Of a stretch of DNA of 64,000 nt, positions 1 through 64,000 are shown piece after piece. The DNA lies in assembly GCF_004010195.1 (NCBI RefSeq), contig NC_057724.1, positions 28,696,983 to 28,760,982 on the forward strand. Reading direction: 5' to 3'. The stretch is from Chiloscyllium plagiosum. Its lineage: Eukaryota. The position numbers and the translations under genes were made by a program. The notes beneath the pieces were generated by a model. The model did no database searches, was not told the origin of the DNA, and worked only from the letters and a program-made list of their open reading frames with translations. The first letter of the stretch is position 1. Every line of letters starts with the position of its first letter.

Positions 1-945
1 AGTCAATGGAATTGTAATGGATATTGGCGAACAGTGTATCTGCAGAAATGGAAACAGAAAAGTCAAGTAAGGGAATACTCAGAGGTGAAACAGGTGAGCG
101 TGAAAGGAGAATGGAAATTGGGGACAAAATTAATTCATTTTGCCAATTCTGGATGAGACCAGGAAGCAACCAGAAAAAGAGTTATGAGGGGGCCTGAGTA
201 AGACTAGAACAAGGATGGTACCACATACCCTACAAAGACACCCATAAACATATCTTTGACTTGGAGGAACTGGAATGAATCAAAGGTGAAATTGTTCAAT
301 GTGACAATGAGCTCAGCTGGATGATAGAGAGTGGTGCAGGATGTAGAGTTTTTGAACCCCTTTCAAGGAAGAAATGCAGACCTTCTAGGTCATTATGATG
401 AGTATCCTATTTCCTTCTTTCTCTCACCTTCATTTGATCCATCTCTGATTCTACAGTGACCACTTTGTGGAACACTTTTACTCTCTGTGAGAATGACTCT
501 GACGCTGGCCTTCCAGTTGCTTGCCATTTCAATACGATCTTGTTCGCATGTCAGCAATTCCATCCTTAGCCTGTTGGAGTGTTCTAGTGAAGTGTAAAGC
601 AAGCTGGAGGAACAGCACATTGCAATGAGGCACTTCACAATGTCCAAGACTCAACATTAAGTTCAGCAATTTTAGAACAAGAGCAGTATTCCTTGTGATT
701 ATACCATCACACCCCCCCAACTCTCCTTTGACTGTTCACACCTATGATTAACACTATTTTGCTTTCGATTTATCCTTTACAACAGTTAGCATTCCCCATG
801 TATTTTGCACTAGGCTCCATCCTCCATCTATCTGTTCCACATGCTCTGTTGTTTCACAGTTTCTTTCAGCTCTAAAGAAGAATCATTGGACATGAAATGT
901 AAACTCGCTGTCCAGAGATATTGCCAGACTTGTTGGGTTTCTCTA
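1..945. mobile_element. Decayed Penelope-like (Neptune-type) fragments: minus-strand part 1-400, plus-strand 3' end with pseudo-LTR about 480-945
   Basis: caagctggaggaacagcacatt...gactcaacattaagttcagcaattttaga resembles 12180-12270 and 16420-16505; degenerate hammerhead/pLTR at about 860-945. Confidence 0.55.
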
Positions 946-1379
946 ATACTTGACACAACGGGCAGAAAACCCTCCTTTTGCGCTATAACATTTCTGTGAT
1001 TCTATGACTTTTTGTTTTTATTACCTTTCACTATTCTTTTTCTAAAATAATTGTCAGTGGGACTATTCCGTTTAGGAAAACTTTTCGGCATGGATGAATT
1101 GGACGAAAGGGTCTATTTCTGTGCTATCTGACATTATGACTCTAAGAATGGAACCAGGCAAATACTTCCTACTTCAGTGAACTAATAATCATTAAAGTTA
1201 CAAATGAAATTTAATAAAACTTATTTTGGTACTGAGGTAGGAGCAACAAACTGATTGGAGGAATTTGCAGGAAAGTTGGGCATTGATTTATGAGGAGACA
1301 GCAAATTCTAGGACTTTGAAGACAAGGGGTCAGTGCCTGAGGACAAAACTATTCACAACAATATTAACTACCATTGGAG

Positions 1380-1920
1380 CCAGGAAGAGAGGTAGGGTAG
1401 CCAATTAGTAGGAATAGAATTCGGGGAGAAAGAAATTTACAGTTTTGTGGAGAAGATAAGAACAAGGGGATATGGGGACAAATGATCAAAAGCTTAGTCG
1501 AAGAGGTAAACTTTAAAGAGTGTCTTAAATTAGAGAGAGAAGTGGAATGGTTCACAAGGGGAATTCCAGAGCTTAGGGCCCTGGACAGTGGAAGAGATGG
1601 TCATGTGTGGTGGAACAATTTAAATTGGAAATGTGCTAGAGGCCACAGTTGATTGTAATGCAGAGATCTGGGATGATTGTAGGCCTGGAGGAGAGGGGTG
1701 CTGAGTTAGAATATAGACACCAGGAGCTACGATGAGCTCAGGTTTATCAGGAAAACGGTGGTGAGACTGGTCAGGAGAACATTTGGAATAGTCAAATTTA
1801 GTGTTACAAATACATGATTAAGGGTTCAAGAGCAGCTGAGTTTAGTCAATCAGATGATACCATAAATGTGGAAGCAACTGGTCTTACCGATGGTACAGAT
1901 ATACAGCTGTTAGCACAGCT
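1380..1920 (-). mobile_element. Old L2-like LINE 3' fragment
   Basis: Purine-rich segment similar to 59870-60300 (aaagcttagtcgaagaggtaaactttaaagagtgtctta vs aactaggtcaaagaaatgaattttgaggagatgttta). Confidence 0.4.
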
Positions 1921-2839
1921 CACAGGCTAAATTTGGCTTTTTATTTGCTAAGTCTAGTAAGACCCCCTTTTTGGTTTGACATTGCTCCAGAACACCATCT
2001 TGAATACACTCAAAATAATCACTACCTTCTGACACAAGCTACTTTATCCTTCCAGAGCTATACCAACCTGAGTTATTGCTGACATAGGACTAGTTAGTGG
2101 ATATGGTCCAGGAAACTTCATGCTTCACCTAACCAGTGCTTAACTTAATTTCTGATTTCTTGATAATAGAGTATTGATGGAATCTTTCTTGGAATTAAAC
2201 ATTCCTGAGTTGAGTCAGAATATGGATTAAGCAGTGACATTAGATGACACAGTACAAAGTATTCTCTGAGGGTAATATCCTTTAGTCAAGCATATTCACA
2301 AAACGTACACTGGAATTTGTAGTTGTATGCTGGTGTATAGTGTTGTCAAATTTCTGCAATATGACAGCAAGTGTGAAAAACTTTCCCCTGCAATTCAGCA
2401 AGCACACAATTCATTGCCTCAAACAAGCAATTTGGGGAACATGACCAGGGAAATTGTAAACTTGCTCCTGTGTACAGCAAATTAAATGGCCAAACCTGAC
2501 CTTTTCCTTTCCAGTTGGTCCTTTCTCTCCTCCTCCAAAAGTCTTTGTACTTCGAGTTACTTCGCTCATGGAGATTTTTGTATAAATCTGAGGGTGGAAT
2601 GTAGATTACTGAACCGCTGAGGATATCGTAACCGTGCCTCATCTCCTTTTCAGTTCATGTCTGAACATTTACACTATCAGTAGGGATCATCGAATTGTGA
2701 ACCAAGATTAGGAAGTCAAGATAATTTTCACCTCTGCCTCCTATTTCAGAGTGCTAAAGCTAATTGTTGTGTACCATGTGCCACTCTAACTGAGAGCAGA
2801 TAAACAATACAGAATGGAAGATTAAACTTGACATCCTTT

Positions 2840-3200
2840 TGAATTTTTTTTTGCATTTGTGGTATGTGGGTACTGGTGCCAAGACAGGAATTTATCGCGT
2901 ATCCCAAATTACTATTGAGATTATTGCCCATTTGTAATTGCTGTTGTAATGTGTCTTCTTGGCAATGGAATACTTATTAGGTGATTTTGGAGGGCAGTGA
3001 ACTATGTTGCTGTGAGTTCAGTAGGTCAGATCAGGCAAAGCAGCAGATTTCCTTTCTAAAACGATTACAGTGTATCAGATGGATGTTTAGTAACCATCTG
3101 GTCACCATTTTTGTTTAGATTAATTTGAATTGAAATTTCTCAGCAGCAGTGGTGGTATATGAACTCCTTTTATTAATCCAGGCCTCTAGTATACCTAATC
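2840..3200 (-). mobile_element. Old SINE-like repeat (same family as 9415-9750 and 51940-52150)
   Basis: Shared blocks: atccc(a/t)aatt, ttgctgtgagt, gcag(a/t)tt(t)cctttc, ttgaatt(g/c)aaatt. Confidence 0.5.
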
Positions 3201-3605
3201 ACTTTCTGAATGACTGGCACAGCCCATTTTTCCCCTTCTGTTTTGTACCAGTATATGTGAATTTATACTCTTGAAAGCAGCCAGTGGAGGAAGATCCAAA
3301 CAATTCTTGCAGTATGAAAATATATTTTCAGCAGCCTTGGGGAGGAATGACTTTTTCTTTGCTCACCTGCAGGGTATACTTGAGTTTTTTCTTCAAGTAT
3401 ACTTAGTGTTAATCCCTCAGATCAGGAACCTGTATGGCTTTAGGTTCGCTAGTGTGGACAAGACATTTAAGTAAAATGTACAGAATATTAACTGTGAGAC
3501 ACTTTTTTTGATCTGTTAAAAGGTGAAGTAATTAATAATGGTAATGTGAATTTGATAAAATTGAAGATTCGTTTCAAATGTAAACCTTTTCTCTTTTTTT
3601 AAAAG

Positions 3606-4160
3606 ATGGCGTTCTGGAAGGAATATACCAGCAGTTTGTACACAACCCCCAGCAACAACTCTGGCCTGCGTGTGGAGCGCACTGATGCAATCTATGTTGT
3701 CGTTCCTCTCCTGGGTGTAGCATTATTAATTGTTATTGCACTCTTTGTGATATGGAGGTGTCAGCTGCAAAAGGCAACTCGACGCCGCCCAACGTACTCT
3801 CAGAGCAGGTATCTGACAAGCCGCACGACACGGAGCCTGCCTCGAGTCCTTGTGCATCGGGAAACATCACACACTCAGACAGACACATCTCATCATGAGC
3901 AGAGCAGCAGACCTCCTTTAGACCGCAGTGAGCCCAGTGGCCCACCATCAAACAGAACTCTTTATGCACAGGAACAATCTGCATCAGTCTCTTCTAGACT
4001 GTCCAATGCCACTCCCCCACCTTCCTATGAAGAGGTTACTGGACATGTGGAAAGCAGTGGGGAGGAGACAAGCACACCATACAGTGACCCACCTCCAAAA
4101 TATGAAGAGATTGTTAGAGTGCATCCTGCTGTATCATCCCAGAACACCACTAATAAGTAA
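3606..4160 (+). CDS. PRRG3: Last coding exon of proline-rich Gla protein 3 (transmembrane gamma-carboxyglutamic acid protein 3): Gla aromatic stack end, TM helix, cytoplasmic tail with two PPxY motifs
   Basis: Polypyrimidine tract plus AG (3604-3605) lies directly before the ATG, so this Met is probably internal (MAFWKEY = Gla-domain FWxxY stack). DAIYVVVPLLGVALLIVIALFVIWRCQLQKATR is nearly identical to human PRRG3 as recalled. PPPSYEEV and DPPPKYEEIV motifs; TAA at 4158-4160. Upstream Gla exons were not seen in the window. Confidence 0.93.
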   Translation: MAFWKEYTSSLYTTPSNNSGLRVERTDAIYVVVPLLGVALLIVIALFVIWRCQLQKATRRRPTYSQSRYLTSRTTRSLPRVLVHRETSHTQTDTSHHEQSSRPPLDRSEPSGPPSNRTLYAQEQSASVSSRLSNATPPPSYEEVTGHVESSGEETSTPYSDPPPKYEEIVRVHPAVSSQNTTNK

Positions 4161-6707
4161 TTTGCTGGGCATTTGAGAGAACTGAATCAGTGATGATAGC
4201 ATGTTGATGTGAGTGACCTCCTGCTTTCAGCCAACAGTCTCTACCTGCAGTTACTTGAGTAAAATTGACTTCCAGAAAACATGCAAGTATCCAGGTCAGG
4301 TGATCCACTCAAATAAAGCAAACGTTTAATTAGATGAGGAAGCCAATGAAAATCAGTGACTTTTTGAAATTGTGTTGTGCTTTCTCAGTCTAGGAGGTTT
4401 GTCTGTGTAGAGACATGGGAATCAATTTACCCAGCAATTCATTTATGCAGGGTAAAGGAGGTGCTTTGCCCCCTTAAGTGCATGAAAATATCCCAACTGT
4501 AGCCAAATTAAATTGGAAAAATAGGCTGAATCAGCAGTGTGACTCCATGTTACGACTGTAGTGATGGAAATTGCCAAATTGGTAATTGTTACATGTGATC
4601 CTATTTCTTTATTAATACAGCACCACTGCCGATTGTGTCGTATTTTCACATTACTCACAAGGCTTGTACACAAGCATGAAGGGTAAATGCTGTTAGAGTC
4701 TTAAGAAAATGCAGTGGCCTTGATCAGTCCTTTGTTTGGGATCTGCAATGTATTTTAGTTTAAGCACAGAAGAGAAGGTATGCCTTATAAGCAGACTTCT
4801 GCTTCCTCAGTTTATACTTGAAATAAACTTCAGGGAATGGGACAAAATTCATATTATTGGTTAAGAAATCTTCCACAGGCACATAGTGTAAAGTGACAAC
4901 CCGCAATGCCACACTTGGGGGAGTTTTGTCCAATATCCCTGTTCTTTGCTCTGATCAGCTGTGGTTTGAAATTCAGAATAATTTTTAAAAATCCTGATGA
5001 CTGCTTGATAATACACAGCTAAATTTGTGCTCATGAAGGCTGCATATTTACCAGTCTGACAGGGATAAGTGCTTGCTGGGATAATTGATGTTATTTGGAA
5101 AATTTCTAATGAATATGAAACTTAAATATTGATAGTATATTATTACTTATTTATCAAAATGGGAATTGATCTATATCATTTTGTTCCGCATTTTTATTGA
5201 ATTTTGAAAAAAAACTGAAAGTGTGAATGTCTGCTTATTAAGCATTGAGGAAATAGAAATGGATGATTGCATGTTTCACAAAGGTGATATTGAAATTCTG
5301 TACAATTTTTTTGTTGTTGAAGAGTGAAAACAAATAGTCATAACCATCTTCACTGATCCAGGAATCCTAATTGATCCTCTAGACTCTTTCAGAGATTGAA
5401 ATTTCACATGGTAATGTGCCAACAAAATGTGTCATATCATTTTGGGTCAGTAAATTATGTTTACTGAAGAATTAGTAAAGCACTACAGTTTACTTTAGTG
5501 ATTGGATAAAGATTTTACCACTTTTTTTTTGTTACTGAATCTCTCAGATGTTCAGGTGGGAAACCTACATGAAGGTAAGTTAAATCCTTCAATCAGTGAT
5601 TCATAGTCATGTAAAATATGGCTTCAAAATAACTGGAAAAATATGGACTTTGTATCATGACTGCAATTTAATAAAGAGCCTCCTCCCATTCAGTAAGGAT
5701 TCCATTGGAGAAGCTTCTTGCCATCCAAATGTAGTGGGCCTTGGATTCGTCCATGGTATTTTACCACCTTTAGAAACTGTTCAGCAATTGAACTTCTTAA
5801 CAGCTGTTTCCTAGCATCCTTGTTAAGGTGGTCTGATTGATTCTAGGAATGTATTCATAATGAAAAAACTAGTAATTTGACTTTCTCGTTAAAATTCTTA
5901 TCTGTGTTTAAATCACTTTTTGCCTGACCAGTCCTACCTTGGAAACGAATTCTGTAAGCCTATTCTGTCTACCTTTCCAATTTATATGCATCGTTCCTTG
6001 ACTGATTCCCTTTAATGGGGAGAAGTACCTTTTAGTAGTCAAGCTCCAGTGGTTTGGAGGAATGCCCTCCCTCTCTTTTTTGGAGAGGCATTCCTCAAAA
6101 CTCAGCCCTTTGACAAAGTTTTTATTCACCCCCCTACCAGTTTCTCATTCGTCTTGACATTCCCAGTTCATCTGTTTACATTACTGTGAAGCACCTGGCT
6201 TTTTTCTTTGCATTAAAAAGATTATTCAGTTGGTGCATCATGTAGTGTACTTCATTTAGAGAGTAATTGATTTTTTTATCTCATTTCTGTTCTTGAATTA
6301 TTTTCCCACATTCAACCTGTCTCACAGCTTACTTTATCCTTTTTTTGGCCCTTCGCAAAACCACTATTCTTGAATGATTTGGGGAAAAGAAATGGAAATT
6401 TGACCAGAACTCATAAATATAAAAATATAAACATTACATAATTAAATTTCACTTTTTAAAAAATCTATTACAGTACAGAATTAAAATGCTGTTGGATTGG
6501 ATGGTGGCTGGGCTACCTTCCTTTCCTATTGCATTCATTTTAAAAAATTAACATAACCACATAAATTTTAACGTATTTCAAAACTAATTTCTTAGTGCTT
6601 TGTGCATTGTGAAATGATTGAAGTGTGCCCTACTTCAAACACTCTTGTGGATGTTAATGGTAGTGGCACCTGACGTGATTCCTTTCTAGAATTGTGTTGC
6701 GTGGATC

Positions 6708-6713
6708 AATAAA
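6708..6713 (+). terminator. Candidate distal polyadenylation signal of the PRRG3 3' UTR
   Basis: AATAAA followed by a GT/T-rich tract, ending about 2.5 kb of AT-rich, largely repeat-free sequence after the stop. Other AATAAA hexamers occur earlier, so the site is not unique. Confidence 0.45.
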
Positions 6714-9414
6714 GTTGTTTTTTTTTGAAAAAAAGTCTGTTTGAGATTCGGTATGCGCTAAAGTCCACTGAATGCTAATAAAATATAATTATGGCATCAC
6801 AGACGCAATTTCTTGTACTTGATCTTTGGTGCTACTTCACAACTTTGAAAATACACACATCTCTTACTTGAGCAGCTGAAAATAAATATTTTTCTGTTAA
6901 TTTCTGACACTACCAGTTGAAAACTGTAACACTGTTTAATTTGAATTAAAAACCACTTAGAAATTAGATTCAAAAGATAGGAAATAGCAGAATTAGTACA
7001 TAAGATTCATTTTAGTTTACATGGTGAAATTGGAGATTGGATGGTGGACTTGAATTTTGCTTCTTTTCAATTTGTGCAGTGAGATTAGTTAAAGTGACTA
7101 TAATGCTTGTCAATTTTTGAAGCAGTATATTTTATGATCCTTTCAGAATGTGGAAGAGTTGGAAATAAGAAGTTGGTGCAATAATTATTTTGGACAAAGG
7201 TAGTGAGCAAGTTAATATAAAGTGCCAGATGGTGCTTTATTATCCGCAGAATCAAGACATTTACTTTTAATGTAGAATTCCAGCTTTTTGGTCTTTGAAA
7301 ATCTCAGCGGCAGAATAGTCCACAAATTGTATTTTGTGCCTAGTTAATATGTACTAAAACACACAGATGTAGAATGTGGATCCGAAATAAAGCTTGTTCA
7401 TAATCTGGTATTTTACACTCCATGATGAGGAAAGACGAGCATTTTGAGCTAATTACTTTCCTTGATGGAGAGTAACAGAAACCATTTGGAAAGAGTCCTC
7501 TTTGATCTATTTCCTTACCAACCACTGGTGGCTTGTGGCTAGGATAGCTTGCTGCCACTAGTCTTTATTTCTACTCTCCTTCAAATTTGAATCAGGTTAA
7601 CAGCTCCTAGTAGGATAGCAGGACAAAAACAATATCAAATGGTCAACCAAAACGGAAATCTACCAAAATCAAATCAAAATGTGGGCGATGATGAACCCCA
7701 GTCCTTGCCTCCCCAGCAGCAACTACAAAGTCCTCGGCTGTGCCTGCAGACACGTCGTGCTCCCCCTTGAAGGACACCAGAGAGGGACTTGACCACAGAA
7801 GAAGGGCAGACAGTGAGGTACTATGACCCTGTTCACGACTCTCTCCCTGGACGTGTTGATAGCCATTTTGGCCAGATCCAGGAGCAGGGCTGTGATTTGG
7901 TTTCCCGCCTATCTGCTCCCACTCTTACCTTCCCACACGGGTTGCCCATATAGTAGGAACCTAGAGATTAAGTGCAACCAAACTTTTTAAATCAGTCCCT
8001 TTTAAAAACTAAACTGGCTTGATTCGCTGTGTGTTTTTGACAGAGTACCACAGTCAGAAGATTGTGGATGGCTCTTACTGCATACTGTGGACATTAACCA
8101 GACACCCCTTACTGCCAAGTACATGACATCATCCAGCCTGCCCATCCAACATGTCCCAGTATTACTCTTTTGGTTATTGAAAATCTACAGACCTGGTGGA
8201 GAAACTTTTCAAATTAAAATTAAAGTTATCCCGAGTGATACACTCCAGCCACATCGCCTGTCTATGCTGAACTCAGATCCTGTCAAATTTTACGTGGGTG
8301 GACAGAAGATAGACTCCTACAGAGTTTTGGCAAGAAGAGAATCTTATTTTACATAACAAAACGTAGTTTGCTGCATGAAAGCACCAGGTACAAATAATCT
8401 TAACTAGTTTGGTATAACTATCTTTAACCATGCACATCACATCTGTCTCCATTGGAACCCTGTGCAAGACAAACTGTTTCTCCACTCAGAGACTCTGTGA
8501 CATCATCAGGTTGGACAGAGCTAATACAAGTTCTCTTTCTGAATCATTATTTGGAACATCTCTCCCTACCCGCGCCCCCCACCTCACTTCCCACAACCTT
8601 TTTTCCTCTGTTAACAATTAGATATTGATGTACAAAGCTGTTTTATTATTTCCCATTATCCCATCTACCTGCATGTTTCTGACTTCTCAAATTCAGAGAG
8701 TCTGGATATTTCACAATTCTTCCAAATGCACATTTCCTTTAGACTTGGAAGATCTGTGGATCTTTTGCTCAAGGATCATTGCGTGTAATTCTGATTCTCT
8801 GTAAATTATTTCTCCACTAGAGGATCCTTTATCTCTTTGTCCTTCGTGGAGAATGTACCTCCTATTGAAGCTGATAGATGGTCCAATATCTTATCTGAGG
8901 ATCCTTAATCACCAAATTTAATCCATTTTCAGGTGACCTCTTCTCTGCTAACTCAAGTTAGAAGTCTATAATGTCATCTGAGGGACTTTTAATCTCATGA
9001 ATATCCATTATGGAAGATGGCAGCTGAGTTGAATCTGGCATTTGAATCCTCACTGTACACTGGTTTCTGGACAAAGCAATTGCTTTTTAATTTGGACATA
9101 GATTCTCTTTTTGTGAAGTACTCTGCATATCCAGACCAGCAATTTCTTATTTTTGACCATGTCCTGAATCTGTGGATGTTGGCATGTCCAACATAGCTTA
9201 AGTAAATCTTTCCTCTCAATCTGCTGATATACCCATGTCAAAATGTACAAGCTGTCCACCCCAACTTGATGATTGAGTTGGATGTCTTCATTCACCCTTT
9301 CTAGTGAACTAGATATTTTCAGATCACTAGTTACTGTCTGGAGGATTGCTGTTCACTCATCGCTATCTTTGTCACTGCCACTGACCAGTTCTGATTTGAG
9401 GAACAATGGATTTG

Positions 9415-9750
9415 TTTTTATTCATTCACAGGATGTTGCCATCACTAACTAGGCAATCATCCCTAATTGCCCAGAAGGCAACCACATTGCTGTGAGTCTG
9501 GAGTCATGTTGGCCAAACCAAGTAACAATGGCAGTTTCCTTTCCTCAGGGAGGACAATAATTAATTGGACGATATTTTTCTGACAATGGACAATAATTTC
9601 ATGGTTGTCATTAGACTCTTAATTCCAGATTTTTAATAAAAAATTGAATTCAAATTCTACAGTCTGCCATGGCTGGATTAAACCCAGGTCATGTTACCTA
9701 CGTCTTTGAATTAATAGTCGAGCAGTAATACCACTAGATCATCACTTCCT
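9415..9750 (-). mobile_element. SINE-like repeat inserted in the Gypsy relic
   Basis: tttattcattcac tail, caaccacattgctgtgagtctggagtca core, and ggattaaacccagg (reverse B-box-like). Confidence 0.55.
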
Positions 9751-10614
9751 TTCTTTGAGAATGAGAAGCATTTCCTCCAGTCCTGTAAAATTTCTAACTA
9801 CTTCCTGTTGACAGTATGAAACAGTTTTCTTGCACCAATGTAGCTAGTCTCACTGGACTCTTTCTATTGTTTGTGCTCTCATGAGTCTTATGAGTCTAGG
9901 AATCATAATGATATTATCTACTGGTTCACCTTGATGACTTTGTTTCTGAACTGTTTGTTCTCTTGTCTCACAGCTGCTGCTGCCAGAAAGTGATTGAGGC
10001 CAAGACATGCATGTAGGTTCAAAAGTGTGTGTTTTTTTGTGAACCACATACATATTTTCAATTCTCGTATGCTGTTTGTCTTACATTGTTATTTGTAGCA
10101 TACTTTGGTTCAAGTGGGACAACTATAAAGAACAATGTAGTTTCATCTGGTTAGGCTGTAACCTCTGTTTTTTCACCCATAGCATTTGATGTGGTAGGAT
10201 AGTGAAATTCATTCCTTTATCAAGTCTAAAATTAATAACGTTGGCATAGATTTGCTCTATAAAAGTCAAATCAGTTGAATGACTACTTTCATTTAAGACA
10301 GTAATTTCTCCCAGGAATGCCTTGGATATCTTTTCTAATTGAGGTACATCATCTAAGATGTTTTTTTCCTCATAATGGTCAATAAACTTATTTAGCCTCT
10401 TTGTAAGTCTCAACTCTTTGCTGTTCTAAAACTGTGTCTTACTTTGGCACATCTTCTGGAAGTGACCTGCAGACTTGTAGATGTCACATTCTTTTGTCAG
10501 GGCTGGGCATTTTCTGTACCCGATGAGATTTTGTTTTTTCACAGCACTGACACTGACTTGTGGTACCTACTGTGTTCACTTGTCATATGCCTCTTTTGTG
10601 TCTCTACCTTTAGT

Positions 10615-10820
10615 GATCATAACAAGGTCAGTCAGCTGGATCTCATAGAATATGAGTTCCCTAACTGGATCAGAATGACAGCTCCAATCAGGGAAATTGG
10701 GCAGACAGGTAAAAAGAAGAGTGTCAGATTCTGGAGTTCTAAGAGCTGACTCTGAAAGAGGCAATACTAGAGTCAAGAACTCTTCATGTGTAAATAAAAG
10801 GTGATTTTGGAGACCAGTGG
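10615..10820 (+). mobile_element. Solo LTR-like fragment
   Basis: CCAATCAGGG, then TATA-like gtaaaaag, then AATAAA at about 10793 in LTR order; opposite strand to the surrounding Gypsy relic. Confidence 0.45.
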
Positions 10821-11189
10821 AATGGGAGTGGCATGGGAGACTGACATCATTTCAGTACCTTATGGCAAATACGTGTATTGCTTTTGAGGTTTAGTTGTTC
10901 TTCCTCTTATAAGGATCTTTCGAGAGTTCTTCTGCTTTCTGCTTTCAACACGATTTGAATGTCTTCCTCGAAAGTTAAATTTCCTTGGGCTGCAAAAAAT
11001 CTAACAAAGACTCAGCAATAATTCCAAAACCAATTCAGACTCTTATGAATTCTGATTCCAGAGCTCCATGTTTACAGTTTTTCATTAATCTGCAAATGCC
11101 ATTCATGAAATCATCTCCAGGTATCCCTGGAAACTGAGCTCCTCTGTTAAATCCTGCTATTTCAACTGACTCCCACAGTTACCTTGATT

Positions 11190-12595
11190 ATACATCTGAC
11201 ACCTTGCTTCCTATAAAGACTCTATTCCATTCTCACAGTTTCTCCATCTCTGTTGCACCTGTTCTGATGATGCTACCTTCAACAAGGGAGTCTCCAAAAT
11301 GTCCACCTTCTTCCCCAACCAATGATTTCCCCAGCACCATCATTGACAGAACCATCAGTCAGGTCGGACCTGTCTCCCACACTTCAGCCCTCATCCCCTC
11401 TCTTCCCTCCACAACAGTGATAGGATCCCCCTTATCCTCACCTACGATCCAACCAGCTTCCAAATCCAGAGGATTATTAACCAGTATTTCCACCACTTCC
11501 AGTGGAATGCCACTACGAGACACCTATTCCCCTCTGCTCCCTTGTCAGCCTTTCACAAGGATTAATCCTTCCAGGACATGCTGGTCCACTTCTCCTTTAT
11601 TCCCATCAACTCACTCTCACACACTCTCTCANNNNNNNNNNNNNNNNNNNNNNNNNNNNNNNNNNNNNNNNNNNNNNNNNNNNNNNNNNNNNNNNNNNNN
11701 NNNNNNNNNNNNNNNNNNNNNNNNNNNNNNNNNNNNNNNNNNNNNNNNNNNNNNNNNNNNNNNNNNNNNNNNNNNNNNNNNNNNNNNNNNNNNNNNNCAC
11801 ACTCTCGCACACACTCTCGCTCACACTCTCGCTCACACTCTCGCACACACTCTCGCTCACACTCTCACACACTTTCTTAGACTCCCTCACTCTCACACAC
11901 AGCACCCCAACCCTTCCCCTTCCCCTGCAATTGCAGAAAGTGTAACACCTGTCCATTTACTTCCTCCCTCCTCAGTATGCAAGGCCCCAAACACACCTTC
12001 CAGGTGTAGCAGTGTTTTACCTGCACTTCATTCAATCTAGTCTACTGCACTCGCTGCTTACAATGTAGTCTTCTCTACATTGTGGAAACCAAGCTTAGAC
12101 TGGGTGACCATTGCGCAGAACACCTATGCCAACCACTTCAACATACCACCTTGTTCTCTGGCCAACATCTTTTTTCTCAGGCTCATTGCAGTGCTCCAGC
12201 ATAGCCCTATTTCCACTTAGTAACTCTACAGCCTTCTGGACTCAATATCTAAGTGAACAATTTTAGGACTTGCACCTTCTCCCATGTCCTTACCACAAAC
12301 CCCACACACCAGGCCTTGTTATCACATGGTCTGTTATTCCACACAAACCACTCTTGTCTCCGTTAATATTTATTCATTCAGCTAGGCTGTCCAACTATTC
12401 TTCTTCTTTGGGCTCCATCTCCACTTATCATTTACTCCTTGCCTCCTTCCAGACACCCTATCTTCTGCATAAAACCAACATTTTCCTAGCTACCATCAGT
12501 TCTGAGGAAGGATCACTGGACCCGAAATGGTAACTCTGATTCCTCTCCACAGATGCTGCCAGACCTGCTAAGCTTTTTCAGCAATTTCTGTTTTT
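11190..12595 (+). mobile_element. Penelope-like (Neptune-type) 3' half: GIY-YIG endonuclease relic and pseudo-LTR with hammerhead motif
   Basis: LVYCTRCLQCSLLYIVETKLRLGDHCAEHL at about 12037-12125; agttCTGAGGAaggatcactggacccGAAAtggtaact at 12498-12535; followed by acagatgctgccagacctgct. Confidence 0.8.
11610..11875. repeat. (CACACTCTCGCT/CA)-type 12-bp simple repeat spanning assembly gap 11632-11797
   Basis: Directly visible tandem units on both sides of the N run. Confidence 0.85.
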
Positions 12596-12639
12596 CCTTC
12601 AAGGATTCTCCTGGTCCTAAGACCAAAATAATGATCATA

Positions 12640-13320
12640 AGATGATACAAGTGCTTTCTTTGATATTTTATAATTTATAACTACTATAAAACCCATGGAA
12701 TGCAATGATATATTAAATTGTTCAGCTTCAGATTTTATATTTTAATTTTGAAATGTTTCTGTATCTTAAAAATCCCCACCCCTCCGAGGATATCTATTCC
12801 TGTGTATTGTCTTGTGCATCTTTAATATTAAATCATTTTGGAAATATTTCTTCCTCACATTTATTTATTCTTATCCATTTAAAGCTGTTTTAAACCTGTA
12901 GCATCTTAAAGCTGTTTGTATTCTGCTGCCTTCAAGCTTGTCTTAAGGTTTTCTTTAATCTTTTAAACTCTGTATTACAGCAATACTGTATGATATTCTT
13001 CCAATAAAGCTTTAAGTTCTAATAACTATTGATTACTTCTGTCAAGCTTCAACTTCTGCTAAATAGTAATAATCTATCTTTTTGTATTTCTTACTGGGGG
13101 ATTCCTCACCTTTTTGAATACTCAAAATGGTGGTTGCCATCTTCTGGGGACTCCCACCTTTTGCAATTAATATGGAGGTTTTCCTGCTTCTTCCTGGATA
13201 AAATGAATACTTTCAAATTAATGTAATAAAATGCCATTCCAGACCCAAACATACAGCAGATTAGTTATTCTGTTTTTTTTTAAAATGTCTTTGACCGTGG
13301 CCTTAATAAATCTTCCAACT
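12640..13320 (-). mobile_element. Very decayed L1/Tx1-like RT fragment
   Basis: Minus-strand remnants (VPRRWQ...KKVRNP; later motifs resembling TGF and KAF) in the order of LINE RT N-terminal domains; weak. Confidence 0.35.
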
Positions 13321-13332
13321 GAAATCATGGTT

Positions 13333-13507
13333 TAGAATCATAGAATCCGTACATGGAAGCAGGCCATTCAACCCATCAAGTCCACATTGACTTTTCGAAG
13401 AGCATCCAACTCAGATGCACCCTGCACCCTGTCCCTACAACCCTGCATTTCTCACGGTTAATCCACCTAGCCTGCACATACTGGACACTATAAGCAATTT
13501 AGCATGG
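13333..13507 (-). mobile_element. HE1-like SINE 3' fragment
   Basis: Reverse complement of the SINE 3' half seen at 21060-21245; tagaatcatagaatc tail. Confidence 0.7.
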
Positions 13508-13661
13508 GCTGAGTATCCTGACCTTCTAAAATTCTTATGATTGTTGAACCTTTCTCGTTATGTTAAACTCTTACCAAATCTTTTAAATCTTCCCTTTAAT
13601 GGCCTTAAGTGTCTGTGGCCTTTCCAATACTGTGACTTCAGTATAATGAATAGCAACGATT

Positions 13662-13786
13662 TGGAGAGATGGGACCGGGTGCTGGCAGATGGGACTAGAT
13701 TGGGTTGGGATAGCTGGTCGGCATGGCCAAGTTCGACCAAAGGGTCTGTTTCCATGCTGTGCATCTCGATGACTCTATGACTCTAA
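13662..13786 (+). mobile_element. CR1/HER1 LINE 3' terminus
   Basis: Matches 37690-37808; ends in (gactctat)n tail. Confidence 0.8.
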
Positions 13787-16264
13787 TTGTGTTGCCCCTT
13801 GCTCTATCCCTTGCAGCTGTGCTGTGTGGAGCCACTTAGAATGGCAACGATACTTTGTTTTGAGAGGTGAGAACTCTCTTTTCATCCCCTTCCTTCGCTG
13901 CCTGTGGCTATGCACCTTTTTTTTTGTAAAGTCTTCTCCCCATTCCCTCAAACATTAGTAACTTCTGAAGCCTTTAATCATTCCCTAAAAAGCCATCTTC
14001 TCTAAGGTCTCTGGCTCTTCCCGCAGTGGCTAGGCTTGACCCTTTTCCTTGTTCAGTGTCTTCCTTGCAGTTACCAGTTCCGAGGTGATAGTCTTCTGGA
14101 ATGCTATTTTTGCTCTGCTGCTGTTCCCATTATTGCAGATGACTAATTGACATTTTTCATGTTTTAGCTGCTAACTTCCTAAAAGCCTTCTGTTCTTAAA
14201 ATTTCACATGTTCAAAAAGTTTATTCTCCAGGGTCAAATAGAATTCAAACTCACAATGCTTATCTTGTGTCTTCTGGTTGTCAACCACTTTGATTTGTTA
14301 CAGGAATAGTTTGCTATCTCCGATTCTGTTTTGCAGATTTCTTCTTTCTGATAAACCTGTTCAGACATGTTATTACGCACTTTCAGAACAGGTGGGACTT
14401 TAATCTCGGCCTCCTGGCTCAGAAGGAGGGACATTTGCCCAAGGATCTGGATTGTCAATCTTGTGACATTAGCACCCCACCTCTCCAATTCTCCATTATA
14501 GATAGTTACCTAATCAAGCTGTACAGAGGGGTTTTATTATAGCATGGAGCAATTGAGAATTTTCTTCAGAAGACTCAAAAACATTAATTCTGTTTCTTTT
14601 TCCACAGATGCTGCCAGACCCTCTGAGTTTCTCCAACATTTATTTCAGAATTCCAACATTTGGTGGAGTTTGCTTTTATGCAAGATTAACTGTTTCTTCA
14701 TCCAAAGACTCTATGACATTATCAGAGTGGTAAATTTTCCCTGGCCACTGTATGGCAATCTGTAATTACAAATTAAACTTTAACTTTTCCAGAGCCATTA
14801 ACCCGTACAAGAATCATGTTAATTGAATTTAGTTGCTCAGTTTTTAATTAACCAATTTTTTGATTTCATTTGTATTAGTCACTGTAACTAAGTTTTTTTT
14901 TTAAAAATTTACCAGTAGCGAATGTTTGATTCTTAATCAAGTTCCATACATATTGTGCATTTTGAAAAGTCTTGTTGTATAATGAAGTAGAATTCATGAG
15001 ATTTAGCGTCCTGATTGTTTTAGACGTTCTAGAGGTTTTAAACATATAATAAGGTCCTTTAGCCCATCAAGTCTGTGCTGGTCAAAAACAAGCACCTAAA
15101 TATTCTCGAGATATTCTATTGACTTAGCTCTTATTACTATTTGGGGTGGAACAGGTTTACAAAGATGATGAGGATACAAGACTTAAAAATAAAGCCAATA
15201 CTTGCTCTTCATTAGACAAAGAATGTCAAGAAAAATGCTGTCTACTTTTGTAATCTGAGAGCATCTCAGAACATTTTGTACTAAAATATAAAACATATCA
15301 ACATCTGATCATAGCAATATGGAAGAGATCATGTGAATTAACTGGTGCTTTCACAGATCAATCAACTAACTAAGAGTTCCATTTACTGTCATACAAAGCT
15401 TTGTTCTTAAAATAGTTGCAGCTATATAACTGCTGATAAAGGCATACCAATATAATTATTAAATCTATTGTAGTGTGGTCAGACTATTCCTGAACTACTT
15501 AATTGCTGAAGACCTATCGTATTCTCTAAATTCACAGTAGTTCTGCTCTCTTATAATGTAAGGTCCAGTTTTACTGTTTATTTCCATATAGCTGGGAAAA
15601 TTTGCATCTCTTGCATTGTTTCTATGCTGAATAAAAGTTTTGGCCACAAGTTCGGATCCATAGTGCTGCTGGTGCCAGCATTACTGGCACACATGTTTAG
15701 AAAGATGTTCGTGGGGAGATTTTGAAGTCACTCAATATCTAATGCTGATTTGGTGCACATTCTGCCATTATTATGGACTTTGCAATATCTGTTAATGCCC
15801 TCTCATGACAATCTCAGCTGAATGCATCAAGACACCACTGTCAGCACTATTTACAGGGTTCATTATGGGAATTTTATGTGGAGTGCTTTGACTTTGTTTT
15901 ACTGCAACTGAATTAGTGGAGTGGGCTGGAGTCAGAGCGAGTGTTGGACTTTTCCAAAGCGCTGTGGAGTTTGAAAGTCAGAAACCTGTTGAAGAAGGGA
16001 TATGGGGTGCTGTTAGCCAAACATGGAGGTTGTTCACAGGGAGGAGGATGCTTCTAAATAAAAAGCAAGAACCTGGAAACCTCAGAAAGACTCTTCTATT
16101 TTCTCCTCCTCCAACCACATCTGAAGCTACAGAGCAAGCCAAGAATGGTCCAACAGTCGCCATGAGGATTGCTGTGACCCTCGGCTTCCTCACAAATAAT
16201 TTCTGGCTGGAGTCAGTGACATTGCCAATATCTCAACGTTCGCCACAAAGTAGACCCCTCTAAA

Positions 16265-16880
16265 TTAGGGAAATCAAATGCAGACTGGGTGACCTGGAAC
16301 ATTTCCGCGAATCTACAAGCAGGACCCTGACTTTTTGTTGCTTGCCATTTCAGTACACTGTCTTGCTGTCACACTCATGTTTCTGTCCTAGGTCAGGCAC
16401 AGTGTTCCAGCGAAGGCTAACTTAAGCTAAAGGAAGGGCTTGTCATTTTCTGATTAGGCATTTTAAATCCATCTGGACTCAATATAGAGTTCAGCAACTT
16501 CAGACTATGAACTCCGTCCTCCTCTTTTTGATTTTGTTTCTCTGTGTTTCTATCTTGATTTCATGTTCTGTTTCAGTCGGAGTTGACATTTATTCTGCGA
16601 TTTAACATTTCCTTGAAACCAATCGTTTATAACCACTGCCACTACTATTACTACTTCTTCCATTGTACTTATGATGTCCAATTTCCCTCACCATCTCCTC
16701 TTTCCCTGGCCTTCCTTTATTGTTCCATTTGTATCTCCTCCCTTTTCAACAGCATGAAACCTATCATGTTTCCATCAGTCTTTCATTTCAAAAAGTCATA
16801 TTGGACTCAACATTCATTTTTTTTTGTCTCCACAGATGCTGCCAATCCTGCTAAGTTTCTCAGTATTTGTTTTTTAATTT
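16265..16880 (+). mobile_element. Decayed Neptune-type Penelope 3' fragment with pseudo-LTR
   Basis: ggggaaatcaaatgcagactgggtgacc-like GIY-YIG segment matching 12083-12110; tctccacagatgctgccaatcctgctaagtttct pLTR block. Confidence 0.6.
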
Positions 16881-18139
16881 TAAATCATGTTAGACATGAA
16901 CATGTCTGTCTAGTACATTGCTGTGCAATCATGATTCCCAAAAACCAGCATGATTCAAACTTTATCATTCAGAATCTTACTACACTAGATAGTAAAAGGG
17001 TATTTGGCTTGTTATGGAAGTGCTGCCTTTTTAAAAGTACTGTCCAATTACACCACATGATCTTCTGCATAACCCTGGATAATACATATCTAATTGTATT
17101 TTGAATGTTCTTTGGAATTTGATTCACCATTTTTCCAGGCAGACCACTCTAGATTTAAGCAATCTTCTACGTGAAATACATTTTTCTGATTTCATCTCTA
17201 ATTATTTTGCTAATTATGTTTTGAAACTGACCTATTTGGTAAAGGAAACAGTTTTTCCCTACCTAGTTTGTGAAAATACCTTATAATTCATGTATCCTTA
17301 ATCTGGTTCTTTTTCCAAGACCTTAACAGTTTTCCTATAACGTGTTGCCAGAATTGTGCACCAGTAGGTGCACAATTGGTGATATGTAAATATTTAGCAT
17401 GAGTACCTTGTTAATATATTCAGTGGCAATAACTCCTTAGCCAGACATCCTTAGAAGGGTTGATTGAAATACTGTGGTTACAACTTCTGCTGTTCTGTGG
17501 CCTAGCTTTTCTTATCAACGTAGGATGCATGCTTCAGGATCAGATGCCTTGTTAACGTTGAATCATGTCACATAATTACATTACTTTTCTATATATACTT
17601 ATCTTGTCCAAAATCTCTGCTTCTTATCCATTTCCGTATTAATAACTTCATCCTCTTTTTTTAAAGGAAGATTTAAAGATTCTGTACCTCAACCACATTC
17701 TCTGTCTCTGTCTCTTGACTGGAATAGGTTCCAAAATTCCTTTAATTTATTCTAATACTTTTTTTCCTAAAAAGTGTTCTCTTTATTTGCTACTGATTCC
17801 TTTTCATGGTCTCTTTGGACTAGAAACATGCACTACTTGGGAATTCATAATAAACACTCAGAAATGTAATGCCGCTCCTTCTATTTCTTAACTGTAACCA
17901 AGTAGTGTTAGTCTTTAAACCTTCCTGTACATTATCTCTCAAGACATCTAATATTAATTTTTATCAATTCTGCTAACCACTACCCTCCCCAACAAAACAA
18001 CTAATCTTCCTAATTACATATAACAGAAAATTTAATTCCCATCTTTTCATTGGGTCTACATTATAATGTATAGCTCATCAAGCTTGTTTGTAATATTCCT
18101 TACATGAATAATAATTTTTACTTTCTTAATCATTAATAC

Positions 18140-18570
18140 TTGAGGTCATGCACTTGGGCAAGACCATGGAAAGTACCAGGATTCAGAAGGACCTTGGTGT
18201 GCATGTCCACTTGTCCCTTAAGGCAGTGGGACAGGTAGATAAAATGGTAAAGAAGACATATGGGATACCTGCTATTAATAGCTGAGGCATAAATTTAAGG
18301 GCAAGAAAGTTATGCTAATACACTGGTTAGGCCACAGCTAGAGTGTTGCTTACAGTTCTGGAGTTCACATTATAGGAGAGATGTGTTTGCACTGGAGAGG
18401 GTGCAGAGGAGAGTTGCCAGGATATTTGCAGGGCTGTAGAGTTTTAGTCACAAAGGGAGGTTGGATAGACTTGAGTGTTTTCCTTGGAGCAGAGTAGACT
18501 GAGGGGTGACGTGACTGAGATGTACAAAATTGAGGGACATAAACAGAGATGTTCCCTTGGTGGAGGAATT
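18140..18570 (+). mobile_element. Older CR1 LINE ORF2 3' fragment
   Basis: Diverged copy of the EVMHLG...DLGV...LVRP.LE...LERVQRR region. Confidence 0.7.
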
Positions 18571-18593
18571 ATTGTCCAAAATTAATATTTTGC

Positions 18594-20645
18594 ATTTGTA
18601 TTTACTGTGGAAAAGGATATGGAAGATATAGACTGTAGGGAAATAGATGGTGACATCTTGCAAACTTTCCAGATTACAGAGGAGGAAGTGCTGGATGTCT
18701 TGATAAATCCCCAGGACCTGATCAGGTGTACCCGAAAACTCTGTGGGAAGCTAGGGAAGTGATTGCTGAACCTCTTGCTGAGATATTTCTAACCATCGAT
18801 AGTCACAGGTGCGGTGCCGGAGGACTGGAAGTTGGCAAACATGGTGCCACTGTTTAAGAAGGGTGGTAAAGACAAGCCAGGGAACTATAAACCGGTGAGC
18901 CTGACCTTGGTGGTGGGCAAGTTGTTGGAGGGAATCCTGAGGGACAGGATGTATATGTATTTGGAAAGGCAAGGACTGATTAGGGATAGTCAACATGGCT
19001 TTGTGCATGGGAAATCATGTCTCACATACTTGATTGAGTTTTTTGAAGAAGTAACAAAGAAGATTGATGAGGGCAGAGTGGTAGATGTGATCTAAATGTT
19101 CTTCAGTAAGGCAATAGACAATAGGTGCAGGAGTAGGCCATTCTGCCCTTCGAGCCTGCACCACCATTCAATATGATCATGGCTGATCATCCTTAATCAG
19201 TATCCTGTTCCTGCCTTATCTCCATAACCCTTGATTCCACTATCCTTGAGAGCTCTATCCAACTCTTTCTTAAATGAATCCAGAGACTGGGCCTCCACTG
19301 CCCTCTGGGGCAGAGCATTCCACACAGCCACCACTCTCTGGGTGAAGAAGTTTCTCCTCATCTCTGTCCTAAATGGTCTACCCTGTATTTTTAAGCTAAC
19401 CAATGTCCTGTACAGCCGCAACATAACTTCCCAACTCCTGTACTCAATACTCTGACCAATAAAGGAAAGAATACCAAATGCCTTCTTCACTATCCTATCT
19501 ACCTGTGACTCCACTTTCAAGGAGATATGAACCTGCACTCCAAGGTCTCTTTGTTCAGCAAGGTTCCCTTTAGCAAGGTTAGATCTCATGGAATACAGGG
19601 AGAACTAGCCATTTGGATACAGAACTGGCTCAAAACTAGAAGACAAGGTGGTGGTGGAGGGTTGTTCTTCAGACTGGAGGCCTGTGACCAGTAGAGTGCC
19701 ACAAGGATTGGTGCTGGGTCCTCTTTTTGTCATTTACATAAATGATTTGGATATGAGCATAAGAGGTACAGTTAGTAAGTTTGCAGATGACATCAAAATT
19801 GGAGGTGTAGTGGACAGTGAAGCGGGTTACCTCAGATTACAACAGGATTTGGACCAGATGGGCCGAGAAGTGGCAGATGGAGTTTAATTCAGATAAATGT
19901 GAGGTGCTGCATTTTGGAAAAGCAAATATTAACAGGACTTAAACTTAATGGTAAGGTCCTAGGGAGTGTTGCTGAACAAAAAGACCTTGGAGTGCAGGTT
20001 CATATCTCCTTGAAAGTGGAGTCGCAGGTAGATAGGATAGTGAAGAAGGCATTTGGTATGCTTTCCTTTATTGGTCAGAGTATTGAGTACAGGAGTTGGG
20101 AAGTTATGTTGCGGCTGTACAGGACGTGGGTTAGGCCACTGTTGGAATATTGCATGCAATTCCGGTCTCCTTCCTATCGGAAAGATGTTGTGAAACTTGA
20201 AAGGGTTCAGAAAAGATTTACAAGGATGTTGCCAGGGTTGGAGGATTTGAACTACAGGGAGAGGCTGAACAGGCTGGGACTGCTTTCCCTGGAGCATCAG
20301 AGGCTGAGGGGTGACCTTATAGAGGTTTACAAAATTATGAGGGGCATGGATAGGATAAATAGTCAGTCTTTTCCCTGGTGTTGGGGAGTCCAGAACTAGA
20401 GGGCATAGGTTTAGGGTGAGAGGGGAAAGATATAAAAGAGACCTAAGGGGCAACTTTTCCACGCAGAGGGTGGTTACGTGTATGGAATGAACTGCCAGAG
20501 GATGTGGTGGAGGCTGGTACAATTGCAACATTTAAGAGGCATTTTGGTGGGTATATGAATCTGAAGGGTTTGGAGGGACATGGGCTGGGTGCTGGCAGGT
20601 GGGACTAGATTGGGTTGGGATATCTGGTCAGCATGGATGGGTTGT
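18594..20645 (+). mobile_element. Young CR1/HER1 LINE, 5'-truncated, frameshifted, with internal composite insertion 19113-19562
   Basis: RT motifs PEDWKLANMVPLFKKG, QHGF, PQG, KFADD, LERVQKRFTRM; near-identical to the copies at 36516, 53905 and 61340. Confidence 0.92.
19113..19395 (-). mobile_element. 3' end of a second CR1 subfamily inserted in antisense
   Basis: Minus-strand LKIQGRPFRTEMRRNFFTQRVVAVWNALP and (ctattgt)n tail; related to 57650-58140. Confidence 0.85.
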
Positions 20646-20963
20646 ACCTAAGGGTTGAGGGATATGAGAGGAAAACTTCTTTCACCCAGAGGTTGGTGGG
20701 AATTTGGAAATCACTGACTTTAAGGGTGGTAGAGTCAGAAACCCATATGACATTTAAGCATTTAGATGTTCATATGCAATGCCAAGGCTACAGTCCAAGT
20801 GTTGGAAAATGGGATGATTATAATTAGGTGCTTGTTTTTGACTGATGCAGACTCGATGAGCCAAAGAGTCTTTTTCTGTGCTTCTTCCTACACTTTATTA
20901 ATTCAGTTTTAATGTCTTGAAGCATAGTATAGAAGGTAGTGTTTGCACTGGTCAGTGATTTGA

Positions 20964-21245
20964 TTCAATCCTTGGGCAACTGTCGATGTGGAGTTTGCAC
21001 ATTCTCCCTAAGTCTGCATAGATTTCCTCCGGGTGCTCCGGTTTCTTCTCTGTTCAAAGATATGCAGGTTAGGTGGATTGGCTATGCTAAGTTGCCCATA
21101 GTGTCCAACGATGTGTAGGTTAGGTGTATTAGCCAGGGGAAATGCAGAGTCACAGGAATAGTGTAGGGGGATGGTCTGGGTGGGATGTTCATCAGAGGCC
21201 CAGTGTGGTCTGAATGACCTGCTTCCATGCTGTAGGGATTCTAAG
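20964..21245 (+). mobile_element. HE1-like V-SINE, 5'-degraded
   Basis: V-domain tgtggagtttgcacattctccc...tttcctccgggtgctccggtttc and CR1-like tail. Confidence 0.8.
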
Positions 21246-21299
21246 AGGCTTAAAATAAACTTGGTTTCAGGTCCTTAAATTTTGCTGCAGTATAACGGT

Positions 21300-22600
21300 G
21301 TAAGATTTCCATATGCACAATTGTGAAGAAGCATGTTTGCAATCGATAGTATAAAAATAGTTGACAAAAGGTCAAGTTTACATAACACAAGAATAAATGA
21401 TACTGAGTAATTAAAAAGGTCTTGAAGTGCTGATGTTCAGTACATAAGCATATTATAACTGAAACAGCTTTTCATACTTCAGCTGCAGCAAAGTTTTGTA
21501 TAATTCCTTCATTGAGTTCCAAATAAATGTTGAGTCCAATTGAGATTGTTGCCAAAATATTTAAATTCTCATGATATAGTTGAATATAAATAGTTGATCA
21601 ATTTCAGTCAGAAAACATTTAGTTTTGATGCAACTATTATACATGTCACTATTATACATTGCACCTGAATGCAATACTTAATTGAGGATTAAAAGTCCAG
21701 GAGTCTTTCTTTCCAAATATAATTACGTAAAAACATCAAGCGCTATTTTGGAAAGCTTTATAAGAAAAACAATTGTTCATTTCAAGTCCAGTGTGAGATG
21801 GATCGATATCACCCATTTTGAGCGCAGACCACGGTATCTCTCTTCCAGGTTATCTTCTTTCATAGTGTTCTTTATTTCTGTTACAAAAAAATTAAAGCAT
21901 AAAAACACTCAATCTGACTGTTCACTTAAGCTGGTCAGCATTATACCAATAACAGGATTAAATAAGCTAATTTTGATTTCTTTTGTAGGTTGTCTTGCAC
22001 ACCCTAATCAAAGATGCATCTTTTATTTTTGTTTCATGAATGATTTCTATTATTACATTAATTTGTTCTGATATTTCCCTCAGATTACTTTTCAGATGTG
22101 AAACTTTGTCCTCCGAGATGGTTTGGATACTTTTACATTGCATGTTCTTCATCATTTGTCAACACTGATATTGCTGCCATTTTTCTGAAGGATCTCGATT
22201 GCATGATTCAAACACAAAGACATCAAACCACGTAACAAGACATGAAATGAAATGGCATAAGCAAATTTATTTTGTAAGGCTGTCTATTCTTTTCTCAATC
22301 ATTAATAGCAAGTGCATGGAGCACACTGATCATTACTTTAATCTGATAGTGGCACACCTTACATCAATGTAACTTTCTCAATGGATATCTCTTTCTGAGA
22401 AAATTAGTTGATGTGCTCTCTCATTATAGATCAGTACTGACTTGCAAACCAAGGTTAAAAAAAATAGCTACATGAAAAATGTCAGATAAAATTATCGACT
22501 TTGCACCATCCAAAAATAAACCTGCTTCAGACTGACTGTAAACTTACTGCTGCAAACCTTTCACATTGATATTGCAAAGAACAATAATCTATTTTTGAGG
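21300..22600 (-). mobile_element. Decayed hAT DNA transposase relic
   Basis: Minus-strand F*LKLINYLYSTIS*E / NLNILATISI (about 21535-21620) resembles the hAT dimerisation motif ERSFSKLKLIKNYLRSTMSQERLNxLAIISIE. Confidence 0.5.
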
Positions 22601-22627
22601 TGCCTTAGTTGGATGTAACAACAGCTC

Positions 22628-22800
22628 TCATAGTCATACAGTACAGAAACCCGACTCCTGGGTCAAACTTGTCTGTGCCGAACAGATATCCCAAAATGAC
22701 CTAGTCCCATTTGGCTCATATCCTTTGAAGTTTCCTATTCATGTACCCATCCAGATGGCTTTTATATGTTGTAATTGTACCTGCCTCCACCACTTCCTCG
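22628..22800 (-). mobile_element. CR1/HER1 3' terminus
   Basis: catagtcatacagtacagaaac...tgtacctgcctccaccacttcct, reverse complement of 37620-37808. Confidence 0.75.
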
Positions 22801-23400
22801 AGAGACAAAGAAAAACTACAGATGCTGGAATCCAAAGTAGACAGGCAGGAGGTTTGAAGAATACAGCAAGCCAGGCAGCATCAGGAGATGCAGAAGTCGA
22901 CATTTTGGGTGTAGGGGGACCTGCAGATAAAGAGGATGGCAGGAGCAGTGTGGTGAAGTAGGGATAGTTGAAGATAATGTACAGGGTACGACCTGGTAGG
23001 TCAATGGGAGGAATAAATTTGGTAGATGGCTGGGAGTGGAAGGTAGGGGGAGGGGCTGGGAAGGGATTTTATATGAAATCTGAGAACTCAATGTTGAGTT
23101 CTCCAGGATGTAGGCTGCAGGCGGAAGATGAAGTGTTGTTCCTCCAATTTGCGGTTTGGTTCGTTGTGGCAATGGAGGCGGCCAAGGAGGGTCATGTCGG
23201 AAAGGGAGTAGGAAGGGCAATTTAAAATGGGTGGTGACTAGGAGGTCCAGTTGGCACCTGCTGGCCTGGCTGAGATCCTTGGAGAACCGTTTCCTAAGTT
23301 CACCTGCCTCTCCTCCAACCTACTTTACTGCATCCGATGCTCCTGATGTGATCTCTACGTCGGGGAGACCAAATGTAAACTTAGGGAATGGTTCATAAAC
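22801..23400 (-). mobile_element. Neptune-type Penelope fragment: pLTR and 3' end on minus, short inverted GIY-YIG piece (about 23305-23400) on plus
   Basis: acagatgctggaatcc...caggcagcatcaggag pLTR; TYFTASDAPDVISTSGRP segment is a frameshifted YCIRCSxCxLYVGET motif on the opposite strand. Confidence 0.6.
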
Positions 23401-25936
23401 ATGGTCACATGGGTCAAGTGTAGATTTCTGTAATGTAATAATTTCTCAATTGGACATTTTGAAGTTATTATTCAATCAAATTAAATACAGTAGTTGAAAT
23501 ACAAAATCATAGAATCCTAAACATTTTTGTATGGATTTCAAACATTTATTACTGTTATACAACTCTGCACCCTGCCCAACAGCTCAGCTAGCTCATAGGT
23601 CTAATTTCTGGGGCAAAATCTTTCCTGCATTGAGAAATCTTGCCTCGTAGAGTTAGAAACTACCGTTTATACTTTAGGAGATGTGGGAGGAAAAGCAACC
23701 ATGAATTCGTCAGGGTTATTGGCAGGCAACAATGAGGGGCTACAGTGCATGTTAGATAAATCAAGAGGAGGGGTGGCTACAGAAGGAAATGGGAACCTTT
23801 GTTTAACATCAGGGACCATGAAACGAGACATCCCCTTTCAGTGGCTGACCGATTACGGGGACAAATCAGGCTCTTAAATAGTCATTAATTGCCTACTTGG
23901 CCTTCATAGGCCAAAATGCCCACCCAACATCATCTTAGCCAATTTAAAAATTTTGCAGAAGTAGATATTTTACCAATGACTTGACACCATATTTTATGGG
24001 TCCACCTGCTCCCTTACCAGCGAATAACCCATAAGTTCTAGTCCATTCTACAGAAAATAGAGAACTATACAGCTGAAAAATCGTCATTCTTCGCATACCA
24101 TAATGATAATCTAATTTGTCAAACATTACCTTTTCTGATCATAGTTTGATAAGGTCTTTTGATTTTTGGCAGCTGCAAATTGGACAGGCTGAAAAATCTG
24201 CATTTGCTTAGAAATCAAAAAATATTTACCAGATTTTTCTCTATTAACTCTTATTTTCATGAGGTTGGAGAATTGGCATGCTTTTTCTCAAATACCAGTT
24301 GCTGTCATGGTTTGTTAAAAATGCAAAGGTTCTTGTATTACAAATCTACATCTAAATTGTCAGGTGGGATCATCTTGATTACTGTATTTACAGTAGAGGT
24401 GTCAAGTACCTTAAATGGGTAAGTATAAACCACAGCTGCCCACAAAATGTCTGTTTGGTTTATAAATATATTATGTATATAGATCCATGAAAAATATATT
24501 TTTAACTTTATATGAAAATGCATGCTTTTTATTTGAGTTTGGTCAGATAAATATTGAGGCTGATCTGCATCTGTCGACATATTATGCCTAAACAACTGAA
24601 AGATATATTAGGAAATTAATTCTACCACAATTTTTAATTTAAATTTTATAAATGTTGCAGTGATCGATCATCAGCTTAGAGATTCACAATGTATAACTAT
24701 GCCTGTTGAAAACAATGCTAAGAATTTATTTCATCATTATTATTATGTCCCTGGTAAATGCTTCTATTATTGTTCCTTAATTCTACAGTGGCCAATCAAT
24801 ATAGACTGAGAACTCAAAGTAATTTATGGTGAAAGCCATGAATTTGTCTGTTAAAACTAGCAAACTGAATGAAATGTACACAATTGAATTATGTTTCATT
24901 AGCCTGTTGCTATTGTAAATTTCCTATTGGCGTTGTGGCTTCTTTCTTTCACTGCACACATGTAACTTTTTGTATGATAGTGCATAATTTCAGTTTCATA
25001 AGAGACCTTTATAATTTTATAAAGGAAATGCAAATGTTGTGTGAAGTATATCTGTGAGCCTGTCTCAGTGAGACCTTAAGTTTTTTTTTGTGCCTTACCT
25101 TATACCCAACAAAAAGACACAAAATGCGTACTTTTGCTTCTTAAGTGGTTAGTCTCAGTATCTGAAAATATGGTGCTTTAATGTTTTTTGATATAGCTGT
25201 GCTGCAACATATGTGTAAGATTTTATTTATAACAGCTCTTCTAATGTTTCATTTTATATACAGTATTTAATGCAATATAAATACAAAATAAACATTAATA
25301 TAAAATTAATACTGTCTAATTCTGTCATAATGATCACGCCAGTTCAACACAGGTCCTTTTTTTTAAACCTGTATCTCTGGCAGTGGCATAGAAACTGTAT
25401 ATTTTATACAACTGTGTGTTTTTAAACCCCCAGAATCCTAAACAAAAACTCACTATGTTCTAGAGAATGATTATTCTCACTACAAATATTATAATCTCGC
25501 TTGGCAGCTTTTCACAAACTTGTTATCTGACAATGAGCTATGAACATTTCTTACGGCATCACTGATGGACAAGGTTGAGTGACATGTAACTGAAACTTGA
25601 AAGATAGCAATATCAAAAATTGCATGTACATTTGCAAAATGCGAAAAAGTAAGAGTGATGCTATATATTTTGTCTGTCTCCTCCTTCCATCCCCTGCCGA
25701 CCTCTTTCCCAAACCAAAACAAATCAGGCTAGAAAAAAAAAAGATTGTGGACTACCTAATATAATTTCTCATGTTTATTGCTCAAATCAAATAATATCCA
25801 TTTTTTTTCAAAGGTAACTATGTATTTGAAATGAAAATGAGTTGGATTTTGCTGTCAGCAGCGAAGCACTAGTATTGACCACTGATCTCAAATAATATCT
25901 GCAAAGATCTAGAGTCTTTTTGTGCCACTGATTTTT

Positions 25937-26230
25937 GGGCGACACGGTGGCACAGTGGTTAGCACTGTTGCTTCACAGCGCCAGAGACCCGGGTTCAATT
26001 CCCGCCTCAGGCGACTGACTGTGTGGAGTTTGCACATTCTCCCCGTGTCTGCGTGGGTTTCCTCCCACAGTCCAAAGATGTGCAGGTCAGGTGAATTGGC
26101 CACGCTAAATTGCCCGTAGTGTTAGATAAGGGGTAAATGTAGGGTATGGCTGGGTTGCACTTCGGCGGGTTGATGTGGACTTGTTGGGCCGAAGGGCCTG
26201 TTTCCACACTGTAATGTAATGTAATCTAAT
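25937..26230 (+). mobile_element. Near full-length HE1-type tRNA-derived V-SINE
   Basis: A box tggcacagtggttag, B box gggttcaattccc, V-domain, CR1-like tail gggccgaagggcctgtttccacactgt, (gtaat/ctaat)n. Confidence 0.92.
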
Positions 26231-26467
26231 TTTCTGGTGGCAGTTTAAATCTGTTGCTAAGTCAAGGGTTCTCCAGTTGTCAGCACCAATGATATAAGCA
26301 AGCAGGGTAAGCAGCCATTTACTTTTAGGTATTCTTACAGACTGCAAACCTGAAAGTTAAATGCACTGTATTCCTTCAATTTAAAGTAGCAGAAGACAAA
26401 ATTAAGGTATTTTAAATACTGTGACAGTAATTATGCATTTAGTATCCCATTTTAAAAGTTATAAATT

Positions 26468-26743
26468 GGGTAGCATGGTGGCTCAGTGGTTAGCACTGCT
26501 GCCTCACAGCACCAGGGTCTCGGGTTCAATTCCATCCTCGTGCACATGCTCCCCGTGTCTGCGTGGGTTTGCTCCGGTTTCCTCCCACAGTCCAAAGATG
26601 TGCAGGCCAGGTGAATTGGCCATGTTAAATTGCCCATAGTGTTAGGTGCATTAGTCAGAGGGGATGGGTTGCTCTTCTGAGGGTCGGTGTGGACTTGTTG
26701 GGCCGAAGGGCCTGTTTCCATACTGTAGGGAATCTAATCTAAT
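26468..26743 (+). mobile_element. HE1-type V-SINE with internal deletion
   Basis: A and B boxes, partial V-domain, the same tail and aatctaatctaat end. Confidence 0.9.
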
Positions 26744-27172
26744 AACTTGAGGGTTATTATAGCGAGCCCAAAAACAAAAAAAAATTTGTCTATTCCACAA
26801 ATGTGTAGGGATTGTTTAATTAGATGAGCACTTGAAATGTCATAACATTCAGGGCTATGTGCAGAGTGTGGGAAAGTGGGGCTAGTGTCGATTGTAGTGA
26901 ATTTTTGGTGGTACAGATTCTATAGGCTTAAGGGCCTTTTCTGTATGGTATGATTTTCTTCTATGACTATAACATGAATCATACACCACTTTTAAACGAG
27001 TCTTTCATTCAACAACTGATTGGCAGCTCCAGAGTAATTGTAAGCAGTGATAATTGACTTGGTATTAATGGAATATGGGAGGTGTAAATGCAAGACGGGT
27101 CAGTGGGTATGTATTCTTCATACCTGCAACCCAATGTTTGAAAGAATTGAAACTAAAACACAAATATAATCA

Positions 27173-27520
27173 CTATAAAATCATTAGGGGCATGGATAGG
27201 GTGAATAGCCAAGTTCTTTTCCCCAGGGTACGAGAATCCAAAACCATAATGCTTGGGTTTCGTGTTACAGGGAAAAGATATAAAAGAGACCTAAGGGGCA
27301 ACTTTTTCACACAGACATTGGTGGTGTGTGTAGGGAATGAGGTACCAGAGGAAGTGGTGGAGGTGGGTACAATTACAACATTTAAAAAGCATCTGGATGT
27401 GTATATGGTGTGGATATGGGCCAAATACTGGCAAATGGGACTAGATCAATTTAGGACATTGCTCCTACTCATCTATGCTGACTCAAAGGGTTTGTTTCCA
27501 TGCTGGACATCTCTATGGCA
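27173..27520 (+). mobile_element. CR1/HER1 3' fragment
   Basis: YKIIRGMDRVNSQVLFPR...RGNFFTQ... Confidence 0.85.
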
Positions 27521-27949
27521 GCCAATCTGGCAGCATCAAGCAAAGTTAACGTTTTGGATCCAAAAATCTTTCTTCAGAACTATGTCACGAATTTGTTTAG
27601 CGCTTAGAAGGATAGGGTCGACAGGCAGATGTAAAGTCGAGAAGACACCTTCAAATGTAGTAGTTCAAATACATTTGCATAATTATGGACATCCACAAAT
27701 CTCGAATTTCCTAAGTAGTATCCAACCTCTGCATTAATATGTCCCGATAAGACAGCATATGCTCTCTCACGCACATTTCTCACCGCTTGATTTTTAACCA
27801 GAGGGAAAGGCTTCAACGGGTCTCCGACTTAAATAATATGCTCCTAGCTGTTACCCATCTTTTGCAATTTCTCAGAGTGTCACCGCTATCTGGAGTTTGG
27901 TTTTCATTTCACAATCGGCTGAGAGGAGGTCACCGTCCTCTTTTAGTGA

Positions 27950-28220
27950 TGGTGAGACCCCGACCATCTTCGAGCTTCCTTCCTCTGTCAAAAGACTGAC
28001 AAACCGCTCGGAAACACACGTTCAAAACGCAACCGACACTCTCACGTGGCCGAGTGATGTCGCGTGACCGGACACCCACGCGGGCGGAGTCTCTAATGCC
28101 ACGTGGGGACGCAGACCCAATAGGATCGTCGCAAGTGGGCGTAGGGTGTGTGACGTCAGCCACCAGGAATAGGGCTGATGAAATGATGTTTGTGAGACTG
28201 TCAAACTGAGTCACGTGTGT
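27950..28220 (+). promoter_or_regulatory. CpG-rich promoter candidate for the MFF/FATE1-like gene
   Basis: The main non-repeat CpG cluster in the window. CACGTG at 28043, 28100 and 28212; GC box GGGCGG 28082; CCAAT 28117; full CRE TGACGTCA 28151-28158; AP-1 TGAGTCA 28207-28213. Coding exon 1 has a splice acceptor, so an upstream non-coding exon is needed. Confidence 0.65.
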
Positions 28221-28964
28221 GCCCTGGGATGGTTGTCAATGATTCCTGACTCCACACCATGTTATGATACTGCTCACTTCTAAGGCTCTATTACTGAGGC
28301 TGGGGCTTTGGTTAATCACTGGTGTATCTCAGGTATTCAATCCATTGGGTGTCAAGCAATTGTCAAATTGCAACTGTCATTGCGATTCAGACAGTAACAG
28401 GTGCTACATCCATTTGAGAGAGGTTGCAGTTTCGCCAGTAGGACCTGAGAAACCTCGAACTTTGTAGCGTGGTTGGGCCAGGAGTTTCTTCAGTTACGTC
28501 AATCAGTTCAGAAATTAAACCCGACAGCATGGATTCTGCACTAACAAACGGTACTGCCGTTCCCAAAAGAGACTGGTCGGCACATGCCTAAAGTTGTAGT
28601 TATCGCTGCTGCTGTTCTCGGGGGAGTGAGATTGTCTTCCAAGAGGCTGGTGGGTGAGGATGATTGTCTTTGCACTATCCATTCCAGACCTGATTTTGTA
28701 GTTAGATTGTGTCTTCGTCACGTTCACAGTGGTCCAAGTGGAAAGTCTTGGCAGTAATGTGAAGGCCACAGTGTCCTTGTGACCTGAGAGATCAGGGTGT
28801 AGATTGCAGGTTGGTCCACACTATATATTACTTTTATGGTACTTTTTCATGTCCTGAAACTGAGATATTGGACTCTGTGGAATCTCTGGCTTTGTCTCAG
28901 AAATTCTCCTAACATTTTTCTTCTAAAAATTTAACTGAGAAAAATGTGCATATTAACACTCGGC

Positions 28965-29420
28965 AGTACAAGAGACGTACAGCATGGAAACAGACCCTTT
29001 AGTCCAACTCGTCCATGCCAACCAGATATCCCAACCTAATCTCATCCCACTTGCCAGCACCCGGCCCATATTTCTCCAAACCCCTCCTATTCATATACCT
29101 ATCCAGATGCCTTTTAAATGTTGCAATTGTACCACTTCATCTGGCAGCTCATTCCAAACACATGCCACCATCTGTGTGAAGAAGTTGCCCCTTAGGTATA
29201 GGGTGAGAGGGCAAAGATGTAAAAGAGACCTATGTCCTCTAGTTCTGGACTTCCCCCACCCCAGGGAAAAGACTATTTATCTAAACCATGCCCCTCATGA
29301 TTTTATAAACCTCTGTAAGATCACTTCTCAGCCTCTACCCCAGGGAAAACAGACCCAGCCTATTCAACTTCTCCCTATCACTCAAATCCTCCAACCCTGG
29401 CAACGTCCTTGTAAATCTCA
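28965..29420 (-). mobile_element. CR1/HER1 3' fragment containing a 30-bp micro-inversion
   Basis: Reverse complement of the LINE 3' end, except 29198-29227 which reads in plus orientation. Confidence 0.85.
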
Positions 29421-30906
29421 TTTTTTTTCATTTTCTTGCAGTTTTACTTTCGGTTACAAAGGAGAGCCTCATGAAATTATTCCCCATCAAAACTACTTGA
29501 AGATAACATCCATTAAAGGAAAGAGTGGTGAGAGGTACTGAGATAGTAATATTGAAGATCTACTTGAAGAAAATGTGTGAAAATTTATTCCAGAGCCTAC
29601 CTTGCATGTACTGTACCACACACAAGGTCCATGATTTGTTTTCCTTTGAATCAAATAACTACTTGTAGTGAAAGTTGGTAGAAAAGCTAGGCTGAATTCA
29701 GCACTTTGTGTGGTCAGTGCCTGGAACTGGTGGTAAAAGTGGTCTAAGTTGGAGACTTGCTCAGCAAAATTGTCCCACTTTCCCAATAAGATAAATCACA
29801 ACTGACACTGAACGGTATACCTATGAATTGCCAGGAATTCCATTCTTAGGTGATCTTGTTAAAGTACAGATTTGAGACGACCCAGGGAATCCCTTGTTGA
29901 CTCAACCTGTAAGCCTCTCTTTGTTTGTCCCGGAGGTCGTTCTTGGTGATAGTCTCGAATAATAACTCTTCCAGACAGTTTAATTAATTTCAGTCTTCCC
30001 CTTTATTTACCAATAGCATCACTGTTACAACATGATGCTGATACCTATAAGCTAAACTAACTAGGTTCTAATAACACAGGAGAGTAGGACACCAGCTCTT
30101 CAAGAGCCTCAGCAGGCTACTCTGATGTACTGATACAGAGTTGCTTCCTTCATGCAAAAAGTTTATAAAAACATTGTGTGTTCTTAATTAGATAAGTGAA
30201 AGACAATAATTTGTAAGGAAGAGAAGTTAATTGACAGATCTGTGTACACTTGACTAATCACTCCTCGCGCCCTAAGCCGTTCATCAGGTGGGAAAAACAA
30301 ATCCAGCCAAGTTAGGCACTTGCTGGTGAGATAAGCTCCTATCGTAAAGAAGTACCAGTCTGAGCTAATTGAAGAGTTCACAAGGTATCCTTGCACAACT
30401 CGCATGTCAGATACAATTGTTTTACAAACTGGCTTCTCAGCAAGGAGGACAAACTTTTGACCATAAAATGGCTTCCAGACATATTGTGCCAGAATCTCTT
30501 CAATATTAGATTTAGAATAATTTTTCAGTTAGGAGCAGACTCCTGCTTTTTAAGCACTGAATCATTCGTACCTGAGGCTGAGATGTTATCGTAAGGTTGC
30601 ATTTAAGCTGGTTCATTAGTCTTTGAATTAAACATGCTTTCTTTTCAGAGTTGTGATTCAATTTCAAATAAGATATAAGATCTGATTAGTTAGAGTTGAC
30701 AGTGGGGCAGTCTATAAGGTCTATAGAGTGGACTGCAAGAACAGCAAGTAAGTTAAGGCTTCATCAGTATTACCTTTTACAGAGTTTGTATTTCATAACC
30801 GGTAATGGCTCATAAAGTCTCAAAAATGCAATTAAGTTCAATCCATAGCAGGTAAGCACAAAGAGTTAATTTTCTACTGGTTTTGGCAGTCCCAGCACTA
30901 AAATGG

Positions 30907-30948
30907 TCTGTCTCTCTGTCTGTGTCTCTCTCTCTCTCTCTCTCTCTC
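30907..30948. repeat. (CT)n / (CTGT) microsatellite
   Basis: Directly visible. Confidence 0.85.
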
Positions 30949-33244
30949 GTCCTTTTGAGCTCTCAAGTCAGGGACTTGTAACAGCAAAGATGTTTTTCCC
31001 TCTGTGTCTGCCTAACTTGCAAGAGGTAATAAGAATCCATTATAATTGATAGGACCTGACCATCAATTACAAGGCTTTTGATAGTACCAAGTTTTGTTTT
31101 GAGGTCAGAATCAAACACTGTCATTAATTTCACAAAGGGATAGCTGTGAATGTTATCACTTGGTATCCTGTTTACACAGATTCATTGATGTTAAGGCAAA
31201 TGTTCTTAGTTGCCTTAGAGCACCCTGTTATCACTTGGTTAGAACAGATGCTTTTATCTTCTGCATAACTTGGGTTCCCCCTTTTTCTGAGCCTCCCTAC
31301 CTATTTTCTAGTGTGCAGCAAATATATTCTATAATTCTATAGTCTAAATGTCTAGAGACAAGTTTTAAGGCTATAGACTTTCTCATACTAATCAAACCTA
31401 AAACTAGCTGCCTCAGACTGAGACTTGTATATTTTCAAGAGAAGATCAATATAGTTCTTAGGGCTTAAAGGGATTAAAGGGTGAGGGGTGAAAGGAGGAC
31501 AGGATGATCAGCTATGATCATGTCGAGTAGTGGAGCGAGGCTCAAAGGACCAAGTGGCCTACTCCTTTTCCTGTTTTCTATGTTTCTATTTTCAGTGCTT
31601 TCTATTGCAAATACAATCAGGCCAAGAAATGTTAATATACTGATGCTTCTCCTGCAATCAAAATATACATCCAAATTCAGAATGACTTATCAACATAAAT
31701 GCATTCACTTTTAAAGAAAATTATCAATCTAAAATTATCACATGAAAGGATGGGGAATAAGATGTCAATGGCCTATTTCTAGTTTTATTCAAAGCAGTGT
31801 AACAAAACTCTCTCAACCAACTGAATCGACTAGAGACCTGCTGTCAGCCTTCTTGAAATATTTCCCATTGAATTGCTGCAGGCATGAGTCTCAGAATGAC
31901 CATTCACCTCTCTTCTGTACACCCATGAAGGATTTTTTCCCATGTAGGCCCACCCTTTTCCACTTCAGGATACTTTAAAATCGCAAATGAATCTGCATCC
32001 TACAAATCTGTTTCGTTTGTGTCCAACCTTATATGCCTTTGAAGTTATGGGCTTGGCTTAATTTATTGTGGCTACAGCAGGTGATAACATATCTGAAAGT
32101 TAGTACATATTAGAACATTTCGCATTATGCATCCTTCATGATTGCCAGTGTAGCTTGCTCTTAATAAAACCAATAATCCATAAGTGAAAAAATATTCCTG
32201 ATAGGAATATTTACATTAGAGTAATTTTGCTTTGCGTGACTTTATAGTTAAGAACATAAATTTGGTCTGAATCTAGAGTCAAAACCAACCAGTCACAGAA
32301 CTCGAGAGAGAGAGATGTTAGAAGAGCTTAATCATTTTAAATAATACAAGATTAAATAAGCAGCTCTAGGACTTCTGTATATGAAAGAACATACCCCCAG
32401 AATTGTGCCGAAGCTTCATAGATGTCATCAATTATGGAATGAAATCAGGTGATTTTAAGAAAATTTTATAGCAACGTGCTCGAAGAATTACTGGTCATTG
32501 AAATAAAAATATGATGCTCTATCACATTTTTGTTATTAGAATTTGCTAGCATGTTAACTAAATCCTTTACAATAAAACATTCTCAGAAGATGAAACAAAA
32601 TCTGGTGGCAAAGAAATAGCACTGACTTTTCCTACATTTTGACTTTTTAAATTAGAATAGAATATTCTTTATTGTCACGTGTACTCCTGTACAGAAGTGC
32701 AAGAGTACATTGAAAAGTTTTACATTGACTGCCTTTAATGGTGCGATCTTAGGAACAAGTACCTAGGTACAAGTCTTGGATACAAAAGAGGAAAGGTAGT
32801 AATATGACCTACTATGTCTTAAAAAAAAGGTCAAAATAAGACAGTTATAACATCGTTAAAGGATTGACATTACAGACTGATAAAGAATTTCAAATAACAG
32901 CAACTCAGCACATGGTCTGATCGCCTGCGCCAGACCCCAGTCCAACAACTGTCCCGCTCCACTCCAAGTCTCCAGTCTACTCCACAATGGCACTCAGCTG
33001 CACTAAGGTAAGTTGGCTGCTCTGGGACTCGTTCACCCTCCGGTTGCTCTGGGACTCGCTTTCCCGTGTGCTGCCTCAGGATTGCTAAAAAGAGAGGGAA
33101 AAAAATGTCGAAAGAAAAAGAACGACTGGGGCAGCAGAGCTCTGTGTGGAGTGTCTTATTCTGGTTCAGTCTTGCAGGAAGTAAAAAAATTGATGATCCC
33201 CAAAGACTGAGTTTGAATTTAAATACTTACTTAAAGACTTGTAT

Positions 33245-33509
33245 TTCCCGCCTCAGGCGATTGAATGTGTGGAGTTTGCACGTTCTCCCCGTGTCTGTGT
33301 GGGTTTCCTCCGGGTGCTCCGGTTTCCTCCCACAGTCCAAAGATGTGCAGGCCAGGTGAATTGGCCATGCTAAATTGCCCATAGAGTTAGGTAAGGGGTA
33401 AATGTAGGGGTATGGGTGGGTTGCGCTTCGGCGGGTCGGTGTGGACTTGTTGGGCCGAAGGGCCTGTTTCCACACTGTAAGTAATCTAATCTAATCTAAT
33501 CTAATCTAA
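33245..33509 (+). mobile_element. 5'-truncated HE1-type SINE with (CTAAT)n tail
   Basis: Near-identical to 26000-26230; ends about 170 bp before the exon 1 acceptor. Confidence 0.9.
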
Positions 33510-33682
33510 ACCGGTGGTTTAGCTTACACAGGAATAGAAACTGACAAGGTTGCCCCAATTTACTTTTGGTGGCCTCTTCATTTCAAATGTTACTTATTTA
33601 ACCTGATGAGGATTTATAATAATTATTTTTCAAATGAAATAAAGAATGATAAATAAAGTTTTACTTTGATCCTTTAGCTGCC

Positions 33683-33896
33683 ATGACAGAGCCAGTATTT
33701 GCAGCACCCTCTGATTTGATAGATTCTGGTCCAGCTCCATGTGACCTAAGTTTCATGGAAGTTATTGGTCAGAAAATGAGAATTCCTAATAGACTGAAAG
33801 TCACTGAGGAGCAAGAGGAGGAGGAGGAGGAGAAAGCAGAAGATATTCACCTATCAACACTGCGGATGCAGATTCCCGAAAGAATATCGATGGGAG
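33683..33896 (+). CDS. MFF/FATE1-like coding exon 1 (N-terminal R1/R2 repeats, poly-Glu spacer)
   Basis: Acceptor cctttag ends 33677, GCCATG start, donor GTAAAT at 33897 (phase 1). FMEVIGQKMRIPNRLKV...MQIPERISMG resembles MFF YTEGISQRMRVPEKLKV...MQVPERIVVAG. Confidence 0.9.
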
Positions 33897-36800
33897 GTAA
33901 ATTGTGTTAACACCAATAAATTACAAACAAGTTTGCATTCTATGTTCATATCCATATATTGATCAAGGTCATTACATCATTGAAAGAATTTTATGTATTG
34001 TAATGGGAAATGATTACATAGAATGGACAGGCCAAGCAAATCAGGTTTATGCCGCACACTTGCTGCCATTTATCCTTTTTAATCTATTAACATAACCTTT
34101 TCCTTTTATCCTCGTGTATTTATCAAGTTTCCTGGTTTAAAAAAACTACATGTATGATATGAGCCTCAACTACTACTTGTGATAGCAACTTCTACCTGAA
34201 TACATGCTTGTTATTTTAATATCCCACCACAATGACAGGATTTAAAAAAGAAAATGTTAATGAGAAATGAGCAATGATATAAATTTGTATTTATTGCCCA
34301 TCTCTGTATTACCACGAATTGTCCGGTTGTCTTCTGATTTCGACAGTGCATCACTTATGCTGATGACAGAATTATACAGAATTTTAACACAGTAATGAAG
34401 AGGAAGCAATTATATATATGTCCAAGTGAGGACTATGTGTGACTTGGGAGCTTAGATGGTGGTGAATTCCTGTGATTTTTCTGCTCTGCTCCTGTAAAGT
34501 TGAGATATGAAGAAAACATGACAAAAAAGGCAATGCAATAAATTAATAATGAGTTGAAATGGAGTGTAAAAGTCAGCGTGGTGGCTGAATATTGATTAAG
34601 GAGTCCATTATTATACCAAGGAGGGATGATATCTTCGGCTTGTCAATTGAAGTTGTCTGGATAGAACTTAAAACAGAAAGGGGGCAATCGTTTTGCTCGG
34701 GGTGTATTATAGACCACAAGACAGTCAGGGATAGATGAAAGCCAGATATGTAGGCAAATAACAGTAGGCAAATAATAGGAGATTTCAGAATGAAATTAGG
34801 AGAGCAATGAAGGGGCATGAAAAAACACTTGTGGGGAATTTTAAGGAAAATCCAAAGGTGCTCAGTAAGTTTATTAAGGTAAGTGAATAACCAGGGAAAA
34901 AATTTATGGCCCCCATTAGGGATCAAAGTGACAATCTGCCTGAGTCGTAAGACAGCTGAGGCTTTAAATGAAAACTTTGTATTTCTATTCACTGTTGGGA
35001 AGGATAATTCAGGCATAGAAATTAGGGAAGGGGACTGTGATATTCTTCAATTAATTAGTATTGAGAGAGAAGAGTTGTTCGTGGTTTTAGCAGGCTTGAT
35101 AATGGATAAATTCCCTGGCTCAGATGAGACATATTTCTGGCTTGTGTGGAAGGTAAAGGATGACTTTTCTGCGGCTGTGACATTAATTTTTAAATCCTAT
35201 CTGGCTACAGGAGGGGTGACAGAGGAATGGAGGGCAGCTAATGTGATACTGTTAATCAAGAAGGTTGGAGGAATAAGTAAGAAAATATAGGCCAACATAT
35301 ATAACATTTTTGATAGGGAATCTATGTTGGAAAGGTTCTGTTGGACAGATTTAATCTCCACTTGGAAAGATAAGAAATAATCTAGGATCGTCAGCATCGC
35401 TTTGTAAGGAGGAGCTTGTATCTAACAAATTTAATTGAATTTTTTTGTAACTGTACCTGCGTCTACCATTTCCTCTGCCAGTTCATTCCACATCTGAACT
35501 ACCCTCTGTGTGAAAACATTGCCCCTCGGGTAACTTTTAAATCTTTCTTCTTTCACCTTAAAAATATGCCCCCTAGTTTTGAACTCACCCACCATAGAGA
35601 AAAGACCTTTGCTATTCTCCCTATCGATGACCCTCATGATTTTATAAACCTCTATGAGGTCACCCCCTCAACCTCCTACACTCCAGTGGGGGAAGGAAAT
35701 GTTCCAGCCTATCTAGCCTCTTCCTGTAACTCAAATTCCCCAGTCCTGGTGACAGCCTGGTAAATCTTTTTTGAACTTTGTCCAATTTAATAATATTCTT
35801 CCTATGGCAAGGCAACTGGAACTGTACACAGTATTCCAAAAGTGGCCTCACCAATGTCCTGTACAACCTTAACATGAGTCTCAACTCTTATACACACTGG
35901 TCTTAGCAATGAAGGAAAGTGTGCTAAGTGGCTTTTTAACCACCCTGTCTACCTGTGATGCACTTTCAAAGACCTATGTCCCAGAATGCATAGGTCTCTC
36001 TTCGAAACAGTACACAGGGCCCTACCATTAACTGTATAAGTCTGGCCCTTGTTCACTTTACCAAATGCAATACCTCCTATTTATCTGAATTAAATTCCAT
36101 ATGCCACTCCTCAGCCCATTGGCTCAATTGATCAAGATACCTTTATAATCTTCTTTGCTATTGACTATACCAGCAATTTTGGTATCATCTGCAAACCTAC
36201 CTACCATTCCTCATAAATTCTCATCCAAATCATTTATAAATGACAAACAACAGTGGACCCAGCACCAATCCCTATCTAACACCAGCCCAAAATAGTAACC
36301 CTCAAACACCATCCTCTGCCTCCTACCATCAAGCCAATTTTGTATCCCGTTGACAAGTTCTCCCTGAATCCCATGTGGTCTAACTTTACTACATGCAGAA
36401 CCTTGTCAAAGGCTTTACTCAAGTCCATGTAGACGACTTCTACCGCTCTGCCCACACTAATCTTTTTTGTTACGTCCTCATAAAACTTAAATCAAGTTTG
36501 CGATACATGATTTCTTAGATAAGGACTAATTAGGGATAATCAACATGGCTTTGTGCAAAGGAAACCATGTCTCACAAACTTGATTGAGTTTTTTGAGGAG
36601 GTAACAAAGAGGATTGATGAGGGCAGAGCGGTAGATGTGATCTATATGGATTTAAATATAGTGTTCGACAAGGTTCCCCATGGGAGATTGATTAGCAAGG
36701 TTAGATCTCATGGAATACAGGGAGAACTAGCCATTTGGATACAGAACTGTCTGTAGAAGACAGAGGGTGGTGGTGGAGGGTTGTTTTTCAGACTGGAAGC

Positions 36801-39800
36801 CTGTGATTAGTGGAGTGCCACAAGGATCGATGCTGGGTCCTCTACTTTTTGTCATTTACATAAATGATTTGGATGCGAGCATAAGAGGTACAGTTAGTAA
36901 GTTTGCAGATGACACCAAAATTGGAGGTGTAGTGGACAGCGAAGAGGGTTACCTCAGAATACAACAGGATCTTGACCAGATGGGCCAATGGACTGAGAAG
37001 TGGCAGATGGAGTTTATTTCAAATAAATGCGAGGTGCTGCATTTTGGGAAAGCAAATCTTAGCAGAACTTATACACTTAATGGTAAGGTCCTAGGGGATG
37101 TAGCTGAACAAATAGACGTTGGAATGCAGGTTCATAGCTCCATGAAAATGGAGCCGCAGGTAGATAGGATAATGAAGAAGTCATTTGGTATGCTTTCGTT
37201 TATTGGTCAGAGTATTGAGTACAGGAATTGGGACGCCATGTTGCGGCTGTACAGGACATTGGTTAGGCCACTGTTGGAATATTGCATGCAATTCCGGTCT
37301 CCTTCCTATCGGAAAGATGTTGTGAAACTTGAAAGGGTTCAGAAAAGATTTACAAGGATGTTGCCAGGGTTGGAGGATTTGAACTACAGGGAGAGGCTGA
37401 ACAGGCTGGGACTGTTTTCCCTGGAGTGTCAGAGGGTAAGAGGTGACCTTATAGAGGTTTACAAAATTATGAGGTTAATTAGGCAAAGTCTTTTCCCTGG
37501 GGTGGGGAGTCTAGAACTAGAGGATAGGTTTAGAGTGAGAGGGTAAAGATATAAAAGAGACCTAAGGTTGCAACGTTTTCACACAGAGGGTGGTATGTGT
37601 ATGGAATGAGCTGCCAGAGGAAGTGGTGGAGGCTGGTACAATTGCAACATTTAAGAGGCATTTGGATGGGTATATGAATAGGAGCAGTTTGGAGGGATAT
37701 GGACTGGGTGCTGACAGGTGGGACTAGATTGGGTTGGGATATCTGGTCGGCATGGACAGGTTGGACCGAAGGGTCTGTTTCCATGCTGTACATCTCTATG
37801 ACTATGACACAAAGTCATGCTGACTATCCCTAATCAGACCCTACCTGTCCAAATGCATGTAAATCCTATCTCCCGGAACCCCCTCCAACATACCCACCAC
37901 TGATGTCAGACTCACCAGTCTATAGTTCCCAAGCTGTTTCTTCCAGCTTCTTGGCAAGATCACACTGGACAAACTAATTAAGAAACTAAGAGCTGTGGGA
38001 TCCAGCGAAATTTGGCAAATAGGATCCAAAATCAGTTTAGTGGCAGAAAGCAGAGGGTGATGGTTGAAGCATGTTTTACCACTGGAAGCCTGTGACAAAC
38101 CACAAGGTTTGATGCTGGGTCACTTGATTTAGAGGGTTCGAGAGATTTGAGGAAGTTGTTTTTTTTCATACAGTTGTGGGTATCTGGAACTCACTGACTG
38201 AGCAGGTAGTAGAGGTGGAAACCCTCAAGACACAGTTGAACGCTTGAAATGGCATAGAATGCAAGCATGCAGCCCAAGTGCTGGAGAATGGGAATAGAAC
38301 TGGTGGAGTTTTGATGACCGATGTGGGTGTGATGGGCCAAAGAGCCTTTTTAAAAAGTCTGACTCTAGTTAAAACTTTAATAATTGATGACAATGACCAG
38401 CCAAAGTACCAACTAAGCTAATTGATAAAATCTTTGATACATTTTCAAGTAAGTAGAGCTAGAGAGAAATAGATTAGGCCCCAAGTTGTCATCAAAGGGA
38501 AGAATTTGGAACTGAGGCCAACTAAAGTAGTTGGGTTTAACTAACACTGATCTAACCTCTGCTGAATGCTCCAAGTTGGCCTTAGTGGAATTCATATGAG
38601 TGAGGTTAGGATACATGGTGCCTTTTAGCCTGGGTTTTCTTCTGCTTGCAATTTGTTTTGTGGAAGGTTTTTGGGGAGGGAGCAAAAGAAACGGAAGGGT
38701 ACGTTTGTGTTTTTCACACTCCTACAACATCTCGGACTCTCATATGTACAGACTTGCTTCCCTATTCTCTCGCTTTCTTTCACACATGCATACTCTCACT
38801 TTGTCTTGCATACACATTCACTCCTCAGCACGGACACATACTTTCACACATACCCTGACTTCTCTTGCACAAATGCACAGATTCTCACACTTTCTCGCTC
38901 TTGCATACTCATTTCTCATACGTATGCACACATGCTCACTCTGTGTGTGTGCCTCTCTCTCTCTCTTGCATGCGCACACACACTCTCTATTTCAAATAAA
39001 ATACTCAACAAAAGCTAATGTCTAAAAGGAATGAGCTCCTGTGCATCAGGTCAAATTTGAAAAAGAAAATCCTCAACTGACTGTCCACTTTCAGTTGATG
39101 GATCAGTGCTCCTTCATATGGAGAAAACACAGAAAATAACTCATGCACAGAAAATACTTTTGATTGAGGATGCAACGTCAATAGGTGCAGCATGAGAGTT
39201 CACTATTGATGCACTTGGTGAGTCATAAAGACTTAGCCACCAAATTAGGCTTGTGGCAATTGCTGAGATAACAGTGCCTAGGTAAAATTTACCTGAACAT
39301 GTCACCTGACACAGATGCAGCTTTTCTCATGACAATATTGGTAGGAGTGACTACTTGAGAATCATTGTGGATACAAAGTCTTCTCATTTTATTCTGGCAC
39401 TACCACTATACTAATTGAGATGGATTCAAAACTGATTGAGCTGCCTAAAACAGGACAAGCATGATGTGTAGCATTATGTCTGCAGCAGAATTGTGTCACT
39501 GATATACAATTTGGACTCAGCCAGGCACACTTGCTGCTGATTTTCTTTGTTTTATTCAAGCATGAGGAAAAGTGAGACTGGTGGCCCTTGACATCGAGGC
39601 ACCCTTTGACCGGATGCAGTGTTACAGAGTATTAGCCAAATTGAAGTGAATGTGATTCAGAGAAAATGTTGATTGATCAAAATAAAAGATAGAGTTCAAT
39701 CATCTCAGTCCTGTTACATGCACCACTACCTAAGTTTTTCAGGATATTCTCTTAAGTCCATCAATCTTCAGCTACTTTATGAATGACCCGGCCTCAATCA

Positions 39801-42800
39801 TAAGGACAGGAAATGTTTGTTGCTGATTGCTGCTGTTGAAAATATTCACAATATCATGACTACTCAGATATTGAAGCAGTCCTTGGTCCAATTTTAATAA
39901 GACAATGAACAACATTCAGTCTTGGGTTGATAAATGGCAAGTAACATTTGCTCCACTCAAGTGTCAGACAATTATCGCTATTAAGAGAGAAACAAGCCAT
40001 CTCCTTTTCACATATAGTCACAATGCCATTGCTGAATCTACCACTATTACCATGTTGCAAGCTATATTCCTTTAACTATTTCTGCTGCTATGTGGGCATC
40101 CTAGGTCCATGCGCAGCAGTACCTTCCAAAATTAGAAGTTATTGCATGCAAACAGTGGCTGTGCAATTTGGAGCAAGCATTGCCTAGGCATTACTATTGA
40201 TGGGAAACTGAAATGGACCAACAATTTTAAATACTGTAGCTCCAGGAGAAGGTCAGAGGCTGGGAATTTTGCAGTCAGCGACTCGCCTCCTGAATTCCAA
40301 AATCTGACCACCATGTACATGGCACAAGCCTGGAGTATGATGGAATGTGCTCCACTTGCCTTGATGAATGCCACAATATTGAAGAAGCTTGACACCATTC
40401 AAGACAAAGCAGCCTGTGTGATTGGTGCTTAAACATTCACACAGCATACTATTGGGACACCATGAATGCAATGTGTATCACCTCTAAGGTACCCCCAACC
40501 TCTACCTAAAAATAACAGCAGCAACAGGTGCATGGGAACACAACCTCATTTAAGGATGGAGAATAAATATTATCAGCTATAGTAATTGGCCTCTTTAAAG
40601 ACAAGCTTTGAAGAAAGAGTCACGTGACCTTCTAGTCCAATCAGGGACCAAGTAGAGAATCTGTAAAAGGTTATGAGGACTCGCTCAGCAGTTGAATCTG
40701 GGAGCAAGTTACACTAGGATGTGTCATGTACTCTGTAAGTGTTATTGTATTCAGTTGTTTTATAACTTAACTAACACAGCTAGATACTTTCAACTATGTC
40801 AGATATGCACTCAAAATAAGAACCTAATATATAGCTAAGTGAATACTATTGGGAAATAGCGATTAGTTGCTTCAAATTAGAGAACTTGTTAATTGGATTT
40901 AAAAGATTGTACCTTTCTCTTTAGAAACAGAAATGCAGGATATTGGTGCAAGACCATACTTATATGGTTGGTTCCACAACAATCCATCGATAACAGATCC
41001 TCCACCACTCAGTATCTCTCCGAACTTAATATTTGGACCCAGCCATGCTTTGAATATGGACCGACCTGAGAGTCCAGTGCAGGTGTGTGAACAATAACAT
41101 TGTGTTTTTCCATATAGTATAGATGTACTTTTGAGGTTGCCAGAACAGCTGTCCTTCTCATTCCATCCACCCACCCTTCCAGCTACCCCATTTAATGGAG
41201 TTTAAAAACAGGAAACAGAGTTTGCATTTTTATTATGCCATCCATAGCCCTGAGTTATCCCAAAGCAGTTTATAGCTTATAAAATTATTTTGAAATGTCC
41301 TTAACGTTCAAATATAGAGACCAACTGCAGTCAATTTTCACATAATAAAGTCTAACAAGCAGCAATCAGACAATTGACTGAATAACAACCAATGCTGGAG
41401 ATCACAGTGGGTCAGACAGCATCGATGAAGAAAGAGCAAGTATACGTTTCGTGGTGTTGATTGAGGGAAGCAATTTCGATTAAAACAGCAGGAAAAAACC
41501 TCTACTGTTCATTTGAATAGTACCATGGGATCATTTATGTTCAGTAGATATGGGGCTTCTTGTTTCAAAACCTCTGGAAGACAGTATCTGCAACAGTGCA
41601 ACATTCTGTTAGTGCTGTATTGAATTTTCAGATTGGATTATGTGTTTAAATCTATATGAGATCCCTGAACCCATGGACCTTGTGACAAGGAGATGTAGGC
41701 ATTGCTGTTGGCCAGGGGTGATAGGTTTAAGTCTATGTAGTCAGTCTTTTGATCTCAGTTGGATAGGTTAAGTCCATTTTTGAGTGAGAGTTATTCACAG
41801 GTGTTCTGAGATCGTCTAAGATAAAAGAACAATGAACTCTCCTTAGTCTAGCATAGGATGGCTAAATAAAATCATGTGGTCAATGATTTACAAAGAATAG
41901 ACAACAGAATTAAATGTTTAAACCTTTCTTATAAGTTAAGTCTGGAGATATCCATGCATGGCTTGCCTATTGACGGTACTACTTAAAGAAAATGTTTATT
42001 CTGTCAATATTTACAAAACAAAATTCTCAATGCAAATATTACTGGCAAAGGAGTGAATTACTGATTCCTAGCTACCTTGATAAAGTAGAATGCTGACTTT
42101 TAAATTGAATTCACCCTAGCAAAAGCAAACACAGAATGTGCAATGTTATTTTATTGCAGACTGCTACTACCCAACATTCTAGTAGATCACGAGCATTAAG
42201 TGAGAATGAAATTTGTCTGTCAAGTGTGTCCAGACGGCAGAGGAATTTGTAAGTGCAATATGTTGATTTTGTCTGTTTGTGATGTTGCATAGCCAAATCT
42301 ACACAGCTAAAATAATGATAAATATGGCATTCCCAGAGACTGGAATGGAGTATCTAATATAGAATGGAAAGTTTAATAACTTTATTGAAGCCAATGGTTT
42401 TAAACTGTTATCACTCAATTAATGGAGAAGATCAAGTGGATAATGAATATTTAATCCCAAACAAAATAAACTTTATCAGACTTTTGTATATGCCATATAA
42501 TATTATAACTTGAATATTACAGCGGCTCATTACACACTTATTTTACATCAGGGACTGCAGGTTCATATTCAAAATTAGTTTGACCCAGTTCACAGGAGGC
42601 ACAGCCCTTATCAAAATTCCTCAGATAATCTGAGTTGAAAGGATGGTTAATCTGGGATTTGGATATACTTTATGCAAGATCTACTCTTTTGCTTTTGAAT
42701 TTTGGAATTGTTATGACCTACTGGGATAGAACATAAGTTGGGCCTTGTTATTCCCAGAGTCATCAAAAATTTTAAAGGTTTTTTTTAAAATGTACGCACA

Positions 42801-45800
42801 GTGCCCCAATTTATCTCATTTTCAAACCATTGGTCGTTAGAAAGCATCAACCACTTTTCTATACTAAATAAATCTATTATTTATAAGTAAACTGTAGTTA
42901 CAAGTAAACTGATATTAAAAAAATATCCTTTGCCATACAACACTATTAAGTAAAACTTTAATAATCTCCCCCTTTACGCACACATATTCACACCCACACA
43001 CACGCATGCCCTCATCGTCTTTGGTTTCCAGTTCTGATTTTGAGATTCCAGGCCCTTGGTGTTCAGGTGTTTTTTTCTTTTTGGAAGCCTTCACTGGTTT
43101 GTAAGTACAGAATGACTGATTCGCTTGGGAAATGTCTCTGCTCACAGCAGCTGCTGCAGGAAAGGTAACTGATTTCTTCGCGATGAAACCGAGGTTTTTT
43201 TTTAACAGCGGTTTCTGCTGTTGACACTTTTCTGTCTTTTTCTGTGCCTGTGTCTCTATAACTTGTTTCCAGTTCCAACCTGCTCAGTTTTCTCTTGTAA
43301 ATAACTCATCAGCTCCTCATTGCCCATTGTAGGAACCCATAGCCACAAAAGACAGAGTTCATAATAAGTATTCAATTCCTTGCTGTGAAATAATACAGCC
43401 GTCCAAGTAAAACCCTATTTTTAAAATAGTTTTTTCTCCTTGCAGTCCACAGATTTTAAAAACACAAAAATTAGGTGTATTTTTTTCAGGAGATTGATGA
43501 GAAGATGCAGTGAAATTAAACCAGCTCAAAATGCCAAATATATTCTTTCCTTCAGCAAAGACAGTTCTCCCATTTAACCAAAAACAGACATTGAAGATTA
43601 ACTCAATTGGTAAACAATAAAACCAATCAATTTCTGAATATATTAATATTTTTAATAGAGATTGCATCAATTTAAGACTCAAAAGCTACTATTTAATCTT
43701 AGATGAAAAGAAACGATGACTGGAAGTCTCTGAAAGCACCAATAAACTTCTAATTTTGCTATCTATTACTAGATTACCCCCATAGCCAGGTAACAATACA
43801 ATCACTGACAATTTGTCATCCTTTAGAATGACTTGATAATCACCAGGGAATAGAAAGGGTCATTTTGAGGCAGTGTGGAATATACAGCCTTCTCCAAAAC
43901 TGAAGAGCATGCTGCTTTGTGCCTCACTTCCAAACACTGTAATTTCTTAAATCACTGCCATAGCTAATATCACAGCTATGGAGTGTTAACTCTGAGGTAA
44001 TTGCTACTATGTATATATTCATTATCCATTTGTTTTTATTGAACATAAACATTTTGAATGCAGAAATGAAACTTTCGATAGTTTCATACATTGGCAAGTT
44101 TACATTGTGGTGTGAAGTGTAAAAGTAAAATCTTGCATTTATTTAGAGCCTTTCCTGGCATTAAACTTTCACTGTTATGAGACATCTCAAAGTACTTTGC
44201 AGGTGCTGAAATATCTTTGGATTGTGGTCACTATTATAATATAGGTGGTGCAGCAAGCATGCATTCAGCAAGTTCCACAAAGTCATTTGATAACAACCAA
44301 AAAATCTGTGTTGTTAATTGAGGAATTAATATTGGCCAGGACACCAGAATTAGCTTCTTCAAAATAATGCCATTGGATATTTTGCATCCCTGAGAGGATC
44401 TCAGTTTAGTGTCTCATCTGAAATTTGGCACCTACAATAGGGCACTCCCTCAGTATCATCTTTAATTTTTGTGCCCAAGTGTGAAGTAGGTTTCACGTAG
44501 TCTTAGTCATGCAGCATGGAAACAGACCCTTTGGTCCAACTTGTCCACGTGGACCAGGTATCCCAATCTGATCCAATCCCGTTTGGCCCACATCCCTCTA
44601 AACTCTTCCTATCCAGATGCCTTTTAAATGTTATAATTGTACCTGGCTCCACTACTTCCTCTGACAGCTCGATCCCCACACACATCTAGAATATTCTGGC
44701 TCAAAAGAGAAAGTGCTACCAACTAAGCCACACTGACACCAGTTGCACCTTCTATGTGACTCACTGAAACCTCTGTCCCATTGTACAACTTCATAATTGA
44801 CAGTTTGGTTAATATTTATCAAATAAACTTAACAATAAAACTCCGCTAACTTCTCTGTTAAAGAAAATAACATGGCCTAAATACAATGAGAGATGTTATA
44901 AATTTATTGTAATCTCCAGTTCATTCTAACATTTCAATCTTTCTTAACAATGTAAATTGACCACGATGTTTTTTTTTAACCAAGTTCTTTCAATCCAACC
45001 TCAAGGCCACTAATTTAAACAGACAGCAAAGAAATGGATGACTGAACAATTTGAGTGATTGTCCATAGCATTTGTTTTAATGTGTACCAGCCATTGTATA
45101 TGCAGTTTACATCTGAAATATTTTGCTATATCCCACAATATTTTACAGAAAATAACTTGAACTATGTCTGGGGAAAAATGAACTATATCCCTGTACTATT
45201 CAATTATTTGCTTTAACAATGTTATGCTTTATCCATTCTATAGGGCTGATCACTCCAGTGGTCCAAAACATCCCTTCCCTTCACCTGGACCTGGCCAGGC
45301 ATCCTTTTCAATTCATAATGTGTGCAACGTATTAATTTATGTTGGACAAAAACTATCAGAATACTTGATGGAAGCAGTCAATCAGAAAATGCAAAGAAGG
45401 TGATTGGAATTAGCATGTATAACACCAAAGAAATTTTTTGGTGTTCCTGCTAATATTCTTGATTAAGCTGTTCTTGAATGCATCACTTTAAAATTTGTTC
45501 ATTGTTACTGTTTCCCATAACAACTTATGCATCTGATTGTATGCTTGGCCATCAATACTTACGAAACTACCTAACTTACTACCTAACGAAACTACCAATA
45601 CTTACCTAACCAACAAAACTCCTCTAATTTGGGGAAACATTCAATAATTCACAAGTACTTTGTTTGGCAAAACATAACCATATTGCTGCAGGATCTTGAT
45701 ATCTGACTTAACCCCTGTTTTTGTGAAGCATGTTAACTTGTAAGAGAAATTTCTGTGCTTCTGAACACTCTGGGGATTAGAGTACAGTTCCATTTTTGTG

Positions 45801-48800
45801 CCAATTTTCAGCATTTAATAACCCTGATTAAATACTGCATGAACTAAATGAAGATCTGATTAATGCCACTTCTCTCATCAGCTATCATTGAAAGCATTGG
45901 ATTTACATAATGTGATGTTTATGTGCTTTGAAGCTATTTACTGAAGTCAACAAGCCAATCAAGCACTGGTTTGTTGTGAAATATAAGTAAAAATAACAAC
46001 AATAAAATCAGAAATTGTCAATCTCACAAGTCGAAATAAAATTTATATTACGTACGGAGAGGTTCAGAATATTGCATATGAACCTTTCGTGTGGAGACTA
46101 AAATTGTTCTCCATTTTTGATGGAGGAAAGGAATATAGAGTCACCTACCAATGGTGCCTTTCTAATGTAACTGAATATAGTCCTTTTATATAAATTTCTA
46201 TCAGCAGGAAATTACAGAAGGAAGGAATTTGGACACAATTATGCAATTTTAACTCAATCGTAACTCAGTTACGAAGTTTAAAGTAGGATCAGTGTCAGCA
46301 AATTATCTGGTTCAGGAAGCTAACTCATGAGCAGTGTACACTGGACACTGGAACTACTTAACCCATAAAATGCTTCGATCCTTTATCATTGCAGTTACTG
46401 TTGAAGAAGCCAGTGAAAGGCCTAACTCTCTTGCATATCTAACATAAAACTTGCTATCTCTTAACTGTCTATAGTTAACTGTGTTTGTAATTTCTTGGCC
46501 CGCCATGTTTTTAGATTATAAACATGCGATGAGCAGTTTGAGTAGATCGTTTGGGCCCTCAAGCTTGCTCTACAATTCAATACGATTATGGCTGATTTGT
46601 GTGTGTTTCAAATATCACATTCTCGTTTATTCCCAATAATGTTTGCTTCCCTTCCCGAACAAGAATTTATATTCTAAAAGCAAAATATTGTGAATGCTGG
46701 AGATCCAAAATAAAAACAATAAGTGCTGGAGAAACTCAGCAAGTCTGTCAGCATCAGTGGAGAGATAAAAACAGATTTAACATTTTTGAGTTTGATGAAT
46801 CATTGGCTTTGAAACATTAACTTTGTTTCTATCTCCACAGATTTTCCCAGACTTGCTGGGCTTCTCCAGCAATTTCTGTTTTAATCTACTTATGCCTTAA
46901 GATTTAATGACCCCCACTTTTACCTTCATCTGAGACAATTTCAAAGACTCATAGATTTTTCTCATCTCTGTCCAAAAAGGGCAATCCCTGATTTTCAAAC
47001 AGTGCCTCCTAGTTCTGAACTAGTCCACAAGAAGGAATGTCCTTTCCATGGCCTTCTTGTCAAGGCCATTCAGGATTTCCTACACTTCAAACCGGTCACC
47101 CCTTAACTCTAAACTCCCAACAAACATAAGTAGTCTGTCCAACCTATTCTCTTATTTCAGCCCATTCATTCCAAACACCAACGTACTAAGCCTCCTCTGA
47201 AAAGCCTCCAAAACATTTACATTCTTCATTAAGTAAGGAAACCAAAACTGTATTTGAAATATGTTCACTCAATGTAATGTTTAACTGAAGCACAACATCC
47301 TTACTGATATGTTCAATTCCTGTAATAAAACATAGCATCCTATTGACCTGTTGATTATGTACTGTATTTGCATTCAAAGTTTGTGAGAAGATTTGTAGCT
47401 CGGGTGCTCGTTGTTGTGGTTCTGTTCGCCGAGCTGGGAACTTGTGTTGCAGACGTTTCGTCCCCTGTCTAGGTGACATCCTCAGTGCTTGGGAGCCTCC
47501 TGTGACGCGTTTCTGTGATCTTTCCTCCGCCATTTGTAGTGGTTTGAATCTGCCGCTTGCGGTTGTCAGTTCCAGCTGTCCTTTGCAGTGGTCAGTATAT
47601 TGGGTCCAGGTCGATGTGCTTATTGATTGTATAGATCTACAGATTCAATCAACACAGGAATTCTTAGACATCATCAGAAATATACACATAGACAAGGAAG
47701 AAACCATGGTCTCATTCGATGTAACGGCACTGTTCACCTCTATCGACAAAACCCTAGCCAGAGAAGCAATAGCCAACCTGCTGGACATACAGAACAGACA
47801 ATAGGACGTTGAACCTATCAACAAAGACGGCATACTCAAACTACTCGACCTGTGCCTCACAACATGCTTCACATTCAATAACCAAATATATGAACAAATC
47901 AACGGCACACCCATGGGCTCACCCATCTCTGGACTCGTTGCAGAAGCGGTAACGCAAAGATTAGAACAAACAGTCTTACCACAAATTCAACCCAAACTCT
48001 GGGTCAGATATGTGGATGATACCTTTGTAATCATTAAAAACACAGCAATAGAGAACACACACCGGATCATCAACGACACATTCACAGGAATCCGATTCAC
48101 GAGAGAGGAAGAAAAGGACAACCAACTCCCATACCTAGACGTGGTGGTACAGAGAACACCTAACGGAGAATTCACCACAAAGGTATACAGGAAAGCCACA
48201 CACAGACCAAGTCCTGAACTACGAAAGCAACCACCCCAACACACACAAAAGAAGTTGCATCAAGAAACTATTCAAAAGGGCCACAACACACTGCAGTACA
48301 CCAGAATGCAAAAAGAGGAAGAAGAACACCTATACAACGTATTCGCCAAAAACGGATACCCCGCGCAATTTCATCAATAGATGCCTAAGGGAAAGACAAC
48401 GGAATGAGGACATGCCGCAACCCAAAGGACTAGCCACACTACCATACATCAAGAGCATTTCCGAACTGACAGCCAGACTATTGCGACCACTAGGACTCAT
48501 TACAGCACATAAACCAGCAGCCACTCTCAGACAACAACTCACCAGAACGAAGGACCCAATACCCAGCATGAGCAAAACCAATGTAGTGTACAAAATCCCA
48601 TGCAAGGACTGCACAAAACACTACATAGGACAAACAGGAAGACAGCTAACAATCCGCATCCATGAACACCAACTAGCCACGAAACGACACGACCAACTAT
48701 CCTTAGTAGCCACACATGCAGATGACAAGTATCATGAGTTCAACTGGGACAACACTACTATTATAGGACAAGCCAAACAGAGAACAGCCAGGGAATTCCT

Positions 48801-51800
48801 GGTTGGCACTCATCCACAGATTCAATCAATAAGCACATCGACTTGGACCCAATATACCCTGCAACGGACAGCTGGAACTGACAACCGGAAGCGGCAGATT
48901 CAAACCACTACAAATGCCACCGACCACTGCAACGGACAGCTGGAACTGACAACCGGAAGCGGCAGATTCAAACCACTACAAAATGGCGGAGGAAAGATCA
49001 CAGAAGCGCTTCACAGGAGGCTCCCAAGCACTGAGGATGTCACCGCAACACAAATTCCCAGCTCGGCGAACAGAACCACAACACTGTATTTGCATGTTTA
49101 TGACTCGCGCAGTAGAATACTTAAATCTATCTGCACCTCAGAATTCCACAGTCTTTTTCATTTCAGTAGTATTTTGCTTTTAAATTCTTCTGACTAAAAT
49201 GAGCAACTTCATGTTTTCCAACATTTATACTTCACCTACCAGGTCCCACACAGACCTCTGTGGAACATCCTGCCAATCAGGCAAAGAATGATTTATGCTT
49301 ACTAAGCCAGCCAGCCAATCTTCTTTCCATGCTAGTATAGCACCCCCTGCACTGGGTTTTTATTTCACACTACCTTTTAATATGACATATTATCAGATGC
49401 CTTCTATAAATCTAAGTTTAGTATGTCACTATGTCAACCCTTTACGTTTGCTTGGTATCATTTCTCTTAGGATTATAATTTCACAAAATTCCTTTTCCCT
49501 TCCACCTCCTCCTGATTTGTACCTGTTACTGGATTTTTTTTGTATTCTCTATTGTGTAACAGAAGGAAAATCTTGTTCATTTCATCTGCCATTTCAATAT
49601 TACCTACTCTGAACTCCCATTTTCTCTCACTCTCTCCAGGATTTAATACACACTTTATTTACTTTTTTTTCTCTCCTTTTTTAAATATCAGACAAAGATT
49701 TTTCTATTTGTTTTTACACACCTCGCTAGATTCCACTCACTCCAATTTATTCCTCTTAATTAACTTTTCAGTCATTTTCTCCTGTTCTTCAAATTCTGAC
49801 CAATCATCTGACCTACCACTCATCTTTGCACAGTTGCATGCTTTTTCCTTAAGTTTGAAGCTTTCCTTAATTTCTTTAGTTAACCATACAGATGGTCCTC
49901 TCTTTTTCTTTATAGTGGTGATCTATTTATTCTGAAATATCTCCTGAAATGTTTGCCACTGTGTCCCTATTGATCTACCTTCTAACTTAATAAGCCAGTT
50001 AATTTCAGCTAGCTCAGCTTTCCTGCCCATACTTGTGCTTATTTAGGTTTAACATACTAATCTTAAATGCAACATTTTCCCTTTCAAATGCAATATAGAA
50101 TTCAAACATTGTGTTCGTAGTATACAGGACTGCTGGTATACTGAGGTCATTAATTTTGTCACATTGCACAATTCCGAGATAATATAAAAAGAAAACCAAA
50201 AAACTGCGGGTGCTGGAAATCAGAAACACAAATAGAAGTTGCTGGAAACATTCAGCAGATTCTGGCAGCGTCTCTGGAGATATAAGGTCCAGTGATTCTT
50301 CTTCAGAAATGGGTTTCAGTGAGCAGGTTATTGCTGAGCCGATGCTGCTTGATTGCTCTTGATACCTTCCATCACTTTACTGATGATTGAGACTAATGGG
50401 GTGTTAATTGACCGGGTTGGATTTATCTGGTTTGTTTGTACAAGACATATCTTGCCAATTTTCCATGTTGTTGGGTAGGTACTAGTGTTATAACAGTAGT
50501 GAAAAAGCTTGTCTAGAAGAGTGGCAAGTTCTGGAATACAAGTCTTCAGTGCTACTACTGGAATGTTATCAGGTCCCATAGCCTTTCCGCCATCCAGTGC
50601 CTCCAGTCCCTTTTTGATATCACATGGAGTGAATCAAATTGATGGAAGACTGCCATCTGTGATGCTGAAGACCACTGGAGGAGGCCAAAATGGATCATCT
50701 ACTTGACACTTCTGGCTGAAGATTGTTGCAAATACGTCAGTCTTTTGCACTGATATGTTGGGCTCCCCCATCAATGAGGATGGGGATATTTGTGGAACCT
50801 CCCCTTCCAGTGAGTTCTGAATTGTCCATCCACCATTCATGACTGGAAGTGGCAGAACTTCAAAGTTTAGATCTGATCCATTGGTTGTGGGATTGTTTAG
50901 CCCTATCACATGCTGTTTGGCGTGAAGTAGTCTTGTTTGGTAGCTGCACCAGTTTTACAGGTATGCCTGATGCTGCTCCTGGCATGTCCCCCTGTAGTCT
51001 CCATAGAACCTGGGTTGATCCCTGGCTTGACGGTAGTGCTTGAGTGGTGGATATGTAAAGCCATGAGGTTGCAGATTGTGCTGGAGTACAGTTCTGCTGC
51101 TGTTGATGGCCCAAAGCACCCTCATAGATGCCCAGTCTTGAATTACTAGATCTATTCAAAATCTGTCCCATTTACCAATGTGATAATGCCACATATCAAG
51201 ATGGAGGGTATTTTTAATGTGAAGATGGGACTTTGACTCCATAAGGACTGTGCTGTGGTCACTTTCACTGGTCAGACGATCTACAGCTGGCAGTTTGGTA
51301 AGGATGAGGTCAAGTATGTTTTTCCCTCTTATTGGTTCCCTCACCAACTGCCATATACCCAGTCTAGCAGCTGTGTCCTTTAGGATTTGACACACTCCAT
51401 CAGTCATGCTGCTGCTGAGCCACTTGTGGTGGACGTTGAAATCCCCCACCCAGAGTACATTTTGTAAACTTGCCACCCTCGGTGCTTCCTCCAAATGTTG
51501 TTCAACATGGAGGAGTACTAATTCATCAGTAATGGGAGGAAGGCATATGGAAATCAACAGGAGGTTTTCATGTCGATGTTTAACCTGGAGCCATTATACT
51601 TGGTGTCTGGAGTGAATATTGAGGACTCTTGGGACAATTCCATCATGACTGTATACCACTCTGCTGCCACCCCTGCTGGCTTTGCCCTGTTTGTGGGGCA
51701 GGATATATCCAGGGATAGTGATAGTTGTGTCTGAGGCATTGTTTATGGGGGATATGTTCATGAGCATATCTGGAAGTTGCTTGATTAGTCTGTGAGACCG

Positions 51801-54800
51801 CTGTCCCTGTTTTGTCACTAGTCCCCAGATGTTAGTCAGGAGGACTTTACAGTGTTGACAGGGCTTTTCTTTCTTGTCTACTTTCTGGGTTGATGCCAGG
51901 TAGTCGTCTGGTTTTATTGAGACTTTGTGGAGATTGATTCAATTGAGTGGCTTGCTATGCAGTTTCAGAGGGCAATTGAACGCCAACTGCATTGCTGTGT
52001 GTCTGGAATCATGTAAGCCAGAGCAGATGAAGATGGCAGATTTCCTTCCCTGAATCAGGTAGATTTTTCCAATAATCGATATGGTTTCATTCAGACCTGC
52101 TGCATTTTGCCAGCAATTTCTGCTTTGCTGTGAACCCCTCATCCAGGTTACACTTGCCAATCGAATTTTCTCATTTATTTGTTGACTAAAGTCACCGATA
52201 TTGCCATCTTTTTATCAAAAGTTTTTTTGTAGGTAAGGGAGGTAATTTTGCTGGAATGAAAGCAGTATAGCTGGAAATCTGAAGCAAACACAGAATACTG
52301 GAGAAATTCAGCAGGACTGGGAGTTTGCGGAGAGAGAAACAGAGTTAATGTTTCAAGCCTAGTATGACTTCTTCAGAACTCTTCTGAGGAAGAGTCATGC
52401 CAGATTAAAAACATTAGCTCTGTTTCTGTCTTCACAGATGCTGCCAGACCTGCTGAGTTTCTCCAGTATTCTCTGAATCTTGCAGGAATAACTGTTTGGA
52501 AGATGTATTATTCTCAGGTTGATTTTGCACACTTCCTGACAAAAACAGCCTGTGCATCCTTTCTCTGGAGAAATCAGAACATGTTGAGGACATATTCTCA
52601 GTTAAAAATAGGTTACTATTTGTATTTTAATTTACCTGTCATGGTAGAATGGACCACAGAGCGGGTTTGAAAGTGTGTACAGTCTAGTTATATACATAAA
52701 TGGCACTTTGTGACAAAATATGGACTGTAATGAACATGAACAGCTAGTGTTCTTAGTACTGGTACTCAATTAGTATTGAATTATATACCCTTTTACTTTA
52801 AGTTACACTTCTTTTTAGGTGTATGTAGAACATGTGATGGGGCTATAAATATTTATGAATAGCATCAGTTGTGGTAGAGAGTTGAGTCCATGCCAGCAGC
52901 CTCTACGTGAGGTTGATTGGTGTCTGTAGGTGTTAATGTTGGGATAGTCAAGTCAATAGCTGAGTTAGTGTTTGCCTTTTCAGGCCTCTCTTACCTTGAG
53001 CAAATTTAGCTTTCTACCAATACAGCATTGGTAAATAGCAGTGGAAATGACTTGTCATATTTTAGTGCCCCACACAATTCCCCTAACAAAAGATTCTGCA
53101 AAATAAAGTCAGCAAGAAATAAGGGAAAATGTCTAAGTTGTGCAGGGACTTTGTGATATTAAGTTGCTTTGACTTAGCTGGTATTTCTATGGCCAATCCA
53201 ATTTATTTTTCCACTTTAAGGAATCGGTTCCATAACCAGTCCCTTTCAGGCCGCCTGTATTCGGATGGAATCAATCAAGCAAGGTATTCAAGGTGATTGG
53301 CATGTTTACTTGATGCATTTGTGTTAACATGCTGTGGTGTTAGTATCATTTTTCTTCTTTACACCTTTTATACTGTACAATGATTTTAATAAATCCTATG
53401 ATGGGGTGTTTAATATTTGCATCTATCGACTGTACTCAAATTGTACTGAAGTTATGGATTCCAATCAAATCAGCAAAGCTACTTTGGAGCATATGTGCAC
53501 TAAACCCTGAGTATATCATGTGCGATTGGGGAAGGAAGTAAAATTGTAATGCTCCACTTGCTTGAGAGCAAAAAGAAAGTGTTAAAAAGTAAGGTTATTT
53601 ACTAAAATTATCTGCAAACATAGCTTGTGAATGAGATATAAGAGGAGATTTGTACAAAAAAAAAATTCTTTTGTTCCCTTTCCCATTCCTGATCTTTTTT
53701 TTCTTGGTCTTCTGTTATGCTTTGTTTCTGTTTACAGTTTTCCAATTGGTTTTCTACGTTGTTCATCGTATTTCAGTTCTACATCTGAACTCGTATCTTC
53801 TTCTCTTTAAGCCTCAACTAACTCAAATCCTTCGCCCTTTCATATTATGGACAGAGTCTTCTGCTATCATGTCTTCACACCTTTTGGAATACTCTTGCAA
53901 CAATAGACCCAATATAAAAGTTGAAGTTCTAAATTGGAGAAAGGCCAATTTTGACGGTATTAGGCAAGATCTTTCAAAAGCTGATTGGGGGCAGATGTTC
54001 GCAGGTAAAGGGACGGCTGGAAAATGGGAAGCTTTCAGAAATGAGGTAATGAGAATCTAGAAAAAGTATATTCCTGTTAGGGTGAAAGGAAAGGCTGGTA
54101 GGTTTAGGGAATGCTGGGTAAAGAAGTTGAGGGTTTGGTTAAGAAAAAGAAGGAAGCATATGTCAGGTATAGACAGGATAGATTAAGTGAATCCTTAGAA
54201 GAGTATAAAGGCAGTAGGAGTATACTTAAGAGGGAAATCAGGAGTGCAAAAAGGGTACATGAGATAGCTTTGGCAAATAGAATTAAAGATAATCCAAAGA
54301 GTTTTTACAAATACATTAAAGACAAAAGGGTAACTAGGGAGACAATATGGCTCCTCAAAGATCAGCAAGGCGGCCTTTGTGTGGATCGGCAGAAAATGGG
54401 GGGAGATACTAAATGAGTATTTTGTATCATTATTTACTGTAGAAAAGGACATGGAAGATATAGAATGTAGGGAAATAGATGGTGACATCTTGCAAAATGT
54501 CCATATTACAGAGGAGGAAGTGCTGGATGTCTTGAAATGGGTAAAGGTGGATAAATCCCCAGGACCTGATCAGGTGTACCCCTCGAACGCTGTGGGAAGC
54601 TAGAGAACTGATTGCTGGATTTCTTGCTGAGATATTTGTATCATAAATAGTCATAGGTGAGGTGCCAGAAAACTGGAGGTTGGCAAACGTCGTGCCACTG
54701 TTTAAGAAGGGTGGTAAGGACAAGCCAAGGAACTATAGACCAGTGAGCATGACCTTGGTAGTGGGCAAGTTGCTGGAGGGAAATCTGAGGGACAGGATGT

Positions 54801-57800
54801 ACATGTATTTGGAAAGGCAAGGACTGATTAGGGATAGTCAACATGGCTTTGTGTGTGGGAAATCATGTCTCACAAACTTGATTGAATGTTTTGAAGAAAT
54901 AACAAAGAGGATTGATGAGGGCAGAGCGGTAGATGTGATCTATATGGACTTCAGTAAGGTGTTCGATAAGGTTCCCCATGGGAGACTGGTTAGCAAGGTT
55001 AGATCACATGGAATATAGAGAGAACTAGCCATTTGGATACAGAACTGTTTCAAAGGTAGAAGACCGTGGGTGGTAATGGAGGGTTATTTTTCAGAATGGA
55101 GGCCTGTGACCAGTGGAATGCCACAAGGATCGGTGCTGGGTCTACTGCCTTTCATCATTTATATAAATGATTTGGATGCGGGCATAAGAAGTATGGTTAG
55201 TAAGTTTGCAGATGACACCAAAATTGGAGGTGTAGTGGACAGCGAAAAAGGTTACCTCAGAATACAACAGGATCTGGACCAGATGGGCCAATGGACTGAG
55301 AAGTGGCAGATGGAGTTTAATTCAGATAAATGTGAGGTGATGCATTTTGGGAAAGCAAATCTTAGCAGGACTTATATACCTTAATGGTAAGGTGCTAAGG
55401 AGTGTTGCTGAACAAAGAGACGTTGGAGTGCAGGTTCATAGCTGCTTGAAAGTGGAGTTGCAGGTAGATAGGATAGTGAAGAAGGCGTTTGGTATGCTTT
55501 CCTTTATTGGTCAGAGTACTGAGTACAGGACTTGGAAGGTCATGTTGCGGCTGTATAGGACATTGGTTAGGCCACTGTTGGAATATTGCGTGCAATTCTG
55601 GTCTCCTTCCTATCAGAAAGATGTTGTAAAACTTGAAAGGATTCAGAAGGTATTTACAATGATGTTGCCAGGGTTGGAGGATTTGAGCTATAGGGAGAGG
55701 CTGGGGCTGTTTTCCCTGGAGCGTCGGAGGCTGAGGGGTGACCTTATAGAGGTTGACAAAATTATGAGGGGCATAAATAGACAAAGTCTTTTCCCTGGGG
55801 GGGGGGGGGGGGGAGTCCAGAACTAGAGGGCATAGGTTTAGGGTGAGAGAGGAAAGGTATAAAAAAGACCTAAGGGGCAACTTTTTCACGCAGAGGGTGG
55901 TATGTGTATGGAATAAGTTGCTAGAGGAAGTGGTGGAGGCTGGTACAATTGCAACATTTAAGAGGCATTTGGATGGGTATATGAATCGGAAGGGCTTGGA
56001 GGGATGTGGGCCAGGTGCTGGCAGGTGGGACTAGATTGGGTTTGGATATCTGGTCAGCATGGCTGGGTTGGACCTAAGGGTCTGTTTCCATGCTGTACAT
56101 CTTTATGACTCTAAGTCTTGCTAACTCTTTCCCAATCTCAAAATCTCCTTGCTTGGTCGTGTTTGTACTCCATGAAATTGCATTTTCTCCCTTGAATCCT
56201 GATGTACTTTTCGATCTTTCATGAAATTAATATGTCGTATAGTTACACATTGTATTCATGAATACCATTCATTGTATTGCCAAATTTACCAATAAGAATA
56301 TAAAAATCTCAAAGGAATTTGGACCGCTTGAACTGGAGTACATCATAATAAATCTAATTTAAAAGAAGCAAAGGATATAGTTTCATGTGCATAGAAGGGA
56401 CGCATATTTATTATTAAAATACCAATTAATGGAAAAAAAGATAATTGGCCATACATTGAAGTTTCCAATTCATAAGTGTTGCCAGAGAGGCAATTTCAGT
56501 ATCTGTTAAGCATTTCAAGGACAATAATTGAATAGTCCTACACCTACACCTATAATAAATAATCTAAATGTCAATAGTTTATTTTTAAAAATCTACTTTG
56601 TTATGTTTATGTGCAAATGGGTCCCTTTTCATTGTGCTTGTGGAATTTTCTGCAAACTTGATTTTACAAAGTTTGGTAAAATCCATACTACTGACAGATG
56701 ACCAACTTCTATTCAGGTGGATTTTTTTGGCAAGTTAAAAAAGGAATGATGTACACTTGAATAATAAATATTTAGTTTGTATACTGATGTACCAGTCTTT
56801 CAAAGAGCTGTCAAGGTGTTGCAGAAGAGGCTGCTAAATAAGATAAGACCTGATGATGTTAGGAACAAGGTGATGGCATGGATAAAGAAGGCTGAAAGTG
56901 TGGATAAAGGGGTCTTTTCCAGAATGGTAGCTGGTGACTACTAGATTCCTGCAGGGGTCAGTGTTGGGGCCACAACTATTCACATTATACATGAACAATT
57001 GGAATGAAGAAACTGAGGACATTATTGCTAAGTTTGCAGAAAACACAAAGACTGAGGGACAGGTGGTGTTGAGGAGGTGGGTTGGTGCAAAAGGATTTGG
57101 ATAGGCTAGGAGATTGGGCGAAGAAGTAGCAAATGGAATATAATGTGGGATGGTTTGAGGTTATACAATTTGGTAGGATTAATAGAGGCATAGAGTATTT
57201 TTTAAATGGAGAAAGACTTTAGAAATCTGAAGTATAAAGGAACTTAGTGCTAGTTCAGGATTCTCAAGGTTAATATGCAGGTCTAGGCAATTAGGAGGCA
57301 AATGCAATGGTAGCATTCATTTTGAGATAGCTAGAATGCAAGAGGGATGTAATGCTGAAGCTGTATAAGGCTTTAGTCAGATTACATTTGGAATATTGAG
57401 AGCAGTTTTGGGCCCTGTATCTAAAGAACAATGCCCTGGCCTGGAAGGGGTCCAGAGGAGATTTACAAGAATGATCCTGTGGATGAAAGGCTTGTCTTAC
57501 GAGGAGCAGTTGAAGACTCTGGGTTTGTACTGGATGGAGTTTAGAAGGATGAATGGGATCTCGTGGAAACTTAGAGAATATTGAGAGCCATGGATAGATT
57601 GGACATGGAGAATGTGTTTCTGCTAGACCGGGACCCAAAGGTACAGCTTCAGAGTGAAGGGATAACCCTTTAGAACTGAGATGAGGAATTTCTTCAACCA
57701 GAGGATGGTGAATCTGTGGAATTCATTACCACAGAAGACTGTGGAGACTTGATGACATAGATAGGGTCTTGATTAGTTGGGGGATCAAAGGTTACAGGGC

Positions 57801-60800
57801 AAAGGCAGGAGAATTGGGTTAAGAAACAGAGCAGAGTCAAGATTAGAGTGGTGCTGGAAAAACACAGCAGATCAGGCAGCATCCAAGGAGCAGAAAATTG
57901 ACATTTCTGGCAAAAACCCTTCGTCAGGAATGAGGCCTGATGAAGGGCTTTTGCCCGAAACATAGATTTTCCTGCTCCTCGGATGCTGCCTAACGTGAGC
58001 TTTTCCAGCACCACTCTATTCTTGACTCTGATCTCCAGCATCTGCAGTCCTCATTTTCACCTAAGAAACAGATCAGCCATGATCAAGTGGGAGGGCAGAC
58101 TCAATGGACTGAATAGACTAATTCTACTCCTATATATTACTGTCTATTATTATGGCTCTCAACTATACATTTGGAGGAGGAAGAGGAGAGACCAGTTTAT
58201 CAAATGCTGAGCTGTTTTTTTAGTTTCAAGGAAGTGAATGAATGGTGATTCAGTGCGTCTGTTACTGCAGAATGCGTTTTCACTGAATGAGCTTCAATAC
58301 ATTAGTCCTTGTCATGATTGTATTAAGATACCTCTCTACAATAAAAGACTTGCATTTATATATGACTGCATGTATTCTTTGAGACATCAGAAAGCTCTTC
58401 TCAGGAAATTTATATTTAAAGTATAATTACTGCTGGATTGATATTCCTCTATCTTTGTGGGATTTCAAAACTAGAAAAAAGATTGATTGTTACAACATGA
58501 TAACAAGAAGTTGTACATTCCAGGATTTCTTAGCTTCTTAGAGCAGTTCCCATGAATTAGAAGGTAGCAAACATTAGAAGGAAGCCTATTATTTAAGAAA
58601 GGAGGGAAAGGCAAAACTAGCAATTACAGACCAGTTAGTCTATCGTTTATCTCGGCAAAATGCTAAAATTTATAATTAGCAATGTGGTAACAGGCACTTA
58701 GAAAATCATGCCATGGTTAAGCAAAGCCAACGTTTGTGGTTTATTAAGGGAAAATGTGTTTGCTAAATCTGAGTTTTTGAGGATATTAGATGATTAAGAA
58801 GGGACCAGTAGTTGTAATACTGTAATATGTTTGGAATGTACTACAGGAGATTGTTGCAGAAAATTAGAACTTATAGGGGTGGGGTGGGGTGGGGGGTTAG
58901 GTATTGGCAGAGATTGAAGACTTGTTAATGGACAGAAGAATGAGTAGGAATAAACATGTACTTTTGGATTGTCATATTGTAACTAGTGATATACTTCAAG
59001 GATCAGTACTTGAGATTCAGCTTTTTACAATTCATCTTTGTGATCTAAATGAAGGACTGACAAAATATTAAAGTTTGTTAATAGGAAAGTAAATGCTGAG
59101 GATGATGCAGAGAAACTACGTAAGAATAGAAACTGGTTGGATGGGTGGACATGAACGTTGAATGCAATATGGTGAAGTTATCCGCTTTAGTGAAAAAAGT
59201 TTAAAAGTAGAATATTTTTGGTGAAAAACTGGGCAAAGTTAGCGAATTAGAGAGCCCTGGGTGTCCTTGTAAGTGTATCATAAAGTTAATATGCTATTGC
59301 AGCAAGCTGTTATGAAGGCAAATGGTATGTTATCTTTTGTTTGGTGCATAACAGCAAAGACATTTTACTCCCATTGTACAGGGAACTCATGAGGATGTGC
59401 AAGGAATGCTTTACCTCATGAATAACATACTTGACCAAGGCTGAGTATAACAAAGATTTGCCAAAGTGGTTCTAGCGGTAAGTGACTGGCTGTTGAGCAG
59501 ATAATGAGTAGATTAGGTCTTTATTACTTAGACTTTAGAAGATCGGATTGAAAAATGCACAATTCTTTTGGGACTTTACCGTGTTGATGCTGAGAAAATG
59601 TGTATCCTAAATGGAAGTATGGCTCCTGTCGGAGAATAAGGAATCAACCATTAAAGAGATGAAGAGGAATGTTTTCACTGAGTGCTGCAGAGACTGGTAG
59701 ATATTGATGGTGTTCAAGACTGACATTAATTTTTTTGTGTGTGTTTTAAAGAATGTGGGAACAGCGCAGGAAGGTAGATTTCAGGTGGAAGATCAGCCGT
59801 GATCTTGTTGAATGACATAGCAGGCTTGGAAGGCAAAACAACCTGCTCCTCCTAATTCTTACATTCTTACAGTACCCTTTAATGTATGGAACCATCTCAG
59901 GATGCTTTACAGATACAATTTCAGAAAAAAGATTGGGAGGCGTGATCCAGAACTAGGTCAAAGAAATGAATTTTGAGGAGATGTTTAAGGAGTAGAGTGT
60001 GGTACCTGGATGGAAATTGACATTGTTAAGTGTGGGACAAAGAAAATGAAGCATGCACAAAGTCAGATTCATAAGAGTGGAGAGTTCATGGGGATATGTT
60101 TGGTTGTCTGGCTGGAAGAGGTTGGAGATGATTTAAAGTAAAGCTATGAAGGCAGTTTAGCATGTTGATTATTGGAATTTAAAATTTCTTCCTGGTGACA
60201 GGGTGTCAATGCAGACCAACAAGGATGAGGATAATGGATGAGTGAAATGGCATTGGTTATGATATGGTTAGTAGAGTTTAATTGATCCGGTTTATGGATG
60301 GTAGATTTTTTTGTAGAATTAAGGAGTCTGCGCTAGCTGATAAAGCTTTTCCTAGTGATTAACATTTTGCCATAAATCTGAAAGTTGAAGTTTGACAAGG
60401 TCTGTTCTGCATAATAATTGTATTTCAGAAATTGGGGAGTGCTTTCCTAAAACCACAATTGGAAATGAACAAAGTTTGTTTGCCTTCTAATTTTCCAGCA
60501 TTACCCATGACTACACAGTGCCTGAGGGAGTCCTTGAAAATTTCAGTGTCATGGAAATTGTAACACTCCGGCGTCAGGTAAAAAGTTTTGACCAGCAACA
60601 TTTATGTGTATAGTATAATAAATGTGACGATTAGACTGTTGCAGGAACAGGAACTTTCCTGGAGTTGGGATTTAGTTTTATTTTCAGGGCTGTGTGTATC
60701 CTTATCTGGAAAATGTTTTCCAAACACAACATGAAGAATGGGTGTTGGACAATTTGTCCAAAATCTTAGACTGCAAAGCAACTTCAGACGCTCAGTAAAA

Positions 60801-61076
60801 TAATTTTAACACTAGATTGTCCTCCTAGTTTGTAGAGATCCAATTTAAATCCGTGGGAAAGGGGAAGAAAACAATGATTTGTTGTTTTTATTTTGGTGTT
60901 GAACTCCTTCATTGTGCAATAGGGTTAACCTTTCTCTCTTTCAGCTGAACAAGTTGAATCGGCGCCTACAATTATTGGAACAGGAAAGTCGGGACCATGC
61001 TCGAAAGGAATTTGTACTCTATTCCATCATCATAGCAGCTTGTTTTGTCAACAGTTGGCTCTGGTTGAGGAAGTAG
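33683..61076 (+). CDS. Mitochondrial fission factor (MFF)/FATE1-family gene, 7 coding exons, 296 aa; syntenic position of FATE1
   Basis: Exons of 214+158+89+156+63+79+132 = 891 nt, all GT-AG, compatible phases (1,0,2,2,2,0), no internal stop. MFF hallmarks: MRIPNRLKV and MQIPERISMG repeats, RSRALSEN, LRRQ|LNKLNRRLQLLE coiled coil, tail anchor ending NSWLWLRK*. Confidence 0.9.
35446..37935 (-). mobile_element. Antisense CR1 LINE (35446-36515 and 37809-37935) split by a younger copy
   Basis: Minus-strand LYRTLVRPLLEYCVQF, RGNVFTQRVVQMWNEL; the QHxF/KSC junction is broken at about 36514 and resumes at about 37809 (GNYRLVSLTSVVG). Confidence 0.8.
36516..37808 (+). mobile_element. Young 5'-truncated CR1/HER1 LINE
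   Basis: 259-aa open RT fragment with GVPQGS and KFADD; intact 3' UTR and ctatgactatga tail. Confidence 0.93.
38720..38990. repeat. Degenerate (CA)/(CT) low-complexity tract
   Basis: Directly visible; explains the spurious His/Thr/Leu-rich ORFs. Confidence 0.75.
39480..40570 (+). mobile_element. Old L2/CR1-group LINE RT 3' fragment
   Basis: LVALDIEAPFD-like (KAFD) motif at about 39580, and MECAPLALMNATILKKLDTIQDKAACVIG. Confidence 0.6.
40925..41082 (+). CDS. MFF/FATE1-like coding exon 2
   Basis: Acceptor cctttctctttag, open frame ETEMQDIGARPYLYGWFHNNPSITDPPPLSISPNLIFGPSHALNMDRPESPVQ, donor CAG|GTGTGT; phase 1 to 0 fits its neighbours. Confidence 0.78.
41220..41710 (-). mobile_element. Deu-domain SINE (SacSINE1/AmnSINE-like) with an embedded Penelope pLTR piece (about 41380-41452)
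   Basis: ttgcattt...cccaaagc...ttgaggga...gaatagtaccatgggatc, reverse complement of the recalled Deu core; parallels 44130-44480. Confidence 0.55.
42160..42248 (+). CDS. MFF/FATE1-like coding exon 3 (RxRxxSEN motif)
   Basis: Acceptor ttattttattgcag, TATTQHSSRSRALSENEICLSSVSRRQRN, donor GTAAGT; phase 0 to 2; resembles the MFF RERSMSEN exon. Confidence 0.82.
44130..44745 (-). mobile_element. Deu-domain SINE interrupted by a CR1 3' end (about 44497-44685, minus)
   Basis: ttgaggaattaatattggccaggacacc...gtctcatctgaaa...gcactccctcagta is the reverse complement of the recalled Deu domain; tRNA-like head remnant accaactaagccac at about 44720. Confidence 0.65.
45244..45399 (+). CDS. MFF/FATE1-like coding exon 4 (symmetric 156-nt cassette)
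   Basis: Acceptor ccattctatag, open only in phase 2: ADHSSGPKHPFPSPGPGQASFSIHNVCNVLIYVGQKLSEYLMEAVNQKMQR; donor AG|GTGATT. Confidence 0.75.
46676..46882. mobile_element. Palindromic Penelope pLTR-derived miniature element (degenerate)
   Basis: gctggagaaactcagcaagtctg ... cagacttgctgggcttctccagc inverted arms; gaaacattaact hammerhead 3' remnant. Confidence 0.65.
47374..49082 (+). mobile_element. Penelope-like retroelement (Poseidon-type): inverted pseudo-LTR, 5'-truncated RT, GIY-YIG endonuclease, pseudo-LTR; 13-bp TSD
   Basis: VSFDVTALFTSI, GTPMGSPIS, WVRYVDDTF, NVVYKIPCKDCTKHYIGQTGRQLTIRIHEH. 47374-47629 is largely the reverse complement of 48823-49082. ACTGTATTTGCAT at 47361-47373 and 49083-49095. 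Stop and frameshifts present. Confidence 0.95.
47448..47489 (-). ncRNA. Minimal type I hammerhead ribozyme motif in the Penelope pseudo-LTR
   Basis: Minus strand GCA-CUGAGGA-U-GUCaCCU(AGAC)AGGgGAC-GAAA-CGUC-UGC: complete core, stem II, palindromic ACGU stem III, GUC cleavage triplet, 3-bp stem I. Confidence 0.75.
50190..50312 (-). mobile_element. Penelope pLTR fragment with truncated hammerhead
   Basis: aactgcgggtgctggaaatcagaaac...ctggcagcgtct...ggtccagtgattcttcttcagaa. Confidence 0.65.
50313..51935 (-). mobile_element. L2/CR1-group LINE fragment with APE endonuclease and RT N-terminus
   Basis: LWVGDFNVHH, REPIRGKNILDLILT, SDH (APE motifs) and MGPDNIP...PTTWKIG (RT start); frameshifted. 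Confidence 0.8.
52258..52475. mobile_element. Palindromic twin-hammerhead pLTR miniature element with degenerate 14-bp TSD
   Basis: Inverted arms centred near 52380 (cttcagaact|cttctgagga); flanks aattttgctggaat (52244-52257) and aatcttgcaggaat (52476-52489), 12/14 match. Confidence 0.75.
53221..53283 (+). CDS. MFF/FATE1-like coding exon 5 (symmetric 63-nt cassette)
   Basis: Acceptor tttttccactttaag, NRFHNQSLSGRLYSDGINQA, donor AAG|GTATTC; CpG-containing island in an AT-rich intron; phase 2-2. Confidence 0.68.
53905..56113 (+). mobile_element. Young CR1/HER1 LINE, longest copy (about 2.2 kb), frameshifted
   Basis: NWRKANFDGIR, DKSPGPDQ, YMDFSKVFDKVPH, PQGS, KFADD, 3' UTR and atgactcta tail; poly-G expansion at about 55797-55813. 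Confidence 0.95.
56835..58145 (+). mobile_element. Older CR1 LINE 3' half, split by a palindromic insert
   Basis: cctgcaggggtcagtgttggggcc (PQGSVLG), aagtttgcaga (KFA), LEGVQRRFTRMI, 3' UTR atcagccatgatc. Confidence 0.8.
57831..58061. mobile_element. Palindromic twin-hammerhead pLTR miniature element with perfect 11-bp TSD
   Basis: TAAGAAACAGA at 57820-57830 and 58062-58072; arms cagagtcaagattagagtggtgctggaaaa / ttttccagcaccactctattcttgactctg; CTGATGAagggcttttgcccGAAA at 57937-57960 and its inverted partner at 57904-57927. Confidence 0.85.
58440..59870 (+). mobile_element. Very old CR1 LINE RT fragment
   Basis: tttaagaaaggaggg...aattacagaccagttagtct (FKKG..NYRPVSL), cttcaaggatcagtactt (QGSVL), CR1 3' UTR gatcagccgtgatc. 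Confidence 0.7.
60499..60577 (+). CDS. MFF/FATE1-like coding exon 6
   Basis: Branch-point-like ttctaat plus tttccag acceptor, ITHDYTVPEGVLENFSVMEIVTLRRQ, donor CAG|GTAAAA; ends in LRRQ like MFF. Confidence 0.88.
60945..61076 (+). CDS. MFF/FATE1-like last coding exon (coiled coil plus C-terminal tail anchor)
   Basis: Acceptor tttctctctttcag; LNKLNRRLQLLEQESRDHARKEFVLYSIIIAACFVNSWLWLRK then TAG at 61074-61076; compare MFF IIKLNRRLQLLEEENKERAKREMVMYSITVAFWLLNSWLWFRR (recalled). Confidence 0.93.
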   Translation: MNKLNRRLQLLEQESRDHARKEFVLYSIIIAACFVNSWLWLRK

Positions 61077-61339
61077 GTTCATTCTAACTGCATTTGTAGA
61101 GTTGGAGAAGAGTGCTACGAACTGACAGACAGGACATCTTCTGAATGCAGCAAGACGGAGTATTGGTTTCACTTGTGAAGCAATCTGTACTATCACTGAA
61201 ATACAAAGATGACTTTCAAACAGTTTACTGACATCTTTTTAATAGCATTGCGATGTAGGTTTAGGCAAGTCGTACTGCAAGTGTTACAGTGTAATGCATT
61301 CAAAACCTAATTGATTAGTTTAAAATTAACTAACAACTT

Positions 61340-62958
61340 CAGGGTGAAAGGAAAGGCTGGTAGGTATAGGGAATGCTGGATGACGAAAGAAATTGAGGGT
61401 TTGGTTAAGAAAAAGAAGGAAGCATATGTAAGGTATAGACAGGATAGATCGAGTGAATNNNNNNNNNNNNNNNNNNNNNNNNNNNNNNNNNNNNNNNNNN
61501 NNNNNNNNNNNNNNNNNNNNNNNNNNNNNNNNNNNNNNNNNNNNNNNNNNNNNNNNNNNNNNNNNNNNNNNNNNNNNNNNNNNNNNNNNNNNNNNNNNNN
61601 NNNNNNNNNNNNNNNNNNNNNNNNNNNNNNNNNNNNNNNNNNNNNNNNNNNNNNNNNNNNNNNNNNNNNNNNNNNNNNNNNNNNNNNNNNNNNNNNNNNN
61701 NNNNNNNNNNNNNNNNNNNNNNNNNNNNNNNNNNNNNNNNNNNNNNNNNNNNNNNNNNNNNNNNNNNNNNNNNNNNNNNNNNNNNNNNNNNNNNNNNNNN
61801 NNNNNNNNNNNNNNNNNNNNNNNNNNNNNNNNNNNNNNNNNNNNNNNNNNNNNNNNNNNNNNNNNNNNNNNNNNNNNNNNNNNNNNNNNNNNNNNNNNNN
61901 NNNNNNNNNNNNNNNNNNNNNNNNNNNNNNNNNNNNNNNNNNNNNNNNNNNNNNNNNNNNNNNNNNNNNNNNNNNNNNNNNNNNNNNNNNNNNNNNNNNN
62001 NNNNNNNNNNNNNNNNNNNNNNNNNNNNNNNNNNNNNNNNNNNNNNNNNNNNNNNNNNNNNNNNNNNNNNNNNNNNNNNNNNNNNNNNNNNNNNNNNNNN
62101 NNNNNNNNNNNNNNNNNNNNNNNNNNNNNNNNNNNNNNNNNNNNNNNNNNNNNNNNNNNNNNNNNNNNNNNNNNNNNNNNNNNNNNNNNNNNNNNNNNNN
62201 NNNNNNNNNNNNNNNNNNNNNNNNNNNNNNNNNNNNNNNNNNNNNNNNNNNNNNNNNNNNNNNNNNNNNNNNNNNNNNNNNNNNNNNNNNNNNNNNNNNN
62301 NNNNNNNNNNNNNNNNNNNNNNNNTACAACAGGATCTTGACCAGATGGGCCAATGGGCTGAGAAGTGGCAGATGGAGTTTAATTCAGATAAATGCGAGGT
62401 GCTGCTTTTTGGGAAAGCAAATCTTAGCAGAACTTATACACTTAATGGTAAGGCCCTAGGGGATGTTGCTGAACAAAGAGACTTTGGAATGCAGGTTCAT
62501 AGCTCCTTGAAAATGGAGTTGCAGGTAGATAGGCTAGTGAAGAAGACGTTTGGTATGCTTTCTTTTATTGGTCAGAGTATTGAGGACAGGAGTAAGGAGG
62601 TCATGTTGCAGATATACAGGACATTGGTTAGGCCACTGTTGGAATATTGCGTGCAATTCTGGTCTCCTTCCTATCGGAAAGATGTTGTGAAACTTGAAAG
62701 GGTTCAGAAAAGATTTGCAATGATGTTGCCAGGGTTGGAGGATTTGAGCTATAGGGAGAGGCTGAACAGGCTGGGGCTGTTTTCCCTGGATCATCAGAGG
62801 CTGAGGGGTGACCTTATAGAGGTTTACAAAATTATGAGGGGCATGGATAGGTTAATTAGGCAAAGTCATTTCCCTGGGGTTGGGAGTCCAGAACTAGAGG
62901 GCATAGGTTTAGGGTGAGAGGGGGAAGATATAAAAGAGACCTAAGGGGCAACTTTTTC
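61340..62958 (+). mobile_element. Young CR1/HER1 LINE spanning assembly gap 61459-62324, 3' end missing
   Basis: Both gap flanks match the 53905-56113 copy collinearly; it breaks off at ggcaactttttca. Confidence 0.9.
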
Positions 62959-64000
62959 AAGCTCCCACAGAACCATGATTTTCAGTTTAAGCTTTCAGTA
63001 GCAGTTGCAGCTAGGATCTTGAAGCTGGATGTGGAAGCTGTTTTTCCTCTCTCTATTATGGCTAAAAGCTGGGGTTTTCTTTCTGCTGGAATTGCATGTG
63101 AGACAATCAATTGCACTGAACTTGTCTTTGCCAAGGATGTGTTTATGGGATGTTAATAAATTGGAACAGTTACTGTCGTGTGGTTAAATAATCTATTATT
63201 CTGTTAAGTTATTCCAATTTCTTCTTTCTTTTGTATTTTAATCGTAGTGTATGTATAAAGTGTGTTTTGCTTCAAGACTGGTAGTTTGACTTTTGAAATA
63301 AGGAAAAGTTAGGGTCTAGACTATCTTAATATATTTTGAGGGGGTTTGGTCTGATCCATAAGAAGTTGGGGACTCTTGTCAGGGTCAAAATCTCTAATTT
63401 TAGGCTGGCTTTATGTGTATTGGACTCAAAGGCAGTGAGTAGTGAGTTTTTTTTTTATTTCGGGTGTTGCACTTGGTTGGTTTAAACAGAATTTACCTTG
63501 TGTAATAGTGGCTCTTTCAGTCACGAAGAGTTTCCTGGGCGGGGGGGAGGTGTAAGAAGTCACTTCAGGAGTTTTACAGGAAGTGGGTCAGGCAAAGCTT
63601 TTGGAATTGGCAAGCAACTTGGAGTGGGAGTTGCTTGTGTTGGTGAGGAAAGGAGAAATAATTGTGGCAATCTCACATTTACAATTGCCAGGAATGCCAT
63701 TGGAATCTTTGGAAATGAAATCACTTGAGGGAAAAGGAAAAAAAAAGGAAATTAAACATTTTGCATTATGATTTAAAGCAGAGGGACAAAAGACATAAGG
63801 AAGGCCCTAGCCGAAGAACGGGAGAAAAACAGAGCTTTTAAACTTCAGAGCTTGGAACTGAAAACTCAGTCGACTTAAAATGGCAGGAGTAGAGGTGGAA
63901 GGTAGGAATCATGATGAGGACAGTGATGGAGAGCAATCCCATTGTAGCCAAAAGCCTGGTAGGGATCTGTTTAAATATGTCCAAGCATCACCTAAGTTTG
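62959..64000 (+). mobile_element. Gypsy-type LTR retrotransposon 5' part: LTR remnant, degenerate PBS, decayed gag start
   Basis: LTR-like end ggggtttggtctgatccataa (about 63361), then tggggactcttgtcaggg resembling a tRNA-Pro PBS (TGGGGGCTCGTCCGGG); gag-like DLFKYVQASPKF at the window end. Confidence 0.6.

Follow-up and report, generated by a model that had tools for sequence, protein, structure and literature searches.

We describe a gene of the bamboo shark Chiloscyllium plagiosum that belongs to the Miff family (Pfam PF05644) and that, judged by the phylogeny of its product, is almost certainly the shark orthologue of FATE1. The gene lies in a window of 64,000 nucleotides (contig NC_057724.1, positions 28,696,983 to 28,760,982) and is accompanied in the same genome by a separate, true MFF gene. 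Sequence comparisons place the duplication that separated MFF from FATE1 before cartilaginous and bony fishes diverged. Work on FATE1 has treated it as a cancer-testis survival factor whose likeness to MFF is confined to the tail; if it is the decayed partner in an ancient pair of MFF duplicates, this likeness is accounted for. Part of the picture was already known: the gene and its family are annotated, homology of MFF and FATE1 is in print, and RefSeq already gives the name FATE1 to several bird copies and one turtle isoform, and not to the shark and fish copies seen there. Within the literature searched, no paper on the history of duplication and decay in this pair was found.

The open reading frame of 296 amino acids suggested by a sequence-only reading of this DNA is real. 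It extends from an ATG at 33683 to a stop codon ending at 61076 and is composed of seven coding exons (Table 1), with AG at every acceptor and GT at every donor. A single frame stays open after splicing and yields 296 amino acids with the exon 5 donor at 53283, or 299 with the donor at 53292 (+9 nt). Exon 1 (45 bits, E 1.4e-11) and exon 7 (50 bits, E 5.2e-13) each exceed the curated cut-off of the Miff family, 23 bits. The two repeats read from the sequence are present and score above their shuffled maxima, and the coiled coil and tail anchor are borne out by exon 7, which shares 24 of 43 residues with MFF, reaches a top 19-residue hydropathy of 1.94 and ends in basic residues. Exon 4 is absent from many annotated isoforms of the relatives of this gene. 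An AlphaFold model of the alignment of the window gene (A1) had a mean pLDDT of 41, too weak to inform the fold, and a PDB search with the same alignment returned three chance matches only (E about 0.7-0.9).

Table 1. Coding exons and repeat cores of the window gene, and the gene upstream of it (positions within the window)
Feature	Position	Strand	Description
Upstream PRRG-type gene, last coding exon	3606..4160	+	TM and PPxY motifs; matched by N-terminus of wombat FATE1 model, E 7e-8
Exon 1	33683..33896	+	214 nt, end phase 1; carries R1 and R2; length and phase as in C13 MFF exon 1
R1 repeat core	33776..33802	+	MRIPNRLKV; PSSM 31.9, shuffled maximum -2
R2 repeat core	33866..33892	+	MQIPERISM; PSSM 12.9, shuffled maximum 2
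Exon 2	40925..41082	+	158 nt, phase 1 to 0; site of the MFF third conserved block (likely R3), not detectable in this gene
Exon 3	42160..42248	+	89 nt, same as MFF; S155- and S172-equivalent positions
Exon 4	45244..45399	+	156 nt, phase 2-2 cassette
Exon 5	53221..53283 or 53221..53292	+	63 or 72 nt by donor, phase 2-2 cassette
Exon 6	60499..60577	+	79 nt, phase 2 to 0; coiled coil begins
Exon 7	60945..61076	+	132 nt, same as MFF; coiled coil, tail-anchor TM, basic tail, stop

Two Miff loci were found in the genome, on the chromosomes here called C13 and C15, the latter carrying the window gene. The C13 gene is the separate, more conserved MFF that the sequence-only reading had proposed to look for: its identity with two teleost MFFs is 61-62%, compared with 28-30% for the window gene, and the two shark genes are 31% identical to each other. 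A collagen IV pair lies about 54 kb from the C13 gene and none adjoins the window gene; in human the order is COL4A3-MFF. The C13 gene is the true MFF, and by both the tree and collagen IV adjacency the window gene is not an MFF orthologue. Both genes have seven exons with identical phases throughout (214/158/89/156/72/79/132 nt in the window gene, 214/164/89/171/63/85/132 nt in MFF), the same R1/R2 spacing, central cassette exons, a coiled coil, a transmembrane segment (TM) and a basic tail. They differ in chromosome and neighbours, in the third conserved block of MFF, which the window gene lacks, and at two residues in exon 3 considered below.

In a tree of 50 sequences, the window gene falls into a FATE clade of 29 rows (support 99/95*), separate from the MFF clade (98/99*), and the last 62 residues alone again place it with FATE1 (98/95*). 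AU tests reject a group of the window gene and MFF (p=0.008) as well as the group of eutherian FATE1 and MFF that is expected if FATE1 were a young offshoot (p=0.003). The gene is almost certainly, as had been suggested, the FATE1 of a cartilaginous fish, and FATE1 an old duplicate instead of a mammalian novelty. Of the 25 bony-vertebrate rows of the FATE clade, 23, including 9/9 therian ones, have a C-terminus that matches the window gene with a higher score than C13 MFF, and all nine other MFF rows score the opposite way. A TM signature containing cysteine is present in 24/29 FATE-clade rows and in 0/10 MFF rows. The FATE1 model of the wombat finds its best match in the shark genome in exon 7 (E 2.9e-5; MFF only E 0.53), and Atlas named a region of the crow protein as Miff. 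The trees were built without human, mouse, chicken, zebrafish and Xenopus, and full-length eutherian FATE1 is represented in them by two afrotherian sequences; word-indexed homologue searches gave no human FATE1. The branch of the eutherian rows is long (1.66), and monotremes are paired with marsupials (83/20), contrary to the species tree.

The repeats were scored with a position-specific matrix built from 43 rows that comprise MFF, lamprey and invertebrate sequences, the threshold being the maximum of 60 shuffles. R1 is invariant at 9/9 positions in 13 chondrichthyan rows; R2 of the window gene is invariant at 6/9 positions among chondrichthyan rows, and its score is weaker than that of MFF R2 (about 30). 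Among non-therian rows of the FATE clade, R1 exceeds the shuffled maximum in 19/19 and R2 in 18/19. Both repeats are present in bony fishes, amphibians, reptiles, birds and monotremes, and the MFF spacing of R1 is kept as far as monotremes. Bird, turtle and monotreme entries named 'FATE1' or 'MFF homolog B-like' likewise carry R1 and R2, lack the third block and fall into the same clade, differing from the shark gene by lineage and sequence only. The designation 'missing link' therefore does not suit the shark gene, since the repeat-bearing form occurs throughout non-therian jawed vertebrates up to the platypus and in some birds is called FATE1 already. In marsupial FATE1 the repeats are eroded, and in the two placental proteins (177 and 221 aa, both afrotherian) the matrix detects neither of them. 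Mammalian FATE1 shares with the shark protein the clade, the TM signature, the PRRG gene upstream and the missing third block; the shark protein is longer (about 300 aa), with strong R1 and R2. The sequence-only reading had FATE1 without Drp1-recruiting repeats: according to a preprint (10.1101/2025.08.18.670752), human FATE1 has indeed lost R1, but an R2-like motif is retained.

The third conserved block of MFF, likely R3, scores at best -11 in the window gene, compared with 37 in C13 MFF, and stays below its own shuffled maximum in 26/26 FATE-clade rows scored. The position equivalent to the AMPK site S172 of MFF (numbering of PMC11451547) is Asn in the window gene and Asn or Lys in 12/12 orthologues; that equivalent to S155 is Ala, with Thr in 10/12 orthologues. 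The suggestion of a full MFF architecture thus holds for the seven exons, their phases, R1/R2 and the tail, and fails for the third block and the S172 equivalent. According to PMC4666140, R1 and R2 form the minimal unit binding the Drp1 stalk, R1+R2 alone bound only Drp1 without insert B, and in two-hybrid tests full-length Drp1 was no longer recruited once R3 had been deleted.

Since R1 and R2 are kept, we lean towards the view that the product of the window gene still acts as a second, weaker anchor for Drp1. The TM and basic tail would insert it into the outer membrane of mitochondria, with peroxisomes or ER as possible further sites; its oligomerisation would be mediated by the coiled coil, and the clustered N-terminal repeats could bind the stalk of oligomeric Drp1. 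We propose that, for want of the third block, full-length Drp1 would be recruited more poorly than by MFF and that, for want of S172, the response to AMPK would be weaker. Decay of exon 1 in therian mammals may then have left the anchor and the coiled coil, that is, human FATE1, which according to the preprint cited above (10.1101/2025.08.18.670752) lacks R1, does not recruit Drp1, resides on ER and mitochondria and promotes hyperfusion via Mfn2.

The same ancestry could tentatively be read with the opposite role, although we consider this rather unlikely: the protein would be a decoy or brake in sharks already, and the anti-fission role of FATE1 would be ancient. R1 and R2 could bind Drp1 unproductively, or the coiled coil could mix into MFF oligomers and dilute R3, the repeats becoming dispensable later. 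Such a role is favoured by loss of the third block in the entire clade together with the two-hybrid dependence of full-length Drp1 on R3, by the exon 7 identity with MFF and by the hyperfusion ascribed to human FATE1. Invariance of R1 in chondrichthyans and its retention up to monotremes fit real engagement of Drp1, with which a decoy is still compatible. Returning to the anchor, the chances seem to us about even that a second, so far unstudied Drp1 receptor of MFF type has existed in jawed vertebrates since before sharks and bony fishes diverged, and that it lost its repeats stepwise in therians to become the anti-fission FATE1 of testis and cancer. Shark, platypus, marsupial and placental proteins would in that case be living intermediates for a direct test of the functional switch, their graded loss of R1/R2 offering natural constructs for dating the change from fission adaptor to fusion promoter. 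The predicted second adaptor could also buffer MFF knock-outs in non-therian vertebrates.

As to how the pair originated, an early vertebrate genome duplication is the probable source. C13, C15 and C6 carry one collagen IV pair each, and C15 and C12 have paralogues of PRRG, TMEM47-like and SYTL genes in common, which is the pattern expected of chromosomes derived from genome duplication. Lampreys possess two genes, one of them weakly sister to the FATE clade (93/86); an AU test did not separate the possible timings of the duplication relative to lampreys (p=0.146). A local or segmental duplication before the radiation of jawed vertebrates, with either function of the product, is improbable but has several observations in its favour. 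No neighbouring gene family was found common to the C13 and C15 loci, the collagen IV pair of C15 is 33 Mb away from the window gene and so forms a link at chromosome scale only, and C12, home of the paralogous PRRG/TMEM47-like neighbourhood, has no Miff match.

Synteny with the mammalian FATE1 locus is half kept. A PRRG-type gene, presumably PRRG3, does lie upstream on the same strand; its Gla exon is situated 4 kb before the window. Pfam names no family for its exon or for the TMEM47-like exon, and in Atlas the PRRG exon is unnamed. With its N-terminus, the wombat FATE1 model matches the PRRG exon of the window at E 3e-7 and the C12 paralogue of that exon at E 2e-4, which supports an upstream PRRG link common to the window gene and the marsupial model. 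The anticipated order PRRG3-FATE1-CNGA2 breaks down on the other side: SYTL4 and CSTF2 exons follow within 200 kb downstream, where human Xq28 has CNGA2. The sole CNG-alpha CLZ match on C15, best matching CNGA2, is at 1.92 Mb, 26.8 Mb away, and CNGA2, VMA21 and CD99L2 all lie about 27-40 Mb from the window gene. The missing adjacency does not undo the orthology. It might be invoked, with the RefSeq name 'MFF-like' and the equal C-terminal scores of the window gene against shark MFF and the coelacanth orthologue (182 each), for a chondrichthyan duplicate of MFF unrelated to FATE1 and beside PRRG by chance. This very improbable reading is largely refuted by the AU rejection of a grouping with MFF, the starred support in two trees, the distribution of the TM signature and the wombat model, in which a PRRG-like exon is fused to FATE1.

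The RefSeq protein 'mitochondrial fission factor-like [Chiloscyllium plagiosum]' (P0001) is 100% identical to exon 1, and its sequence maps to exons 1-6; in place of exon 7 it uses a pair of exons that lie 23-26 kb past the window. That such a product without tail anchor is the main form in this species, or that the gene is decaying, is highly doubtful despite this omission, for exon 7 is intact with a good acceptor, the last 62 residues of the protein are identical to those of Heptranchias, exon 7 terminates 23/26 chondrichthyan models and the contig depth of run X1 is consistent with exons 6 and 7 on one transcript. A model of C. punctatum (P0002) includes exon 7 at 100% identity. The RNA runs bear no tissue labels. 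Repeat-derived contigs dominate positions 41030-61029, and therefore no splice joint of the window gene appears among the 15 joints listed there (985 more exist). RNA-like contig pieces from runs X1 and X4 start exactly at 45244, the first position of exon 4, and depth arithmetic in run X1 favours the 72-nt form of exon 5.

The gene on the plus strand of the window has seven coding exons, delimited by a splice-site scan together with tblastn searches with annotated relatives (see table). After splicing they form a single open frame of 296 or 299 amino acids, depending on the exon-5 donor, which confirms the repeat-bearing ORF of MFF type described by the sequence-only reading. This is a genuine gene that RefSeq has annotated, though under a non-committal name: the RefSeq protein "mitochondrial fission factor-like [Chiloscyllium plagiosum]" (P0001) is identical to window exon 1, and a search with the exon-1 protein had 25 protein matches, in sharks, rays and a chimaera. 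The P0001 model joins exons 1-6 to two other terminal exons lying just beyond the 3'-most SYTL4 exon seen, and its protein lacks the tail anchor; this ending represents a minor isoform produced by read-through, or else an annotation error. Exon 7 is the final exon in 23 of 26 chondrichthyan models.

Features of the gene, its paralogue and its surroundings (plain numbers are window positions; the window is C15 28,696,983-28,760,982, and C13 is the chromosome of the true MFF)
Feature	Position	Exon lengths (nt) or remark
Window gene	33683-61076 (+)	214/158/89/156/72/79/132
MFF	C13	214/164/89/171/63/85/132
Probable upstream 5' exons	28183-28206, 29452-29529	match N-terminal extension of C. punctatum model P0002
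ATG	33683	
R1 and R2, starts	33776, 33866	single frame
Glutamate run	33803-33835	between R1 and R2
Intron start after exon 4	45400-45407	same 8 nt in C13 MFF
Reverse-transcriptase element fragments	47400-49200	intron 4, partly as inverted repeat
Exon-5 donors	53283, 53292	296 aa, 299 aa
Intron start at longer exon-5 donor	53293-53300	same 8 nt
Assembly gap	61459-62324	about 380 bases past stop codon
Terminal exons of P0001	C15 28,784,200-28,786,798	23-26 kb past window end
TMEM47-like exon	C15 28,562,070-28,562,207	about 135 kb upstream of window
CNG-alpha gene	C15 1.92 Mb	
CD99L2-family match (stronger)	C15 67.3 Mb	
VMA21	C15 68.3 Mb	

Four sequencing runs were placed on 41030-61029, and no splice joint of the gene is among the joints listed, because repeats filled the joint table. 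In run X1, which we guess to be RNA and whose organism code differs from those of the best DNA sources, a contig of 1188 nt (depth 25) has one piece beginning exactly at the exon 4 acceptor. If this contig spans exon 3, the bin depth expected there is 3.34 (seen, 3.52); the corresponding values are 10.46 and 10.5 for exon 4, with a second contig added, and 6.24 and 6.31 for exons 6-7. For exon 5 a depth of 2.73 was seen, with 2.70 expected for 72 nt and 2.36 for 63 nt. From these depths, not from counted junctions, we infer that the contig covers exons 3-7 with the 72-nt exon 5. The join of exons 1 and 2 comes from RefSeq models, as the stretch examined in the runs started at 41030. The gap near the stop codon means that the 3' UTR may be incomplete. 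The element in intron 4 has what we take to be a GIY-YIG-like end, and presumably CR1-like fragments lie in several introns.

Searching cluster representatives by profile yielded 170 matches (best 150 of 170 listed), and 30 named proteins were looked up: "MFF-like" proteins of fish (coelacanth, lungfish, reedfish, sturgeon, bowfin, teleost), amphibians (caecilian, newt), reptiles (lizard, turtle), bird and platypus, and FATE1 of marsupials and placentals. From about 230 proteins 50 rows were chosen; isoforms, near-copies and the majority of fragments and invertebrates were dropped. Human, mouse, chicken, zebrafish and Xenopus are absent from the trees, the eutherian branch is long and several MFF rows are partial or nameless. 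In the 50-row tree (230 columns) the window gene and all FATE1-named rows form a clade of 29 rows (support 99/95), with MFF in a clade of its own (98/99). The FATE clade recurs at 98/95 in a tree on the last 62 residues only, where the outgroup does not make up one side of a branch. AU tests rejected grouping with MFF both for the shark gene (p=0.008) and for eutherian FATE1 (p=0.003), and C-terminal scores were higher for the window gene than for C13 MFF in 23 of 25 bony-vertebrate clade rows, both exceptions being teleost. On this evidence the gene belongs with FATE1, as had been proposed.

Retention of the repeats was scored with a PSSM built on 43 rows of MFF, lamprey and invertebrate proteins and no FATE-clade row; it was applied, with 60 shuffles each, to all clade rows but Heptranchias and two fragments (26 of 29). 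R1 exceeded the shuffled maximum in 19/19 non-therian rows (scores 12.9-48.5), 2/5 marsupials (at most 9.1) and 0/2 placentals; the corresponding counts for R2 were 18/19, at most 1/5 and 0/2. The third conserved block did so in 0/26. The sequence-only interpretation is correct in its essentials, and goes too far in describing a full-architecture missing link. Among chondrichthyans R1 is invariant at 9/9 positions (13 rows) and exon 7 at 37/44 (12 rows), against 2/24 in exon 5, so there is strong constraint on the repeats. The glutamate run is longer in Chiloscyllium than in other aligned sharks. With AMPK sites numbered after PMC11451547, the S172 position is Asn or Lys in 12/12 orthologues, and that of S155 is Ala in the window gene and Thr in 10/12, so only S172 is lost throughout.

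In PMC4666140, R1 plus R2 and the Drp1 stalk are the minimal interaction unit, and truncations without R3 no longer bind full-length Drp1. R3 would correspond to residues 93-106 of shark MFF, because these form the third conserved block and would be truncated in a fragment 1-100. The mechanism that we favour, with somewhat better than even confidence, is that the product would serve as a tail-anchored, oligomeric Drp1 adaptor of lower affinity and under less AMPK control. The main rival, possible though clearly less probable, is that it is a decoy bearing R1 and R2. According to a preprint (10.1101/2025.08.18.670752), human FATE1 fails to recruit Drp1, promotes hyperfusion that depends on Mfn2 and has kept only an R2-like motif.

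A separate, more conserved MFF, which the sequence-only reading had led us to expect, is present in the genome. Searching with the Miff profile (PF05644) gave eight matches, six on C13 and two within the window. Against two teleost MFFs the C13 protein shows 61-62% identity and the window protein 28-30%; between the two shark proteins identity is 31%. Exon phases are identical in the two shark genes. A collagen IV pair starts about 54 kb from C13 MFF, presumably matching a human COL4A3-MFF adjacency. The window gene is therefore a duplicate of the whole gene made at the DNA level, neither a retrocopy nor the orthologue of MFF. P0087, a database cluster representative, has a stretch recognised by eye as collagen IV NC1-like fused to an MFF tail, which would fit an adjacency of collagen IV and MFF in another species. 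Annotated isoforms in relatives, and of a teleost MFF, lack exons 4 and 5; with the common 8-nt intron start, this suggests a pattern of splicing that may be older than the duplication.

The 50-row tree places the duplication before the split of sharks and bony fish. Collagen IV pairs on each of C6, C13 and C15 are consistent with genome-duplication paralogy, at chromosome scale only. Lampreys have two Miff genes (P0031, P0094, P0105), one weakly sister to the FATE clade (93/86), and an AU test did not reject placing all lampreys outside (p=0.146). Together these make origin by genome duplication likely, and no more. The other lamprey Miff gene retains the third block; models of the weakly placed one are incomplete.

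Homology of MFF and FATE1 is already in print, with 29% identity over coiled coil and TM noted in PMC4660212. In RefSeq the name FATE1 is already given to repeat-bearing proteins of eagle, hawk and owl and to a turtle isoform, so the databases already imply that FATE1 is no mammalian novelty. No description of the orthologue in sharks or fish, of the paralogy or of the gradual loss of the repeats was found in the open literature, a scope outside which lie earlier key FATE1/MFF papers, ohnolog tables and preprint supplements; the available portions of PMC12828049, PMC7541902, PMC12873935 and PMC12631067 are silent on all three. Prior mention of any of the three may exist.

Synteny is half kept. 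The upstream neighbour on the same strand encodes Gla, TM and PPxY elements and is, we assume, PRRG3. Downstream, where CNGA2 had been expected, SYTL4 (minus strand, PDB matches) and CSTF2 (Pfam) lie within 200 kb, both presumably Xq22 genes in human. The CNG-alpha gene of C15 is closest to CNGA2 (680 bits, 667 for CNGA3), and so the proposed adjacency to CNGA2 fails, but the CNGA2, VMA21 and CD99L2-family markers all share the chromosome of the window gene. An N-terminal stretch of the RefSeq wombat FATE1 model P0223 matches the last exon of the upstream PRRG-type gene (E 7e-8), and does so better than it matches the C12 paralogue of that gene; this suggests that the two genes adjoin in a marsupial as well. 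P0223 itself is probably a model in which neighbouring genes were merged or joined by read-through. Farther upstream on C15 lies an exon that we take to be TMEM47-like. On C12 paralogues of the PRRG gene and of this exon lie 0.6 Mb apart, which suggests that the arrangement upstream of the shark gene is ancient and that the order in human Xq28 is derived.

Follow-up and report, generated by a model that had tools for sequence, protein, structure and literature searches.

The insert at positions 57,820–58,076 of the window (the whole 64,000-nucleotide stretch of Chiloscyllium plagiosum DNA analysed here) very probably pairs two short fragments from the end of a Penelope-like element (PLE) in head-to-head orientation within a 15-bp target site duplication (TSD), and was likely made in one event in which both nicked target strands primed reverse transcription (RT) on element RNA. 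It is one of thousands of mostly differently joined PLE-end insertions, and its reading as a self-copying mini-element is not supported. The locus itself is unremarkable: it is decayed, and insertions of its type are already known.

The host sequence is a decayed LINE with an RT-like ORF2 remnant and a 3' UTR (56,770–58,135, plus strand, boundaries approximate), a putative CR1 by its resemblance. RT-like motifs are readable in its translation, and its Pfam RVT_1 match is weak (E 0.07). The insertion point is the apparent ORF2 stop, where the 3' UTR starts, and the same LINE runs through the empty site in register at 6 of 467 other loci. A further fragment of a LINE of this type lies at 19,293–19,377 on the minus strand.

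An exact 11-bp repeat, TAAGAAACAGA, occupies 57,820–57,830 and 58,062–58,072 with 231 bp between the copies, and the preliminary description accordingly gave a 231-bp insert in an 11-bp TSD. The repeat stands; a 15-bp duplication with one mismatch is the better reading of its length (57,820–57,834 and 58,062–58,076, plus strand, the first 11 positions exact), because a TSD was found in 70 of 93 comparable elements and its commonest lengths were 15 bp (19 cases) and 14 bp (17 cases). The last 7 nt of the left copy also match the left, short-start end of the element, so that the insert comes to about 227 bp; the right copy is host LINE sequence. With the C of CUGAUGA numbered as +1, the minus-strand arm (57,828–57,936) is of the short-start ('A') type and runs from −9 to about +94/+101, and the plus-strand arm (57,936–58,061) is of the tail-start ('B') type and runs from −1 to +128 with a 3-nt deletion. 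They meet at 57,928–57,937, where the minus arm ends at −9, the plus arm starts at −1 and base 57,936 is shared. The arms align in inverted orientation across about 103 nt, and the one-sided 'tail', which is the stretch between the two start sites (58,035–58,061, plus strand), ends at 58,061, in agreement with the earlier account of two inverted arms of about 100 bp and a one-sided tail. The long hairpin proposed in that account was also recovered: the RNA of the insert folds at −131 kcal/mol (z = −14.5), a value equalled by none of 200 shuffles. Weak, older arm matches occur elsewhere in the window at 52,437–52,482, 50,203–50,272, 46,723–46,755, 22,856–22,905, 14,607–14,638 and 12,552–12,583, and those near 50,203–50,272 form a pair on both strands.

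Each arm carries a minimal hammerhead motif, and the two cores lie 9 nt apart on opposite strands. The plus-strand hammerhead (57,937–57,964) keeps its core (CTGATGA-A-GGGC TTTT GCCC-GAAA, 57,937–57,960) and stem II intact, with the palindromic ACGUC after GAAA changed to ACAUA. The minus-strand hammerhead (57,900–57,927; CTGACGA-A-GGGT TTTT GCCA-GAAA at 57,927–57,904) is decayed, with a CUGACGA core and a broken closing pair in stem II, and it keeps the GUC site. The preliminary description was right that both core motifs are present and that both are altered; its hammerhead call is not matched by Rfam at E ≤ 10 in 54,000–62,000, where the scan returned weak miRNA-family matches. The altered letters after GAAA (57,961–57,965) recur in four other copies (L003, L019, L029, and L072); they may derive from a minor variant of the source and not from decay confined to this copy.

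The relationship of the arms to a PLE emerges from the copies elsewhere in the genome. A 25-mer from the hammerhead has 26,334 exact matches in 3.56 Gb; the arm extends upstream at 1,695 exact matches, and the tail runs on into the element body at 1,036. Coding sequence of the GIY-YIG type comes before the arm in long copies, with motifs in L085 and L060 that run into the arm, as expected of the end of an element whose GIY-YIG endonuclease is C-terminal. Four such pieces were scanned with Pfam: GIY-YIG was above the cut-off (E 1.6e-5) on the body adjoining the arm in L056, RVT_1 was weak and below the cut-off (E 0.005) in L164, beside the family, and L085 gave no Pfam match despite its GIY-YIG motifs. 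Translation of copy L404 shows a body frame that opens at an ATG inside the arm, here at 57,983–57,985 (plus strand), and stays open through the tail into the body, so that this ATG is the likely start of the PLE ORF. Of the features of EN+ PLE insertions, a minimal hammerhead (by motif), a tail at one end, an inverted partner, and a TSD are seen. Judged from sequence, we read the arms as a PLE end that holds the minimal hammerhead, a likely ORF start, and the 'tail', the endonuclease being seen in relatives and not in this copy. The pLTR and tail arrangement described for PLEs likewise covers the ORF start (available text of PMC3846280 and PMC8557442). Of the two origins first suggested for the insert, an extreme truncation product of a Penelope element with an inverted pLTR and tail is supported.

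The idea that the insert yields a ribozyme whichever strand is transcribed is not supported by predicted folding. With the arms placed head to head, the antisense arm is transcribed first from either strand. The predicted probability of stem II is 0.0 on both strands when the whole element is folded, about 1.0 in the plus arm alone and below 0.04 in the decayed minus arm alone, and forcing the hammerhead fold is predicted to cost about 19 kcal/mol. The antisense arm is predicted to bury the ribozyme in a read-through transcript. Both cores are retained in only 8 of 36 sampled pairs. Minimal hammerheads were reported to cleave poorly and to need a same-sense partner (available text of PMC4209133), and the hammerhead of the anole PLE was described as protein-dependent and as dispensable for insertion in vitro (available text of PMC11167929).

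The other origin first suggested was a self-propagating palindromic unit of the MITE or retrozyme kind, which would account for thousands of similar-sized palindromes with TSDs. Close head-to-head pairs do abound in the genome, with 2,825 at a gap of 0–30 nt compared to 426 at 31–61 nt. The junction of this window also recurs, as a 22-mer with 9 exact genome matches and in similar form in 5 of the 30 best BLAST hits, which were chosen for likeness. However, 48 distinct junction strings were counted by eye among the first 50 listed of the 2,825 pairs, and the 9 exact matches come from two or more subfamilies and differ in tail polarity, which is one way round in 4, the reverse in 3, and unclear in 2 (by eye). 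An anchor sample drawn from the 3' end, and so blind to the 5' end, comprised 96 of the first 100 listed among 6,434 matches; like the other anchor samples, it came mostly from the start of one chromosome. It represents 89 insertions, 50 paired and 39 single, and among 36 pairs of one short and one tailed arm there were 35 distinct junction coordinate pairs. The end opposite the tail varies from about +84 to +107, so that the termini are not fixed, and no fixed internal structure as in a MITE was found at these junctions. Because the junctions vary and the exact matches are heterogeneous, the palindrome appears to be rebuilt at each insertion and not inherited. The single arms, the 8 of 36 pairs with both cores, and the stem II probability of 0.0 in the whole element also speak against such a unit, as does the description of metazoan retrozymes as tandem repeats with type I hammerheads (available text of PMC7229834). 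We regard a self-propagating unit as highly improbable in general and as largely refuted for the junction of this window.

Many junctions (e.g., L072, L073, and L109) hold short inserts copied from the hammerhead region, and such short copied inserts are expected of synthesis-dependent end joining. Two near-identical palindromes 1.2 kb apart (L068 and L069, at about G000:C1 10199827 and 10201065) share the same long junction and flanks; this is a local duplication, not transposition.

The 3' ends of the arms fall into two classes, at about +93 and +128, some 35 nt apart, and a pair nearly always holds one of each. One short-start and one tail-start arm were found in 36 of 41 classifiable anchor pairs, with 9 more unclassifiable, and in 152 of 174 pairs over all loci, a set that includes 30 loci picked for likeness to this copy. 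Both sites also serve as the end of single arms, with 14 at A and 25 at B among 39. Where the arms of the 36 pairs differ by more than 10 nt, the shorter is B in 12 and A in 5, the remaining 19 being similar. Both arms of a pair belong to one subfamily: at five diagnostic sites they disagree in 4–12 pairs compared to 29–49 expected, and 168 of 477 derived variants are common to both arms compared to 6.8% in permutations. Such agreement does not discriminate between a single RNA and two RNAs, and gene conversion may have contributed. The two arms of L061 (G000:C1:1117954) have a private internal duplication in common, which clearly shows a single template copied twice. At the short-start end, target and element match at TSD positions 10–12 and 14–15 with a frequency of 0.41–0.49, compared to about 0.26 in controls; the match at the tail end (0.74 and 0.57) is partly built in by the TSD extension procedure.

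One PLE-based alternative to priming on both strands is a snap-back, in which the tail-end cDNA folds at its 3' end and copies itself, and this copy, about 35 nt short of reaching the tail, joins the opposite target end; it is a variant of the self-priming idea in PMC3846280 (available text). The pairing of A with B, the common subfamily of the arms, the short junction palindromes, and the target match at the A end would all follow from it. The tail arm should then never be the shorter one, yet in 12 of 36 pairs it is shorter by over 10 nt, and 14 of 39 single arms end at A without a partner. Many junctions have short inserts and no clean loop, and both sites act as RT starts in vitro (available text of PMC11167929). 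Since either arm may be shorter and single arms end at either site, a simple snap-back is disfavoured, and we judge it unlikely.

For priming on both nicked strands there is a biochemical precedent, as the anole PLE protein cuts and extends both strands in vitro and begins RT at two internal positions, one at each boundary of the tail (available text of PMC11167929). We propose that the endonuclease makes a stagger of about 15 nt, after which priming would take place on one strand at the end of the tail and on the other some 35 nt deeper in the element, probably assisted by a short stretch of matching bases between target and RNA. Each cDNA would then run about 100–130 nt to an RNA 5' end just upstream of the hammerhead, or stop earlier, and host end-joining may link the two cDNA ends via overlaps of 0–5 nt or short inserts. 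Further propagation of the product is unlikely, because everything downstream of the tail is missing and the hairpin is predicted to mask the ribozyme.

The 5' ends of the arms pile up just upstream of the hammerhead. Three anchor sets gave 268 arms, of which 16 ending at N runs were dropped; among the remaining 252, 92 end at −10 to −1 (36 of these at −5/−4), 7 at −30 to −11, and 41 further upstream. The pile-up is therefore broad and not a single base. Copies past −30 number 3 of 96, 20 of 97, and 18 of 59 by set and subfamily, counts that are too low for long copies because 11 of the 16 dropped arms were already past −30. Long copies of the young subfamily (among L031–L060) often meet N stretches just upstream, and long inverted forms are probably under-represented in readable sequence. 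Among 71 ORF-side copies, 24 reach −1, of which 9 stop at −10 to −1 and 15 continue beyond −10. Position −4 is the first base of the likely helix I, and we take it to be also the A of an initiator-like motif. As a possible cap-derived base, a G stands beside the arm in 8 of the 12 single arms that carry additional bases, and in a larger set of 100 listed matches G and A stand at 55 and 45 (by eye).

A second pile-up at the ribozyme cut site, as expected from cleaved templates, seemed present in the first sample (7 of 96 ends at +26 to +31) and was not significant in the pooled count (10 of 63 at +27 to +31, p = 0.09). One palindrome (L139:1500-1600) has both arms ending at +30, beside the cut site, and could be a copy of cleaved RNA, a class without significant enrichment. 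A cluster at +35 to +38 in the young subfamily was also set aside, as it probably arises artificially from comparing variable subfamilies to a single reference.

The 5' pile-up is most simply read as a likely RNA 5' end at −10 to −1, with the stubs as strong-stop-like cDNAs; the copies that run past this supposed end and the breadth of the pile-up weigh against this step. In retroviruses, strong-stop DNA is the short cDNA made when synthesis from an internal primer reaches the RNA 5' end. In its full form, the stubs would be the strong-stop DNA of PLEs: a dimeric RT-endonuclease would use one uncleaved RNA as template, each target strand would be primed at one tail boundary, and both cDNAs would run off the RNA 5' end at the first bases of helix I. 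This full form we advance tentatively, as a possibility that we stop short of calling probable. The two-cDNA route could also be kept with another cause for the pile-up, namely a pause of the RT close to the ribozyme, a 3' splice site, or a master RNA that is short and non-autonomous, which competes with this one step only. A splice-related cause remains a rival because in Drosophila virilis Penelope, which starts 46 bp upstream of an intron (PMC2377424; PMC4209133, available text), that intron ends at the hammerhead, at helix I (PMC4209133). A pyrimidine run ending in CAG lies just upstream (−11 to −9) in the subfamily of this copy, and the share of long copies differs by subfamily as given above. 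However, the young subfamily keeps a limit near −10 although its nearest CAG is further upstream, and no common upstream-exon sequence was seen at the junctions read by eye. An RT stop at −4 caused by the fold is also unlikely, as the rest of the ribozyme would already have been copied by then. Such other causes seem to us somewhat doubtful.

The layout of inverted pLTR, tail, and TSD was already published. EN+ PLEs with an inverted 5'-truncated pLTR, a tail of 30–40 bp, and a TSD share with the present insertions the head-to-head inverted copy, the one-sided tail, and the junction palindromes (available text of PMC3846280 and PMC8557442). They differ in that the partners here are about 100–130 nt, with no body between them, and number in the thousands, and in that the TSD is 14–15 bp here compared to 8–10 bp in the rotifer examples. 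The Poseidon element of Anolis carolinensis (PAc) likewise has a pLTR hammerhead and two internal RT starts that bound the tail, while the available text of that report (PMC11167929) describes no strand preference for the start site and priming without homology, in contrast to the near-constant one-of-each pairing and the weak target match at the inner start seen here. The ORF starts inside the hammerhead in PAc (PMC11167929), compared to apparently +47 here. Metazoan PLE minimal hammerheads show the same core, with an extra base before G10.1 and a short palindromic helix III, and the dual ones of Schistosoma lie 100–700 bp apart on opposite strands, compared to 9 nt here, where both are decayed (available text of PMC4209133). 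Non-LTR retrozymes are similarly small, non-coding, hammerhead-bearing, and PLE-related; they are same-strand tandem repeats giving circular RNA, whereas the unit here is inverted, with one sense core per transcript and without a constant monomer (available text of PMC7229834 and bioRxiv 10.64898/2026.07.22.740005).

In LINE-1 twin priming, the second target strand primes on the RNA and the two segments barely overlap, whereas both segments here copy the same ~100 nt. In the open-access literature searched, we found no published account of a 5' pile-up lying off the cut site or of start sites that pair one of each. The route by which PLEs produce inverted copies and tails was called undefined in PMC8557442, and the later insertion steps were left unvalidated in PMC11167929 (available text of both).

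As a single locus the insert is ordinary, and the class of insertions matters modestly. Such palindromes are open to mis-annotation as MITEs or microRNA hairpins. The set of minimal insertions turns the PLE insertion process into countable constraints: one start per strand, a stagger of 14–15 bp, and ends upstream of, and not at, the cut site. Because of these constraints, dual priming on uncleaved sense RNA is favoured over antisense self-priming. If the strong-stop reading were true, the genome would hold thousands of records of a transposition intermediate that map the start site, the ~15-nt stagger, and the rule of one start per strand, and template jumping or read-through RNA would have to account for the longer copies.
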